From Vicinamibacteria bacterium (GTDB lineage Bacteria; Acidobacteriota; Vicinamibacteria; Marinacidobacterales; Marinacidobacteraceae): 64,000 nucleotides of DNA. Below the pieces are notes generated by a model. That model did no database searches. It was not told the origin of the DNA and was given only the letters and a program-made list of their open reading frames with translations. The translations under genes and the position numbers were made by a program. This document shows positions 1-64,000 of the stretch, piece by piece. The stretch covers positions 1,280,001-1,344,000 of the forward strand of contig OY729431.1 of NCBI GenBank assembly GCA_963422395.1. Reading direction: 5' to 3'. Positions within the stretch are counted from its first letter, which is position 1, and each line of letters begins with the position of its first letter.

Positions 1-1835
1 TGCTCTTGCAGCGGAACTGGATCGGGCGCTCCGAGGGCGCCGAGATCCGCTTTTCCATCCCGGAGCTGGGGGGGGACGGCGAAGTTCCGGTGTTCACCAC
101 CCGGGTGGACACGATCTACGGTGCTACCGCGCTGGTGCTCGCTCCGGAACACCCTGCTGCCCGCGCGCTCGCGGACCGGGCTCCCGAGGTGGCGGAGTTC
201 ATCGCCGTAGCCATGTCGAAGCGGGCCGCAGCGGCTCATCCCGGCGGCGAGGAGACCGGGAAGACCGGGGTGGACACCGGGTTCCGCGCAGTGAACCCCT
301 TTTCCGGAGAGGAGATTCCGGTCTTCGTCGGTGACTATGTGCTCATGGAGTACGGAACCGGCGCGGTGATGGCCGTCCCGGCCCATGACGAACGCGACTA
401 CGAGTTCGCGAAGAAGTACGGGATCCCCATCCGCCCGGTGGTGATCCCGAATGATCCTGAAGCGCCCCGCGCTGAAGACGGCGCATTCTTCGAATACGGC
501 ACGGTGGTGGACTCCGGCTCTTTCAGCGGCCTTCCCACCGAAGAGGCGAAGACGGCGATGGCCGAGCACGCGCGCGCCGGCGGTTACGGCGGGCCGAAGA
601 TCGCCTGGAGGTTCCGCGACTGGGGGATCTCCCGGCAGCGGTATTGGGGCACTCCGATCCCGATGATCCACTGCCGGGATTGCGGCGAGGTTCCGGTCCC
701 CGAAAAGGATCTGCCGGTGGAACTGCCGCGTGATGTCGAGATCACCGGCATGGGAGGGTCGGCGCTCTCGAAGATCGACTCCTGGAACCGGGTGGACTGC
801 CCTGTCTGCGGCGCCGGCGCCCGACGCGAGACGGACACCATGGACACCTTCGTGGATTCGTCCTGGTACTTCTATCGATACCTCGATCCGAGAAACGATC
901 AAGCTCCTTTCGACGCCGAAAAAGCGCGCGCCTGGTTTCCCATCGATCTCTATATCGGAGGGGTGGAGCACGCCATCCTGCACCTGATCTATTGCCGTTT
1001 CTGGACCAGGGTGATGCGAGACCTCGGCCTCGTTGCGAACGACGAACCGGTGGTCCGACAGCTGAGCCAGGGAATGGTCATCAAGGACGGCGCCAAGATG
1101 TCCAAGAGCAAAGGGAATGTCGTGGACCCCGACGCCGTGGTGGAGCGCCACGGAGCCGATGCGATCCGGCTCTATGTGCTGTTCGAATCGCCTCCCGAAA
1201 AGGAGATGGACTGGACCGACGCACGGCTCGCGGGTCCGGCGCGTTACCTCGGACGGCTCGATCGGAGGATCCCGGGGGACGCAGAATGGCTGGCGGGCAC
1301 TTCCTTGCCGACCGGCGAGGAGATTTTCGAGCCGTCCGATCTCGCACTCCGCCGTAAGACCCACCAGACGATCCGGCGGGTGACTCGCGACCTCGAACAG
1401 CGGCTCCACCCGAACACCGCGATCGCCGCCATCATGGAGCTCACCAGCGCGGTTTCCCAGCGCCTGCCCGAGGCGGCGTCCGACGGCTCCAGGCGGGCGG
1501 TCCGTGAGGCGGTGGAGGCGGTGGTGTCCCTGCTGAACCCGATGGCGCCGCATCTGACGGAAGAACTCTGGGAGCGGCTCGGGGGCGAAAGGATGCTGGT
1601 GCACTCGCCCTGGCCGGAGTACGACGAGGAAATCGCCCGCGACGAGCAAGTGCTCGTGGTGCTGCAAGTGAACGGGAAGCTGCGGGGCCGGCTCGAAGCG
1701 CCCGCCGGCCTCGAAGGTGGTGCGCTCGTTGCGCTTGCGCGCGCGAATCCGGGAATCCGCCGCCACCTCGAAGGCCTCACCGTGCGGCGGGTGGTCACGG
1801 TGCCCGACCGGTTGGTCAACTTCGTGGCGAGCTGA
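1..1835 (+). CDS. leuS: Leucine--tRNA ligase, 5'-truncated by the window edge
   Basis: QRNWIGRSEG, editing-domain FTTRVDT and GTGAVMAVPAHD, DWGISRQRYWGTPIP, KMSKS signature, C-terminal VQVNGKLRG. Confidence 0.97.
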   Translation, partial: LLQRNWIGRSEGAEIRFSIPELGGDGEVPVFTTRVDTIYGATALVLAPEHPAARALADRAPEVAEFIAVAMSKRAAAAHPGGEETGKTGVDTGFRAVNPFSGEEIPVFVGDYVLMEYGTGAVMAVPAHDERDYEFAKKYGIPIRPVVIPNDPEAPRAEDGAFFEYGTVVDSGSFSGLPTEEAKTAMAEHARAGGYGGPKIAWRFRDWGISRQRYWGTPIPMIHCRDCGEVPVPEKDLPVELPRDVEITGMGGSALSKIDSWNRVDCPVCGAGARRETDTMDTFVDSSWYFYRYLDPRNDQAPFDAEKARAWFPIDLYIGGVEHAILHLIYCRFWTRVMRDLGLVANDEPVVRQLSQGMVIKDGAKMSKSKGNVVDPDAVVERHGADAIRLYVLFESPPEKEMDWTDARLAGPARYLGRLDRRIPGDAEWLAGTSLPTGEEIFEPSDLALRRKTHQTIRRVTRDLEQRLHPNTAIAAIMELTSAVSQRLPEAASDGSRRAVREAVEAVVSLLNPMAPHLTEELWERLGGERMLVHSPWPEYDEEIARDEQVLVVLQVNGKLRGRLEAPAGLEGGALVALARANPGIRRHLEGLTVRRVVTVPDRLVNFVAS

Positions 1836-1837
1836 CC

Positions 1838-2413
1838 GTGGCGTCCGCTGCGAAATCTCCTCTCCGCGTCACCGGGCTCCTCGTCGGGTCGGCCGGGCCC
1901 ATCCTCGGGCTCCTCGGTCTTGCCGCCGCCCCGCTTGCCGCCGGCTGCGGTTACCGGTTGGCCGGCCTGGGGGCCGGCCTTCCCGATCACATCGAGGTGA
2001 TCGCGATCCTCCCTTTCGAGAACGAGAGTGCCTTTCCCGAGGTCGAGGAGGGCATGACCGAGCAGATCATCGAGGGCTTCAACGAAAGGGGCCGCTACAC
2101 GGTGCAAGAGCACGAGGAAGGGGCCCACGCGGTGATGCGCGGAACGGTGCTGAGCGTGGATTTTTCGCCGGCGCAGCTCGACCCCGCTACTGGCGCGGCT
2201 TCCTCCTACCTCATCATCGTGAGAGCCACCGTGGTGTTCACCGATGTCGTGAACGAGGTCCCGATCTTCGAATCCGACGAGTTCACCCTGCGGGACGAGT
2301 TCTCGATCAGCGAGAATCCGGACGCCGCCTTCGACCGCGAAGGGCTGGCGTTCACCCGCATCGCGAGCGCGTTCGCCGATTCTCTGCTGGTCGCCATTCT
2401 CGAAGGTTTTTAG
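1838..2413 (+). CDS. lptE: LPS-assembly lipoprotein LptE-like
   Basis: Lipobox-like AAGC followed by GY-R-L; conserved leuS-lptE-holA order. Confidence 0.8.
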   Translation: MASAAKSPLRVTGLLVGSAGPILGLLGLAAAPLAAGCGYRLAGLGAGLPDHIEVIAILPFENESAFPEVEEGMTEQIIEGFNERGRYTVQEHEEGAHAVMRGTVLSVDFSPAQLDPATGAASSYLIIVRATVVFTDVVNEVPIFESDEFTLRDEFSISENPDAAFDREGLAFTRIASAFADSLLVAILEGF

Positions 2414-2559
2414 CAGCCTGTGGACGAAATGCCGAGTAGCGAGGGGCTCCCGGTCGAGGACAACCGACCGGGAATCCCTCGCTCTCCGGCGTGTTCGCGG
2501 GGCCTTCCTGGCCCCGCAGGGACCGCTCTCAGGACTCGCGCCACTGCATCCACAGGCTG
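2414..2559. mobile_element. Family A MITE (146 bp), non-autonomous relative of the IS1182-like element
   Basis: Terminal inverted repeats CAGCCTGTGGA...TCCACAGGCTG; flanks TTAG (containing the lptE stop) and TTGA; long internal hairpin. Confidence 0.85.
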
Positions 2560-2645
2560 TTGAGGGGAGCAATGCAGGGCACTCGTTCGGCGGGCAGTCG
2601 AGCACTGCGGGGAGTTGCGGAGGGCGTTCCTCCCCCGGGTGGCTG

Positions 2646-3755
2646 ATGGCCTTTTCGGAAGCTGGCTTCGCCCGGACCTTCGCGGCGCTCCGCCCGATCC
2701 CCGCGGAAGCAGCGGGCGAGAGTCTGCCGGCGCCGGGGACCCCGGGCGTCTATGTGGTCGGGGGAGGAGACAGCTGGCTGCGCCGACGGACCGCGGGGCA
2801 TATCGCCACCTACCATCTGGGGGAAGAGCCGGCGCCCTTCCGGCGACGCCGTCTCGATGGACGGACCGCGACCGGCGATCAGCTGACGAGCACAGCCCGA
2901 ACCGTCGCCTTCCACGGCGGTCCGGTGGTGCTCGCCGAAAGCGCCCTTCGCCTCGCCCAGCCGCCGGCGACCGCGCGCGGGCTCGCCGGGGTCTTCCTCG
3001 AGCTCGTGCGCGACCCCCCGGGACGGGCGGTGATCGTCGTCGAGTGGGAACAGAATCCGGATCGCCGCCGCAAGGACTGGAAGGCGCTCGCCGCCGCTCT
3101 CGCCGCCGCGGTGGAGTCCGGCAAGGCGTTCGTTTTCGACTGCGACGCGCCGGCAGAAACGCAGCTGCCCGGCTGGATTCGCCGGACGGCCCGCGAGCGC
3201 GGCGTCCGGCTGCCGGAGGGCGGGGCGGAACGGCTCGCCGAGCGGTTCGGGCGCGAACTCCGGCAGCAAGTGAACGAGATCGAGAAGCTCGCCGCCTACG
3301 CCGGGGATGGCGACCGCGGCGCCATCACCGTCGAGGACATGGACCGGGTGCTCGGGGGCGGGAGTGCTCGGGATCGGTTCCGCTTCACGAACGCCCTCCA
3401 GGCGGGCCGCACCGAGGCGGCCCTCGAAGCCCTCGACCTCCTTCTTCGCGACGGGGAATCGCCGCAGGCTCTCCTCGCGCTCTTCCACCGGCTCGTGGTT
3501 CAGATCCAGCTGGCCCAGGAACTTCAGGCGAAGGGAGAACCGCTCGCCTCGGCGCTTCGGGTCCCTTCGCGGGTCGCTGCGGATCTGGGCCGCGCCGCCC
3601 GCCGGTTCGATCGCGCCGGACTGCGCTTGCTGCTCCGCCGGATCGCCGAGATGGATCTGCGGCTCAAGACCACCCGTGTCCCGCACCGCGCCGCGCTTTC
3701 CTCGCTGGCCCTGTTGTTGGGGGGAGCCGCGGGGGCCCCGCCCTCCTCCTCATAG
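2646..3755 (+). CDS. holA: DNA polymerase III delta subunit
   Basis: N-terminal VYVVGGGD, WIRRTARERGV, NEIEKLAAY, ITVEDM, C-terminal DLRLKT; synteny. Confidence 0.88.
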   Translation: MAFSEAGFARTFAALRPIPAEAAGESLPAPGTPGVYVVGGGDSWLRRRTAGHIATYHLGEEPAPFRRRRLDGRTATGDQLTSTARTVAFHGGPVVLAESALRLAQPPATARGLAGVFLELVRDPPGRAVIVVEWEQNPDRRRKDWKALAAALAAAVESGKAFVFDCDAPAETQLPGWIRRTARERGVRLPEGGAERLAERFGRELRQQVNEIEKLAAYAGDGDRGAITVEDMDRVLGGGSARDRFRFTNALQAGRTEAALEALDLLLRDGESPQALLALFHRLVVQIQLAQELQAKGEPLASALRVPSRVAADLGRAARRFDRAGLRLLLRRIAEMDLRLKTTRVPHRAALSSLALLLGGAAGAPPSSS

Positions 3756-3789
3756 GAACGCTCGACGCCGCACTGCCGACCCATCGTTC

Positions 3790-4012
3790 CCGAAACAGCG
3801 ACTCGGAATCGAACTCGCTGCCGCCCGAGAGATAACCGCGGCTCCCGTCCGCGGCCCTGAAAAACATCTGTTGCGCCCGAGGCTGCGACTCGGGTGCGTC
3901 GCAGCGGGAGAAAGTGTGAAAGGGGGTCTCTCCCCCGTTAACGAATTGGTGACGCAGAAGCCGAACTCGCTGCCTCCGGCAGCAGTTCGGATTCCCGCCT
4001 CCGGAACGCTCG
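3790..4012 (+). repeat. Family B mosaic palindromic repeat, partial unit
   Basis: aaaaacatctgttgcgcccgag...ctcgggtgcg...gaaagtgtgaaaggggg module shared with 5051-5723; between convergent holA and coiled-coil gene; boundaries approximate. Confidence 0.8.
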
Positions 4013-4014
4013 GC

Positions 4015-4956
4015 TCAGCGTTCGAGCAGCGCCGTGATCAGCCAAGCAGCAATCGGCTTGCCGAAGGCACCGGCGGCCAACAGCAGAGCGCCCGCTGCTC
4101 CCCAGGCGAGCCGGCGGGTCCATGAACTCCGCTCTCGCAGCTCAGCGAGAGAGACCGCCAGGCCACCGATGGCGTCCAGAATGTTCTGGAAATTCTTCGC
4201 TGTCTCTTTCCGGTCGGCCTCACGCGCCGCCGCTACTTCCCTTCGGTCGGCTTCGCGCGCCGCCGCCGACTGCTGGAACTTCTCTTCTGCCTCCTTCCGG
4301 TCGGCTTCGCGCGCCGCCGCTGCCTCCTTCCGGTCGGCTTCGCGCGCCGCCGCTGCCTCCTTCCGGTCGGCCTCGCGCGCCGCCGCTGCTTCCTTCCGGT
4401 CGGCCTCGCGCACCGCCGCTGCTTCCTTCCGGTCGGCTTCGAGAACCGCCACTAACTGTTGGAACTTCTCTTCTGCTTGCTTTCGGTCGGCCTCGCGCAC
4501 CGCTGCTGCTTCCTTCCGGTCGGCCTCGCGCGCCGCCGCTGCTTGCTTTCGGTCGGCCTCGCGCACCGCTGCTGCTTCCTTTCGGTTGGCTTCGCGCGCC
4601 GCCGCTGCTTCCTTCCGGTCGGCTTGCGCCTCCTGTCGGATCTCCCGGATCTCCCCGCGGATCCCGGCCAGCTCCCGCAGCACTGGGGACTGCTCCCCTT
4701 CGAGCCCTTCGGGAACTGCCGGCTCCGGAGGTCGGTCGGCCGCCGCTTCGGCTCCGCTCATCGGCACCCTCTCCGCAGCATGGGAGCGAGTGTAGGGGCG
4801 GGTCGCCGGCTCCGCAACGCTCGCAACACCGCCGCTGGTCAGGCTGCTCGGAACCTCGCTTGCAGCGGTCGCCGTTGCGGTCAGACGGAGTTTCTTGGTT
4901 CGGGCTTTCTTCTTTCGGGGCGGCTTTTCGGGGGTCTTCTTCGGATATGGGGGCAT
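4015..4956 (-). CDS. Membrane-anchored coiled-coil protein with 11-aa tandem repeats (EADRKEAAAAR)
   Basis: AGGAGA RBS before ATG 4956; low-complexity N-terminus, ~12 hendecad repeats, C-terminal hydrophobic segment (LAWGAAGALLLAAG...IAAWLITALL). Confidence 0.75.
   Translation of the reverse strand: MPPYPKKTPEKPPRKKKARTKKLRLTATATAASEVPSSLTSGGVASVAEPATRPYTRSHAAERVPMSGAEAAADRPPEPAVPEGLEGEQSPVLRELAGIRGEIREIRQEAQADRKEAAAAREANRKEAAAVREADRKQAAAAREADRKEAAAVREADRKQAEEKFQQLVAVLEADRKEAAAVREADRKEAAAAREADRKEAAAAREADRKEAAAAREADRKEAEEKFQQSAAAREADRREVAAAREADRKETAKNFQNILDAIGGLAVSLAELRERSSWTRRLAWGAAGALLLAAGAFGKPIAAWLITALLER
4200..4625 (-). repeat. 33-bp coding tandem repeat (~12 copies, two with 21-bp extensions)
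   Basis: Reiterated cttccggtcggc(c/t)tcgcgc(g/a)ccgccgctg on the + strand. Confidence 0.92.
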
Positions 4957-5050
4957 GGGGTTTTCTCCTGTTTTTCGGACGGGGGCGATATGACGCACAC
5001 GCCCCACTCTCATAGACGGAATTCGGATCGATTTCTTCCCACGCCAGTTT

Positions 5051-5723
5051 CGAGCGGTCCGGGAGCGGGGCGTTCCACTCCTCCCACGAGGGTCCGAAAC
5101 GCGACCCGACTTCACGCCTTCCTGAGAGAGCGGCGACCCCCGACCGTGGCCCGAAAAACACTTGTTGCGCCCGAGGCTGTGGCTCGGGCGCGTCGGAGCG
5201 GGGGAAAGTGTGAAAGGGGGTTCACCCCCGTTCACAGGATGGTGGCTTCGAATCGGACTCGCTGCCGCCCCGGTTCAGCTTGGATGCGAATCGGGTGTGG
5301 GGAACTCGTTGTGCGGCAGGAGTGCGATTCGCGGCGCGGAGCGCCGGGCGGTTCGGGAGCGGGGCGTTCCACTCTTCCCACGAAGGTCCGAAACGCGACC
5401 CGACTTCACGCCTTCCTGAGAGAGCCGCGACCCCCGACCGTGGCCCGAAAAACACTTGTTGCGCCCGAGGCTGTGGCTCGGGCGCGTCGGAGCGGGGGAA
5501 AGTGTGAAAGGGGGTTCACCCCCGTTCACAGGATGGTGGCTTCGAATCGGACTCGCTGCCGCCCCGGTTCAGCTTGGACGCGACGGGGTGTGGGGAACTC
5601 GTTGTGCGGCAGGAGTGCGATTCGCGGCGCGGAGCGCCGGGCGGTTCGGGAGCGGGGCGTTCCACTCCTCCCACGAGGGTCCGAAACGCGACCCGACTTC
5701 ACGCCCCGCTCCCGGACCGCTCG
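5051..5723 (+). repeat. Family B array: ~2.3 tandem 294-bp units bounded by a perfect 22-bp inverted repeat
   Basis: cgagcggtccgggagcggggcg (5051-5072) is the reverse complement of 5702-5723; near-identical units offset by 294 bp. Confidence 0.92.
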
Positions 5724-5726
5724 GGG

Positions 5727-8173
5727 TCAGAGGAGGGGTTGCGGTTCTCGGGGGTTTTCGCGGGCCAGCCGCTCGATCTCCGGCCAGGAACGCACCAGCG
5801 CGTCGTAGGCGAACGCCTCCCCCGCTCGACCCCTTCGCTCCGCCGCCGCGTGCAGCCCATACAACAGCTCCCGCACCCCCTCCACCCGTCCCGTCAGCCG
5901 GCCCGCTGCCACCTCCCCCTGCTCCCGCGCCCGCACCAGCTCGTGCGCCACCCGCCACCCCGTCAACCGCCCCTCTCCCTCCGGCGCCCACGCCTCCCCC
6001 CGCTCCCGACTCTCCCCCAGCTCCTCCGGGCGCAACAGCCGCACCCGCCCCCCTCCCGAACGCACGATCCCCGCCTCCACCAGTCCCGAAACACTGGTGT
6101 TCCTCGCTTTCGACAGCGTCTCCGCGTCGTACTCCCCCGTGAGCTCCGAAAGCGTCTCGCCCAGCACCTCGTTGATCTGCGCGAGCGCCTCTCCCACCGC
6201 CACCGGCCTCCCCCCGCTTCCAGCACCCGCGGGGTCCGGGTGAAGATCGCCATCCCCGGCCCGATCGCCGCCTGCGCCAGGTCCACCGGGGCGATGTGCG
6301 CCCGCCGCAGCGGCGCGAGCGCCTCCGGCAGTTCCCGCCGCAGCGCCGCCACGAACTGCCGCCGGGTCGCCGGAGCGGTCCCGGGAGGCCGCCGTCGGCA
6401 GGCCAGCACCACCGAAGACGCCAGCGCGTTCGTCCCCATCCCCACCATCCGGTTCGAGAGCTCGGTGCGCAGCGGCCAGGTGCCGGTGATCGAAAAGCCG
6501 GCGCCGATCACCGCCTCCAGGAAGGTCTCCCAGCCGGTGCGCACCGTCCCTCCCTCCCTCTTCGTCTCCGCCTGCTTGAAGGCGTAGTAGAGGGTGACCG
6601 GGAAGGCTGGGTGCGCCTGTTCCGCGAGGCGTTCCAGGGCGCGCCGCATCCCGCCCAGGAAGAAGGCCTCCGCCCCCGCTCTCCCCCCGTGCCGGTGCGG
6701 TGCGGCCACCAGCTCCTCGTCCTTCGGGGTCGCCAGGGTGGCGAACAGCCCCGGGAACACCGGGCGCAGCGTCCGCCGCAGCCAGACATAGAAGAAGTCC
6801 GACAGGTCGGCGTAGGCCACATTGTCGTAGTAGGGCGGGTCCGTCGAAACGATCCGCTCGCCGCCGCCGGACTGCCCTCCTACCGCGTCCGCCTGCTCTG
6901 CACTCCCGACACCGAAAACCGGGCATCCGCTCCAGTGCCTTGGCCATGTTCTCGAGGCTCACCGCGTAATCGCCGGCTGCTCCGCCGAAGACATTGTTCT
7001 CCGCGTAGTCCCACATCATCGGGATCGCCTGGCGCCCGAAGAGATTGCGAACTTGTGTCTTCGTGACTTCCCAGCGACAGAGGGAGTTGCAGATGTCGGT
7101 CAGGCGGCTCACAGCCAATCCCAGATAGACAGAGACGGCGTCGGCGTAGGCGCGGGGGCCGCTTCCGCCCTCGCGCAGCGGGAGCCCGTCCTCGGCCGCC
7201 CCGGCGGCGAGGGCGTTTTCGCGCACCCGCTCCCGGGCCTCGGCCACCAGGTCCGAAAAGGTGGTCAGCGCCGCCAGCTGCCGCTCCGTGAACAGATCGC
7301 CCCACTCCTTCATGCCATAAGGAACACAGGTCCCACCAGTGAGTCTCGGCGGCACCTCCCCATGCGGTTTCCAGGCCGGGCGGGCCCGCAGCGCTGCCGC
7401 TTCGTGCTCCGGGGTCGGCGGCAGGTACACCCGCTCCCGGTCGCCCGCCGCCACCACCGCCATGAGGCGGGCCCCCAGCCGCCCCGCCTTCCCCTCGGCC
7501 CGAATGTGCTCATAGGGGATCGGCACCCCCGACACCAGACAGCGGAACCCCCGCCGCTTCCCCTCTGAGGTCCCCCGCTTCACCGTTTCCGGCTCGGGCG
7601 GGCTCCCGGTCCGCACCTCGAAGCGGTATTCGCGCCCGGAAACCTCCGGTTCGACCTAGGCCTGTTTCCCCTCCTTCTTCGAGGAGAGGAGGAAGGAGGA
7701 GACGAGGGGGACTTCGACTTCGGCGAAGGCGGGGTTGGGGCTTTTCACCGTACGCGCCCAGAGCCAGGCGATCACCGGCAGCTCCCGACCGCCCTCCGTT
7801 CCCCTCTCCTTTCGCGGTTGCTCCGGCGTAGCGGGCGAGGTCGGGGCGCCCCTGCAGGAGTTCGGGGGAGATGCGGGCTTCGGGGTAGAGGTGTCCGAGG
7901 CGGCGCCGGGCCTCATCGCGCATCCAGGCTCCGTAGAAGCGGACATCGGCGGCGAGGCCGGCGGCGCCGGGGAAGGCACGCGGGGTCGTCGACCAGCTGG
8001 GCGAAGAGGACGGCGCGGGCGGCGGCGAGCGGGCGGCGCGCCCACCAGAGGTGCAGGGTGCTGGGGTGTCCGTGGCGGATGGACTTCTCCCGCGCCGCCG
8101 CTTCGTTGATGGCGTCGAGGGGCAGGGCCACCTCGATCAACTTCCGCCGCCCGCCCGGCGGTCCATCCTTCAC
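5727..8173 (-). pseudogene. Fragmented DUF1156-type adenine DNA methyltransferase
   Basis: [13 protein letters not shown]...[48 protein letters not shown] motif, [12 protein letters not shown]; split over several frames, in-frame TAG at 7656-7658, apparent internal deletion near 7930-7980. Confidence 0.85.
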
Positions 8174-8269
8174 CGCTCGCCCGACTCCCCCACCGGGGGG
8201 CAAGCCTATCGAACCCCGAGCCGGCGAAAACCCTCTTCCGGTGGGCGCAGCCCTCAGACTACCTGGACC

Positions 8270-8434
8270 GGGAGATGAGCGGCGACTCCCGTCCGCGACC
8301 CGAAAGAATATCGGTTACGCCCGAGGCTATGGCTCGGGTGCGGCGCGCCGGGCGGTTCGGGGGCGGGGCGCCCCGCTCACCTTACAAGGAGCGAGAGGCG
8401 ACCCGACTTCACGCCCCGTCCCCGGACCGCTCGG
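8270..8434 (+). repeat. Family B repeat, degenerate, overlapping the rpsT 3' end
   Basis: cgcccgaggctatggctcggg hairpin, cggttcgggggcggggcg, and terminal cgacccgacttcacgccccgtcccggaccgctcgg. Confidence 0.82.
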
Positions 8435-8690
8435 ACCGAAGAACGAGGCGGGAGAGGCGGGATTTGCTGCGGGCGGCGGCGTTCGGGTGGAGGATCCGCC
8501 GGCCCGCCATGCGGTCGAGCAGGGCCAGCGTTTTCGGGAGCTGCTCCCGACTCGCATCGAGATCGTCCGCCGCCACCGCGGCGCGAAGCTGTTTCACGGC
8601 GGTGCGGAGACTGCTCCGGTGATGCCGGTTGCGTAAGCGGCGTTCCTGATTCTGTCGAACGCGCTTCTTCGCGGATTTGCTATGGGCCAT
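8409..8690 (-). CDS. rpsT: 30S ribosomal protein S20
   Basis: MAHSKSAKKRVRQNQERRLRNR...ILHPNAAARSKSRL; GGAGAG RBS. Confidence 0.96.
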   Translation of the reverse strand: MAHSKSAKKRVRQNQERRLRNRHHRSSLRTAVKQLRAAVAADDLDASREQLPKTLALLDRMAGRRILHPNAAARSKSRLSRLVLRSERSGDGA

Positions 8691-8784
8691 CGTCTCTCCG
8701 AATCCGGTCGTTCCGGAAACCATGCTGCGGTGCGCTCGGGAACCCCGCTCACGAGCAAGGCTGCCGGGACAGCGAGAATCCATG

Positions 8785-8793
8785 AGTGTACCA
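8785..8793 (-). promoter_or_regulatory. Putative extended -10 promoter of rpsT
   Basis: TGgTACACT on the - strand ~95 nt upstream of the rpsT ATG. Confidence 0.45.
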
Positions 8794-8820
8794 CCGACCG
8801 CCTCATCGATCGATCTCGGT

Positions 8821-8844
8821 GCTCGCGACTTCATCCACAGGCTG
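8821..8844. mobile_element. Solo family A end
   Basis: gctcgcgacttcatccacaggctg, next to the DUF4097 stop codon; partner end not found. Confidence 0.6.
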
Positions 8845-8845
8845 C

Positions 8846-9817
8846 TCAGCGCTGATGCTTCGCCGGGGTTCCGGCTTCGACCTCCTCGGCGAGGTGGATG
8901 AGCCCACTGAAGGTGTTCACCGAAATCTGCGGCCCTCCCTCGCCGTGGCGGCATTCGAGGCTTCGGGGACCCGTGTGGCTTTCGACTTCGAGATCGTTCC
9001 GGATCGCTCCGGTGTAAGTGGTCGCGTCCACCTCGAAGCCGGGCAGGGATCCGAGCCCGAGAACCACCGGGCCGGAATGGGTCTGGAACTCGTACCACCC
9101 CTCGGAGTGGAAATCGCCGTCGAACTGGATGCCGGCGGTCAGGGTCTTGAACTCGCTCCGGTGGGAAACGACATCGCGCAGCCGCAGTTCGCCGCTCACG
9201 GTTTCCGCCCGCAGATCGTGGCAATCGATTCCGCTGACGGTGAGTGCGCCGCTGATGCTGCGCAGCAAGACGGTCCCTTCGGAGACGGAGACATCGGTGA
9301 TCGTGATGGGCGCCGAGAAGGTTCGGACTTCGATAGAAGCACCGTCCGGGAGCCACACTTCGAGGTCCACCGAGACCGGCGGGATGCGCCGGGGCGCCCG
9401 GATATCGGTGATCGGGGTTTCGCCCTCGCGGCTGCCGGAACTGTTCCGCCGCGGGCGCGGACCGATATGGATGCGGCGGCCGCGCCTCCGCAGATCCAGA
9501 TCGACCCGCTCGAAGATCTGCGCCGCTTCGGCCGCTGGCAGGTCGGCGGTGAGCCGCTTCACCCCCACGATCCGAAGGGTCCGATCCTCACCGGGATCGG
9601 TGCCGTGAACTTCTACATTCCCGGCGAAGTTCATCACGGTGATCATGGTCTCGGCCTCGATCTCGATCGCGTGCTCGACCCGCTCGGTGGCTGGTTGACC
9701 GAAGGTTCGGCCCCCTCCGAGAAGACCCAGGATCACTGCCGGCGCCATGACGCGCGCCGGAGACAGTCGCGGGGAAAACGCGGCGTGCCGTCTCGCCGGT
9801 CTCGATTCGTCCGTCAT
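8846..9817 (-). CDS. DUF4097 family beta-strand repeat protein (putative adhesin-like, exported)
   Basis: Repeated (S/T)xSG-x-hydrophobic units (SISGAL, TVSGEL, THSGPV, TFSGLI); N-terminal hydrophobic stretch. Confidence 0.75.
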   Translation of the reverse strand: MTDESRPARRHAAFSPRLSPARVMAPAVILGLLGGGRTFGQPATERVEHAIEIEAETMITVMNFAGNVEVHGTDPGEDRTLRIVGVKRLTADLPAAEAAQIFERVDLDLRRRGRRIHIGPRPRRNSSGSREGETPITDIRAPRRIPPVSVDLEVWLPDGASIEVRTFSAPITITDVSVSEGTVLLRSISGALTVSGIDCHDLRAETVSGELRLRDVVSHRSEFKTLTAGIQFDGDFHSEGWYEFQTHSGPVVLGLGSLPGFEVDATTYTGAIRNDLEVESHTGPRSLECRHGEGGPQISVNTFSGLIHLAEEVEAGTPAKHQR

Positions 9818-9890
9818 CGGAACACGCTCCTCTGCCGCCGGAACCCGGTTGCCGGGGGGTCTTCCGGAACGGATGCGAATGCGGGCGGGG

Positions 9891-10346
9891 TCATTCGGTC
9901 TCTGGTCGTTCCCGACCTGAGATCGCGTCGATCCGGTCGCGGGCGGTGGCGCTGTTGCCCCGCTCGATATCCCGCATCAACATCAGGGTGTTGTGGAAAA
10001 GGTCCAGTTTGCGGCGCAGGCTTTCGAGCAGCGTTTCCTGCGCCTCTTCGTCTTCCGGCGCCTCGGTGGCCCGCCGCCGGCTCTCCTCGATGGCGGCGTC
10101 GAGTGCCCGTCGTTCGGGTTCCATGGCTGCGTGGACACCGCCGAGGCCGTCGTCCGCATCGGCCGAGCGCAATGCGGCTTCGAGGTCGCCGATAGCTTCT
10201 CGGTAGAGGGCTTCGGCCGCCTCGACCGGGTGCGCTGCCTCCGCTGGCGGCGGCACCGGCGTTTCGTCTTCCGCCCACGGCCGCAGGATCACCAAGAGGG
10301 CGCCTCCCGCTGCGATGGCAGGCCAAAGCCACCGTACGGGCCGCAT
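9891..10346 (-). CDS. Hypothetical membrane-anchored helical protein resembling the C-terminal part of acidobacterial anti-sigma factors
   Basis: TM WLWPAIAAGGALLVIL, then YREAIGDLE...LDAAIEESRR...P...LLESLRRKLDL; upstream of DUF4097. Confidence 0.55.
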   Translation of the reverse strand: MRPVRWLWPAIAAGGALLVILRPWAEDETPVPPPAEAAHPVEAAEALYREAIGDLEAALRSADADDGLGGVHAAMEPERRALDAAIEESRRRATEAPEDEEAQETLLESLRRKLDLFHNTLMLMRDIERGNSATARDRIDAISGRERPETE

Positions 10347-10360
10347 GACGCGCTGGAAAC

Positions 10361-12067
10361 CTAACGCGCCGCGAGCAACCAGAGCAACCCGGCGGCAACC
10401 GCCGCGGCGAAGAACACGGTCCAGCCGATGGTGCTGCGGAAGGCGAAGTCGTCCTGGCTCTTGACGGTGGAGCGCCCGGAAGCGATCCGGAGAGCCGCGG
10501 CTTCGAGGCGGACAACCAGTCCGGCTCGAAGGAACCGAGCCAGCGGTCCGAGGGAAGAGAGCACCGAGCCGCATGCGGCGCCGAGGTTCCTGAGCGGTTT
10601 CCGATAGATCCAGTCGAAGTCGAGGGTGACGGCGGGTGCAGGCGTCATTTTCCGTCGGACCAGGGCGAAGAGAACCGCAGTACCCACCAGCAACTGACAA
10701 GTCGAAGAGAGATGATCCAGGGTGTACGGCTCGTACTGCACGGCGAAGGGCAGACGGACATAGAGGAGGTCGGGCAGAATCCCGTAGAGCAGGCAGAGAC
10801 CGCCCGCGATTCCCATCGCGGCGAGCAGATTCGAGGGAAGGGGTCGGACCTCGACGCTGCGGCGTGCCTCGAAGAAGGCGAACCAGGGGAGTTTGAGCCC
10901 GACGGAAAGGAAGGTTCCCACCGCGGCGAGAGTGAGCAGCAGCTCGGCCAGCAGGAAATGCTGCTCTCCTGCGGCGCTGACGATCATGGACTTGCTGATG
11001 AAACCGTTGAACAACGGCCAGCCAGAGATCGAGAGCGCCCCCACCACATACATTCCGACAGCGAAACGCATTCGGGAAGCGATCCCGCCGAGGTCCGAGA
11101 GCCGGCGCATCCCGGTCGCTTCGATGGCCGCGCCCGCCCCCATGAAGAGCAGCGCCTTGTAGAGGATGTGCGAATAGGCGTGCGCGGCGGCGCCGTTCAG
11201 CGCGAGCTGGGTGCCGACCCCCACCGCCGTCACCATGTAGCCGACCTGGCTCACGATGTGGTAGGCGAGCAGTCGGCGGATGTCGTTCTCGATGATGGCG
11301 AACACGACTCCGTAAAGCGCCATGGCGACTCCGAGCGGAACGAGGATCTCGACACCCGGAAACAGTCGGAGCAGCGCGTACACCGCAGTCTTGGTCGTGA
11401 ACGCGGAAAGGAACACCGCTCCGGAGGTCGAGGCTTCGGGATAGGAATCGGTCAGCCAGGCATGGAGCGGCGGAACCGCCGCGTTCAGGGCGACTGCGGT
11501 CAGAACGAACCAGAAGGGCGGCAGGCCGCCTGGTAGGGGGCCGAGGCCGGGGTCGCCTCCTGCTGCGAGGTGGAATGCGACTCCGAGGAACAGGAGGGCG
11601 CCTCCGACCGCATGTACGAGCAGGTAGCGCATCCCCGCGCGTCGGGCGCGGCCGGTCCTTCCCATCCAGAGGAGCGCGAGGGACGCGAGCGCCATCAGCT
11701 CCCAGAAGATGAAGAAGGTGATCCAGTCCCCCGCCAGCACTGTGGAAATCGCGGACCCGGCATAGAGCAGGGCTCCGGCGGTTTCGCCGGCTCCCATCCG
11801 GTGGACTCCGTAGAGGAGACCCAGCAGGGTCACGATCGTGAAGACGAGGGCGAACAGGAGGCTCAGTTCGTCGGCCCGGAACCAGGTGAGCTGGAACCCG
11901 GCGACGGTGGCCTCACGAGTTCCCGGAGAAAGTCGCAGCAAGCCGAGCAAGGCCGGGATGGCGAAGGCGATCCCCACTCCGGCGGCCGGGACTCGGCGGC
12001 CGGCGGCGGCGGCGGCGAGTGCTCCGGCGAAGAGCCACATCCCGGGATGCAGCAAGGCGCTGTTCAA
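10361..12067 (-). CDS. mrpD: Na+/H+ antiporter subunit D-like (proton-conducting membrane transporter)
   Basis: FFIFWELM, PLHAWLTDSYPEA, FTTKTAVY, RRLLAYHIVSQVGYM, ALLFMGAG; TTG start overlaps the upstream stop. Confidence 0.88.
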   Translation of the reverse strand: MNSALLHPGMWLFAGALAAAAAGRRVPAAGVGIAFAIPALLGLLRLSPGTREATVAGFQLTWFRADELSLLFALVFTIVTLLGLLYGVHRMGAGETAGALLYAGSAISTVLAGDWITFFIFWELMALASLALLWMGRTGRARRAGMRYLLVHAVGGALLFLGVAFHLAAGGDPGLGPLPGGLPPFWFVLTAVALNAAVPPLHAWLTDSYPEASTSGAVFLSAFTTKTAVYALLRLFPGVEILVPLGVAMALYGVVFAIIENDIRRLLAYHIVSQVGYMVTAVGVGTQLALNGAAAHAYSHILYKALLFMGAGAAIEATGMRRLSDLGGIASRMRFAVGMYVVGALSISGWPLFNGFISKSMIVSAAGEQHFLLAELLLTLAAVGTFLSVGLKLPWFAFFEARRSVEVRPLPSNLLAAMGIAGGLCLLYGILPDLLYVRLPFAVQYEPYTLDHLSSTCQLLVGTAVLFALVRRKMTPAPAVTLDFDWIYRKPLRNLGAACGSVLSSLGPLARFLRAGLVVRLEAAALRIASGRSTVKSQDDFAFRSTIGWTVFFAAAVAAGLLWLLAAR

Positions 12068-12309
12068 CGGTCTCCCTCGCGGTGGTAGTGGTTCTCGGGC
12101 CGCGAAAGCGCCGGCTTCAAGATCCGGATTCCGAGGCCGACGAGCGCCGCGGCGCCCGCGAATCCCCACACCAGATCCCAAAGCGGCCACTCGTTCCACG
12201 GTCCCCCGTGGTGCGACGGCGAGCCCAGGAACGAGAGCACTTCGAGACCGAGAAGGGTCACGGCGACGAGAGTTCCGGCCGCGATCCCGGCCAGCAGCCG
12301 CAGTTTCAC
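12064..12309 (-). CDS. Small 2-TM protein of the Mrp operon
   Basis: GTG overlaps the previous stop; WDLVWGFAG...LKPALSRPENHY resembles small Mrp-operon ORFs. Confidence 0.65.
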   Translation of the reverse strand: MKLRLLAGIAAGTLVAVTLLGLEVLSFLGSPSHHGGPWNEWPLWDLVWGFAGAAALVGLGIRILKPALSRPENHYHREGDR

Positions 12310-13820
12310 GGCGTTCCGCCGATGGCGGCGAGCAGGTCCGGCGCTCCCCGCGCGACGCTCCGGGCGGCCGACTCGGCGAGCGACCAGAACCGCACGCCGG
12401 CGTCGGGTGCGAGCCCCAGCACCACTGCGGCCAGGGCGGCGAAGACCGGCGGCGCCACCAGCCAGAGCGACGGCTCCCGGATCCCTTCGGTTCGACCCGA
12501 CTCGAAAACCGCGATCCGCAGGATCGGGAGGTAGTAGGCGAGGTTCAGGAGGCCGCTCGCCACCAGCAGGGCTGCCACCCAGGCATGGCCTCCGGCGATC
12601 CCGCCGAGCGCGAGGTTCCACTTGCCGATGAATCCCGGGAGCAACGGAATCCCGGCCATGCCGAATGCACCTAGCGCGAACGCGCCGAAGGTGACGGGCA
12701 TCGCCCGGCCGAGGCCGCCGAGATCCCGGATGTACTCCTTGCCGGTAGCCGCGTACACCGATCCGGCGCAGAAGAAGAGGGTGATCTTCGAGAAGCCGTG
12801 GGCGGCGATGTGGAAGGCGGCTCCGGCCAGCGCGAGGGGGGTTCCGATCGCGCCGCCGAGCACGATGTAGCTGAGCTGGCTGATCGTCGAATAGGCGAGC
12901 CGGCGTTTCAGGTGGTTCTCGCCGAGGGCCCGGAGGGAAGCGAAGAGGATCGTTCCCGCGGCGAGCAGGGCGAGGGGCAGGCTCAGCCCCAGATCGCGCA
13001 TCAGCTCGGGACCGAAGACCCAACCGGTCAACCGCAGTGTCCCGAAGGCCCCGGCCTTGACCACCGCCACTGCGTGGAGCAGGGCGCTCACTGGAGTGGG
13101 AGCCACCATCGCGGCCGGAAGCCATCCATGGAGCGGAAACACGGCAGCCTTCGCCCCGACTCCGATGAGGAAGAGCGCGAACAGCAACCGGAGCGCCCCG
13201 TCATCCGCAGTTCCGGCGAGGAAGCCTCCGGGAGTGAAATGGGCGCCGGGTGCGATGATCGCGATCCAGACCACGGCTCCCAGCAACATTTGGCCGGCGA
13301 ACAGGGTGTACGCCAGGTAGGAGCGCCCCGAGCCGAGCACCCCCGGCGTCCGCCGGTGCACGACGAGCGGCCAGGTCGCCAGGGTCAGCACTTCGTAGCA
13401 GATGAGGAAAGTGACCGGATTGGCGGCGAGGGCGATCCCGGCCGCCGAGGCCGAGGCGACCGCGAAGGCGGCGAAGTAGCCGGTCTGGTGCGAAGAGCGA
13501 AGGGTTCGCAGGTATCCCACGGAATACGCCGAGGTGGCGGTCCACAGGATCGAAGAAAGGATGAGAAAGAGGAGAGCCAGCGGGTCGGCGCGAAACTGGA
13601 GGGCGGCGCCGGGAAGCAGGGGGAGTTCCGGACTCAGGGGGACCGTTCCGGAAAACACCGCCGGAAGCATGGAAAGCGCCGCTCCGAGCTGCACTGCGGC
13701 GGCCAGGAAGGTCCAGCCCTCGCGCAGATTCGGCCGCCGCGCGGAAAGCAGGATCGGCCCGGCGGCAGCGAGCCCCGCTCCCACCGCCAGGAGCGGCTTC
13801 AGCGACAGGATCTCGTTCAT
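12306..13820 (-). CDS. mrpD: Na+/H+ antiporter subunit D
   Basis: YEVLTLATWPLVVH, PLHGWLPAAMVAPTPVSALLHAVAVVKAG, KRRLAYSTISQLSY. Confidence 0.9.
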   Translation of the reverse strand: MNEILSLKPLLAVGAGLAAAGPILLSARRPNLREGWTFLAAAVQLGAALSMLPAVFSGTVPLSPELPLLPGAALQFRADPLALLFLILSSILWTATSAYSVGYLRTLRSSHQTGYFAAFAVASASAAGIALAANPVTFLICYEVLTLATWPLVVHRRTPGVLGSGRSYLAYTLFAGQMLLGAVVWIAIIAPGAHFTPGGFLAGTADDGALRLLFALFLIGVGAKAAVFPLHGWLPAAMVAPTPVSALLHAVAVVKAGAFGTLRLTGWVFGPELMRDLGLSLPLALLAAGTILFASLRALGENHLKRRLAYSTISQLSYIVLGGAIGTPLALAGAAFHIAAHGFSKITLFFCAGSVYAATGKEYIRDLGGLGRAMPVTFGAFALGAFGMAGIPLLPGFIGKWNLALGGIAGGHAWVAALLVASGLLNLAYYLPILRIAVFESGRTEGIREPSLWLVAPPVFAALAAVVLGLAPDAGVRFWSLAESAARSVARGAPDLLAAIGGTP

Positions 13821-15391
13821 CGCGTCGGGGCGGAGAGGGAAGAAGCCGCCGTTCCCGCGCCGGGGCGCCAGTCCGGCAAGACCCGCTGCTGCAGCGGGCC
13901 GGCGAAGATGCCCGCGAGCAGCACGAGCACGGCGAGCCCGGTAACGGGGACCGTCAGCGAGCGGGGAAACTGCAAACCGACGATCGGTCGCGTTGCGCCG
14001 GAGTCCTGCCCCTCCCTCGGGGAGGCTGGGCGGAACCAGAGGATCTCCAGCATGCGCAGGAAGTAGATGGCCGCCAGCAGGCTCGAAACGAGCAGGGCGG
14101 CGAAGGCGGTGATACCGCCGGGACCGCCGGCATCGATCGCGGCGGCGAGGAGCAGGTACTTGGAAAAGAACCCGGCGGTCGGGGGGATGCCGATCATGGA
14201 GAGGCCCGCCACGCTCAAGGCGGCGGCGACCCAGGGGGCGCGGGCGCCGAGACCCGCCCAGCTGCCGTGGCCTCCGGTTCCCGGTTCCTGGAGCAATCCG
14301 CCGGCGCCGAGGAACAGACAGCCCTTCGCGAGGGCGTGGGCGAGCATGTGGAACACGGCTCCGGTGATCGCGAGTTCCGATCCAAGCGCGATTCCGAGCA
14401 GGATGGCGCCCATCGCCGAGACGCTCGACCAGGCGAGCATGCGGGGGATCTCCCGCTGAGCCACCGCGAACACGCCTCCGGCGAGGACACCGGCGATTCC
14501 GAGCCAGAGGATTCCATCGAGCACCAGGGTGCCGGCTTCGGTCCCGGCGAGTGTCTCTCCCAGCAGGCGCAACAGTGCGTAGGCGCTGACCTTGGCCATC
14601 ACCGCGGCGATGATCCCGGCCGCTGCTGCGGGAGCGAACACATAGGTGTCCGGCAGCCAGCCGTGGAGCGGGAAGAGGGCCGCCTTGATGGCGAGACCGA
14701 TTGCGATCAGGCATACCCCGACGGTCACCGCAGCGGGTGCTTCGACCCCCGAAAGCCGGGCGGCGAGATCGTCCAGGTGCAGCGTTCCGGTGAGCGCGTA
14801 GAGGAAGCCCACTCCGAGCAGGTAGAGCGAACCCGCGGCAGTGCTCGCGAGGAGATAGCGGAAGGCGGCGATCGTCGCGCGGCCCCCTGCCGAAGCAACC
14901 AGCGTGCAGGCGGCGAGTGACGAGATCTCGAGGAAGACGAAGAGGTTGAAGACATCGCGGGTGACGCAGATGCCGAGCAGGCCGGCCACGAGCAGGAGCA
15001 TCGCGCCGCGGAGAAGACCCTCGCGCATGGGGGTCGGGTCGGCCCCTGGCCGATCCGCGCTCTCCCCCCTCGGCGAAACGGGCGGGGAGCCCGACGGGTG
15101 TGCGGCGGCAGCGAAACAGGCGATTCCCGCCACCAGCACCGCGAGAAATCCACTCAGACTGTCGAACCACAGCTCGATGCCCCACGGACCCGGCCAGCCG
15201 CCGACCGCATGCCGAATCGACCCCGAAGGGAGTACTCCGCCGAGCAAGGCGACCGCTACTCCGGCGACCGCGGCGTGGATTCCCAGCGCGAGCCACCGGG
15301 TACTGCGGCGGAAGCACACAGCAGCGAGCGGTACCAGCGCCGCACCGGCGAGTGGAAGCGCGACCAGCAGGCCGGGGAGCGAGTCGCGCAA
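13817..15391 (-). CDS. mrpD: Na+/H+ antiporter subunit D
   Basis: HAVGGWPGPWGIE, DVFNLFVFLEISSLA, IKAALFPLHGWLPDTY, GIPPTAGFFSK. Confidence 0.9.
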   Translation of the reverse strand: MRDSLPGLLVALPLAGAALVPLAAVCFRRSTRWLALGIHAAVAGVAVALLGGVLPSGSIRHAVGGWPGPWGIELWFDSLSGFLAVLVAGIACFAAAAHPSGSPPVSPRGESADRPGADPTPMREGLLRGAMLLLVAGLLGICVTRDVFNLFVFLEISSLAACTLVASAGGRATIAAFRYLLASTAAGSLYLLGVGFLYALTGTLHLDDLAARLSGVEAPAAVTVGVCLIAIGLAIKAALFPLHGWLPDTYVFAPAAAAGIIAAVMAKVSAYALLRLLGETLAGTEAGTLVLDGILWLGIAGVLAGGVFAVAQREIPRMLAWSSVSAMGAILLGIALGSELAITGAVFHMLAHALAKGCLFLGAGGLLQEPGTGGHGSWAGLGARAPWVAAALSVAGLSMIGIPPTAGFFSKYLLLAAAIDAGGPGGITAFAALLVSSLLAAIYFLRMLEILWFRPASPREGQDSGATRPIVGLQFPRSLTVPVTGLAVLVLLAGIFAGPLQQRVLPDWRPGAGTAASSLSAPTR

Positions 15392-15439
15392 CTTCTCGTT
15401 TTCCTCGAAGGCGGAGCTGTGAGCCCCGGGCTGGTCCGG

Positions 15440-15784
15440 CTACCGGAGCCTTTCGAGCAGCCGGTCCTCGTTCAGGGAGTGGAACCGGCGCCGGATCACA
15501 GTGAGGAGCGCGAGCGCGAGTCCCGTCGTGGAAACGGACACCACGATCGCGGTCAGCATCAGGGTATGGGGCAGGGGATTCATGAACGCTGCCGCCGACG
15601 GGGCTTCGGACCCGGTGAGGATCGGCGCCTGAGCGCCCTGTTTGAAGCCGACGGACACGAAGAACACGATGACCCCGACCTGCATCACATTCATGGCGAG
15701 CAATTTCCGGAGCAGGTTGGGCAGCAGAGCGATCCCGGCGATCCCGAGGGTGAAGAGGGCGGCGGGGAACAGGTAGATCGTCAT
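15440..15784 (-). CDS. mrpC: Na+/H+ antiporter subunit C
   Basis: NLLRKLLAMN, NPLPHTLMLTAIVVSVS. Confidence 0.92.
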   Translation of the reverse strand: MTIYLFPAALFTLGIAGIALLPNLLRKLLAMNVMQVGVIVFFVSVGFKQGAQAPILTGSEAPSAAAFMNPLPHTLMLTAIVVSVSTTGLALALLTVIRRRFHSLNEDRLLERLR

Positions 15785-15821
15785 CGCCCGATCGGTTTCG
15801 TTCGAGGGGCTCCGGATGGGT

Positions 15822-16661
15822 TTACGCCGGGTCTCCGGTCTCCCGGACGCCCACGCTGATGGTGTCGAAGAGCACCGCGACCGTACCGGCGACGGCCAGG
15901 AAGACCGCCGCTTCCACGCCCAAGGTGGCGAGGGCGCGCCGCGCGGCGGGGTCCTCTCCGAGGGGAATCGCTCCGTAATCCAGAAAGGAGCCGCCGAAGG
16001 CCATCGCCGCGAAGCCGATCGTCAGATAGGCCAGCAACCCGGAGCACGCCATCACGAACGAAGCCCGAAGGCCGGGGCCGAACGCCGGAACTCCCGGGTC
16101 TCCGGCGCGTGGGGGGCGGGACGGTCCCCAGACGAGCCGCATGGTCACGAGGCCGCACCCGAAGAGCACGCCGCCCTGAAAGCCCCCGCCGGGGCTGATG
16201 TGGCCGTGCGCCAGCACATAGACCGCGAACAGCAGGATGAAGGGAACCAGGATGCGGGCCGAGGTGTCCAGCAGGCCGCTCCCGAAGCGGTGGGACATGC
16301 CGACGGCGGGTTCGGATCGGGAGGCGCCTGTCGAAGAGGCGAGAACCACGAAACAGCCGAGTCCGGCGGCGAAGATCACTGCCGTTTCTCCCAGCGTGTC
16401 GTAGCCGCGGTAGTCGGCCAGGACTGCGGTGACCATGTTGGCGGCGCCGGTTTCTCGAGCGGCGTCCTCGATGAAACGGGGAGACACATGGGTGGACGCC
16501 GGGGACGCGGGGTCCCCGAGCGGCGGGAGTTCGGCGGCCCCCAGAGCCAAGCCAGCGAAGAAGGCGGCGAAGACGAGCACCCCGAGCGGGCGGTGAACGG
16601 TTCGACGGGCCCCGGGCAACTCTCGGCCGGTGCGGGCCGCCGGAGTTCTTCGCCCCGGCAT
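15822..16661 (-). CDS. mrpB: Na+/H+ antiporter subunit B (MbhE+MnhB domains)
   Basis: NMVTAVLADYRGYDTLGE and HGHISPGGGFQGG motifs. Confidence 0.88.
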   Translation of the reverse strand: MPGRRTPAARTGRELPGARRTVHRPLGVLVFAAFFAGLALGAAELPPLGDPASPASTHVSPRFIEDAARETGAANMVTAVLADYRGYDTLGETAVIFAAGLGCFVVLASSTGASRSEPAVGMSHRFGSGLLDTSARILVPFILLFAVYVLAHGHISPGGGFQGGVLFGCGLVTMRLVWGPSRPPRAGDPGVPAFGPGLRASFVMACSGLLAYLTIGFAAMAFGGSFLDYGAIPLGEDPAARRALATLGVEAAVFLAVAGTVAVLFDTISVGVRETGDPA

Positions 16662-16912
16662 CAGTCGAAACTCCGGCCGGTGCGGAACGCTGTCGATACG
16701 AAGAGGATCGTGGTCAGGGCGCCCCCGACGCAGGCCTCGGTCAAGGCGACATCGACCGCGCCCACGAGGGCGAACCAGGTGGCCGCCGCGAAGCTGAAGA
16801 CGCCGAAGAGAGCCGCGGCGGAGAGCAGGTCGCTCACGAAGAGCGCGGCCGCCGCCGTGATCAACAGGATCGCGAGCAGGCCGAGGCCGAGCAGACCGGA
16901 GGGCGCGATCAT
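16661..16912 (-). CDS. DUF4040 (MbhD-like) antiporter subunit
   Basis: DLLSAA...GAVDVALTEACVGG; ATGA coupling with mrpG. Confidence 0.82.
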   Translation of the reverse strand: MIAPSGLLGLGLLAILLITAAAALFVSDLLSAAALFGVFSFAAATWFALVGAVDVALTEACVGGALTTILFVSTAFRTGRSFD

Positions 16913-17256
16913 CGTCTCGGTCTCGGTGCCGGGATCGGCGGCTCCGCGGGATGCCACTGGGGGACGGCGCTTCGCCGCGCTGCCCGCCCCAGCGCATGGG
17001 TGGCCGTCGGACCGGCCACCGCCACGATCAGCCAGACGAAGGCGAGCTTCATCGCCACCGCTGGGTCTCCGGAGAGCAGTGCCAGAGCCGCCAGCGCGAG
17101 CAGAAGCCCGGCAGTGTCACATTTCCCGACCGCGTGCAGGCGGGTGTAGAAGTCGGGAAGGCGCAGGATTCCGACCACTGCCGCCAGCGTGAAGAACAAG
17201 GAGCAGGCCAGGAGCAGCGCCGCGAATCCTTCGACCGGGGAGATGTCGTGGATCAC
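16909..17256 (-). CDS. mrpG: Na+/H+ antiporter subunit G
   Basis: GILRLPDFYTRLHAVGK, PTATHALGRAA. Confidence 0.92.
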   Translation of the reverse strand: MIHDISPVEGFAALLLACSLFFTLAAVVGILRLPDFYTRLHAVGKCDTAGLLLALAALALLSGDPAVAMKLAFVWLIVAVAGPTATHALGRAARRSAVPQWHPAEPPIPAPRPRR

Positions 17257-17519
17257 GAACCACTCGTTCCCTCGAAGTACTTCGCGAGCACCAGAGCCCC
17301 GAGGAATCCGACGAGTGCGTAGGCCAGGGCGATGTCGGTGAACATCTCCGGTGTGCCGGACAGCTGACCTGCGACCAAGAGCAGGATCAGGGTCTTGGTC
17401 CCCGTCAGCGCCAGGCCGGAGAGCCGATCCCAGAGCGTGGGGCCGCGAACCACCCGCACCAGGGAACCGGCGACTGCGACGAAGACGGCGCCCGCGAACC
17501 CGGTCAACAGCAAGGACAT
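17253..17519 (-). CDS. mrpF: Na+/H+ antiporter subunit F
   Basis: RVVRGPTLWDR, DIALAYALVGFLG. Confidence 0.9.
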   Translation of the reverse strand: MSLLLTGFAGAVFVAVAGSLVRVVRGPTLWDRLSGLALTGTKTLILLLVAGQLSGTPEMFTDIALAYALVGFLGALVLAKYFEGTSGS

Positions 17520-17541
17520 CAGGAGGACATCAGCAGGGATA

Positions 17542-18042
17542 TCAGGGAACCGGACGCGGTGCGGCGAAGAGTCCGCGGACCCGCTCCGCCATGTCCCCTC
17601 CAGTGGTGCCGAGGCTGGCTGCCGCCGGTTCGTCGATGGCGTGGATCACCATGCCCTCCGCATCGCAATCGAGCGTTACCGTGCCGGGAGTCAGGGTGAT
17701 CGAGTGTGCGAGCGTGAGGCGGGCGGCGTCGTGCGGCAGGGCGTCCTCGATCCGGACGATCCGCGGGCGGAGGGGCATGCGAGGATGCAGCACGAGCCTG
17801 GCCACGGAGGTCGCGGATCGGAAGATCTGGAGTACCAACCACCCGGCGTAGGCGGCGAACCGATGGACCCGCAAGACGCAGGGGATGAACTGCTCTGCCG
17901 GCATCGGCGGCGGCGGCAGCCGGAAGAGCCGGCGCGAACCCAACGCGACTCCGGTCGCAGCGAGCCCTCCGAGGCCGAGGTGGAAGGCATCGAATTCGCC
18001 TGACAGGGCGACCCAGAAACCGAAGAGCAGCAGAATCGCCAC
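17542..18042 (-). CDS. mrpE: Na+/H+ antiporter subunit E (start uncertain)
   Basis: FWVALSG, LAHSITLTPGTVT, IHAID. Confidence 0.88.
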   Translation of the reverse strand: MAILLLFGFWVALSGEFDAFHLGLGGLAATGVALGSRRLFRLPPPPMPAEQFIPCVLRVHRFAAYAGWLVLQIFRSATSVARLVLHPRMPLRPRIVRIEDALPHDAARLTLAHSITLTPGTVTLDCDAEGMVIHAIDEPAAASLGTTGGDMAERVRGLFAAPRPVP

Positions 18043-18078
18043 GGGCAGCGGAGGAACGCGCCGGCGGCGCGCCGGTAG

Positions 18079-18267
18079 CAGCCTGTGGATGAAGTGGCGC
18101 GAGCCCCAAGAGCGGTGAGGCGCGCGGCGGACAAGGCGCGAATCGGGAGGCATACCGGGTGTATTCCGACGGAATCGCAACGCCGAGCGGAGCGGCCAGT
18201 TCTCCGGATGGGGGCTCCGCCGTGATGCATCGCCGGCCTTTGGCCGTGTGACTTTGTCCACAGGCTG
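18079..18267. mobile_element. Family A MITE (189 bp)
   Basis: CAGCCTGTGGA...TCCACAGGCTG with GTAG/CTAG flanks; in the 5' region of the Mrp operon. Confidence 0.88.
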
Positions 18268-18400
18268 CTAGCTCCGGGGGTTCGCCTGACTCGCCGCTCC
18301 GCTGCCTGTCTCGGGTCCGTCCGGCATCACGGGAGAATCGTACGGCGGGAGGCGTTCGTGAGCGCAGCAGCCGGGCGGGCGAACGGGAAGCGCACCGGGG

Positions 18401-19258
18401 CTACTTGTAGTAGTTGACGCCGATCACGAACTGCTGCGTGCGGAAGGAGAAGTCCTTCGGCGACCATATCCGGTATTCGGCCCGCGCCGACAGGTAGTCG
18501 AACACATAGACCTCGAAACCGACTCCGGCGTGGGCGGTTGCGGTATATGTCGCGTCGTCGAGAGTGACCTCGTTCTTCAGCGGACGCCGAATTCCGATGG
18601 GTTGGCTCACTTCTCCGTCGGCGGGAGGATCCACCGTCTCGTACACGAAGTCTTCGCGCAGCTCGTCTCGGCGCACCACCCCGCCGCCCACCAGAAGATA
18701 CATCTGGAAAGGCTGGCGCCGACCGAGGTGGAACACCAGCGATCCATCCAGGTGGTAGCGGTTCGTGCGGAATTGGTAGGCCGGCTCGGCGAGGACATCC
18801 TCGACGGGCTGATCCTCGGCGGTGTAGCGCCGGTTGGAACGGCCGAAGAAGAGACCGGTCTCGAAGCTGAGCCGCTCGCTGGCGCGGAGCGCGAGAGATC
18901 CGCCCAAGCCCGCGCCCCGGCCGAGGCTCAGCTGGGGACGGGCGAAGAATTGCAGCCCGGCTCCGGCAAAAAAACGAAACCGGTGCGCCTGTCCCGCCGC
19001 GGGTGCAGCCGCGCCGAGCGCCAGCAGGAACGCCGTCAGGAGGAGCGCCCGGCGGCCAGCCCGGTGACTGGTCCGGCGGCCAAGCCGCCCGGAAACCGCC
19101 GGGGTCGGATCGTCCTGTGCAATCAAGGGGTCCAGAATGCTACTCCATGCGCCGGATGGCCGGATTCCGCCTCGCGGGCGAAGTGCGGCGTCTGCGTTCG
19201 GGGGGCCGGTGCCGGGACTCTTCGCCCGCGTACCATCCAGACAACCTGCCCAAACCAT
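18401..19258 (-). CDS. Outer-membrane beta-barrel protein (OmpA/OmpW-like; true start probably ~19100-19130)
   Basis: Signal-peptide-like LLLTAFLLALGAAAPAAG, alternating beta strands, AHAGVGFEVY, C-terminal GVNYY. Confidence 0.7.
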   Translation of the reverse strand: MVWAGCLDGTRAKSPGTGPPNADAALRPRGGIRPSGAWSSILDPLIAQDDPTPAVSGRLGRRTSHRAGRRALLLTAFLLALGAAAPAAGQAHRFRFFAGAGLQFFARPQLSLGRGAGLGGSLALRASERLSFETGLFFGRSNRRYTAEDQPVEDVLAEPAYQFRTNRYHLDGSLVFHLGRRQPFQMYLLVGGGVVRRDELREDFVYETVDPPADGEVSQPIGIRRPLKNEVTLDDATYTATAHAGVGFEVYVFDYLSARAEYRIWSPKDFSFRTQQFVIGVNYYK

Positions 19259-19275
19259 CTTCGATGTCCGCCTCG

Positions 19276-20961
19276 ATGTCCGGAAAATTTTCCCGCGACG
19301 AGCGCCGCCTCGCCGGGCGCGCGGGTTGGGTGAGCCTCGGGGTCCTGTTCTCTCGCGTCACCGGCCTCGTGCGGGAGCAGGTGCTGGCTTTCCTGTTTCC
19401 CACTCGGCTGCTCGACGCCTTCTACGCGGCGTATACCTTCCCGAACACGCTGCGGGAACTTCTCGGAGAAGGAGCGCTCTCGAAGGCGTTCATCGCCACT
19501 TTCGCCCGAGTGGATCAGAACCAGGGGCCGGATGCCGCCCACCGATTGTTCGATCGAATCCTTCGGGCACTGCTGCCGGCCGCTCTGCTGGTGAGCGTGC
19601 TCGGTGTCGTGTTCGCTCCGGAGCTCGTGGATTTCGTTTTTTCGAGAGGCGCGTTCCACACATCGCTTCCGGAAAGGCAGCGCTTCGGCTTCGACACCCC
19701 GCGGGAGCTGGCGGTGTGGCTCACCCGGCTCATGTTCCCGTTCCTCTTCTTCGTCGCGCTGGCGGCTCTCTTCATGAGTGGACTGCACGCGCGCAGCCAG
19801 TTCTTTCTGCCGGGGCTGGCCGCGACCTTCTTCAATGTCACGGTGATCGTCTTCGGCATCGTGGGCTTCGCCGCGGCGCCGGAACTCGGCCTTCATCCGA
19901 TGTCGGGGCTCGCGATCGGAGTTCCGGCCGGCGGGGTCGTCCTGCTGCTCGTTCAGGCACTTTGGTTCGGCCGGAGCGGGTATCGCCCCCGGCGGACCGG
20001 AGGACCCCGGGCGGTGGTCCGCGATCCTGCGTTTCGCCGGGTGTGCCGGCTCTTCGCGCCGGCGGCGGCTGCCGCCGGGAGCCTGCAGTTCAATGTGGTC
20101 ATCTCTCGCCATTTCGCTTCTGCGGGAACCTCCTGGCTCGCCTGGTTCGCCATGTCGTATCGGCTGGTGCAGTTCCCTGCGGGGCTCATCAATGTGGCGA
20201 TCTCGAGCGCCACGCTGCCGTCGCTCACCCGTTCCGCCGCCCGGGGCGATCCGGACGGTTTCGACCGAATGCTGGGACAGTCCGTCCGCCTGATGGCGAT
20301 TCTGGCTTGTGCGGCGGGTGCTGGACTTCTCGCGATCGCCGAGCCGCTCGTTTCCCTGATCTACCGCCGCGGCGCGTTCACTCCCAGTGACAGCGCGCAG
20401 GTCGCGGCGATGCTCTCGATCTTCGTCCTGGGGTTGCCGGCCTTCGGGCTCACGAAGCTGCTCTCCGATGCCTTTTTCGCCATCGGAACGACTCGGCCGC
20501 CGCTCGCGGTCGCCGCCTTCGGAGTGGCTTCGACTTGGATCACGACCCGGAGTTTCGTGGCGACCGCCGGATTCGGCCATCTCGGGCTTCCGCTCGCGAC
20601 CGTTTCGGTGGCGTGGTTGCAGGCGGTTCTTCTGACGCTGCTTCTCGCGCCCCGGCTCGGAGTGGACCGGTGCGGGCGGAGAAGGTGGCGAGCCCTGTCT
20701 TCGGAAATGGCGGGAGTGGCGCTGCGCGCCGTACCGGTGGCGCTCGTTACCGGCGCCGCTGCTCGGGGGGGGGCCGAACTGATTCGCGGGCGCCTGGGCG
20801 GCGGGAGCGTGGAACTCCTCTCCACGATTCTGTTCGCGGTGGCCGCCGGCGCTTCGGCGTGGGTCGTGACCGTTCCGGTGATCGCTCCGCGGGAGTGGGT
20901 CCTGATTCGGGATCCGTTGATGGGGCTGATCCGCCGTCTCCGCTCCGGATCGCATCGGTGA
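19276..20961 (+). CDS. murJ: Lipid II flippase MurJ (MviN)
   Basis: SRVTGLVRE, DAFYAA...PNTLRELLGEGALS, RLMFPFL, YRLVQFP. Confidence 0.93.
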   Translation: MSGKFSRDERRLAGRAGWVSLGVLFSRVTGLVREQVLAFLFPTRLLDAFYAAYTFPNTLRELLGEGALSKAFIATFARVDQNQGPDAAHRLFDRILRALLPAALLVSVLGVVFAPELVDFVFSRGAFHTSLPERQRFGFDTPRELAVWLTRLMFPFLFFVALAALFMSGLHARSQFFLPGLAATFFNVTVIVFGIVGFAAAPELGLHPMSGLAIGVPAGGVVLLLVQALWFGRSGYRPRRTGGPRAVVRDPAFRRVCRLFAPAAAAAGSLQFNVVISRHFASAGTSWLAWFAMSYRLVQFPAGLINVAISSATLPSLTRSAARGDPDGFDRMLGQSVRLMAILACAAGAGLLAIAEPLVSLIYRRGAFTPSDSAQVAAMLSIFVLGLPAFGLTKLLSDAFFAIGTTRPPLAVAAFGVASTWITTRSFVATAGFGHLGLPLATVSVAWLQAVLLTLLLAPRLGVDRCGRRRWRALSSEMAGVALRAVPVALVTGAAARGGAELIRGRLGGGSVELLSTILFAVAAGASAWVVTVPVIAPREWVLIRDPLMGLIRRLRSGSHR

Positions 20962-21887
20962 GGTCAGATCCGGAGCGGCCCGAGGATCCGCTGGTGACGC
21001 GGTTTCTGACCTACTTGCGCCTGGAGCGGGGCCTTTCGGAAAACACCATCGACGCGTACCGCAGTGATCTTCGGAAACTCTCGGTCTTCGCGGGGGAGAA
21101 GTCGCTTCTAGAGCTCGATACCCGTGATCTTCAGGAGTTCCTGACCGATCTGCATCGCCGCGGGCTCGCCTTCCGGTCCATGCAGCGCATCACCTCCACG
21201 ATGCGCGGGGCCTTCGGGTTCTTCGTCGCTACCGGTGTTCTGGAACGGGATCCCACGGAGGCCATCACTTCGGTGCGGGCGCCTTTGGGCTTGCCCCGTT
21301 ATCTGTCTGCTGCCGAAGTCGAGCGGCTGCTGGACGTCCCCGACGATTCCCCCCGCGGGCTTCGGAACCGCGCGATGCTCGAAATGCTCTATGCGACGGG
21401 GCTCCGCGTGTCCGAACTGGTGCGCCTCCGGCTGAAGGATGTGGCACCGGCTCGCGAAGGTTCTCCCGGGTATCTCACCGTGATCGGCAAAGGCGACAAG
21501 GCGCGCATCGTGCCCTTCGGAGAAACCGCCGCCATCCGGCTTGCGGTCTGGCTGCGCGAAGGCCGTCCGCTGGTTCTGGCCGGAAAAGTGGATCGTTCCT
21601 GGCTCTTCGTCACCGGTCGAGGAATGGCCATGAGCCGCCTGCGTTTCTGGCAGATCGTGCGGGCCTGTGGGGAAGAGGCGGGGATCCGGCGCCGCTTCTC
21701 GCCCCATGTGCTTCGCCATTCCTTCGCCACCCATCTGCTCGAGCGCGGGGCCGACCTGCGGAGCCTGCAACAGATGCTCGGCCACGCTTCGGTCTCGACT
21801 ACCCAGATCTATACCCATGTGACCGAGGAGCGCCTTCGCCAGATCTACGATCTGCACCACCCGCGCGCGAAGCGGGGCGGGGGTTGA
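20958..21887 (+). CDS. xerD: Site-specific tyrosine recombinase XerD
   Basis: LERGLSENTIDAYRSDL, YATGLRVSEL, SPHVLRHSFATHLL, LGH...TTQIYTHV. Confidence 0.92.
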   Translation: MRSDPERPEDPLVTRFLTYLRLERGLSENTIDAYRSDLRKLSVFAGEKSLLELDTRDLQEFLTDLHRRGLAFRSMQRITSTMRGAFGFFVATGVLERDPTEAITSVRAPLGLPRYLSAAEVERLLDVPDDSPRGLRNRAMLEMLYATGLRVSELVRLRLKDVAPAREGSPGYLTVIGKGDKARIVPFGETAAIRLAVWLREGRPLVLAGKVDRSWLFVTGRGMAMSRLRFWQIVRACGEEAGIRRRFSPHVLRHSFATHLLERGADLRSLQQMLGHASVSTTQIYTHVTEERLRQIYDLHHPRAKRGGG

Positions 21888-21893
21888 TCTCGA

Positions 21894-22577
21894 GTGGAAT
21901 GGCCGGGCAGTGGCCGCGCGTTCGCGGATCGGCCACCCGAGGAACGAAGGCGGATGCTCGCCGAGGCCGCCGCTGCCCTGCGAGAGGGCGGAGTGGTCCT
22001 CTATCCCACCGAGACCTACTACGCGCTGGGCGCCGATCCGCGGTCGCCGGCGGGGGCCGCGCTGGTGTTCCGCATCAAGGGCCGCCCTGCGGATCGCCCG
22101 CTGCCCTGGATCGCCGCCAGCAGGGAGCAGGTGGAGCAGGTCTGCCGGCTCCCGCCGGCAGCGCGCACCCTGGCGGAGCGTTATTGGCCCGGGCCCCTGA
22201 CCCTGGTGCTGCCGGGCCGCGGACGGAAACGCGCAATCGCTGCGGTGCGGGTCAGTTCGCATCCGCTCGCGCGGGCGCTCGCTGAGGCGCTCGGGCATCC
22301 GGTGATCGCGACCAGTGCGAATCCGAGCGGCGCTCCTCCGGCGACCACCGCCATCGAGGCCTCCCGAAGACTCACCGGTCCCGGCGGAGAGGCGCTTCGG
22401 ATCCTGGATGGCGGCGCGACCCCAGGGGGGGCGCCTTCGGTGATCGTGAAAGCCTCCCGCGGAAAACTCGAAACCCTCCGCGGCGATCTCACCCGGCTGA
22501 GGCCGTATCCGATGAGCAGCGCCGCCCGCCGGCTCGTTCGCCGATCCGGGACCACAACCGACGATGAAGGCCCGTGA
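21894..22577 (+). CDS. tsaC: L-threonylcarbamoyladenylate synthase (YrdC/TsaC)
   Basis: YPTETYYALG, KGRP, WPGPLTL, ATSANPSG. Confidence 0.92.
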   Translation: MEWPGSGRAFADRPPEERRRMLAEAAAALREGGVVLYPTETYYALGADPRSPAGAALVFRIKGRPADRPLPWIAASREQVEQVCRLPPAARTLAERYWPGPLTLVLPGRGRKRAIAAVRVSSHPLARALAEALGHPVIATSANPSGAPPATTAIEASRRLTGPGGEALRILDGGATPGGAPSVIVKASRGKLETLRGDLTRLRPYPMSSAARRLVRRSGTTTDDEGP

Positions 22578-22790
22578 GGGACCTCTGGCCGGGGTCAGAA
22601 AATCACTTGTTGCGGCCGAGGTTGTACCTCGGGCGCGTCGCAGCCGGGGAATGTGCGAAAGGGGTGTCCCTCGAGGTGGTGGCTTGGAATCGCGCTCGCT
22701 GCCGCCCCTCTTCCAGACTTGGCGGCGAACCGGGTCCGGGGAAGGGGGCGAGCGGCAGGAGTGCGATTCCCGCCCCCGAAACGCCCGTGG
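22578..22790 (+). repeat. Family B repeat, partial unit between convergent tsaC and lon
   Basis: aaatcacttgttgcggccgagg...cctcgggcgcg...gaatgtgcgaaagggg...gcggcaggagtgcgattc. Confidence 0.82.
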
Positions 22791-22791
22791 G

Positions 22792-25263
22792 TCAGTGCAT
22801 CGGCAACCGGCTGGTGTCGGCCCCGGCTTCGATCGCCGGAGTGGGGGCCAAGTTGGGGAAGATGATCGGAATCGTCTCGTCGAGAGTCGAGACCAGGTGG
22901 ATCTGCAGATCGTCGCGAACCTCGTCGGGAACATCTTCGAGCAGAACCCCCTCGTTGAGTCGGGGCACGATCACTTCCTGGATACCGTAACGGTGGGCGG
23001 CGAGCAGCTTCTCCTTGATCCCGCCGACCGGAAGGATGTGCCCGGTCAGCGTGATCTCGCCGGTCATCGCCAGTTCGGAGCGGCAGACGGAGCCCGTCAG
23101 TACCGAGACGAGCGCTGCCACCAGGGTGATTCCCGCCGAGGGGCCGTCTTTCGGAGTGGAACCTTCCGGCACATGGAAGTGGATATCGGACTTCTTGTAG
23201 AAGTCCCCGGTGATGCCGTAGGCCGCTCCGTTCTGGCGCACCCACGACAGCGCCGCTGCCGCTGACTCCTTCATCACTTCGCCGAGCTGCCCGGTCAGGG
23301 TGAGGCGGGTGTTTCCCTTCATGCGGGAAGCCTCGGCGAACAGCAGATCACCGCCCACCGGAGTCCAGGCGAGGCCTACCGCGACCCCGGGAACGCTGAC
23401 CCGCGCCTCGAGCTCACGGGAGAGCGAGGTCGGCGCGCCGAGCAGATCGTTCACCGTTTGCGGAGTCACCTGGAGCGATCCCTTCTCCCCTTCGGCGAGT
23501 TTGCGGACCACCTTGCGGCAGATCTTGGCGATCGCGCGCTCCATGTTCCGGAGGCCGGCTTCGCGCGTGTAGTCCCGGATGATCGCCGAGATGGACTCCC
23601 GGTCGAGCACCGGAGCCACCTCCTCGTCGGAGATCCCGTGGTTGTCGAGTTGCCGCGGAATGATGTGCCGGATGGCGATCTGGACCTTCTCCTCCTCGGT
23701 ATATCCCTGAAGGCCGAGGATCTCCATTCGGTCCTTCAACGCCGGCGGCACTGGATCCACCATGTTCGCGGTCGCGATGAACAACACCTCGGAGAGATCG
23801 AAGGCCAGATCGAGATAGTGGTCCCGGAAGGAGTCGTTCTGTTCGGGGTCGAGCACTTCGAGCAGCGCCGAACTCGGATCGCCGCGGAAGTCCATCCCGA
23901 GCTTGTCCACCTCGTCCAGCATGAAGACCGGATTCCGGGTGCCGGCTCGCACGAGGCTCTGGATGATCTGCCCCGGCAGCGCGCCGATGTAGGTCCGCCG
24001 GTGCCCGCGGATTTCGGCTTCGTCCCGGATTCCGCCGAGGCTCAGCCGCACGAATTCGCGTCCGACTGCTTTAGCGATGGACTTGCCGAGGCTCGTCTTG
24101 CCGACTCCCGGGGGGCCCACGAAACAGAGGATCGGTCCCTTCTGATCGGGTTTCCGCTCCCGGACGGCGAGGAATTCGAGGATGCGGTCCTTGACCTTCT
24201 CGAGGTCGTAGTGGTCTGCCTCGAGGATGCCCTTGGCGCGCGGGATGTCGTATTTGTCCTCGGTGCGTTCGTTCCACGGAACCCGGACCAGCCAGTCGAG
24301 GTAGGTCCTGCCGACGGTGTACTCCGCCGACGCGGTAGGGATGCGGCCCAATCGGCGGAGTTCACGGAGCGCTTCCTTCTGGGCGGCTTCGGGCATTCCC
24401 ACCTTTTCGATCTTCTCCTTGAGTTCATCGAGTTCCTTGGTGGAATCGTCGCCGTCCCCGAGCTCCTTCTGGATCGCCTTCATCTGTTCGCGCAGGAAGA
24501 ATTCGCGCTGCGTCCGTCCGACCTCGCTCTTGACCTTGGACTCGATGCTGCGGCCGAGGTCCCGGACCTGCTTCTCCCGCAGGATCGCTGCGTATGCGAG
24601 CTCCAGCCGCTGCTCGATCGATAGCGTCTGCAGAACATCCTGCCGCTTTTCGGTGTTGAGGCTCGGCAGCTGTTCGGCCACGAAATCGGCGAGCTGGCCG
24701 GCGCTCCCCACCCGCGCCAACTGCGTCTTCATCACCTCGCGCGCTCTCGGGAAGAGATCGGTCTTGATCATGTCCTGAAGCTCTTCTCGAATCTTGCGGG
24801 TGAGCGCTTCGAACTGCACCGTGTTCGAGGCACCCGCCGTGCCGTCCAGCACGCGGATGTCCGCACGGACATACGGCTCGGTCTGCACGATCCGTTCGAC
24901 GCGGAACCGGAAGCTGCCGCGGATCACGATGCGGACGGTGCCCTCCCGCATGCGGACCTGCTTTTCGAGCCGGGCGGCGGTTCCGACCTGGTAGAGATCG
25001 TCCTCTCCCGGTTGATCCACCGAGTCGTCCTTCTGGGTCAGGACGGCGAGCATCACCATCGGCGGCTTGCCCGGCTCCGTTTCCTTTGCTTCCCGGGTGG
25101 CGTCCCGGAGCATCTGGATCGTGCTCTTCCTGCCCACCGAGAGCGGGAGGAAGGAGTGGGGGAAGACCACGATGTCCCGAAGCGGCAGCACGGGCACCAT
25201 GCGGTGCACCTGGCCCTGCGGCGAGCTGGGGTCGGTCAACGAGCCTTTCACCGGGTTCGACAT
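22792..25263 (-). CDS. lon: ATP-dependent protease La
   Basis: PVLPLRDIVVFP, Walker A GPPGVGKTS, PKDGPSAG catalytic Ser, GGIKEK; AAGGAGA RBS. Confidence 0.97.
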   Translation of the reverse strand: MSNPVKGSLTDPSSPQGQVHRMVPVLPLRDIVVFPHSFLPLSVGRKSTIQMLRDATREAKETEPGKPPMVMLAVLTQKDDSVDQPGEDDLYQVGTAARLEKQVRMREGTVRIVIRGSFRFRVERIVQTEPYVRADIRVLDGTAGASNTVQFEALTRKIREELQDMIKTDLFPRAREVMKTQLARVGSAGQLADFVAEQLPSLNTEKRQDVLQTLSIEQRLELAYAAILREKQVRDLGRSIESKVKSEVGRTQREFFLREQMKAIQKELGDGDDSTKELDELKEKIEKVGMPEAAQKEALRELRRLGRIPTASAEYTVGRTYLDWLVRVPWNERTEDKYDIPRAKGILEADHYDLEKVKDRILEFLAVRERKPDQKGPILCFVGPPGVGKTSLGKSIAKAVGREFVRLSLGGIRDEAEIRGHRRTYIGALPGQIIQSLVRAGTRNPVFMLDEVDKLGMDFRGDPSSALLEVLDPEQNDSFRDHYLDLAFDLSEVLFIATANMVDPVPPALKDRMEILGLQGYTEEEKVQIAIRHIIPRQLDNHGISDEEVAPVLDRESISAIIRDYTREAGLRNMERAIAKICRKVVRKLAEGEKGSLQVTPQTVNDLLGAPTSLSRELEARVSVPGVAVGLAWTPVGGDLLFAEASRMKGNTRLTLTGQLGEVMKESAAAALSWVRQNGAAYGITGDFYKKSDIHFHVPEGSTPKDGPSAGITLVAALVSVLTGSVCRSELAMTGEITLTGHILPVGGIKEKLLAAHRYGIQEVIVPRLNEGVLLEDVPDEVRDDLQIHLVSTLDETIPIIFPNLAPTPAIEAGADTSRLPMH

Positions 25264-25326
25264 CGGCGGTCGTCTCCTTCGAATGCGGCGCATCCTAGCA
25301 TAGTAGAAAATTTTGTGCGCGAATCG

Positions 25327-25355
25327 TTGTCAAATTTCCTATAAATCATTGACAA
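25327..25355. promoter_or_regulatory. Inverted repeat TTGTCAA-N15-TTGACAA upstream of lon (candidate operator)
   Basis: Perfect 7-bp dyad in an AT-rich island. Confidence 0.4.
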
Positions 25356-25418
25356 AACGGTCATTTCAGGAGCCTGTAGTTCGCCTGAATATGAGCCCAT
25401 CGTTATAAACTCTGGCGA

Positions 25419-25871
25419 TCATCCGAAGGACACCTCGTCCGGAAGCTCGTTGATATCCTCGGGCTGGACCGGGAAGTGCCGGGAGAGGAGGCCCCCGATG
25501 CGGCGGACGCCGTGCTCGAGGCCGTCGCCCACTCCGTGTTCACGGATGTGTTCGCTGATCTCGCGCGCGATTTCGTTCCAGCCGGCGACCCCCACTCGGT
25601 CGTCGATCGCCCGGTCGGCCACGATCTCGAATCGGCAGGAGCGCACCGCCAAGAAGAGAAGGACCCCGGAGCCGTCGCGGGTTCGATCCATCCCGAGCCG
25701 GAAGAAGTCGCGGACCGCCCGTCGCCGCGGGTTCTCCAGCGGCCGTAGCCGAGGGATCACATGGACCCGCAGCTCGCCTGCGGTCTTCCGCTCGGCCTCT
25801 GCGATCGCCGCGGCGATGCGGTCGAGGTCTCCTTCGGACAGCGCCGAGCGGAGCCGTCTGGGAACGCGCAT
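25419..25871 (-). CDS. TPM domain protein (DUF477-like)
   Basis: IAEAERKTAGELRV, GVLLFLA, EIVADRAI, DINELPDEV. Confidence 0.85.
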   Translation of the reverse strand: MRVPRRLRSALSEGDLDRIAAAIAEAERKTAGELRVHVIPRLRPLENPRRRAVRDFFRLGMDRTRDGSGVLLFLAVRSCRFEIVADRAIDDRVGVAGWNEIAREISEHIREHGVGDGLEHGVRRIGGLLSRHFPVQPEDINELPDEVSFG

Positions 25872-25946
25872 CGAGAAATTCCGGGGGTTTTCGGGCGGGA
25901 GACCGGTGGCATGGTAGCCGAGCTCTTTGCGCACCGGCCGGTGCCG

Positions 25947-26876
25947 CTACCAGCTTCCGCTGGCGCCGCCTCCACCGAAGCTGCCGCCCCCACCCGAGAA
26001 ACCGGCGAAGCCCCTGCCGAGACCACTGCCTAAAGCTGATCCGCCCCAGACGGCTCCCCCACCTCCCGGAGTTCCCCCGTAGCCCCATCCGGACCGGTCG
26101 GCGGAGGCCCGGCGGAACGCGGTAGCTCCGATGCCGGCAACCAGGCCGAGCGGCACGAGCCAGAAGAGCGAACCGATACCGATCAGGAGGAAGCCGAAAA
26201 GGGCGGCGATCCCGGCGCCGAGGGCCGACGCTCCCGCCGGATGGAATACCGTGCCCACATAGCCGAGCAGCTTCATGGCGAGGAGCAGTCCCAGGATCCA
26301 CAGCAACGAGGTTCGCCGGCGCTGCGGACGGCCCGGGGCGCGGGCCCCGCTGCCTCGTCCGGTGTATTCGCCGCGGGCCGCTTCTCCGAGAGCGCGGGTT
26401 ACCGCCCGGAACCCGGCGGCGTACTCCCCGTTTGCGAATCGCGGGGCGAGCTCGTCGCGGAGGATGCGGCCGCCGAGTCCGTCGGGAATCACCGATTCGA
26501 GTCCATAGCCCACCTCGATCCGCGCTCGCCGGTCTTCGACGGAGACCAGCACCAGCACTCCGTTGTCACTCTCCGCCTGTCCGAGGCCCCAGTGCTCGGC
26601 GAGCCGGATCGTGTAGTCCTCGATCGCGCCCTCGATTGCGGGAACGCTCACCAGAACGATCTGGACCGAAGTCTCGGTCTCGAGACCGGCGAGGTATCGG
26701 GTGAGTTCCGCTTCCTCCTCGTCCGACAGGATGCCGGCCATATCTACGATCCTGCCGGTGAGTTCGGGGAGCGTCGTCTGTCCCGAGGCCGTCACGGCGG
26801 CGATCGCGGAGACGACTGCCGCCAGCAGGACGGCGCCTGCTCGCTGCAGGGAGCTGCCGGTCGGGCTGCCGGTCAA
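25947..26876 (-). CDS. TPM domain membrane protein (YgcG-like)
   Basis: GRIVDMAGIL, DNGVLVLV, RIEVGYGLE, C-terminal FSGGGGSFGGGGASGSW. Confidence 0.9.
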   Translation of the reverse strand: MTGSPTGSSLQRAGAVLLAAVVSAIAAVTASGQTTLPELTGRIVDMAGILSDEEEAELTRYLAGLETETSVQIVLVSVPAIEGAIEDYTIRLAEHWGLGQAESDNGVLVLVSVEDRRARIEVGYGLESVIPDGLGGRILRDELAPRFANGEYAAGFRAVTRALGEAARGEYTGRGSGARAPGRPQRRRTSLLWILGLLLAMKLLGYVGTVFHPAGASALGAGIAALFGFLLIGIGSLFWLVPLGLVAGIGATAFRRASADRSGWGYGGTPGGGGAVWGGSALGSGLGRGFAGFSGGGGSFGGGGASGSW

Positions 26877-27490
26877 GGCGAGAAATCCACGACGGGGGCG
26901 CTCTCGGCTCCTTCGTCTGCTTCGAAGTAGGCGGCCTCGCCGAAGTCGAACCACGACGCCGCGATCCGGGTGAAGAAGCGCCGCCGGCGGGTGTTGTACG
27001 ACTGCGCCGCCTCGTTGAAGCGCCGGCGCTCCACCGCGATGCGGTTTTCGGTTCCCGCCAGCTCGTCTTGGAGATTGAGGAAGTTCTGGTTCGCCTTGAT
27101 GTCGGGATAACGCTCCACGACCACCATGAGCCGCGCCAGGGCCGAGGACAGCGCCCCCTGTGCCGCTTGGAAACGCGAGAGCGCCTGCGGATCGCTCAGG
27201 TCGTTCGCGGAAAGCTGCACCCCGGTGGCCCGCGAGCGGGCCGAGACCACCGCTTCGAGCGTTTCGCGCTCGAAGTCCGCCGCGCCGCGCACCGTGTTCA
27301 CCAGGTTGGGAACGAGATCGGAGCGCCGCTGATACACATTTTCGACCTGCGCCCAAGACGCCTTCACCGACTCGTCGAGCGTCACCAGTGCGTTGTAGGT
27401 GGAGGTTATGGAGAAGAAGGCGATGAGGCCGAGGACCAGCAGTACCGCCAGCGTTCCGCCACAGCCGGCGAGAAGGTATTTCTTGTTCAT
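26873..27490 (-). CDS. lemA: LemA family protein
   Basis: YQRRSDLVPNLV, ERYPDIKANQNF, LAGTENRIAVERRRFNE. Confidence 0.95.
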   Translation of the reverse strand: MNKKYLLAGCGGTLAVLLVLGLIAFFSITSTYNALVTLDESVKASWAQVENVYQRRSDLVPNLVNTVRGAADFERETLEAVVSARSRATGVQLSANDLSDPQALSRFQAAQGALSSALARLMVVVERYPDIKANQNFLNLQDELAGTENRIAVERRRFNEAAQSYNTRRRRFFTRIAASWFDFGEAAYFEADEGAESAPVVDFSP

Positions 27491-27556
27491 GGATGTGGTG
27501 GTCGTCGACGAATCGACCTGCTCCGGATGGGCGTCGTTCTTTCTGCGGTACAGCAG

Positions 27557-29887
27557 CTAAGGATGGTAGGTGTTCGTCGGTTCGGTGCCGTGCAGGAAAG
27601 CCTCGAGAATCGTGTTCGGTCCCCGGTCCGCCGGCTGGCCGCTTTCGAGATCCACCGGAATCAGGGTGACATTGGGAGGCGCCCGGAAACCGGACCGCGG
27701 GGCGTCACCCCGCGTGGCCTCCATGAATCGGATCCACGCCGGCAGCGCCGCTCTGGCCCCGCTCTCCCGCTCTCCCAGCGATTGGTTCTCGTCCTGCCCG
27801 ATCCAGACGCCGGCGGCGATCTCCGGATCGAAACCGATGAACCAGGCGTCGGTGAAATCGTTCGTGGTCCCGGTCTTGCCCGCGATCGGCCGGTCGAGCC
27901 GCCTCGCGGCGACCGCGGTTCCCCGCGCCACCACCCCTTCGAGCAGGTGGGTGATCACATAGGCGAGGTCCGCGGGAATCACCGATGCCGTCTTCGGGTG
28001 GAAACGCTCCAGCTCGCGGCCGCCGGAATCGGTTACCCGGGTGATGAAGTGCGGCTCCATCCGGACCCCCTGGTTCGGAAAGGCACTGTAGGCGGAGACC
28101 ATTTCGAGCAGGGTCACATCACTCGCGCCCAGCGTGATCGAGAGGACCGGTAACAGCTCTCCGCCGATCCCCAGACGCCGCGCCAGGGCGGCGACCTGTT
28201 CGGGCCCGACATCGTGGACCATGCGCACCGCCGGTACATTGCGGGAGCCCTCGAACGCCTGCCGCAGGGTGATCCAGCCGCGGTGCTCCTCGTCGTAGTT
28301 TCGGGGCTGGTAGCGCTGCCCGTTCACCGGATCGATCCAGGTGAACGGCGCATCGAGAAGCAGTGAGGTAGGGGAGAAGCGGCCGGTGGCCAGTGCGGCG
28401 CCGTAGGCGAAGGGCTTGAAGGAGGAACCTGCCTGCCGCCGAGCCTGCGTTGCCCGGTTGAACTCGCTGCGCTCGAAGTCGAAACCGCCGACCACCGCCC
28501 GGAGGGCGCCGCTCCCGATATCGAGTGCCAGAAAAGACCCCTCGGCCTGCGGCTCCTGTTCGAGAGTCACGAGCAGCGGCCCCGCGAGGGAGAGGTTGGC
28601 TGGGCGGCCGGCAGCGCCGCTCTCCGGGTTCCCCTCCCGAGCGCCGGCTCCGTCTTCCACGATCCGGAACTGCCCCAGATCGCCGACCCGGAACAGCCGT
28701 TCCGCCGGTCGGAAGGTCCAGTGCAGCGACTCCGGATCCACCCGGGCGCGAAAGCTCCCGATCCGGATTTCGGGCTCCGGGCCCGCCGCCGTCACCACTC
28801 CGCCCACCACCGCTCCGACCGTCAGGCCGTGGTTCCAGGAGGGGTCTCGGTACTCCGCCGGTTCGATGTTCTCGTCGAGCAGATTCCTCTCGAATCCGCG
28901 AAATCCGCTGCGTTTGTCGTGGGCGCGGAGCGTGCGGTCCACCGAGCGGCTCGCTGTCTGCTGCATGCCGGCGTCGAGCGTGGTGTGCACTCTGAGCCCG
29001 CCGCGGTAGGTGCGGAAATCGCCATATCGGTCGCGCAGGTGCTGGCGGACCATTTCGAGGAAGTGGGGGGCGAAACGGTGACGGCGGCGCGGGCGCAGGC
29101 GAAGCGGTTCTTCATGGGCTGCCTGGGCCTCTTCCGGCACCAGGAATCCCTCGTCCACCATTCGATCCAGCACGATCCGCCGCCGGCGTTTTGCCGCCTC
29201 GGGGTTGCGGAACGGATTGAAACGGCTCGGATTGGGAGCGACCCCGACGAGCATGGCCGCTTCCGCAACGGTGAGTTCGGGAGTGCTCTTGCCCAAGTAA
29301 TGTTGCGCTGCGGCTTCGATTCCGTGGGTTCCCTCCCCGAGGTGCACCTGGTTGGCGTAGAAGGTGAGGATTTCTTCTTTTCGGTAGGCGCGCTCGATGC
29401 GGAAAGCGGTGATGGCCTCCTTGATCTTGCGCTCCATCGTTTCGGCACGGTCGAGAAACAGCTCGCGGGCCACCTGCTGGGTGATGGTGCTGGCCCCGGA
29501 GACGATCCGGCCGGTGCGGTAGTTGTCCCAAAGCGCCCGGGCGATGCCGATCGGATCGAATCCGTGGTGCTGCCAGAAGCGCTGGTCTTCGGAAGCTACG
29601 AAGGCGTCGCGAAGGTGCTGCGGCAGCTGCCCGTACTCCATCTCGATCCGGCGCTCGATGGCGAACTGACCGATTTCCACCCCGTTGCGGTCGTACACGA
29701 TGCTGGTGGCGCTCGGCACATGGTTTTCGAGCTCCTCGATCAGCGGGATGTCGCTCTGATAGGCGGCGATGAGCCCGAGCATGGAGCCGGCGACCGCAGC
29801 GGCCGCGAACAGGAACCCGATGACGATCCGCCGGGCGAGCCGCTTGCCTGCCCGCGGGCGGTTCGGGTGACGCCGGCGGTGGGGCAT
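27557..29887 (-). CDS. mrcA: Penicillin-binding protein 1A
   Basis: EDQRFWQHHG and GASTITQQ (transglycosylase); SSFK, SRN, KTG (transpeptidase). Confidence 0.92.
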   Translation of the reverse strand: MPHRRRHPNRPRAGKRLARRIVIGFLFAAAAVAGSMLGLIAAYQSDIPLIEELENHVPSATSIVYDRNGVEIGQFAIERRIEMEYGQLPQHLRDAFVASEDQRFWQHHGFDPIGIARALWDNYRTGRIVSGASTITQQVARELFLDRAETMERKIKEAITAFRIERAYRKEEILTFYANQVHLGEGTHGIEAAAQHYLGKSTPELTVAEAAMLVGVAPNPSRFNPFRNPEAAKRRRRIVLDRMVDEGFLVPEEAQAAHEEPLRLRPRRRHRFAPHFLEMVRQHLRDRYGDFRTYRGGLRVHTTLDAGMQQTASRSVDRTLRAHDKRSGFRGFERNLLDENIEPAEYRDPSWNHGLTVGAVVGGVVTAAGPEPEIRIGSFRARVDPESLHWTFRPAERLFRVGDLGQFRIVEDGAGAREGNPESGAAGRPANLSLAGPLLVTLEQEPQAEGSFLALDIGSGALRAVVGGFDFERSEFNRATQARRQAGSSFKPFAYGAALATGRFSPTSLLLDAPFTWIDPVNGQRYQPRNYDEEHRGWITLRQAFEGSRNVPAVRMVHDVGPEQVAALARRLGIGGELLPVLSITLGASDVTLLEMVSAYSAFPNQGVRMEPHFITRVTDSGGRELERFHPKTASVIPADLAYVITHLLEGVVARGTAVAARRLDRPIAGKTGTTNDFTDAWFIGFDPEIAAGVWIGQDENQSLGERESGARAALPAWIRFMEATRGDAPRSGFRAPPNVTLIPVDLESGQPADRGPNTILEAFLHGTEPTNTYHP

Positions 29888-29901
29888 TTCAGCAGGTCAT
29901 C

Positions 29902-30846
29902 TCAGCGGGGGGTGAGGAGGTCGGTGAGCGCCGGCTCGAGCTTGGGGAAGCGGAAGCCGAATCCGGCGGCGAGGAGCCGCCGGGGGATCACCCGCTGACC
30001 GGACAGCAGGAGGGAGTCCGCCATCTCCCCGAGTGCGAGCCGCATGGCGAAGGCGGGCGCCGGAAACACGGTGGGCCGGCGCAGCACCCGCCCCAGGGTC
30101 TTCGTGAAGTCGGCGTTTCGCGCCGGCTCGGGCGCGGTCAGGTTGTACGCCTGAGCGAGGGACCCTGCCGGCGCTTCCAATAGTTGGACGATGGCCGCCG
30201 CCGCATCGGCGATGTGGATCCACGCCATCCACTGCCGCCCGGTCCCGAGCCGGCCCCCGGCACCCAGCCGGAACGGAGGCAGCATGGCGGCGAGGGCTCC
30301 CCCCTCGCGGGAAAGAACCACTCCGATGCGGAGAGAGGCGGTCTCGATTCCGGAGTCGCGCGCTCGACCACGCGCGCTACTGGCCGCCGCTTCCCACTCC
30401 TGGCAGACCTCGGCGAGGAAGTCGCTGCCCGACGAGGCTTCTTCGTCGAGCACTTCGTCGCCCCGCGGTCCGTAGTAGCCGATCGCCGAAGCCGCGAGGA
30501 AGCGGTCCGGCGGGTTCTTCGAGCGGGCGAGCGCAGCCACCAGGATCCTGGTCCCTTCGACGCGGCTTTCGCGAATTCGCCGCTTGCGCACGGCGCTCCA
30601 GCGCTTTCCAACGGGCTCTCCGGCGAGGTGGACCAGCGCATCCAGGCCGGCGATCCCTTCGTCGAGCGCTGCGCCGCCGCCTTCCGGCGTCTCGGGATTC
30701 CACCGCACCACCTCCGCGCCGCGGGGCAGTCCGGAAGGAAGGCCGTCCCGCCGGGTGATCGCCACCACCTCATGCCCGCGGGTGATGAGCTCTCTCGAAA
30801 GCGTCCGCCCGATGAGCCCGGTCGCACCGGTGATTCCTGTTCGCAT
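29902..30846 (-). CDS. TIGR01777 family NAD-dependent epimerase (YfcH-like)
   Basis: GITGATGLIG, VHLAGE, ASAIGYYG, GSDFLAEVC, WIHIAD. Confidence 0.9.
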   Translation of the reverse strand: MRTGITGATGLIGRTLSRELITRGHEVVAITRRDGLPSGLPRGAEVVRWNPETPEGGGAALDEGIAGLDALVHLAGEPVGKRWSAVRKRRIRESRVEGTRILVAALARSKNPPDRFLAASAIGYYGPRGDEVLDEEASSGSDFLAEVCQEWEAAASSARGRARDSGIETASLRIGVVLSREGGALAAMLPPFRLGAGGRLGTGRQWMAWIHIADAAAAIVQLLEAPAGSLAQAYNLTAPEPARNADFTKTLGRVLRRPTVFPAPAFAMRLALGEMADSLLLSGQRVIPRRLLAAGFGFRFPKLEPALTDLLTPR

Positions 30847-30929
30847 GCGCAAGGACCGGTCCGATTCTAGCCCTCGGGTTGAAGCGGTACCCGCCGCCGG
30901 TGGACAATCCGCGCTACCGGAGGCGTTCC

Positions 30930-33005
30930 ATGTTCCCTAACCGTTCCCTTTCCCTCGCATCCGCGATCGTTCTCGCCGGGCTCGCTTCGGCCCCGGCGAG
31001 CTCCTCCCAGGAGAAGCGGCCGATCACGATCGTCGAACTGATCGATGTTCCGGTGGTCGGCAGTCCCAGGCTGTCCCCCGACGGCAGCCAGCTGCTCTAC
31101 ACCAGGAGCGACACCGACTGGAAGAAGAACGGCCGGACCACCCACATCTACCGGGTCCGGACCGACGGGAGCGGCCAAGTCCGGCTGACGAACGGCGAGC
31201 ACGGCGAATCGAGCCCGCGCTGGTCCCCCGATGGCTCCCGGATCGCTTTCCTCGCCCGCCGCGGGGAGGGGCCGTTTTCGCAGATCCACTGGATGCGGAA
31301 CCGCGGCGGGGAAGCCTCTCCTCTGACCGAACACGAAAGCTCGGTGCAGACATTCGCATTTTCACCCGACGGAAAGCACATCTACTTCATCGCCCCCGAG
31401 CCGAAGACCGAAGAAGAGAAGAAGAAGGACGAACTCCAAGACGATGTGTTCGCTTTCGACGAGGACTACCGGCAGCGGCACCTCTTCCGGGTTGCGGCGG
31501 ACGGCGAGGCGCCGGCGAAGGCCGAGCGGATCACCGAGGGGGAATACTCGATACTCGAGTTCCGCCTTTCCGGCGACGGGACCCGGATCGCGCACTCGCG
31601 CGCTCCGACGCCGCTCTTCGACAACCGCGACGAGGGCGAGGTATGGATCATGGACGCCGACGGGGGGAACGCACTCCAGTTGACGAACAACACGGTGAGC
31701 GAGTTCGGCGCCGAGCTTTCACCCGACGGGGCCCGCGTTCTCTTCCGCTCGGATTCGAGCGCCGACTTCGAGACCTATTTCAACGACAACATCTTCATGG
31801 TTCCTGCCGCCGGCGGCCCGCATCGGCTCCTCTACGAGGACATGCCCCACGAAGTGAACGGAGCCAGCTGGGCGCCCGACGGCTCGATCTACTTCACCGC
31901 GAACACCGGCGTCCGCACCCAGATCTTCCACGCGGGAGTGGATGACGACGCTCCGACCGTCATCACCAGCGGAGATCACAGCCTCTCGGGCTGGAACTAC
32001 CACGCGGAGACGAAGCAGCATGTCTTCGGCATCAACGACCGGGAGAATTCCGGAGACATCCACCTGATGTCCGCGGCCGGGGGCGCTACTACGAAAGTGA
32101 CCTCGGTGTTCGACTACCTCGCGGAAACCTTCGAGCTGCCTCGCCAGGAGGCGATCCGCTGGAAGGGGGAGGACGGCGTCGAGGTCGAGGGACTCCTCTA
32201 CTACCCGCTCGACTACGAAGAGGGGAAACGGTACCCGGTCGTGGTCCAGACCCACGGCGGACCGGCGGCGTCCGACAAGTTCGCTTTCGGGCGCTGGAGC
32301 AGCTATGTGCAGGTCCTGACGGCCCGCGGGTATCTGGTCTTCAAGCCGAACTACCGGGGCAGCACCGGTTACGGCGACGACTTCCTGCGCGACATGGTGG
32401 GCCACTACTTCCACCAATCGCACCTCGATGTGATGACCGGAGTGGACCACCTCATCGAGATGGGTATCGCCGATGGCGAGCGGATGGCCAAGATGGGTTG
32501 GAGCGGCGGCGGGCACATGACGAACAAGATCATCACCCACACCGACCGCTTCAAGGCGGCGAGCTCCGGCGCCGGCGCCGTGAACTGGATCTCGATGTAC
32601 GGCCAGAGCGATGTCCGCATCTACCGGACGCCGTGGTTCGGGGGGACGCCGTGGCAGGAGGACGCTCCGATCGATACCTACTGGGGCCATTCCCCGCTGA
32701 AGGACATCTACCGGGTCACGACTCCGACGATCGTGCTGGTGGGCGAGAACGATGTCCGGGTGCCGCCGCCGCAGTCGGTGGAGCTCTACCGGGCGCTGAA
32801 GACGAATGGAGTGGACACCCATCTCTACATCGCGCCGAGGGAGCCGCACGGGTGGCGGGAGCTACGCCACGAACTCTTCAAAGTGAATGTGGAGATCGAC
32901 TGGTTCGAGCGCCATGTGCGCGGCATGGAGTACGAGTGGGAGACCGCTCCCGGTGATGCGGAGGAGGGGGAAACGGCTGCCGCCGGCGGCGAAGATCCGT
33001 CCTGA
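30930..33005 (+). CDS. S9 family peptidase (beta-propeller plus alpha/beta hydrolase), exported
   Basis: Signal peptide, PD40-like WSPDG repeats, HGGP, GWSGGG nucleophile, D...H. Confidence 0.92.
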   Translation: MFPNRSLSLASAIVLAGLASAPASSSQEKRPITIVELIDVPVVGSPRLSPDGSQLLYTRSDTDWKKNGRTTHIYRVRTDGSGQVRLTNGEHGESSPRWSPDGSRIAFLARRGEGPFSQIHWMRNRGGEASPLTEHESSVQTFAFSPDGKHIYFIAPEPKTEEEKKKDELQDDVFAFDEDYRQRHLFRVAADGEAPAKAERITEGEYSILEFRLSGDGTRIAHSRAPTPLFDNRDEGEVWIMDADGGNALQLTNNTVSEFGAELSPDGARVLFRSDSSADFETYFNDNIFMVPAAGGPHRLLYEDMPHEVNGASWAPDGSIYFTANTGVRTQIFHAGVDDDAPTVITSGDHSLSGWNYHAETKQHVFGINDRENSGDIHLMSAAGGATTKVTSVFDYLAETFELPRQEAIRWKGEDGVEVEGLLYYPLDYEEGKRYPVVVQTHGGPAASDKFAFGRWSSYVQVLTARGYLVFKPNYRGSTGYGDDFLRDMVGHYFHQSHLDVMTGVDHLIEMGIADGERMAKMGWSGGGHMTNKIITHTDRFKAASSGAGAVNWISMYGQSDVRIYRTPWFGGTPWQEDAPIDTYWGHSPLKDIYRVTTPTIVLVGENDVRVPPPQSVELYRALKTNGVDTHLYIAPREPHGWRELRHELFKVNVEIDWFERHVRGMEYEWETAPGDAEEGETAAAGGEDPS

Positions 33006-33144
33006 TCCGCTGCTCCCGCCGGGTCTGCTGGTCCGGCGGCTGGTCTGTGCGGCGGAGTCCGGGCCTCGTCCTGACGGGAAGCGAAGTCTGGCGGGGGTTC
33101 GCGCGGCGCCCGGTAATCGCTCCCGGCGACCTGCCTACCGGGCG

Positions 33145-33392
33145 GCCGGCAGCGAGGGACTCCCGTCATCCCGACCGGGAGCCCCTCACTCTCCGGCGTG
33201 CTCGCGGGGCCATATTCGGCCCCGCTCGGAGCGACCGGCGATGCCCAGTTCTCCCGGTGGGGGCCCCGGCTGAACGCTTCGCTCGGCGTTGCGATTCCGT
33301 CGGAATACACCCGGTATGCCTCCCGAATCGCGCCTTGTCAGCAGGGCGCCTCACCGCGATCTTGGGGCTCGCGCCACTTTATCCACAGGCTG
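33145..33392. mobile_element. Family A MITE, composite, left end degenerate
   Basis: Contains the hairpin module of 2414-2559 plus the reversed module of 18079-18267; ends TCCACAGGCTG followed by CTAA. Confidence 0.75.
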
Positions 33393-34738
33393 CTAACAGC
33401 CCGTGGACAAACTGCTGTAATCGGTGAGGATCAGCGGCCCCGGAGGGGGTGCCGTGATCGGCGCAGTACGGCGTGCGGGCGCGGTTCTGCGCGGGAAAAC
33501 CGCCCGACAGGGCGCTATCCAGGCCCAGGCGGGCGTTTCCCGGCTCCGGTAGGCGAAAATGAGAGCGAAAAGCGCGGCGCCGACCGCGGCCGCGCGCCCC
33601 TGCAGTCGTCGCGGCTTGCCGATTCCGCACCGGTGGCGCATCAGCAGCCCGAGGTCGAAGCCGGCTGCCTGGATCAACAGCCGCTTCCCGATGTTCCCCC
33701 GTCCGCGCAAATACAGCCGCCGCATCCCCCCGGTCTCGTAACCGTGCGCAAACGAGCGCTCCACCAACTCGCCCCGCCGGCGCAGCAGGCGCTTCCCGTG
33801 CTCACCACGAACGCGCCGCCGATTCGCAACCACCGCCCGGCGCTCCTCTTCCTTCCCCCGCCAGCTCCAAAGGCCCCGCTTCGGCTCCGATACATACGAA
33901 CGCACCCCCTCCCGCCGCAGACGCAACCGCGTCGCATTGCTGTGATACCCCTTGTCGCACACCAGCTCTCGCGGACCAGCCGGTTCCCCGACCGCCGACG
34001 CCAGCGCCCCGCTCTCCCGGTCCACCGCGTGCTCCACCTCGTGCGCCATCCGGGTCCGGCCGTCCTTCGTCCTCGCCACCCGCGCCTCCGGGTCCTGGGG
34101 ATGCTCCCATTCCTTGTTCGTCGTCGTCTTCGCGCGCGCCCGGTCGAACCTCCGCAGCTCCTCCCGACTCGGCGTCTCGATCCCCGATTCCTCCGCCAGA
34201 CGGCGCAGGAACTCCTGGTACCCCTCCCCGGTATCCCGCCGGACGATCCCTCGCATCGAGGCGTTCGCCAGCAGCGTCGTTCCATCGACTCCTACCCTCT
34301 GACCCCGTAGCAATCCCGCCTCTTCCAGCCGCCGCAGAACCCAAACGAATACCTCCGCGTGTGCCTCCGTCGCAATCCGGCGCCGCGTCTTCGACAGCGT
34401 CGAATGCTCCGGACACCGATCCGTCAGCAAAAGCCCCAGAAAGCGCCGCAGGCCCGAAGAATCCGCCAGCCGCCATGCGATCTGACGCTCCGAGTCGCAC
34501 CCCTCGAAATACCCCACCAGCAACAGACGAAAATAATGCCCCGGCGCCAAACTCGGCCGCCCCATCACCGGCGCATGGAACCTCGCGCACACACGCGCTC
34601 GACATGCTCGTCGAATCCGGACTCTTCCAGAATCCGGTTCAGCCGCTCGTAGAACGGATCCCCCGCGCTTCGAGGAAGACTCGCCCTCGAAGTCCAGGAT
34701 GTCCGGCGCTGCTCAACCCGACGCAATCCCATAGCCAT
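33393..34738 (-). pseudogene. IS1182-like DDE transposase with a frameshift near 34590
   Basis: Frame 1 MAMG...PFYERLNRILEESGFDEHVE; frame 2 CARFHAPVMGRPSLAPGHYFRLLLVGYFEG (DUF772-like), VDGT, DKGY, VERSF; extra GT in a GTGTGT run. Confidence 0.8.
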
Positions 34739-34803
34739 ACACACATACTACGAAATCGCCCCAACCGACTCCAATCTCCACATCAGACTTTTTCCACAGG
34801 CTG
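33397..34803 (-). mobile_element. IS1182-family insertion sequence (1407 bp)
   Basis: Imperfect IRs CAGCCCGTGGACAAA / CAGCCTGTGGAAAAA; CTAA duplicated at 33393-33396 and 34804-34807. Confidence 0.88.
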
Positions 34804-35928
34804 CTAACGAGACGCCCCGGGCGGATAGGCATCGAGGGCGGCTTCGGCGAGGCGGCGGGCGGCTTCGGGAAGCCCGGAGCCGTTTTGGACATTGGCGGTG
34901 AGCGCGACCGCCACGCCGCGCTCCGGGAGCCGCAGCAGATGGGTGGTGCCGCCGGTGGCTCCTCCCGAATGCGCGACCCAGGTCCCGGTCTCGTCTTCCG
35001 AGATCCTCCAGCCGAGGGCGTATTCGCTCACCGTGCCGTCTTCGAGCACCTGCGGGGTGGTCATCGCTTCGTGGGTCGAGGCCGGCAGGATCGTTTCGGC
35101 GTCGAGGGACAGCGCGAAGCGCACGAGATCGGGCGCGGCGGCGATCATTCCGCCGCCGGCCCACTTGATGGAGAGATCGGCGAACGGTGCGTTCCGGACC
35201 AGCGGAGCCGATTCCGACTTCACATATTGGCGCACCCGGCCCGGAACGATGTCGCCCTGGTGTTCGAGATAGGTCGCGTCCATCCCCGCCGGCCCCCAGA
35301 TGTTCTCTTGCAGATAGGCCTCGAAACTCTGCCCGGCCACTGTCTCGATCACGCCGGCCAGCATGTTGTATGCGTAGGTGGAGTAGCGGTACTCGGTCCC
35401 CGGTTCGAAGAGGAGCGGGTCGTCTTCGAAGATGGCGATGGCGGACTCGACCGTGTCGAAGTGATCCTTCATCTCCATTTCCCCCGGCTGGTAGTGCCGG
35501 ATGCCGGAGGTGTGAGTCATCAGCTGGCGCACGGTGACGGGGTACTCCTTCTCCGGGAAAGCCGGGAAATACTCCTGGACCGGCGCGTCGAGGTCCAGAG
35601 CCCCTTGGGCGGCGAGCTGCATGACGGCGGCGGCGGCGATGGGTTTCGAGATCGAGGCGATCCGGTACACGCTGTCCGCGGTCGCCGGCACTCCGTTTTC
35701 GATGTCGGCGAGACCCGAGGCTCCGCTCCAAACCAGTTCTCCCTCGATCGCTACAGCGCCCGAGAGGCCCGGGCTTCCGGCCGCGTCGCGCGCTTCGGCC
35801 ACGATTGCGGCGAAGACCTCACCCGGTTCCGGAGCCGGTTCGGGGGCAGAGCAACCGGCGAACAGCCCCCCGAGAAGCGGGAGGGCGAACAGGAGCGGTC
35901 GGGTCGTTGGGGAAAAAATCCGGTTCAT
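34804..35928 (-). CDS. Serine hydrolase, beta-lactamase/D-peptidase family lipoprotein
   Basis: FAGC lipobox, SISK, LMTHTSG, YST, HSG. Confidence 0.9.
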   Translation of the reverse strand: MNRIFSPTTRPLLFALPLLGGLFAGCSAPEPAPEPGEVFAAIVAEARDAAGSPGLSGAVAIEGELVWSGASGLADIENGVPATADSVYRIASISKPIAAAAVMQLAAQGALDLDAPVQEYFPAFPEKEYPVTVRQLMTHTSGIRHYQPGEMEMKDHFDTVESAIAIFEDDPLLFEPGTEYRYSTYAYNMLAGVIETVAGQSFEAYLQENIWGPAGMDATYLEHQGDIVPGRVRQYVKSESAPLVRNAPFADLSIKWAGGGMIAAAPDLVRFALSLDAETILPASTHEAMTTPQVLEDGTVSEYALGWRISEDETGTWVAHSGGATGGTTHLLRLPERGVAVALTANVQNGSGLPEAARRLAEAALDAYPPGASR

Positions 35929-37073
35929 CGTTCGTCTCCTTGTGGTCCATCGGTGTTTCGGTGGACGATGACCTCACTCCAGACCCTCTCGAAGTTGCCG
36001 CCGAGAATCGCGCGGACTCCGTCTTCGTCAAAGCCGGCTTCGGCGAGGGCTTCGCCGATCGCCTCGAAATTCGCTTCCTCGCCGAAGCCTTCGCTGTAAG
36101 CCGACATGCCGCGCAGATCACTCCCGATTCCGACGCTCGATCCACCGCCGAGGTTCGTCACTCGTCGAACATGGCGGGCGAGATCCGCCACCGTGGGGAC
36201 GAGCCCCGCGTTCGGCCAGATCCCGATCACGCCGCCTGCTGCCGCGATCTCCCGGATCTCCGGATCTCGGAGGTGCCGGTCGTGCTCTTCCAGGGCGAAG
36301 GCTCCGGTGTGGCTGAACACCACCGGACTGCGGGACAGTTCGAGGGTGTCCCGGATCGTCTCCGGGTTCGCATGGGCGAGGTCGATCACGATCCCGAGGC
36401 GATTGCACTCGCGCACCACCTCGCGTCCGAATGCGGTGAGCCCGCCGGGGGTATAAGGCCAGGTCTGGATGTGGCCGAGTCCGTTCGGGCGAAAATGGAC
36501 GAGCTGCAGCAGGGCGAGTCCTCTCCGATGCAGTTCATGGAGCCGCTCGATCCGGCCTTCGAGTGAATCGGCGCCCTCGAGTCCGGGCAAGATGGCGAGG
36601 ACCCCTCGGGCTCGCGCAGCTCGCGCTTCCTCCGGAGTGCGGGCGAAGACCGCACGCGCTTCGGACACCGTTCGTTCGAGCCGCTCGAAGCGGTCGAGGG
36701 TGTAGGCCCAGGGTTCGCCGGGCTCGGGGCGGCGATTTCCGCTTTCGATCCGCGTCCCGTCGCGCTGTTCGTACCCGCCCCGGTACGGCGTGTCGGTGCT
36801 GATCGTGGCGACCACCGCGTCCATGCCGCGGTTCAGGTAGCGAGCGATCTCTTCGTCGCTGATCCGAGGCACGTCGGCACGGTGGAAGCGGGAGGGGTGG
36901 GCGTGGATGTCCACCCGAAGCGGCTCCTCCTGCTGGAGGAGTCGGGCGCCGCCGGATACCGCGGCAGAAGCCGCAGCATCGCCGAGAAGGCAGGCGGAAA
37001 AGAGGGCGCCGCAGAGCCCGGCGCAAAGCAGGCGCCACTCCCGCCGGAAGCGCGCAGGGATCTCCCCGGTCAC
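35925..37073 (-). CDS. Membrane dipeptidase (M19)
   Basis: DIHAH, LEGAD, GLTAFGREVV...NRLGIVIDLAH, SHTG, GIGSD. Confidence 0.87.
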   Translation of the reverse strand: MTGEIPARFRREWRLLCAGLCGALFSACLLGDAAASAAVSGGARLLQQEEPLRVDIHAHPSRFHRADVPRISDEEIARYLNRGMDAVVATISTDTPYRGGYEQRDGTRIESGNRRPEPGEPWAYTLDRFERLERTVSEARAVFARTPEEARAARARGVLAILPGLEGADSLEGRIERLHELHRRGLALLQLVHFRPNGLGHIQTWPYTPGGLTAFGREVVRECNRLGIVIDLAHANPETIRDTLELSRSPVVFSHTGAFALEEHDRHLRDPEIREIAAAGGVIGIWPNAGLVPTVADLARHVRRVTNLGGGSSVGIGSDLRGMSAYSEGFGEEANFEAIGEALAEAGFDEDGVRAILGGNFERVWSEVIVHRNTDGPQGDER

Positions 37074-38461
37074 TGCTCCCCGTCGGTCGCCAGCTGCGGG
37101 AGCACCACCCGGGCAATCCCGTTCCGAATCTCGAACTCGGTGCCGTAGGGGGCTGAGAGCCGCACGAGGTCTCCGAGGATCTTGTCCGCCAGCGCTCCTT
37201 CGGCCATCATCGGACGGCCCCGCACCTGCCGCGGCTGGCCGTGGTTGAGCGTGATCGGGTGGAGCGTGAGCTCGGCGAGCTGGGCTCCGCTCCATTCGGG
37301 AACGGCGATGACTGCCTCCCAGATTTCCGGGATGGCCGGGAAACCGGTGGTGTCGTTCCGGTAGCGGGCGTCGTTGAAGTCGGCGAGGCCGTCCGCCTCG
37401 GAAAGCCCCAGCCGGTCGTAGTTCTCGTAGGGGAGGCGCTGCAGCGTCTCGTTCTGGAACAGGAAGTCGCCGAGGCTGTAGAGGATCGGCGCCCCGTTGT
37501 AGATCTCGATGGCCCGCAGCACATGGGGGCCGTGGCCCACGAAGACGGAAGCGCCGGCGTCCACCATGGCCCGGGCGAAGGTGACCAGGAACTGCGCCGG
37601 GACGAAGCGGCTTCCCGCTCCCTCGTGGGCGTGGATGGTCACGATCACCTGGTCGGCCTGCCGGCTGGCGTTCCGAACGACCATGCCGATCTCCGCCAGA
37701 TCTTCGGGATGCGGTTCCGTTCGGATTCCCGGAGTGTCCGAAAGTTCGAAGCGCTGACGGAGAAAGGTCAGACTGTCTCCGCCGTCCGGCGGGTTCATCC
37801 CCAGGCCGCGCATGGTGGCCCGGACACCGTCGAGCTGCTCCTCCGTCACCTCGTAGGTGGTGAGGTACCGCAGCGGGTTCAGCCCCGGACGCGCCGGGAT
37901 GTCGTCGCGGGACTTGCCGGCCCGCGAGTGATCGGGAAAGGTCGAGGAGAGCGAGATGAGCGCGACGCGCCCGTTTCGGGTCTCGACGAACTTGGCCTCA
38001 CGGGCCTCGGCGAGGCTACGGCCCACTCCGGCGGCCACGATCCCCGCCTCCCGAATGTATTTCTCGGTGAGCAGCATCGCGGGGGGACCGAAATCGCCGG
38101 CGTGGTTGTTGGCGAGCGAACCCAGATCGAAGCCTGCCCAAACGAACTCCTGTACGAGTTCGGGCTGGGCGCGCATGTAGGTCCCGCCGCTGGAACTCAT
38201 CGGATAGGACTCGTAGTCGTGGAAGAGCACCTCCACATTCGTGAAGGCGAGATCGGCTTCGCGCAGCAGTTCGATCATCCGCAGGAACTGCGGCTCGTCG
38301 TACACGCTCATCTTCCGGGTGATGATCGAGTCGCCGGTCAAGGCGAGCCGCAGGCGGTCCTGGGCCGTGGATTCGCTCCCGAGCCCGAAGGCGAGCGCGA
38401 AGACGGTGAGGGCGAAGGGCAGGCGCCCTCTCGGTTCGGATCGGGTCGTCGAATAGAGCAT
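37070..38461 (-). CDS. CapA (PGA_cap) family metallophosphoesterase-fold protein
   Basis: LTGDSI, NVE, ANNHAGDFG, IHAHE, GHGPHV, YSLGDF. Confidence 0.88.
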   Translation of the reverse strand: MLYSTTRSEPRGRLPFALTVFALAFGLGSESTAQDRLRLALTGDSIITRKMSVYDEPQFLRMIELLREADLAFTNVEVLFHDYESYPMSSSGGTYMRAQPELVQEFVWAGFDLGSLANNHAGDFGPPAMLLTEKYIREAGIVAAGVGRSLAEAREAKFVETRNGRVALISLSSTFPDHSRAGKSRDDIPARPGLNPLRYLTTYEVTEEQLDGVRATMRGLGMNPPDGGDSLTFLRQRFELSDTPGIRTEPHPEDLAEIGMVVRNASRQADQVIVTIHAHEGAGSRFVPAQFLVTFARAMVDAGASVFVGHGPHVLRAIEIYNGAPILYSLGDFLFQNETLQRLPYENYDRLGLSEADGLADFNDARYRNDTTGFPAIPEIWEAVIAVPEWSGAQLAELTLHPITLNHGQPRQVRGRPMMAEGALADKILGDLVRLSAPYGTEFEIRNGIARVVLPQLATDGEQ

Positions 38462-38508
38462 GGACGGGAACCTCCAGAAGAGCGAGTGTATGGCAGGCGC
38501 GGAATCGG

Positions 38509-39957
38509 TCAGCGGCGGTAGTCGAGCGGCGGGGGACGGTCGCCGAGCAGCGGCTCGTAGGCGAAGTTCGGCCCCCGGGCCTCGTGCAGTTCGGCGAGGG
38601 CGGCAGCGAGCTGTGACGGATCCTGGATGAGGTCGGCAGCGGTCCGAGCGAGGACTTCGGCGGCGAGACGCATCCCCTTGAGGCCGATGCTCGTCCCGCC
38701 GGCGGCGACCGCCTGCCAGCTGTGCGCCGGAGTGCCGGGAACCCAGGTCGCAGTGCGGAACTGCGCGGTGGGTACGACCCAGCTCACATCCGCCACATCG
38801 GTGGAACCGCCCGCCGGCGTCCTCGACCATTCGGCGACCTCCTCCTGTGAGCCGATCGGGCGCGGCTTCGCCAGATGCTGCTGGATTTTCTCGGCGAAGG
38901 CCTGCTCTTCCTCGGTGTAGGGGAAGCCGCCGATGGCCCGTAGGTTTTCGAAAAGCAGCCGTCCGATGTTTTCGTTGGGGAGCATGTTGTAGATCCCGTG
39001 GATCATCTCGTGTTCGACTGCGGTCCCGGTGCCGAGCGCCGCCGCTTCGGCGGCATTCAGGATACGCGCCCAGTTGTCGCGGGCGACTTCGACCGAGGGG
39101 TGGCGGTTGTAGTAATAGACCTCGGCGAAGTTCGGAACCACATTGGGCGCCTCACCGCCGCGGGTGATCACATAGTGGATCCGGCTGCGCTCGTGGACAT
39201 GCTCGCGCATCAGGTTCACCATGAAGTTCATCGCTTCCACCGCATCGAGCGCGGAGCGCCCCTGGTCCGGTGCCCCGGCGGCGTGGGCCGACACCCCGCG
39301 AAAACGGAATTTGGCCGAGAGATTGGCGAGCGAGTCTCCGGGGCTCGCGTCGTTGCGATCCCCCGGATGCCAAGCGAGCACCGCATCCACATCCGAGAAG
39401 AGGCCGGCGCGCACCAGGTACACCTTCCCGGCGCCGCCCTCTTCGGCGGGGGTGCCATAGACCCGGATCCGTCCCGGGGTCCCGGAGCGCTCCAGCCAGT
39501 CCTTGACCGCCAGGCCGGCAGCGACCGAGGCGGTACCGAACAGGTGATGGCCGCAGGCGTGGCCCGCACCCACCCCCTCGCGTTCCAGTGGTTCGGGAAC
39601 CGCGGCCTGGCTCACTCCGGGCAGCGCATCGAACTCGGCGAGGATGCCGATCACCGGTCCGCCGGAGCCCCATTCGGCGACGAACGCGGTCGGCATCCCG
39701 GCGACCCCGGCCTCCACCTGGAAGCCTCCGGTGGCCAGCTGCTCCTGGAGCAGGCCCGAGCTCTTTTCCTCCTGGTAGCCGACCTCCGCCCATTCCCAGA
39801 TTCGCAGCGCGACCTCCTCGAAGTCGGTGCGCTGGGCATCCAGGAACCGGGTCATCAGGGCGTCGGCTTCCCCGTCTTGAGCGGAAGAAGCGCTCGCCGG
39901 CAGGAAGAACAGGAGTGGGAAAGCGAAGCGCAGCAGCGCCCGGGGAATGTGAGTCAC
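38509..39957 (-). CDS. M20 amidohydrolase (AbgB-like), exported
   Basis: AEFDALPG, GHACGHH, GTPAEEGG, WHP, GSTDV. Confidence 0.9.
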   Translation of the reverse strand: MTHIPRALLRFAFPLLFFLPASASSAQDGEADALMTRFLDAQRTDFEEVALRIWEWAEVGYQEEKSSGLLQEQLATGGFQVEAGVAGMPTAFVAEWGSGGPVIGILAEFDALPGVSQAAVPEPLEREGVGAGHACGHHLFGTASVAAGLAVKDWLERSGTPGRIRVYGTPAEEGGAGKVYLVRAGLFSDVDAVLAWHPGDRNDASPGDSLANLSAKFRFRGVSAHAAGAPDQGRSALDAVEAMNFMVNLMREHVHERSRIHYVITRGGEAPNVVPNFAEVYYYNRHPSVEVARDNWARILNAAEAAALGTGTAVEHEMIHGIYNMLPNENIGRLLFENLRAIGGFPYTEEEQAFAEKIQQHLAKPRPIGSQEEVAEWSRTPAGGSTDVADVSWVVPTAQFRTATWVPGTPAHSWQAVAAGGTSIGLKGMRLAAEVLARTAADLIQDPSQLAAALAELHEARGPNFAYEPLLGDRPPPLDYRR

Positions 39958-40058
39958 AAGCGTTCTCCTCGGTCTGGAGTCAGGGCTGTCGGGCCGAACC
40001 TGCGAGTGTATCCGTCCTCATGTACCCGGCTCGCTCTGACGACCTTCGGGGGTGCGGC

Positions 40059-40591
40059 TTGATCCGCACCCTCCAGGAACGGGCGGGCCTCATCGCGGGT
40101 CGGCTGACGGGAGTGAATCTCGGACCTCTCGGGGGCACGGCCGAACGAGCCTCGCCCAAGGAGGATATCTCCGTGCTGTTTTCGTCGTGGGTGGAAGTAA
40201 CCGATTCGCCGCTGGTCGTTCTGCTGGACGAAGTCCAGATGCTCTGTCCGTCGGTTGGGAGGACCTTTTTCGGCGCAACCCAGTGGGCGGGGAGAAAATC
40301 GTTGCCGTTCCTGCTGATAGCCGCCGGAACGCCCGATGCGCCGAGGCGCCTGCGGGAAGCCGGAAGTTTCACCGAGCGAGACTTCCAGCGAGTGCCGATC
40401 GGGCGCCTGGAGCCAGAGGCCACCGTCGAGGCCCGGCAGAGAACTGGGTCGCGCTCCGAAATTCGCTGCTGGATCTCGGTGTCCTCTGGGAGACCTCTCC
40501 CGGGGGCTGGGAGATGGGGATCCCGAGTTTTGCGGACCATGTGATCCGCCGCAACGCCGTCTCGTCCCCCCGCGCGCTCGCAGAGCGCTGA
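40059..40591 (+). pseudogene. Internally deleted paralog of the downstream AAA ATPase
   Basis: LQERAGL...LLDEVQ...AGTPDAPRRLR...IGRLE, then a frame change to WVALRNSLLDLGVLWETSPGGWEMGIPSFADHV; no Walker A. Confidence 0.8.
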
Positions 40592-40683
40592 GGGCTGCGC
40601 TCGCCAGGCGTGGGCGGGTCCGGCCCGAACACGCGGGAAACGCGGCGGTCCCGCGGGCCCGGGGGTGCGGTAGGCTGCGAGAC

Positions 40684-41832
40684 ATGGGAGCGGAGCGATT
40701 GAATCCCTTCCGGCCGGGGCGGGGGGTGGCCCCACCGGTGATCGGCGGGAGGAAAGCCGAACTCGGAGTGCTGAAGGAGCGCCTGGACCAGTTGGAGAGC
40801 GGGCGAATGCCGTCGCAGGATGTGCTTCTCTACGGACCGAGAGGCAACGGGAAGACGACGCTTCTGATCGAGACCAGGCGGCGCGCCGAGAAGCGAGGTC
40901 TGCGGGTCGAGGGGTTCCCGGTGGACGCCCTCGTCTCTCGAAGCGCGTTGATCCTCGAGCTGCAGGAGCGGGCCGGACTCGTCCGAGATCGCGTGAGCGG
41001 CGTCCAGGTCGGGCCGCTCGGCGGCGCCGTGGATCGGGCGCCGCCAACCGAGAATGCGCACGAGCTGCTGGCGGGCTGGATCCAGCGTACCGATGAGCCT
41101 TTGGTGATCGTCGTCGATGAGGTGCAGGCGCTGGTCCCCGAGGTGGGGCGGCCGCTCTTCGACGCGATCCAGGCGGCGAAAGCGAGATCACATCCCTTTC
41201 TCGTGATTTGCGCCGGGACTCCCGACGCTCCCCGCCGATTGCGCCGGGCGGCGACGCACAACGAACGCGGCTTCGAGCGGATCCGGATCGGACGGCTGGA
41301 GCGCCGGGAAGCAACGGTCGCTCTCTCGAAGCCGGCCGAGCAGGCAGGCCTGCCGATGGAACCCGCCGCCGCACTCTTGTTGGCGGAAGAGTCTCACGGC
41401 TATCCATACTTCTTGCAGCTTCTCGGCAGCGCCGCCTGGCGGGTTGCCGAAGCCGAGGGCGCCGAGGCGATCCGGGTGGATGCGGCTCGGCGCGGGGTGG
41501 CCGCGGCGCGCCCGGAGATCGAAGACTTCTACGCCGAGCGCCTCCGGGAGGCCGAAGAGCGGGGGACGCGCCCGGCGCTCCTTCCGCTGGCTTCGTTGTT
41601 TCGAGAGCGCAGCGGAGGGGTCGGGGACGCCGAAATCGAGGCCCTTCTGGATCGCGTGGACATTCCCGGTGACGGACACTGGATCGCACTCCGGACCTCG
41701 CTCCTGGATCTGGGAGTCCTCTGGGAAGTCTCTCCCGGGGTCTGGGAGATGGGGATCCCGAGTTTCGCGGAGCATGTGATTCGCCGGGAAACGGTCCCGC
41801 CCCTCGAGGCGAGCGCTGCGAGCGCGCCCTGA
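40684..41832 (+). CDS. AAA family ATPase (AAA_16/archaeal-ATPase-like)
   Basis: NPFRPG, Walker A GPRGNGKT, Walker B IVVDEVQ, GYPYFLQL, GIPSF. Confidence 0.87.
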   Translation: MGAERLNPFRPGRGVAPPVIGGRKAELGVLKERLDQLESGRMPSQDVLLYGPRGNGKTTLLIETRRRAEKRGLRVEGFPVDALVSRSALILELQERAGLVRDRVSGVQVGPLGGAVDRAPPTENAHELLAGWIQRTDEPLVIVVDEVQALVPEVGRPLFDAIQAAKARSHPFLVICAGTPDAPRRLRRAATHNERGFERIRIGRLERREATVALSKPAEQAGLPMEPAAALLLAEESHGYPYFLQLLGSAAWRVAEAEGAEAIRVDAARRGVAAARPEIEDFYAERLREAEERGTRPALLPLASLFRERSGGVGDAEIEALLDRVDIPGDGHWIALRTSLLDLGVLWEVSPGVWEMGIPSFAEHVIRRETVPPLEASAASAP

Positions 41833-41921
41833 CCGCCGCCCGCCGGTGGGGGGCGAGAGAGCCTCGAGGTACGGCGGGATACGCCAACTCGATCAGTGGG
41901 CCGCCGATGGCAGCGCACACG

Positions 41922-41956
41922 AAAAAAGCCCGGGCCGCTGTAAAAGCGGCCCGGGC
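41922..41956 (-). terminator. Rho-independent terminator of the TonB receptor gene
   Basis: 12-bp stem gcccgggccgct/agcggcccgggc, 5-nt loop, then U6 on the - strand. Confidence 0.85.
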
Positions 41957-41977
41957 CGAAGGTGCTTGGAGAGGTTT

Positions 41978-44900
41978 CTAGAAGCGGAAGGTTCCCCGGA
42001 GCGTCATCGTGCGGGCGTTTTGCCGACTCCGCAGCTGGAGAAAGTTCGGGCTGAAGGTTCGGTTCGCTGCGTTGTAGGTGAACTGGTTGTGATTGTGAGA
42101 ATCGAGCAAGTTGAAGAAGTTCGCCGAGATCTCGAAAGTTCCCCCGGTCGGCAGCTCGATGACCTTGCCGAGCTTGAGACCTACGGTCTGCACCGCGGGG
42201 GCCTGCACCTGGAGTTCGCTGCGGTTCGGTCCCACGATGCGGTATACGGTGGCGAGTGGGTTGCTCTGCGCCTGAGTGAGCTCGAAGTCGGAAGTTCGAG
42301 CCGGGCCGTACTGGGTGACTTGGGGATCGTCTGCACTCAGGCGTCCGATCGGGGGGCCCGACCACGGTCCGGCGTTGTTCGTGTAGCTGAGCGCCATGGT
42401 GAATTCGTATGGCAGAACATAGGTCAGACCGCCTCGGATCGAGTACTGGCGCCAAGTGGGTGCGTAGGAGAGCGCGCTGCTGTTGCGAAGCGTATTGTGC
42501 TCATTGTTCCCGCGCGGCATGTAGAGCGCCTTCCAACTCTCGAATTTCTCGGGGGAGATGAACTTGGCGGGATCGTAGGGATTCCAGTCGCCGTCATAGT
42601 GCTGCCACTGACGGTTGATGTTCAGCATCGCCTGCATGCTGCCGGTGCGCTTGGTCATGGTGACCTCGAGGGCGTTGTAGATCATCTTGTTCCAGCTGTT
42701 GTTCGTCTGCTGGAGGAAAACGCCCTGCTCGTTACTCACTCTGCCGAAGCCGACGAAGGGCTGCCCCGGGCCGTCCGGGTAGTAACCGTTGACATCGAGA
42801 AGAGCGTAGTTCTTGGTGAGCCGCCGGTGTACCCACGCGACATCCATGGCGAACTGCCCCGGGAACTGACGGCGCACGCCTCCGATGAACTCGTCCACGA
42901 ACGGCTGTTCCAGATCGGGATCGAAACGAGTCTGCGCCGGAATGCGATCCGACGGTGCGTCGTAACGGGTGTAGTCGGCGATGCCGTCGCCGTCGATGTC
43001 CCATTCGTTCAGGTCGCCGTTCGAGGCGCCGCCGCCGTAGCTGGTCACATTGTCGCGGCCATTCATCTGCTCGTGAACGCGCCCGGCGTTGCCCCGAAGG
43101 ACCGTCCGTCCGTCTTCGGTGAGCAGGTAGGCGAACCCGAAGCGCGGACCGATCGCTGCGGTGGACATGCGGTCGAACCCTTCGAGGGCGTCATGCCGTT
43201 TCACGAAGTCGGCGCGAATGCCGATGTTCAGAGTGAGGCGGTCGATCGGCTTCCACGAGTCCTGCAGATAGAAGGCGTAATCCCGGTCCTTGGCATCACG
43301 GGTCAGCAGTTCCGCAATGTCGTAACGCTGCCGAGAGAACCAGCGCGTGCCCAGCGACGGGTTGTTCACATCCAGCGGGACATGGCTTTCCGAATGCCAG
43401 CCGTCGGACTGGCTCGGCCGGGTGGTCGTGCTGGGATAGCGGCTGTCGGGGACGATGTAAGCGCCGAACTGAAACTCGTGCGAGCCCGCGAGGTCTTCCA
43501 CATAATGGGTCATGTCGCTCCTGAAAAGCAGCAACTGGGCTGGCCTCTCGGTGCCGGAGCCGGTGCCGAGCGCGGCCTGGCGCCCGGTGCCGCTCAAGGT
43601 CGAGCCGTTGTCGGTGAATCCGTCGTGGATCTCGATATACAGCGGCAGGGTTTCGAACTGCGGCTGGATCGATAGCGGCACGAAAGAGGCCTTGTCGTTG
43701 TAACTGAGAGTGAACTGCCCGGTGGTGTTCGTGCCGAAGACCGAGGTCAGTTTGCCTCCGTACAGATTCCCTCCAGTCTGCACAGTGATGCGCGGCGCCA
43801 GGTCGTATTCCCGGTTCGAGGTGTTTTCCAGAGTGTCGCGTTGGTAGTACGCCGAGATTTCGTGATTCTGGTTCAACTGCATGGTCAGCTTCGCGTACGG
43901 CTGATGACTCTGGGTGGTGTTCGGGAAAGCCTCGTAAACCGGCGTCGTACCCCGGTTTCCGAGTGGAATCCCGGAATAGCGCTGCAGCTCCGCCACATCC
44001 TGGGCGTTACGGCTGATCCGAGCGGCCAGGTCCGCGTAGCGGTAGGAAGCGAAGAACCACGCCTTGTCCTGCGCGATCGGTCCTCCAAAGGTGAGATCGA
44101 GCTGGTTCACCTTGTGGGCGGTGGGGGTGCCGGCGCCGGTAGACGGGTTGTCCGGCGGGTTGTACCAGCCGAGACTCGCGAAGTTCGACTTCTCTGACGA
44201 AAAGGGATCGAATCCGCTAGGCAGCGCGTTGTTGCCGAAAAAGCTGTCATCCCCTTCGGCGATCTCCTCGGGCCCCCACGACTGCCAGTCGTAGTTGGCC
44301 GAACCGCTGAAGTCGTTTCCACCGGACTTGGTGACCACATTGATGATGATGCCGGTTCCCATCGGGTCCTTGGCCTCGGCCCCGCCGGTCTTGACGCTGA
44401 TGTCGCCGACGATGTCCATACCCATCCCGACATAGGTCACCTGGGCATCCGTGTAGCCGGCCGCGGCCATGCCCTCGATCTGGATCACATGAGCGAAGTG
44501 TTCGGTGCCATGGCCGAAATAGACCATCCGGCCGGAGCCGTCATCGAACGGGCGGGCATTGACTCCCGGAGTCATCTCGAGGAAGTCGCTCCAGTTCCCG
44601 CGGGCCTGGATCGGGACATCGCGCTGGAAGTCGCCCTCGACATTGAGGATGTTGTTCGGACGGGAGATCTCGAGCATCGGAGTCTCCGCGGTGACCGTGA
44701 CCGTCTCCTGGACGGTGCTGATGGTCATCGTGACATCCACACCGAAGTTGGCGCCGGCGCGGAGGATGATCCCCTCCTGCCGGTAGGTGGCGAACCCGGA
44801 GAGGGCTGCTTCGAGCACATAGTCGCCTGGCGGCAGGTTCACGAGTCGGTAGTTGCCCGAGCCGTCCGAAACGGCGACGGCCGGGCTGATGAGCGCCGGG

Positions 44901-45049
44901 CTCATCGCCGTTACTGTGACGCCGGGAAGCACCGACCCGGACTCATCGATGACCGAGCCCCTAAGGCTCGAGTCACCGCCCTGTCCGAATGCGGTTCCCG
45001 AAAGCGCCAAGACTGCGATCAGAAGCAGCCCGATTCTTGGCTTTCGCAT
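41978..45049 (-). CDS. TonB-dependent receptor with N-terminal carboxypeptidase-regulatory-like domain (Oar-like)
   Basis: Signal peptide, GSVIDESGSVLPGVTVT, NVVTKSGGN, YLQDSWK, C-terminal FRF; AAGGAGG RBS. Confidence 0.92.
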   Translation of the reverse strand: MRKPRIGLLLIAVLALSGTAFGQGGDSSLRGSVIDESGSVLPGVTVTAMSPALISPAVAVSDGSGNYRLVNLPPGDYVLEAALSGFATYRQEGIILRAGANFGVDVTMTISTVQETVTVTAETPMLEISRPNNILNVEGDFQRDVPIQARGNWSDFLEMTPGVNARPFDDGSGRMVYFGHGTEHFAHVIQIEGMAAAGYTDAQVTYVGMGMDIVGDISVKTGGAEAKDPMGTGIIINVVTKSGGNDFSGSANYDWQSWGPEEIAEGDDSFFGNNALPSGFDPFSSEKSNFASLGWYNPPDNPSTGAGTPTAHKVNQLDLTFGGPIAQDKAWFFASYRYADLAARISRNAQDVAELQRYSGIPLGNRGTTPVYEAFPNTTQSHQPYAKLTMQLNQNHEISAYYQRDTLENTSNREYDLAPRITVQTGGNLYGGKLTSVFGTNTTGQFTLSYNDKASFVPLSIQPQFETLPLYIEIHDGFTDNGSTLSGTGRQAALGTGSGTERPAQLLLFRSDMTHYVEDLAGSHEFQFGAYIVPDSRYPSTTTRPSQSDGWHSESHVPLDVNNPSLGTRWFSRQRYDIAELLTRDAKDRDYAFYLQDSWKPIDRLTLNIGIRADFVKRHDALEGFDRMSTAAIGPRFGFAYLLTEDGRTVLRGNAGRVHEQMNGRDNVTSYGGGASNGDLNEWDIDGDGIADYTRYDAPSDRIPAQTRFDPDLEQPFVDEFIGGVRRQFPGQFAMDVAWVHRRLTKNYALLDVNGYYPDGPGQPFVGFGRVSNEQGVFLQQTNNSWNKMIYNALEVTMTKRTGSMQAMLNINRQWQHYDGDWNPYDPAKFISPEKFESWKALYMPRGNNEHNTLRNSSALSYAPTWRQYSIRGGLTYVLPYEFTMALSYTNNAGPWSGPPIGRLSADDPQVTQYGPARTSDFELTQAQSNPLATVYRIVGPNRSELQVQAPAVQTVGLKLGKVIELPTGGTFEISANFFNLLDSHNHNQFTYNAANRTFSPNFLQLRSRQNARTMTLRGTFRF

Positions 45050-45137
45050 GGTCCCTCCTTGTTGGGGTTCGCGATGATAGGAGCATGACTTCAGATCGGT
45101 GGACCCGATCGGAAGCAGCAGTTGAGTGAAGAAAACG

Positions 45138-45152
45138 GCAATAATCATGCCA
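45138..45152 (-). promoter_or_regulatory. Putative sigma54 (-24/-12) promoter of the TonB receptor
   Basis: TGGCATGATTATTGC, exact GG-N10-GC spacing, ~90 nt upstream of the ATG. Confidence 0.7.
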
Positions 45153-45298
45153 CAGATTGCGCGGAGTGTCCATCAGTCCATTTTCCCTGTCTTGTCTTTA
45201 TGCGACTGGGTCGCATCGAGGAAATCGGACATACGGTCTCCGGGAATTTTCGGCTCTCCTCTCCAAAGATCCGAATCGTCTTCGGCACGCCGTCAGCG

Positions 45299-47449
45299 TT
45301 AGCGGCTCGGCGGACGCAAAGCGGCGCGCAGGCTGGCGATCAGCTCCCTGACCTGCTCTTGTCCCTCGTCGAGTTCGAGGGAACTCTCGAGATGGGCGAT
45401 GGCCCGTTCGTTTTCCCCGAGCCGCACGAGCGCGAGTCCGAGGGCGTTCAGCAGTGCGGCGTCCGGTAATTCGAGCGACAGCGTTCGTTCGTAGAGTTGT
45501 ACGGCGCGGGTGGGGTTGCCGGATTCCGAGTGGGCGTCTCCGAGGAGACGGAGGATCACGACGCTCTCCGGCTGCTGGGCGAGCGCGGGTTCGAGGAGGC
45601 GTACCGCAGTGCGCGGCTCGCCGTCGTCGAGCGCGATACGCCCGAGAGCGATCCGGGGGCCGATCAGGTTGGGGTTCTGCTCGACTGCGTCTTCGAAAAG
45701 CGGACGCGCTCGCCCGAACTCCTTGAGGTTCAGCCACTGCTGGGCAAGGGTTGCCTCCACGGCGCCCGGTGACTCTGCGTCGAAGGTGTCCCTGAACGCC
45801 CATGGAAGGGCAACGCTGCGGCGGGGTATGGCGTCGAATCCGCTGACCGACCATGGGGCTCCGGCGCTGTCCATGGCCACGACTTCATAACTTCCGTTGG
45901 GAAGTCCGGCGAGGGGGAGGGAGACCGGCAGGCAATCGAAACCGCTTCCCGATTCGGAGTGGGAAATCCGTTGTCGGGCAGCCGCGAGGGCGGCCATCGC
46001 GTCGGGTATCCCGTCGAGATCGCCTTGTCCCGGAGCGTGGGCTGCGGGGCGTACCGCCACTTCGAGATCGGTCGCGTTTCGCACCGGCACGCAGAGATGC
46101 AGCGTGCCCCCGGCCGGAACTACAGGCGCTGCCTGTGGGTTGAGCCTCATTCCGGCAGGCGCCCATGTCCCATAGCCGATTTCGTTCTCCTGGCGTTCGG
46201 CCGGTTCGTGGAGGAGTACCGCCGCGCCGATCCAGGGGTCCTCTCCCTGCGCCGGGACCGAAACCGTCGACTCGAAGATCGTGTATTCGGACCGGGCGTC
46301 GTTCTTGACGATGAGTCGGAAACTCCACTCTCCTTCGATGAGCGGGAACATTCCACGGTACGCGAACGGGCGCGCCCCCACTTCGCGCAACTCGGACTGG
46401 GTCAGCGTCAGGTAAGGCGACGCCCCGAACTGGTGGATCATCTCCCCCTCGGCACCGGTCACCTCGCCCCGCACCTCGAATCGAGTGAAGTAAGTGGTCC
46501 CGCCCTCTTCACGGGCGAGGGTCATGTTCTCGGGAGCGATCTGCACCATGTAGTGGAGGAAGGCGGATCCGCGCGGGCCCGGCAAGATGCGGGCGACGCC
46601 AGAGCTGGGCACCGAGTTGAAGAGGTAGTCGGTCTCGATCATCCCGCGATTCGCCTCGGCGGCCGAGACCCAGGAAGAGTCCAGGCGCCGGTACGGGGCG
46701 CGTTCGATGTCGAACAAGACTGTCTGTGTCTCTAGGTTCGCCACATCGGGTAGCGCGAGCCCGAAGGTGACGCCCTGGTCGGCGCGCATGTTGATCGTGG
46801 CGTGAGCGAGTTGGGGGGACATCTCCTGCAAGAATTCGTAGGCCGCCCGCCGGGAGTTTTCCATGTCGAGTGCCTGCGCTGGCATGAGGTCCTCCGGAGT
46901 GTCGAGGAGATGGTTGAACAGGCGGTAGGGGCCGGCGTTGTTGTCGCGGAAGAAGAGCAGATAGATCGGAGGGAGGAACATTTCCTTCCGCTGCAGGTAG
47001 AACCACAGTTCCGAGGCGTAGAGGCCGGGGATCGCCTGGAAGGTCTCCCGGTCGTCGGGTTCTCCGAGCTTGATGTAGATACGGCCTCGGTCGGTCATCC
47101 AGCCGGGCACCGGCGACTCCCCGCCGAGTCGGAGGTTCGCGTACTCGATCCGCCGGTAGTGCTCGGTGAGAAACTCGTTTTCCGGCGTCAGCGGCTCCGG
47201 ATCGCGGCGTTGCCAGAAGGCGGCGATGAAGGCCTCGCGTTCGGCTTCCGACTGGAGGTTCTCGAGCGCGTCTTTCTCGCGGTCGCTGATGATGTAGAGG
47301 ACTTCCTCTTCGAGCCACTTCCGATGCTCGTCGGAAAGGGGCAGAGGGTCCTGAGCGGCAGCGTGAGCCGTCCCGGCAAGGAGAACGGCCAGCAAAGCGG
47401 CCGAGCGGGTGGCGATGCGGGCGGTATTCCGTGCGGATTCGTGTCTCAT
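45299..47449 (-). CDS. GWxTD domain protein with C-terminal TPR repeats
   Basis: WLEEEVLYII...FWQRRDP...EHYRRIEYAN...GWMTDRGRIYI; TPR-like C-terminus; signal peptide. Confidence 0.9.
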   Translation of the reverse strand: MRHESARNTARIATRSAALLAVLLAGTAHAAAQDPLPLSDEHRKWLEEEVLYIISDREKDALENLQSEAEREAFIAAFWQRRDPEPLTPENEFLTEHYRRIEYANLRLGGESPVPGWMTDRGRIYIKLGEPDDRETFQAIPGLYASELWFYLQRKEMFLPPIYLLFFRDNNAGPYRLFNHLLDTPEDLMPAQALDMENSRRAAYEFLQEMSPQLAHATINMRADQGVTFGLALPDVANLETQTVLFDIERAPYRRLDSSWVSAAEANRGMIETDYLFNSVPSSGVARILPGPRGSAFLHYMVQIAPENMTLAREEGGTTYFTRFEVRGEVTGAEGEMIHQFGASPYLTLTQSELREVGARPFAYRGMFPLIEGEWSFRLIVKNDARSEYTIFESTVSVPAQGEDPWIGAAVLLHEPAERQENEIGYGTWAPAGMRLNPQAAPVVPAGGTLHLCVPVRNATDLEVAVRPAAHAPGQGDLDGIPDAMAALAAARQRISHSESGSGFDCLPVSLPLAGLPNGSYEVVAMDSAGAPWSVSGFDAIPRRSVALPWAFRDTFDAESPGAVEATLAQQWLNLKEFGRARPLFEDAVEQNPNLIGPRIALGRIALDDGEPRTAVRLLEPALAQQPESVVILRLLGDAHSESGNPTRAVQLYERTLSLELPDAALLNALGLALVRLGENERAIAHLESSLELDEGQEQVRELIASLRAALRPPSR

Positions 47450-47622
47450 GGTCCCGCGCCGGTGTCGAGCATCCGGGGGGGGCCGCCGAGGCCGGGAGAT
47501 GTTTTGCGTTTCGGGGCAGTCGAGATCATCGGTTGGCCCGGCATTCTGCCCTGAAACGGGGGGCGGTACCGCAGCGTTCCGGGCGATGCCTCGGTGCGGG
47601 GGGCGGTTCGGCGGCTGCCGCA

Positions 47623-48384
47623 TCAGCCGGCTCCAGCAGGTCTGTCGGCAGACCGGGACGCCGCGGCGAGCTCTTTCCGCAGGGCGGCGGCGGCGGCCGC
47701 CACCGCTTCGGGGGTGTCGCCATCGAGGGTGATTCGGGTGCCGTTCGCTCCTGGGTAGGAGCCGATCTGCACTTCCGGGTGCGCGGCGACGAGCCGGTCG
47801 AGCAGCGGGATGAGTTCCTCCTCGGGACGGGGAATCTGTTCTTCGTCGGTGCTGTACGCCTCTCCGGCGGGGAGGCATTCGGAGACCACCTGGAGTTTTC
47901 GTTCGAAGACCGGCGGCAGGCCGGGCAGGATCCAGACATTCCGCATCACCACCACCGGCCAGCTGCCGCCGCTCCCTTCGCGCAGTTCCGCGCCCTCGGG
48001 TACCCGAGCAAGGTCGCGGTGGGCCTCTTCCACCCCGCGTTCTCGGAGCTTTGCCAGGAAATGGGGGTGATGGACCACTCGGGTCTCGAAAGCGCGGGCC
48101 ACGCCCTCCATCGTCACATCGTCGTGGGTAGCGCCGACGCCGCCGGAAGTGAACACCAGGTCGTACTCCTCGGCGAGGGTGGATAGCTCGCCCCCGATGG
48201 CCTCCGGCTCGTCCGGAATCGTCACCACCCGCTGTAGCGCCACCCCCTTTTCCCGAAGAACCCGGGCGAGGAGCCGGGTGTTCGTGTCGGCGACTTTCCC
48301 GGCGAGGATTTCGTTCCCGATGACCACGAAGGCAGCCGTGCGGCGGCGGAATTCCGGGCGTTCCGCCGCCGGCGGGCGGTTCAG
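47623..48384 (-). CDS. Molybdopterin-binding/CinA N-terminal-like protein (start uncertain)
   Basis: VIGNEILAGKVADTN, TSGGVGATHDDVT, LPGLP, IGSYP. Confidence 0.82.
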   Translation of the reverse strand: MNRPPAAERPEFRRRTAAFVVIGNEILAGKVADTNTRLLARVLREKGVALQRVVTIPDEPEAIGGELSTLAEEYDLVFTSGGVGATHDDVTMEGVARAFETRVVHHPHFLAKLRERGVEEAHRDLARVPEGAELREGSGGSWPVVVMRNVWILPGLPPVFERKLQVVSECLPAGEAYSTDEEQIPRPEEELIPLLDRLVAAHPEVQIGSYPGANGTRITLDGDTPEAVAAAAAALRKELAAASRSADRPAGAG

Positions 48385-48392
48385 GGCTCCGC

Positions 48393-49208
48393 TCAGGGCT
48401 CGCTCACCAGATAGGCGATCCAGGTCTCGTCCGCCGATCCTTCGGCTACTTCCTCGAACTCGCCGTTTCCATCGCCGTTTTCGTCGGCGCCCTCCCAGAG
48501 GACGGCGGTTTTCGTGAACCCGGCTTCGACCAGCAACTCGCGCAGCTCGGGGAGCGACCAGAACCGCCACTGATACCGGAATGCGTTCCGCAGCCGGCTG
48601 CCGTCGGGGAATTCGTAGTGGATGGCGCAGCGCATCCGGCCGCTGATCGGATCGAAAGCGACCTGGTCCCAGATGAAGTCGAAGCCGTCCTCCTCCCGAG
48701 CGTACTCCTTCTCCTCGTGACAATCGGACCCGCCGTAGGCATCGATGAAGAACAATCCATCGGGGTTCAGCGCCCGATGGACCCGCTCGAAGTAGGTCCG
48801 CATTCGGTCGCGGGTCTCGAAGATCCAGTAGCTGAAGTTCATCGCCGCCACCAGGTCCACGGGCGGCCCCGAGCAGTCGAGCACATCGCTCTCGACGAGT
48901 TCGATGCGCTTCTGCTCGGCGCGGCCTAGCGGTGCGATGTTGTGTTCGCGGCCCCAGACGAGCGGATCGGGGTCGAGGTCCACCCCGACGGCGCGGCTTT
49001 CCGGGCGTCTGGCCACGAATTCAGAGGAGAGTGCAGCAGTGCCGCAGAAGTCCTCCCGGAGAGTCAACGCCCGCCGCTTGCGCCGGCGGTGGAATTCGTC
49101 GTCGAGGAAAGCGGCGTCCGCGGGAGCGTCCTGGACCGAGTTCTGGTACAGCTGGTAACGGTCCGCCTGGCTGGCCATCGAGAGCCGCTTGCTCCTGCCA
49201 CGGCTCAT
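48393..49208 (-). CDS. Class I SAM-dependent methyltransferase
   Basis: LREDFCGTA motif I, GVDLD, AMNFS. Confidence 0.85.
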   Translation of the reverse strand: MSRGRSKRLSMASQADRYQLYQNSVQDAPADAAFLDDEFHRRRKRRALTLREDFCGTAALSSEFVARRPESRAVGVDLDPDPLVWGREHNIAPLGRAEQKRIELVESDVLDCSGPPVDLVAAMNFSYWIFETRDRMRTYFERVHRALNPDGLFFIDAYGGSDCHEEKEYAREEDGFDFIWDQVAFDPISGRMRCAIHYEFPDGSRLRNAFRYQWRFWSLPELRELLVEAGFTKTAVLWEGADENGDGNGEFEEVAEGSADETWIAYLVSEP

Positions 49209-49272
49209 GCCGCGTCGCCGCTCCCGATCCAGATTGCGCCGATCGGTGTCACGGCGCCCTCGCGGGGTTCCC

Positions 49273-49680
49273 TCAGTGGAGCGTGACCGGCGGGCTCAGC
49301 GTGAACTGGGCGATCTCCACCTCGAAGCGCTCGCCGCCGGGGACCTCCATGAGGTAGGAGCCGCGCATCGAGCCGAAGGGCGCGCGCAGCGGGCACCATG
49401 AGGTGTACCGAAACGACTCGCCGGGGACCAGGTAGGGGCGCGAGCCCACGACCCCCCTGCCGCGGACTTCTTCGACCTGGCTTTCGCCGTGTTCGATGAT
49501 CCAGTGGCGGCTCAGCAGCCGGACCAGATCCTTCGACTCGTTCGTGATGGCGATCTCGTACTGAAACAGCCAGGCAGGGGGCGGTTCCCGCCGCTCGTCG
49601 GCGAAACGCGCCTCGACATCCACCCGGATTCCATGAGTCTTCGCGGAAGAGGTGAAGGTGTCCTGACGCACGGATTCCAT
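49273..49680 (-). CDS. apaG: ApaG
   Basis: FQYEIAITN, LLSRHWII, VRGRGVVG, GSMRGSY. Confidence 0.93.
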   Translation of the reverse strand: MESVRQDTFTSSAKTHGIRVDVEARFADERREPPPAWLFQYEIAITNESKDLVRLLSRHWIIEHGESQVEEVRGRGVVGSRPYLVPGESFRYTSWCPLRAPFGSMRGSYLMEVPGGERFEVEIAQFTLSPPVTLH

Positions 49681-49693
49681 CGTAGCACGGTGT

Positions 49694-49868
49694 CGGGCTG
49701 AGCGGTCCGGGGGCGGGGCGGGTGTCGTGCCGCGTCTCGTGTCCTGATGGGAGGGGAGGGATGCCCCGCTTCCGAGCCGCAGCCTCGGGCGCAACAGGTG
49801 TTTTTTCAGGCCCCGGCCAGAGTTCGAGGCGATCGGGAGGCGGCGAGTGCGATTCCGAGTCACCGTTG
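49694..49868 (-). repeat. Family B repeat, reverse orientation, directly upstream of apaG
   Basis: cgggctgagcggtccgggggcggggcg terminus; ccgagccgcagcctcgggcgcaacaggtgtttttt. Confidence 0.8.
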
Positions 49869-49877
49869 GGGAGTTAG

Positions 49878-49896
49878 CAGCCTGTGGATGAAGTCA
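49878..49896. mobile_element. Solo family A end
   Basis: TTAG then CAGCCTGTGGATGAAGTC; partner end not found. Confidence 0.6.
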
Positions 49897-49966
49897 TGTG
49901 GTCTTCGCTCTGGAACCGCAATCCCGCGGCACGCCGTTCCTCGTCGGATTCGGTAGGGTTTGCGGC

Positions 49967-51934
49967 GTGAGGTCGGCAGCGATTCTGGTCGGAGCGGCAA
50001 CGGTCCTGGCAATGGCTGCAGACACGAAGGGTGCGGCCCCTCGCCGACTGCTGGTGCTGGCGGTGGACGGCGGCGGGCATGAGCTCATCCAGGGCTTCCT
50101 GCGCGAGGGAGAGCTCCCGAATTTCGGCCGCTTGCGGGACGAAGGGGCGTTTTCGGACGGGATGGTCACCGCTTTCCCGTCGAAGACGGCGGCGGCATTC
50201 GCCATGATCTGGACCGGGCTTCCCGGCATGGATACCGGGGTCACGGGAAACAGCGTGCTCGCGCTGCCGCCGGAGAAACACTCGCTGCTGGACACCCGCG
50301 ACGGGTTTTCCGCGGAGGCCCTGCGCGCCGATCCGCTCTGGGTGCGCGCGGTGCGGTCGGGACTCCGCGCGGTCGTGCTCCACACCACCCACACCTTCCC
50401 TCTCGCCGCCGCCCTTCGGACGCTTTCCGCGGAGGAACGCGAGCGTCTCTTTCTGCTCACCGGCTACGGGGAGGTCCGGCTCGCGCCGGAGGCCCTGAAC
50501 GAACAGCGGACGCCGCTCCTGGCCCGGGCGCCGGTGTCCTATCCGCCGGCGGAGGACGCCCGCTTCTTCCCGTTCTCCGTCGGCGCGAACCGATTTTTCG
50601 GGATGTTCTTCGACGATCCGGCGAACCCGGCGACGGGCTGGGACAGCTTCGGGGTGATCGCCGAGCCTGCCGCCGAAAACGGGCCGAAACACCCGCCCGT
50701 TCTGCTCGCCCGGGTCGGGGTGGGCCCGGACGCCGCTTTTTCCGGCCCGATCGCCGCATGGGCCGGCGGCCGTCGGGTGGAGTTCGGCGTGCGCGCGTTC
50801 GCGGTCGAACCGCCGACCGAAGGGGGCCCGGCGCGGTTCACGGTATTCCGCAGCGGCGCCGGCGAGGTGACGATGCACCCTGAATCGGCTTGGCGGGAGC
50901 GGCTCGGAGAGCCGCGGTGGCCTCGAACCATCGGCGCTGCCGAATATGCCTCCGGTCGGCTCGGAGCTCCCTTGGCCCGCAACGGAACTGGAGTGGCCGA
51001 GTCGCGTCTCGTGGAGAACGCAGCAGCGGTGGCCGACGCCGCCATGACCCACCTCGAAGCCGCCGCCTCGCTTCCCGATTGGGATTTCCTCGCGCTCTAC
51101 CTGCCGATCGCCGATGAGATGGGCCATCTGTTCTACGGGGCTCTCGACGGGCAGCTCCCTTCGCATCGTCCGTCGCTCGCCGCCGGCCTCCGACCCGCGC
51201 TGGCAGCGGCTTTCGCCGAAGTGGATCGAGTTCTGGGCCGGATGTTCTCCCTGGCCGAAGCAGCGGGCGGGCACCTGCTGGTGATCAGCGATCACGGGAT
51301 GGCCGGAACCGATCGGCTGGTCCATGCGAATGCGGCGCTCGAGCGCGCCGGTCTGCTCGCGTTCGGTGGAGACGGTGCCGTGGACCTCTCTCGCACGAAG
51401 GCGATGCTGCTAACCACCGCGGACGGCAGCGTGGCGGTGAACCGGATGTCCCGTTCCGGGGGGCTGGTTCCGCCGGACGAAGAGGGACAGATCCTCGAAG
51501 CAGTGCGGGCCGCGCTGCTCGGGATTCGAGCCGACGGAGAACCCGTGGTCTCGGGGTTTCTCGAGTCGTCGGGCGGCGGCGTGGTGAGGCCCGGGGGCGA
51601 TTCCACCGGGGACTTGTTTCCCGTTCTGCGTCCGGGTTTTCTGTTCTCCGCCCGTCCCGCCGAGGAAATCGTGATGCCCGCTGCCCCGGCTGGAAACCAT
51701 GGATTCCTGCCGACCCGAAGGGACATGCTGGCGGTGCTCGCCGGCTGGGGTCCGCGCATTCCTCCGGGGACGCAGTGGCCGCGGGCCAGCGCGCTCGAGG
51801 TGGTGCCCACCGCGCTCGACCTTCTCGGACTGACGCCCGATCCGGAGCTGCCGGGTCGGTCGCTGCTCGGTACTGCCCCTCTGGTGCCGGCTGCCGGCGC
51901 CGCCCCGGGAACGATGGAGGACGAAAGTCGTTAG
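49967..51934 (+). CDS. Alkaline phosphatase superfamily nucleotide pyrophosphatase/phosphodiesterase
   Basis: VLAVDG, FPSKT nucleophile, DEMGH, SDHG, GNHG. Confidence 0.85.
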   Translation: MRSAAILVGAATVLAMAADTKGAAPRRLLVLAVDGGGHELIQGFLREGELPNFGRLRDEGAFSDGMVTAFPSKTAAAFAMIWTGLPGMDTGVTGNSVLALPPEKHSLLDTRDGFSAEALRADPLWVRAVRSGLRAVVLHTTHTFPLAAALRTLSAEERERLFLLTGYGEVRLAPEALNEQRTPLLARAPVSYPPAEDARFFPFSVGANRFFGMFFDDPANPATGWDSFGVIAEPAAENGPKHPPVLLARVGVGPDAAFSGPIAAWAGGRRVEFGVRAFAVEPPTEGGPARFTVFRSGAGEVTMHPESAWRERLGEPRWPRTIGAAEYASGRLGAPLARNGTGVAESRLVENAAAVADAAMTHLEAAASLPDWDFLALYLPIADEMGHLFYGALDGQLPSHRPSLAAGLRPALAAAFAEVDRVLGRMFSLAEAAGGHLLVISDHGMAGTDRLVHANAALERAGLLAFGGDGAVDLSRTKAMLLTTADGSVAVNRMSRSGGLVPPDEEGQILEAVRAALLGIRADGEPVVSGFLESSGGGVVRPGGDSTGDLFPVLRPGFLFSARPAEEIVMPAAPAGNHGFLPTRRDMLAVLAGWGPRIPPGTQWPRASALEVVPTALDLLGLTPDPELPGRSLLGTAPLVPAAGAAPGTMEDESR

Positions 51935-51961
51935 GCCATTGGGCGGCTGCGGAGAACCCGG

Positions 51962-53215
51962 ATGGATGTAGCGCGGGAGGGAGTCGCCGAGAGACGCCGC
52001 CGATGGCGCCTGCTGGCCGCTGCGGCAGGGGGCGCGGCAGTGGCGGCGCTGGTCGGTCTCGCGCTCGGCCTCGAGCCCGCGGCTCCGGTGGTGGACCGGG
52101 GGGCGGTCTTCTTCGACACGGTGCAGCGCGGTGAAATGCTGCTCAGCGTCCGGGGACCGGGAATCCTCGTCCCGGTCGAGGTCCGCTGGGTGGCGGCGGG
52201 TGCCGGGGGAAGGGTGGCCGAGGTCCACGCTCTCCCAGGGGTGCGGGTGGAACCCGACACCGTGATCCTGACTCTGGAGAACCCGACCCTCGTCCAGGAG
52301 CTCACGACCGCCGAGCTGGAACTCGCCGCCGCCGAGGCGAATTTCGACGACCGGTGGGTCCGGTTGCGGCGGCAGGTGCTGCAACAGCGCTCGTTGCTCG
52401 CCTCCGTCGAGGCCGAGGCCCGCCAGGCGGCGCTCGACGCCGAGGCCGACCGAGAGATCCACGCCGAGGGGATCATCGGCCGCCTCGCCCTGGAAGACAG
52501 CGAGAACGATGCGGCCGAACTCGACGCCAGGGCCCGCCGCGAGGCGGAACGGCTGCGGCTGGTCGAACAGGCGGTGCAGGCTGAGTTGGAGGCGGAACGG
52601 TCCCGCGTCGCCCGGCTCCGGGCCGTCTTGGACCTCAAGCGGGAACTCGTATCCCGGCTCGAGGTGCGCGCCGGAATCGCCGGCATCCTTCAGGAGGTGT
52701 CGGCCGAGGCGGGCCGGCGGGTGGCGGCGGGGTCGAATCTGGCCCGGGTCGCCGAGCCGACCCGACTGAAGGCCGAATTGCGGATCGCCGAAGTGCAGGC
52801 CAAGGACATCGAGGTCGGCCAGGTGGCGCAGGTGGACACCCGGAACGGCGTCGTCGCCGGCCGGGTCACCCGCGTGGACCCCGCAGTGCGGGAGGGAGCG
52901 GTGACAGTGGATGTGGATTTCCTCGGAGACCTGCCGCGGGGGGCTCGGAGCGAACTCTCGGTGGAAGGACTCGTGGAGATCGAGCGGCTGCCGGAGGTGC
53001 TCCATCTGGGGCGTCCGGCGTTCGGGCAGGAAGGCGACGAAGTGGAGCTGTTCCGCCTCACGCCCGGCGGCGAGCATGGGGTCCGCACCCGGGTCCGGCT
53101 GGGGAGGGCGTCGGTCCACCGGGTCGAGATCCTCGAAGGACTCGCTGAGGGCGACTCGGTCCTTCTCTCGGACGCTTCGGCATGGGAAGGTCATGAACGC
53201 ATCCGCGTGCGATGA
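51962..53215 (+). CDS. Efflux periplasmic adaptor (MacA/HlyD-like)
   Basis: N-terminal TM, VRGPGILVP, helical hairpin, C-terminal VRLGRAS...EILEGL. Confidence 0.88.
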   Translation: MDVAREGVAERRRRWRLLAAAAGGAAVAALVGLALGLEPAAPVVDRGAVFFDTVQRGEMLLSVRGPGILVPVEVRWVAAGAGGRVAEVHALPGVRVEPDTVILTLENPTLVQELTTAELELAAAEANFDDRWVRLRRQVLQQRSLLASVEAEARQAALDAEADREIHAEGIIGRLALEDSENDAAELDARARREAERLRLVEQAVQAELEAERSRVARLRAVLDLKRELVSRLEVRAGIAGILQEVSAEAGRRVAAGSNLARVAEPTRLKAELRIAEVQAKDIEVGQVAQVDTRNGVVAGRVTRVDPAVREGAVTVDVDFLGDLPRGARSELSVEGLVEIERLPEVLHLGRPAFGQEGDEVELFRLTPGGEHGVRTRVRLGRASVHRVEILEGLAEGDSVLLSDASAWEGHERIRVR

Positions 53216-53314
53216 GCGGGGAACTTCCCGGCGGCTGCACCGGGGCCCCATCTCTCGGATCCATCTGTCACAGAATTACCGAGCGCCACCGATAGCGGCG
53301 CGGGAGGACGATTC

Positions 53315-54004
53315 GTGAGTGACCCTGTCATCGAGCTGACCGGCATCAGCAAGATCTTCTACACCGACGAAGTGGAGACCCATGCCCTTTCGGAGGTGGA
53401 CCTGCGTTTCGAACCCGGCGACTATGTAGCTGTCTCCGGTCCGTCGGGGTGCGGCAAATCCACCCTGCTCTCGATCCTGGGACTGCTCGACACTCCGAAT
53501 TCCGGGCAATACCTGCTGAACGGGCGCTCGGTAGCGAACCTGGGGCTCACCGAACGGGCTCGGATCCGCAACCGCGAAGTCGGATTCATCTTCCAGGCGT
53601 TCAACCTCATCGGAGACCTCACCGTGTACGAGAATGTCGAGCTGCCGCTCGTCTATCGGGGGACAGCCGGCGCCGAACGGAGGCGGCGCACTTTCGAAGC
53701 CTTGGAGCGGTTCGGGATGGCGCACCGCCGAAAGCACTTTCCCTCGCAACTCTCCGGAGGGCAGCAGCAGCGGGTGGCGGTGGCGCGAGCGGTCGTCGGA
53801 GAGCCTTCCCTTTTGCTGGCCGACGAACCCACGGGGAACCTGGATTCGAAGAACGGCACCGAAGTCATGGACATGCTGGACTCGCTCCACGAGTCGGGAG
53901 CGACGATCTGCATGGTGACCCACGACCCCCGCTACGCCGACCGCGCCGCCCGCATGATCCACCTGTTCGACGGCCGGATCGTCGAGAGGCCGGCGGTGGA
54001 CTGA
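53315..54004 (+). CDS. ABC transporter ATP-binding protein (MacB/LolD-like)
   Basis: GPSGCGKST, LSGGQQQRV, LLADEPTGNLD, VTHD. Confidence 0.95.
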   Translation: MSDPVIELTGISKIFYTDEVETHALSEVDLRFEPGDYVAVSGPSGCGKSTLLSILGLLDTPNSGQYLLNGRSVANLGLTERARIRNREVGFIFQAFNLIGDLTVYENVELPLVYRGTAGAERRRRTFEALERFGMAHRRKHFPSQLSGGQQQRVAVARAVVGEPSLLLADEPTGNLDSKNGTEVMDMLDSLHESGATICMVTHDPRYADRAARMIHLFDGRIVERPAVD

Positions 54005-54068
54005 CCGGAGTCGGCAGCCGGTTCCGTCCCCCGAAGTAGCCAGGCCGCTCCGTACAATCCGGAGAGTC

Positions 54069-55961
54069 ATGGGGCGGCTGGACGCGAGAGCGGTTTCCGG
54101 CGAGCAGCTCCGCCGCTTCGAGAAGCGGCTCTTCTCCGACCTGAGGAAGCTGAACACCCTGATCGAGGCGGGGAGGATCGAGGAGGACGTCTATCGCGTC
54201 GGCGTGGAGCAGGAGATGTTCCTGGTCGGGCCGGCGCACCGCCCGGCTCCGATGGCGATGGAAGTGCTCGAGGAGCTGAACGATCCCTCGTTCACCACTG
54301 AGGTCGCCCGCTTCAATCTCGAGGCGAACCTGGAGCCGATGCCGCTTTGCGGCGGCCTCCTGTCTCGGACCGAGGAGCGTCTCGAGGAGACCATGACCCG
54401 AGCCTCGGAGGCCGCTCGCCGGGTGGGAGTGGATGTCTGTCTGACGGGCATTCTGCCCACTCTCCGGCTTTCGGATCTGACCCTCGAGAACATGACGCCG
54501 CTTTCCCGTTATCGGGTGCTCGACGACGCTCTCCGCCGGCTGCGCGGCGGCAAGCCGTATCACCTCCGCCTCTCCGGCGTGGACGAAATCCACGCGACCC
54601 ACGACAATGTGATGCTCGAAAGCTGCAACGCGAGCTTCCAGATCCACCTGCAGGTCGGGGCCCGCGAGTTCAGCAGGCTCTACAACCTCGCGCAGCTCGT
54701 CAGTGCTCCGATCCTCGCGTGCTCTTCGAATTCACCCCTGCTGTTCGGGCGGAGGCTCTGGCGCGAGACGCGGATCGGCCTCTTCCAGCAAAGTCTGGAC
54801 ACCCGCGAAGCGCGCCCGGATGTCCGCCAGCGCACCGCCCGCGGCGCCTTCGGCCAGGACTGGGTGGACGGCGGGGTGATCGAGATTCTGCAGGAGAACA
54901 TCGCTCGGCATCCGGTGCTGCTCGACGCCGGAGACGACGAGGACCCGGACCGCGATCCGCCGCGCCTTACTGCCCTGACGCTCCACAACGGCACCGTCTG
55001 GCGCTGGAATCGGCCGTGTTACGGCGTGACCGAGGGCGAACCGCACCTCCGGATCGAAAGTCGCTACCTGCCGTGCGGCCCCACGATTCCCGACGAAGTG
55101 GCGAACATGGCCCTCTGGCTGGGGCTGATGAGCGCCCTGTCCGGGGAGGGCGTCGAACCGCGCGAAGCGTTGCCCTTCGCCGATGCGGCGGAAAATTTCC
55201 TCGCGGCCAGCCGCCTCGGACTGAAGGCGGAGCTGACCTGGCTCGACGGGAAGCATTGGCGGGTGCGCGACCTCCTCCTCGAGGAGCTGCTGCCCCGGGT
55301 GCGCGATGGTCTTCTTCGGAAAAAAGTGGACGGCGCCGATGTGGACCACTATGTCGGCATCGTCGAAGAGCGGGTGAAGACGGGCCGCTCGGGCGCGCGT
55401 TGGATGCTCGACGGCTTCGACTCGCTCCGGAATCAGGCGTCGCCGTCGGAGCGGCTGAGCGCGATCACCGGCGCCGCGCGGCGCCAGCAGGGGGCCGGGA
55501 TCCCGGTCTCTCGCTGGGAGCTGCCGGTGCTCGCCGACTCCGGCGGCTGGAGGCACCACTACCTCCGGGTGGAACAGTTCATGACCCAGGACATCCGCAC
55601 CGTCCACCCGGAAGAGTCGGTCCGCCGGGTGGCGATCCTGATGGACTGGGGTCGGATTCGCCATGTCCCGGTGGAAGAGGACGGAAAGCTGGTCGGCCTC
55701 GTTTCCTACCGCACGATCATCAAGCTGGTGGCCGAGAGCGGCCTGGAGGAAGACGAATTCCTGCCGGTGCGGCAGGTGATGCGGCAGGATCCGATCACCA
55801 TTCCGCCTTCCACGCTGTCGGTGGATGCGATCCGCATCATGAACGAGAAGGGGATCGGTTCGCTTCCGGTGGTGGAAGCGGGGCGGCTCGTGGGGATCGT
55901 GACCGAGCACGACTTCACCCTCATCGCGCGGGGCCTGCTCGAGGAGAATCTGGCCGGGTAG
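54069..55961 (+). CDS. Glutamate--cysteine ligase family (GCS2-like) protein fused to a CBS pair
   Basis: GVEQEMFLV, EVARFNLE, SFQIHLQV, NSPLL, HLRIESR; C-terminal tandem CBS; TACAAT at 54053-54058. Confidence 0.82.
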   Translation: MGRLDARAVSGEQLRRFEKRLFSDLRKLNTLIEAGRIEEDVYRVGVEQEMFLVGPAHRPAPMAMEVLEELNDPSFTTEVARFNLEANLEPMPLCGGLLSRTEERLEETMTRASEAARRVGVDVCLTGILPTLRLSDLTLENMTPLSRYRVLDDALRRLRGGKPYHLRLSGVDEIHATHDNVMLESCNASFQIHLQVGAREFSRLYNLAQLVSAPILACSSNSPLLFGRRLWRETRIGLFQQSLDTREARPDVRQRTARGAFGQDWVDGGVIEILQENIARHPVLLDAGDDEDPDRDPPRLTALTLHNGTVWRWNRPCYGVTEGEPHLRIESRYLPCGPTIPDEVANMALWLGLMSALSGEGVEPREALPFADAAENFLAASRLGLKAELTWLDGKHWRVRDLLLEELLPRVRDGLLRKKVDGADVDHYVGIVEERVKTGRSGARWMLDGFDSLRNQASPSERLSAITGAARRQQGAGIPVSRWELPVLADSGGWRHHYLRVEQFMTQDIRTVHPEESVRRVAILMDWGRIRHVPVEEDGKLVGLVSYRTIIKLVAESGLEEDEFLPVRQVMRQDPITIPPSTLSVDAIRIMNEKGIGSLPVVEAGRLVGIVTEHDFTLIARGLLEENLAG

Positions 55962-55964
55962 CCG

Positions 55965-56760
55965 CTCGGGCTGAGCGGTCCTCGGGCTGAGCGGTCCTCG
56001 GGCTGAGCGGTCCGGGAGCGGGGCGTGAAGTCGGGCTGCGTCTCGCACTCAGATGGGAAGAGCGGGACGCCCCGCTCCCGAACCGCCCGGCCTGCGTCTC
56101 GCACTCAGATGGGGAGCGGGACGCCCCGCTCCCGAACTGCTGCCGGGGCAGCGATTTCGGATTCTGAGTCACGAATCTGTGAAAGGGGGTGGACCCCCTT
56201 TCACACATACCCCCGCTGCGCCGCGCCCGAAGCGGAGCTTCGGTCGCAACAGGTGTTTTTTCGGGCCACGGACGGGGGTCGCTCTCATCTCTCGGGGCGT
56301 GAAGTCGGGCTGCGTCTCGCACTCAGATGGGAAGAGCGGGACGCCCCGCTCCCGAACCGCCCGGCGCTGCGCGCCGGGAATCGCACTCCTGCCGCTCGCA
56401 AACAGTTCTCCAGACTCGGTTCGCGGTCAGGCTGCGAGGGGCGGCAGCAAGTGCGATTCATAGTCACCGTTCTGTGAACGGGGGTAGACCCCCTTTCACA
56501 CTTTCCCCCGCTGCGCCGCGCCCGAAGCGGAGCTTCGGCCGCAACAGGTGTTTTTCTAGACCCACGGACACGGGTCGCGGCTCTCTCTAGGGGCGTGAAG
56601 TCGGATTGCGTCTCGCACTCCCGTGGGAAGAGCGGGACGCCCCGCTCCCGAACCGCCCGGCGCTGCGCGCCGGGAATCCGAACTGCTGCCGGGGGCAGCG
56701 ATTTCGGATCGCTGAGTCGTTGTTTCGTGAAAGGGGGCCCCTTTCACATTTTCCCCCGCT
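55965..56760 (-). repeat. Family B array (~2.5 units, reverse orientation) preceded by three 16-bp copies of ctcgggctgagcggtc
   Basis: gggcgtgaagtcgg recurs near 56021, 56295 and 56591; same module order as 5051-5723. Confidence 0.9.
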
Positions 56761-59700
56761 GGGATTCGTCCGGGACGGTGCGGACGACCGGAGGCAGGCC
56801 GGAGTCTCGGAGACGGTCGTTGAAGGCGGCGAGCTCTTCCCCCGCGAGCTGATCCAGCATCGCGCGGGTGTCGGCGAGTTCCTGCTCGTAGCGGGCGAGG
56901 ACTTCGAGGTGCTGGTCGGTGGGGCGATGGTCGCTGCCAGCGATGTATCCGTGGAGACTGGTGAGCTTGGCGTGGAGGCGGCGGGGCCAGCGGAGTGTGT
57001 CCTGTCCGGCGTTTCCACCGGTGAGCCGGAGTTCGAAGAACCGCGCCTCGAGTTCTCTCAGCGCGCTTTCGTATTCCCCGGCAGCGTCGGTGATCGCAGC
57101 GCCGGCCACCCCGAGGGCGAGCCGCTCGCCGGTCTGCTTCCGGAGCCATTCGATCTCCTCGATCATGGCCCGAACCTCGCCGACCATCTCCTGGATGTGC
57201 AACAGGGTTGCGAGCTGGACCGGGATGTCGGCGCCCCCGTTCGGAGCTTTCGGGTCGGCGCGGACGGTGAGCTGCTCTTCCCGGGATTCCTCGCCGGCCC
57301 GGAGGCGCACGGTGTATTCGCCGGGGGCGAGCAGCGTCTGCACCGGGCGGGATTCCGTGAGCAGTCGGAAACCGCGCGCCGGCAGGAGTTGGTGCGGGCT
57401 GTCGAGCGGAGGCGTCCGCAGGCGGGGCAGGCGGGCCGCTTCGTTGCGCAGGTCCCAGACGACGCGGTGCAGACCGGCGCCGCCGTCCCCGGAGAGAGTC
57501 CGCACGAGTTCCCCTGCCGGGTCCACGATCTCGAGGGAGACGCCGTCGTCCTGCAGATCGCCGAGCCAGTAGTGGAGGGTGGCGCCGTAGGGCGGGTTCT
57601 CGCCGGCACCCGGGTCCTCGGGCTGGCTCATCGGCGCTTGCCGCATCCGAAAACGCCATGCCTCTCGAGGAGCGAAGAGGTGCGCGGGAGCTTCCGGATC
57701 CGCCGGCGGCCACTGGCGCAGCGGAGTGATGTCGTCGAGGATCCAGAAGCCGCGCCCGTAGGTCGCTGCGACCAGGTCGGAAAATCGCTCCTGGATCGTG
57801 AGCCAATGGACGGGAGCGTGGGGGAGGTTCGACTGCAGCGACTCGAAGGTCCTGCCGTCGTCGAAGGAGACGAACACGGCGTTCTCGGTGCCGAGGAAGA
57901 GGAGCCCGGCGCGCTCCGGGTCCTCGCGCAGGGTGTGGGCGTAGCTGTGGGTGTGCTGCGGCAGGTCTTCGCCGAGCCGGCGCCAGCTCGATCCGAAGTC
58001 CTCGGTCTTGTATGCGTAGGTGTTCGTGTCGCCGAGCTGGTGGAGGTCCACCGTGACATAGGCGGCTCCGGCGGCGTGGCGGGACGGCTCGATGCTGCTG
58101 AAAGTTCCGAGCGGAGGCAGGCCGGGCAGCTCCGCCGAGACATCCTTCCAGGTTTCGCCGGCGTCCGGAGACACCTGGATCCTCCCGTCGTTGCTTCCGG
58201 TCCACAACACCCCGGCGGTGTGGGGCGATTCCGCCAGCGAGAACAGCACCGCGGCGTAGGTGGGGCTGACATCGTCGAAGGTCAGCCCGCCCGTCTTCTG
58301 CTGCAGGTCGGGGTCGTCGGTCGTCAGATCGGGACTGATCACTTCCCAGCTCTGCCCGCCGTTCGTGGTCACATGGACCCGTTGGCTGCCCGCGTACACC
58401 CGCTCCGGATCGTGCGGGGAGATGTGGACGGGGAAGGTCCACTGGAAGCGGTCCTGGAGTTCAGCCGCCGCCCACCCCTCCGGGTTGTCCGGCCAGACGC
58501 TCACATTGCGCGCCTGCCCGGTCGTATCGTCGTAGCGTTCGAGGATCCCTTCGTAACAGCCGGACCAGACCACCGACGCGTTCGAGGGGTCGGGAACGGC
58601 GAAGCCGGATTCGCAACCGCCCACCGGCTGCCAGGCGCCGATCGGAATAGGGCCTCGGGTCAGGCTGTTCGAGGGACCCCGCGACGAGGGGCCGTCCTGC
58701 CGGTTCCCCATCACCCGGTAGGGGATCTCGTCGTCCGTATACACATGGTACATCTGGGCGATCGGGAGGCGGGGGCGGGCCCAGGTCTCGCCGCGATTCG
58801 TGGAGATGCTCACTCCGCCGTCGTGCCCGACGATCATCCGGTCGGGCTCGTTCGGGGCGATCCACATGTCGTGGTGATCCCCGCCGGAATCGTTCCGGAA
58901 AGTGGTGATTCCGCCGTCGGTGGTCGTGGTGTGCCGGGTGGCGAGGAAGTGCGCTTCGTCCGGATCGTCCGGTGCGGCGACCACCCGGGTGTAGTAGTGC
59001 GGCCGCTGCATGAGGGTGTGATCCCGATTCACCAGAATCCAGTTGTCGCCGCCGTCGTCGGATCGCCAGAGCACCCCGTCCTGTCGGTCGAGCGGGGCGA
59101 ATGCCTCGTTGGAACTGGTTTCGACGAGCGCGTAGAGGCGGTGCGGATCGGCGGGGGTGACGGCGAGCGCGATCTTGCCCCAGGGCCGCTCCGGCAGCCC
59201 GCTGCCCTCGATCCGTTCCCAGGTGTCGCCGCCGTCCCGGGTGCGGAAGATGCCGCTGCCCGGCCCGCCGCTCTCCCGGCCCCAGGTCCACATGCGCATC
59301 TGCCACATGCCGGCGAACAGGATGCGCGGGTTCTCCGGATGGATCACGATTTCCGAGGCCCCGGTGTCTTCGTCCACGAAGAGCACCCGCTCCCAGCTCT
59401 CGCCGCCGTCCCGGGTGCGGAAGACGCCGCGTTCCTGCTGCGGCCCGTAGAGGTGACCGAGAGCCGCGACCCAGGCGGTGTCCGGGTCGTTCGGGTGGGT
59501 CACGATGCGCGAGATGCGTCCACTGGGTTCGAGGCCGGTATGGGTCCAGCGGTCGCCGCGGTCCGTCGAGCGGTACACTCCGTTCCCGAGCGAGACATTG
59601 CTGCGGATGTGGGCTTCTCCGGTCCCGACCCACACCACATTCGGATCGGCGGCCGAAACGGCGATCGCCCCTACGGAAAGAACGGGCTGTTCGTCGAAGA

Positions 59701-59923
59701 CGGGAGTCCAGTGGATGCCGCCGTCGTCGCTTCGGAAGACGCCGCCCGAGGCGGCGCCGAAGTAATAGACATTCGAATCGCCGCGGACTCCGGCAACGGC
59801 AGAGACCCGGTTTCCCACCGGGCCGAGGTGGCGCCAGCGGAGGGCGTCGAAACGGCCTTCGGCGGCGGCGGCGGTAGAGCCGCCCGTGATCAGGGTGAGG
59901 GCGAGAAGCAGAAACTGGAGCAT
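56744..59923 (-). CDS. VPS10/BNR-repeat glycosyl hydrolase-like exported protein
   Basis: WRHLGP, repeated SxDGGxxW Asp-boxes, DHHDMWI, ATYGRGFWILDD, PGEYTVRL. Confidence 0.88.
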   Translation of the reverse strand: MLQFLLLALTLITGGSTAAAAEGRFDALRWRHLGPVGNRVSAVAGVRGDSNVYYFGAASGGVFRSDDGGIHWTPVFDEQPVLSVGAIAVSAADPNVVWVGTGEAHIRSNVSLGNGVYRSTDRGDRWTHTGLEPSGRISRIVTHPNDPDTAWVAALGHLYGPQQERGVFRTRDGGESWERVLFVDEDTGASEIVIHPENPRILFAGMWQMRMWTWGRESGGPGSGIFRTRDGGDTWERIEGSGLPERPWGKIALAVTPADPHRLYALVETSSNEAFAPLDRQDGVLWRSDDGGDNWILVNRDHTLMQRPHYYTRVVAAPDDPDEAHFLATRHTTTTDGGITTFRNDSGGDHHDMWIAPNEPDRMIVGHDGGVSISTNRGETWARPRLPIAQMYHVYTDDEIPYRVMGNRQDGPSSRGPSNSLTRGPIPIGAWQPVGGCESGFAVPDPSNASVVWSGCYEGILERYDDTTGQARNVSVWPDNPEGWAAAELQDRFQWTFPVHISPHDPERVYAGSQRVHVTTNGGQSWEVISPDLTTDDPDLQQKTGGLTFDDVSPTYAAVLFSLAESPHTAGVLWTGSNDGRIQVSPDAGETWKDVSAELPGLPPLGTFSSIEPSRHAAGAAYVTVDLHQLGDTNTYAYKTEDFGSSWRRLGEDLPQHTHSYAHTLREDPERAGLLFLGTENAVFVSFDDGRTFESLQSNLPHAPVHWLTIQERFSDLVAATYGRGFWILDDITPLRQWPPADPEAPAHLFAPREAWRFRMRQAPMSQPEDPGAGENPPYGATLHYWLGDLQDDGVSLEIVDPAGELVRTLSGDGGAGLHRVVWDLRNEAARLPRLRTPPLDSPHQLLPARGFRLLTESRPVQTLLAPGEYTVRLRAGEESREEQLTVRADPKAPNGGADIPVQLATLLHIQEMVGEVRAMIEEIEWLRKQTGERLALGVAGAAITDAAGEYESALRELEARFFELRLTGGNAGQDTLRWPRRLHAKLTSLHGYIAGSDHRPTDQHLEVLARYEQELADTRAMLDQLAGEELAAFNDRLRDSGLPPVVRTVPDESQRGKM

Positions 59924-60073
59924 CGGGATTTTCGGGAGAGTGTACGGATCACCTTCCGGGGCAGATCCGGCCGATGGCCGGGGAGCGGGCGGGGCGGTGC
60001 CCCCCACGCGGCGAGGCAAGCATCCGGTGTCCGTTCGCCGGTAGCTGCGTTCGCGCTGCTTCTCCCCCGGCTC

Positions 60074-60997
60074 TCATGGTTCCGCCTGGTGGATCGACAG
60101 GGAGTCAGGGCCGCCGAAAGTGACCCGGTGCATCAGGCGGACCTCGCGCTCGTCGAAGGGAGAGCCGGCGTGCATCGCCGAGCGGTTGTCCCAGACAGCG
60201 ACATCGCCTTCGCGCCACTGCCAGCAGACCGCGAACTCGGGACCGGTGGCGTGGGCGAGGAGCTCTCGGAGCAGGGCGCGGACTTCCGGTTCCGCAAGCC
60301 CGCTCGCCCCGCGGATGTGGCATTCGGGGATCAGCAGCGCCTCGCGCCCGGTCTCGGGGTGGCGCGGAAGCAGCGGCCGGACCACCGGCGGATGGCGGCG
60401 GCGCACTTCCCGCGACAGTAGCGGGCGATGGGAATTCGTCCGGCGCAGGCGTTCGTCCAAAAAGTGGTAGCAGTGGACGGCGAACCGTCCCTCGATCGCT
60501 GCCCGGAGGCGCCGGGGCAGGGCCGCGGCAGCCTCGGTCATCCCGGCGAACCAGGTGCCGCCTCCGCCCGCGGGATGGACCACACAGTGGAAGATGGAAC
60601 CTGCGGGCTGTGGGTGCCGAAAACTGTCATCCGTATGCCACTGGATGTCGCCCGCATCGGCGCGGACGAAGAGCGAGCGGTATCTACCGTCTCGATAGAG
60701 GTTGCCGAGCCGGAGGATCTCGGGATGGCCGGGTAGCAGGAAGTCCGGGTCATACTTTTCGTTTCGTTCGAGCGGGCCGAAGGCGCGGCAAAAGCGCAGG
60801 AAGTCCCGGGTGTCGAGCGGGCCGCCTCCGCGCAGCACCAGGAGACCGCCCGAATCGAGCCAGAGCCGGCGCAGCGAGGCGAGCTGTTCCTCTCCGGCCT
60901 CGCCGATGGCGAATCCCTCGACGAGGCTGCCGAAACCGGAGGAAGTGATCGGGAGCGGACGCGCGATTCCGGTATCGATCGCCGGCGTCGGAATCAC
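60074..60997 (-). CDS. TauD/TfdA family Fe(II)/2-oxoglutarate dioxygenase
   Basis: WHTD, HPETGR, WREGDVAVWDNRSAMH, R-x-M-H-R. Confidence 0.88.
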   Translation of the reverse strand: MIPTPAIDTGIARPLPITSSGFGSLVEGFAIGEAGEEQLASLRRLWLDSGGLLVLRGGGPLDTRDFLRFCRAFGPLERNEKYDPDFLLPGHPEILRLGNLYRDGRYRSLFVRADAGDIQWHTDDSFRHPQPAGSIFHCVVHPAGGGGTWFAGMTEAAAALPRRLRAAIEGRFAVHCYHFLDERLRRTNSHRPLLSREVRRRHPPVVRPLLPRHPETGREALLIPECHIRGASGLAEPEVRALLRELLAHATGPEFAVCWQWREGDVAVWDNRSAMHAGSPFDEREVRLMHRVTFGGPDSLSIHQAEP

Positions 60998-62451
60998 TGC
61001 CCGCGCGTGGAACCGTGGGGAAGACGGTCCGGCATGTCGGCGAGCAGGTAGCCGAGGACCGCGAGCATTCCCGCGGCGCGGCGCAGGTCGTCGGGGTCCA
61101 CCTTGTCGAGGGTGTCGGCTTCGGTGTGATGCCAGTCGAAGTAGTGCTCCGAGACCGTGCGGAAGCCGATCCCCGGCACTCCGTCAGCCATCAGCGGGCG
61201 GATGTCGGCGCCGCCGCCCCCGCGGGTCATCGCCTCCGCATCGATCGCCGAGAAGAGGCTGCCGATGGGCCGCAGGATGGCGAGCGCCTCGGCGTACCCG
61301 TCGTCCGCATCCGGCCCGTCCCCGAGCCACGGGAGGCCGATACCGAAGCCCACCGGCCGCTCGGCACCGCCGTCCATTTCGATCGCCGCGACATGGTTTT
61401 CGATCCCGTCTCCCACGAAATCGCGGTAGGCGGTTCCTCCGCGGCCTCCGTTCTCCTCGTTCGTCCAAAGCACCACGCGCAGGGTGCGCCGGGGGCGGAG
61501 TTCGAGCCGCCGGAGCAGGGTCAGTCCGTGCCAGGCGGCGATACATGCGGCGCCGTCGTCGTGCGCGCCGTGGCCGACATCCCACGAGTCGTAATGGCCG
61601 CCCATGACCACTACTTCCTCGGGCAGTTCGCTGCCGGTGATCTCCGCCATCACATTGTGGGAGCGCGCGTCGGGGAGGGTTTCCGCTTCGAGTTCCAGGT
61701 GGATTTCGATGGGCTCCCCCAGCTCGTCGAGCCGCCGCAGCCGCTCGGCATCCTCGACGGTCAGCGCCGCGGCGGGGATCTTCGGGGTCCCCGCTTCGTA
61801 ACGCATGTTTCCGGTGTGCGGCGTGGAAAGGCTCCGTCCGGTCGCCGAGCGCACCAGGCTTGCCGCCGCGCCCTTCGCCGCAGCGCGGACCGCCCCCATC
61901 CGGCGGTAGGCGCCGGTCCCGCCGTAGCCCATCCAGGGGACCGCCCAGACCACGATGCGGCCCTCCACTTCCGAACGGGGCATCCGGTCGAGTTCCTCGA
62001 AGGACCGGGCGATCACTGCCGGGGCGCGGATCCCGCCGGGCGGCGTGGCCACGCTGCCGCCGAGCGCGAGGATCGGCAGCTGGTCCGTCGAGGGGGAGAG
62101 CAGGGTGGCCCGCGCCGGGCCCCGGACCCAGTGCGGTACCAGGACCTCCTGGAGGTGTACCCGGTCGAGTCCCTCGGCGCGCATGGTCTCCGCCGCCCAT
62201 TCGATGGCGTCCGAAAGCCCGGCAGAACCGCTCAAACGGTGTCCGATGCGCAGTGTCAGATGCTCGAGCTTGGCCCAGGCGTCCCGATCGGTGAGCGCCG
62301 CCCCGAGGATCTGTCCGGCGGTTTCGCGGTATCGGTTCGCGAGATCCTGTCGATCCTCGGGATGGAAGGAGGGCGGGTCGGGCGGTTGGGCGCTGGCCGC
62401 CGGAGTCAGAAGGAGACCCGCAGCGAGCAGGGAGAAGAAGATGCTGTTCAC
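60994..62451 (-). CDS. M28 family carboxypeptidase Q-like peptidase
   Basis: IGHRLSGS, GGHYDSWD, GAHDDG, NEENG, HHTEADT. Confidence 0.9.
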   Translation of the reverse strand: MNSIFFSLLAAGLLLTPAASAQPPDPPSFHPEDRQDLANRYRETAGQILGAALTDRDAWAKLEHLTLRIGHRLSGSAGLSDAIEWAAETMRAEGLDRVHLQEVLVPHWVRGPARATLLSPSTDQLPILALGGSVATPPGGIRAPAVIARSFEELDRMPRSEVEGRIVVWAVPWMGYGGTGAYRRMGAVRAAAKGAAASLVRSATGRSLSTPHTGNMRYEAGTPKIPAAALTVEDAERLRRLDELGEPIEIHLELEAETLPDARSHNVMAEITGSELPEEVVVMGGHYDSWDVGHGAHDDGAACIAAWHGLTLLRRLELRPRRTLRVVLWTNEENGGRGGTAYRDFVGDGIENHVAAIEMDGGAERPVGFGIGLPWLGDGPDADDGYAEALAILRPIGSLFSAIDAEAMTRGGGGADIRPLMADGVPGIGFRTVSEHYFDWHHTEADTLDKVDPDDLRRAAGMLAVLGYLLADMPDRLPHGSTRGQ

Positions 62452-62515
62452 GGGCGCAGAGGATAGAGCAGTCCGCCGCGCCCGAAAGGGTCTCGCAAGG
62501 CGGCCGCAGAGCAGT

Positions 62516-62641
62516 ATCCACAGGCTGTTGTCAGTTTGTGGATGAAATGGCGCGAGCCCCGAGAACGGTCCGGTTCTCCCGGTGGGGGCTTCGCCGTGTT
62601 GCATCGCTGGCCTTTGGCCGTGTGACTTCGTCCGCAGGCTG
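62516..62641. mobile_element. Family A: solo end (to 62527) plus a 110-bp internally deleted MITE (62532-62641)
   Basis: atccacaggctg-ttgt-cagtttgtggatgaaatggcgcgagcccc...tgtgacttcgtccgcaggctg-CTAG; matches both ends of 18079-18267. Confidence 0.8.
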
Positions 62642-62681
62642 CTAGTCTGCGGGATACCACTGCGGGGTTCGAGGCCTTCTC

Positions 62682-63923
62682 ATGGCGCGTAGCATTCGTT
62701 TTCGCGATTTCGTGCTCATCGTTTCCGTCGCTGGGTTCCTGGTCGCGGCGGCGGTGGCGATCCACACCGCCCGACCGGGAGTCGAGGGGCGCTCGGCGCC
62801 GCAGGTGCGGGCGAGCGGGGAGTGCGCGAACTGCCACCGGAACGAGACCGGCGCCATCGTCGCGCAGTTCGAGACCAGCGCGCACGCTGCCGCCGAGGTC
62901 ACCTGTCTCGATTGCCATCGGGTCCACCCGCGCCAGACGGCGGTCGAGCACTACGGGTTCCAGCTCTCGGAAGCCGCCACCGCACTTGCGTGCCAGGGGT
63001 GTCACGCCGACGAAGTACGCCAGTTCGAGAGGAGCCGCCACGCGCTGCCGGCCTACGCCGCGGTGATGGGGACGGAGGGGATTCCGGCCTCGTTCCCGGA
63101 AGATCGAGTCGCCCGCGCAGAGGAGCTCCATCCGGGAGCGGTGATGCGTCCAGCGAACGCACTCGCCCGGCTGGAGGGACCGGCCACGATCCGTTCCGGG
63201 TGCCTCGGCTGTCATGACATCGGAAGACCCAACGCAGACGGCTCCATCGGAACCTGCACCGCCTGCCACAGCCGGCATGCGACCTCCATCTCGATCGCTC
63301 GCTCTCCGGCGACCTGCGGGCAGTGTCACATGGGGCCGGACCACGCCCAGAAGGAGATCTACGGCGAGTCGAAACACGGCGTCCTGTTCGAAGCGCTGCG
63401 GCACACGATGGATCTCGACGCCGACCCCCAACGGCTCACCGCTTTCGACATGCCGGTGCCGACCTGCGCCACCTGTCACCTGAGCGGCCTTTCCGGCGCG
63501 AAGGTCACCCACGACACCACCGAGCGGCTCTCCTGGTGGCTCTTCGCACCGGTGTCGGAGAAGCGCCCGCACTACCATCGGGCGCAGGCAGAAATGCAGG
63601 GAATCTGTCTGAAGTGCCACGCCGCGAGCCATGTCGAGCAGTACTACGCCGAGGCCGAGCGGGTCGTCGAAGCCACGAACGCGCGGGTTTCGGCACTCGT
63701 GGATCGGATGGCCGAGGTCCAGGCATCCGGCCTGCTCACCGACGCTCCCTTCGACGAAACTCTCGACTTTCTCTTCTTCGACGCTTGGCACTACGCCGGG
63801 CGGACGGTGAAGCACGGCGCCTTCATGGACGGGGCCGACTTCGTGCAGTGGCACGGAACCTACGATCTGGTACATCGGCTCAGCGAGATCGAGGAACGGG
63901 TGGCGGCGCTCGTCGAGGAGTGA
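62682..63923 (+). CDS. Octaheme cytochrome c of the hydroxylamine oxidoreductase (HAO) fold
   Basis: Eight CxxCH (CANCH, CLDCH, CQGCH, CLGCH, CTACH, CGQCH, CATCH, CLKCH); CGQCHMGPDH...IYGESKHG and PTCATCH motifs; N-terminal TM. Confidence 0.87.
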   Translation: MARSIRFRDFVLIVSVAGFLVAAAVAIHTARPGVEGRSAPQVRASGECANCHRNETGAIVAQFETSAHAAAEVTCLDCHRVHPRQTAVEHYGFQLSEAATALACQGCHADEVRQFERSRHALPAYAAVMGTEGIPASFPEDRVARAEELHPGAVMRPANALARLEGPATIRSGCLGCHDIGRPNADGSIGTCTACHSRHATSISIARSPATCGQCHMGPDHAQKEIYGESKHGVLFEALRHTMDLDADPQRLTAFDMPVPTCATCHLSGLSGAKVTHDTTERLSWWLFAPVSEKRPHYHRAQAEMQGICLKCHAASHVEQYYAEAERVVEATNARVSALVDRMAEVQASGLLTDAPFDETLDFLFFDAWHYAGRTVKHGAFMDGADFVQWHGTYDLVHRLSEIEERVAALVEE

Positions 63924-64000
63924 CGACCGACTCGTCCACTTTCGGCCGGGGTTTTCGGACCCGGCGCGGCGACTCTCTCGCCGGGGGAGTGCTGCGCGCT

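Follow-up and report, generated by a model that had tools for sequence, protein, structure and literature searches.

The locus and its ACGT sites

The window, the whole stretch of 64,000 nucleotides analysed here (G000:C1:1280001-1344000), belongs to the genome of a marine bacterium, G000, assembled as a single contig. It contains an insertion sequence, the remains of a methyltransferase (MTase) gene and three copies of the tetranucleotide ACGT:

1..64000, unstranded: ACGT depletion, 3 sites versus about 94 expected
5730..8230, minus strand: remnant of a DUF1156-type adenine MTase, broken into several pieces (tblastn)
21334..21337, unstranded: ACGT retained where Asp and Val codons meet (GAC-GTC) in the plus-strand ORF 20994-21887, the N-terminus of which presumably resembles a XerD-type recombinase
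33393..34605, minus strand: insertion sequence, of which G000 has partial copies at other places (blastn)
36871..36874, unstranded: surviving ACGT starting at codon position 2 of the minus-strand ORF called at 35925-37073
54187..54190, unstranded: ACGT retained where Asp and Val codons meet in the plus-strand ORF 54069-55961

An Rfam search of the window gave no match. The pieces of the DUF1156 remnant were 30-93% identical to three full-length paralogs (tblastn).

The expected number of sites was obtained from a trinucleotide Markov model (188.2 for both strands together), yielding an observed/expected ratio (O/E) of 0.032 (z -14.8), the lowest of all 256 tetramers; 100 Markov simulations of the window gave a mean of 92.6 sites and a minimum of 70. 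ACGT was also the bottom-ranked tetramer in the whole genome (n=561, O/E 0.136). These Markov-normalised counts bear out the original prediction that this short palindrome is nearly absent, and the three sites that it listed are the only ones in the window. Its estimate of 150-200 sites from base composition is consistent with the computed value (about 191), though the Markov expectation is lower. The insertion sequence and the DUF1156 remnant, described as following the same rule, do lack ACGT, but this is of little informative value, with only about 2.5 sites expected in each.

Replacement of the lost sites

In the genes of the window, Asp, Asn, Tyr and His codons (NAY) preceding Val (GTN) ended in T 100 times and in C three times, as had been noticed by eye, versus C/T counts of 234/20 before GA, 167/46 before GC and 176/25 before GG. 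C still accounted for 5% at NAC-GT. The change from NAC-GTN to NAT-GTN is the only silent escape at these junctions. ACGT was purged from all three reading frames (O/E 0.07, 0.08 and 0.26, given the amino-acid pairs and codon usage).

The original prediction attributed the depletion to persistent m5C at ACGT, the deamination of which would erode sites to ATGT or ACAT by mutation alone. Both words are indeed in excess (O/E 1.48 in the window and 1.59 in the genome), and changes at ACGT in Helicobacter pylori, in which M.Hpy99XI is an m5C enzyme, are described as skewed towards ATGT/ACAT (PMC10423294). However, the excess lies mostly in one reading frame, and ATGT was over-represented (3.58) only in the frame in which it is the sole silent option (Asp/Asn/Tyr/His-Val). 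Outside called genes, ACGT was depleted (O/E 0.24) but ATGT/ACAT had an O/E of 0.99. Thr codons before T (n=3591) had third-position frequencies of.032 for A,.774 for C,.019 for G and.174 for T, in agreement with proportional redistribution, which predicts.80-.81 for C,.15-.17 for T and.014-.019 for A. If GC bias does not quickly move ACA on to ACC, as this comparison presumes, the 3.2% share of ACA-T lies near the value predicted under selection (1.4-1.9%) and far below that for conversion of ACG to ACA (12-22%). The share was lower still in the related genomes G003 (1.4%) and G008 (1.1%).

Thus, ACGT was lost through any available silent change, with no single mutation type prevailing at Thr codons before T or outside called genes, and ATGT and ACAT were not both in excess wherever they would be neutral. 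The sole C5-MTase of G000, moreover, is a Vsr-linked island enzyme, discussed below. Deamination as the main driver is largely refuted, and mutation alone is a very unlikely cause of the purge. Some transition bias or deamination does contribute, as ACA-T is modestly raised (116 observed versus 75 expected, 1.55-fold over the codon-usage expectation). Vsr-type repair can be dismissed on theoretical grounds, as it should drive T to C, opposite to the change in frame 1. The replacement pattern fits selection against the site, and does not identify the selective agent.

Distribution among relatives

The purge is common to G000, G003, G006 and G008, four genomes of the family spanning three genera. 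Observed/expected counts on both strands were 38/726 for G003, 100/554 for G008 and 36/169 for G006, versus 1162/948 for G018, and the other relatives sampled did not share the depletion (O/E 0.84-1.45 at rpoBC in 11 other family genomes). GACGTC counts suggested that G005 was also depleted, yet its ACGT O/E was 0.97. Avoidance is therefore patchy among relatives; it is also far weaker in the recently acquired genomic islands of G000 (local O/E 0.5-0.7).

The relatives have purged differing palindromes, in a mosaic: AGCT in G003 and G008, and GGCGCC, CAGCTG and GTCGAC in G005. A second site, GTMKAC, is likewise purged in G000. This is the sequence that we take to be recognised by AccI-type restriction-modification (R-M) systems (PF09545). 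RE_AccI was present in four of 28 family genomes, G000 not among them, and GTMKAC was scarce in all four carriers (0/27, 0/20.7, 0/29.2 and 2/20.7, observed/expected); it was also purged from G000, G008, G004 and G006, which lack the AccI gene. The AccI-type system has thus left the same kind of footprint in the family, including a footprint without the gene in G000, but it acts on another site through an adenine MTase (NPPY motif) and cannot explain the loss of ACGT.

Selection might have come from outside the cell's own R-M systems, through a transposon target, a site-specific DNA-damaging or DNA-modifying enzyme or host sensing of CpG-containing words. The replacement spectrum reveals selection and not its agent, and no enzyme was found, as such an origin would allow. 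Nevertheless, CpG is over-represented overall (rho 1.18) and one palindrome of the mosaic tracks a named R-M family, which makes this origin extremely improbable.

A predicted ACGT system in other families

Two Acidobacteriota genomes of different families, G082 and G125, share a C5-MTase (51% identity) and an endonuclease (41% identity), the L400/L401 pair. ACGT was almost absent from both (12/563 and 2/598, observed/expected) and from a viral contig carrying the same MTase (4/55.8), and ACGT is the specificity that we predict for the pair. G095, from the genus of G125 and 100% complete, is equally GACGTG-poor, yet lacks the pair. Twenty further genomes of the phylum are GACGTG-poor as well. 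The frame test leaves the methylated base undefined, because G125, the carrier of a C5 enzyme, presents the same pattern. The endonuclease family, which has no Pfam match, is made up of 112 representatives when clustered at 50%. For the L400/L401 type, the Atlas contains a look-alike cluster rich in Campylobacterota. Among the genomes searched, the pair was found solely in other families of the phylum: neither component was found on the G000 contig, and searches of G003, G006 and G008 yielded no copy of the endonuclease.

Candidate enzymes

The original prediction placed the responsible system elsewhere in the genome. No endonuclease and MTase cognate to ACGT were found in G000 (assembly rated 93.8% complete), nor was any ACGT-type system found in the four depleted family genomes, the MTase survey of G003, G006 and G008 covering the PF00145, PF01555 and PF02086 classes. 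Three of four viral scans gave no matches, and a phage search was likewise empty. G000 carries several decayed R-M pairs. Seven MTase candidates were rejected on their distribution or on self-avoidance, the latter test not extending to two orphan MTases (1690093 and 610726) or to the large enzymes of the Type I, IIG, III and DUF1156 kinds.

The Vsr-linked C5-MTase (G000 676649-678028; candidate 1) is only 27-33% identical to the L400/L401 type, and similar-scoring C5 loci in undepleted genomes, its putative orthologs, are not ACGT-poor. Of 27 relatives, 21, most of them undepleted, carry strong homologs of the orphan MTase at 1385678 (2), the genes of which hold 62 ACGT sites versus 59 expected. 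The SPPY MTase L120 (3), a remnant in G000 near 2563026-2563481, occurs in exactly the four depleted genomes among 44; its partner is CfrBI-like, and the site avoided in 17 gene pairs is CCWWGG (2 versus 23.1) and not ACGT (65 versus 76.6). The alpha-class MTase L186 (4) occurs also in the undepleted G010, G013, G014 and G015. For the short DPPY MTase and endonuclease L164/L189 (5), 80 metagenome homologs hold 191 ACGT sites versus 254 expected, and 33 long loci 1069 versus 1155. The Dam-class MTase and HNH endonuclease (6), intact in G000 (2017358-2018991), were found in all four depleted genomes and G009, of 55, but six carriers in the phylum are not GACGTG-poor and 10 outside copies hold 34 ACGT sites versus 41.7. 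Finally, the MTase/endonuclease at 840146-841440 (7) is broken in G000 and intact in G008, and five plasmid copies hold 51 sites versus 40.7. Candidates 3 and 6 show how misleading perfect co-occurrence within a family is.

One solitary ORF also has to be weighed:

G000:C1:6585-7274, minus strand: endonuclease-like ORF of 230 aa, Atlas cluster score 0.96

One of the Atlas clusters that it matches is named putative restriction endonuclease. Together with a distant orphan MTase, this ORF might constitute an unrecognised ACGT-specific system still resident in G000; an unassembled plasmid might also encode one. The deep footprint in three genera and the completeness rating of the assembly are in keeping with this possibility. 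However, the ORF has no Pfam-type name and no PADLOC match, its homologs are absent from plasmids, viral contigs and all fetched loci, no MTase was seen among the ORFs of 4500-10500, and all seven candidates failed, so that we consider a resident system unlikely. It is quite unlikely that a resident agent matching no known R-M pair, such as this ORF paired with a protective modification that is unlinked or non-canonical, maintains the purge in the three genera.

Discussion

Restriction-site avoidance is a textbook phenomenon, of which the ACGT purge of G000 is a strong example. The purge is probably the trace of a lost Type II R-M system. The long-resident ACGT system of the original prediction thus survives as the best explanation, but without deamination as its main route and with no such system found elsewhere in the genome. 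The lineage would long have carried an orthodox Type II system cutting ACGT, in which case each chromosomal site would have posed a small risk of self-cleavage and sites would therefore have been removed by selection, via whichever silent change was open, with NAC-GTN replaced by NAT-GTN, ACG-T by ACC-T or ACT-T, and A-CGT by other Arg codons. Thereafter the system would have been lost, most likely recently, or be patchy within the species, the footprint remaining. The depth of that footprint would call for a very recent loss, and the failure to find an ACGT system in any of the four depleted genomes would require four losses or an unrecognised isoschizomer.

Lost R-M systems leave documented traces (Rusinov et al. 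2015, PMC4687349), and the cases described there resemble ours in the genome-wide scarcity of a 4-bp palindrome, its patchiness in relatives and the missing system. The main text of that paper does not mention ACGT; our case differs in the extreme degree of the depletion and in that none of four depleted relatives yielded the cognate system. In H. pylori, depletion of the same word has been linked to M.Hpy99XI (A-m5C-GT), with silent NAC-GT to NAT-GT changes again dominating; only some 65% of strains are reported to carry this enzyme, the density of the motif does not follow its presence, and the depletion is credited to deamination and lineage-specific selection (PMC10423294). G000 differs in that ACAT is barely raised and the genome contains no such MTase. 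We found no published report of ACGT depletion in Acidobacteriota in a search outside which most subscription journals lay.

With the codon-frame test, a single genome suffices to tell selection apart from deamination. For a CfrBI-like family, self-avoidance in the R-M genes pointed to CCWWGG, and the method can therefore assign sites to unnamed systems. ACGT is now a predicted, testable site for the L400/L401 endonuclease family.

ACGT depletion in the genome and among its relatives

The window contains ACGT at positions 21334, 36871 and 54187 only, exactly the three sites read by eye in the original prediction, and about 94 sites were expected under a trinucleotide-Markov model. The observed/expected ratio (O/E) of 0.032 is the lowest among the 256 tetramers, and the count was always at least 70 in Markov simulations (n = 100). 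Markov-normalised counting of the whole genome (G000; 2.91 Mb, single contig) gave 561 sites (O/E 0.136), with ACGT scarce in all 50 kb bins. Surviving sites cluster around a tRNA-Ile/Ala pair near 299 kb, a stretch that is probably an rRNA operon, and in defence and mobile islands (local O/E 0.45–0.67). The depletion is real and strong, and of a known kind.

Among relatives, it is patchy and common to G000, G003, G006 and G008. The O/E for ACGT in rpoBC was 0.11 in G000, 0.02 in G003, 0.19 in G008 and 0.37 and 0.12 on two contigs of G006, versus 0.84–1.45 in 11 other family genomes and 1.08–1.25 in four outgroups; larger DNA samples agreed with this result. Two changes are required on the RpoC tree (20 rows) to explain the four depleted genomes, and a single origin is possible. 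The relatives display a mosaic of other purged palindromes, with 2–33 PF01555 matches per genome, and GACGTC was low in 5 of 41 genomes. AGCT is also purged in G003 (L053) and G008 (L054), with an O/E of 0.0–0.2. Relative G005 (L055) has purged GGCGCC, CAGCTG, GTCGAC and GACGTC, but not ACGT.

Probable selection against the word ACGT

The predominance of T-ending Asp, Asn, Tyr and His codons before Val, as originally described, was recovered in the 1731 called genes of G000: only 4–9% of NAY codons end in C before GTN, versus 71–97% before GA, GC or GG. This pattern cannot tell mutation from selection, because NAT is the sole silent escape in that frame. Genome-wide codon pairs also showed these residues followed by Val to be under-represented as amino-acid pairs (0.61–0.73), so the effect of the purge may extend to protein sequence. 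T-ending codons were raised before GC, C and T as well.

The discriminating test was provided by the four-fold Thr box before T (n = 3591), in which the codon frequencies were A.032, C.774, G.019 and T.174. Proportional redistribution of lost ACG predicts A.014–.019, C.80–.81 and T.15–.17, whereas conversion to ACA, as expected from the m5C deamination originally proposed, predicts A.12–.22, on the presumption that ACA is not quickly shifted onward by GC bias. Given amino-acid pairs and codon usage, the O/E for ACGT was 0.07, 0.08 and 0.26 by frame; ATGT reached 3.58, confined to frame 1, and ACAT 1.55 in frame 0 (116 versus 75 expected). Outside called genes (364 kb, missed genes included), ACGT stood at 0.24 and ATGT/ACAT at 0.99, with no excess of the deamination products. 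The Thr spectrum, the per-frame ratios and the DNA outside called genes therefore indicate that selection against ACGT dominates, the transition component being small at most, and deamination is not upheld as the main mechanism. The Thr test is silent as to which base was methylated, because G125, an Acidobacteriota genome carrying a C5 enzyme, gives the same spectrum (ACA-T.023).

A predicted ACGT system in other Acidobacteriota

By a tally made by eye, GACGTG fell below 0.15 of its reversed control in 23 of 400 Acidobacteriota genomes from 12 families (G083 counting in the denominator only); ACGT depletion itself was confirmed for two of them, G082 and G125. Within genus g85, GACGTG was depleted in G095 and G125 only, its congeners being normal. 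G082 and G125, reached via this screen, share an adjacent C5-methyltransferase (51% identity) and 260–280 aa protein (41%), the latter with no Pfam match, 112 representatives and Atlas look-alikes named restriction endonuclease. On both strands, the observed/expected ACGT counts were 12/563 in G082 and 2/598 in G125. A viral contig (L452) encoding a 46% methyltransferase homolog gave 4/55.8, with no endonuclease seen beside that gene. From these three contexts, the pair (L400 on G082:C4, L401 on G125:C1) is predicted to constitute an ACGT system.

Search for the enzyme in the depleted genomes

The original prediction placed a cognate system elsewhere, and neither endonuclease profile, methyltransferase profile nor a PADLOC scan of 25 atypical ORFs gave an ACGT enzyme in G000. 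The 38-sequence endonuclease profile had no match in G000, G003, G006, G008 or G168, and none in the six frames of G000, both source loci being recovered; the single protein as query had no match in G095 or G241. G000 has one C5-methyltransferase, eight PF01555 matches and three PF02086 matches. The sole C5 enzyme, in a Vsr-linked island at tRNA-Val, was the only methyltransferase-profile match in G000; PF00145 loci of G003, G006 and G008 scored far below the three members. Among 25 of 89 atypical ORFs of G000, the only Type II endonuclease found by PADLOC was an already rejected HNH enzyme.

Candidates were assessed by their distribution among genomes and by the palindrome that R-M genes themselves avoid. 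The latter approach recovered CCWWGG for a CfrBI-like family, in agreement with the CfrBI site. All seven methyltransferase candidates for ACGT failed, including two co-occurring almost perfectly with the four depleted genomes. G000 is rich in defence genes, and the following loci were noted:

G000:C1:2017358-2018991 (L337:1477-3110), + strand: Dam-class methyltransferase and HTH-HNH endonuclease, apparently intact (PADLOC REase_II)
G000:C1:6585-7274 (L458), − strand: solitary endonuclease-like ORF, 230 aa (scores 0.96 in Atlas against putative restriction endonucleases)
G000:C1:2563026-2563481 (L010), − strand: doubly deleted CfrBI-type (CCWWGG) methyltransferase remnant, syntenic with an intact G006 copy
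G000:C1:1352891-1354645: PADLOC ZorA
G000:C1:2457767-2459029: PADLOC DndB-like
G000:C1:566792-568021: PADLOC HEC-01A
G000:C1:46364-47962: PADLOC PDC-M38

Outside copies of the Dam-class pair avoid GTKMAC (1 versus 10.7), a lead to this word as its candidate site; its methyltransferase frame has ATC at the expected start codon position. No methyltransferase was seen near the solitary ORF, and no homolog with DNA for a site test was found.

Site avoidance with and without the gene

The nearest precedents are Type II site avoidance in general and the ACGT case of H. pylori, where M.Hpy99XI is found in about 65% of strains (PMC10423294). The G000 depletion behaves like restriction-site avoidance, but the cognate genes were not found, so its membership of this class is incomplete. 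No literature report of ACGT depletion was found for this lineage; passages on sponge symbionts (PMC6506613) note R-M enrichment, and not site avoidance.

GTMKAC, a second purged site, serves as an internal control. Its O/E in G000 is about 0.2 (GTCGAC 0.22, GTAGAC/GTCTAC 0.18); CTAG (0.28 in G000) is low across the family. RE_AccI occurs in 4 of 28 family genomes, adjoined by an NPPY methyltransferase in both loci read. GTMKAC is purged in all four carriers, and also in G000, G008, G004 and G006, where no AccI match was found; of the 20 genomes sampled, the remaining 12 are near expectation or mildly low. G000 also contains decayed R-M pairs, located at about 497 kb, 840 kb and 2563 kb. Site avoidance and traces without the gene have been described for R-M systems (PMC4687349). 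Since carriers and non-carriers both purge GTMKAC, the family shows avoidance and gene-less traces alike.
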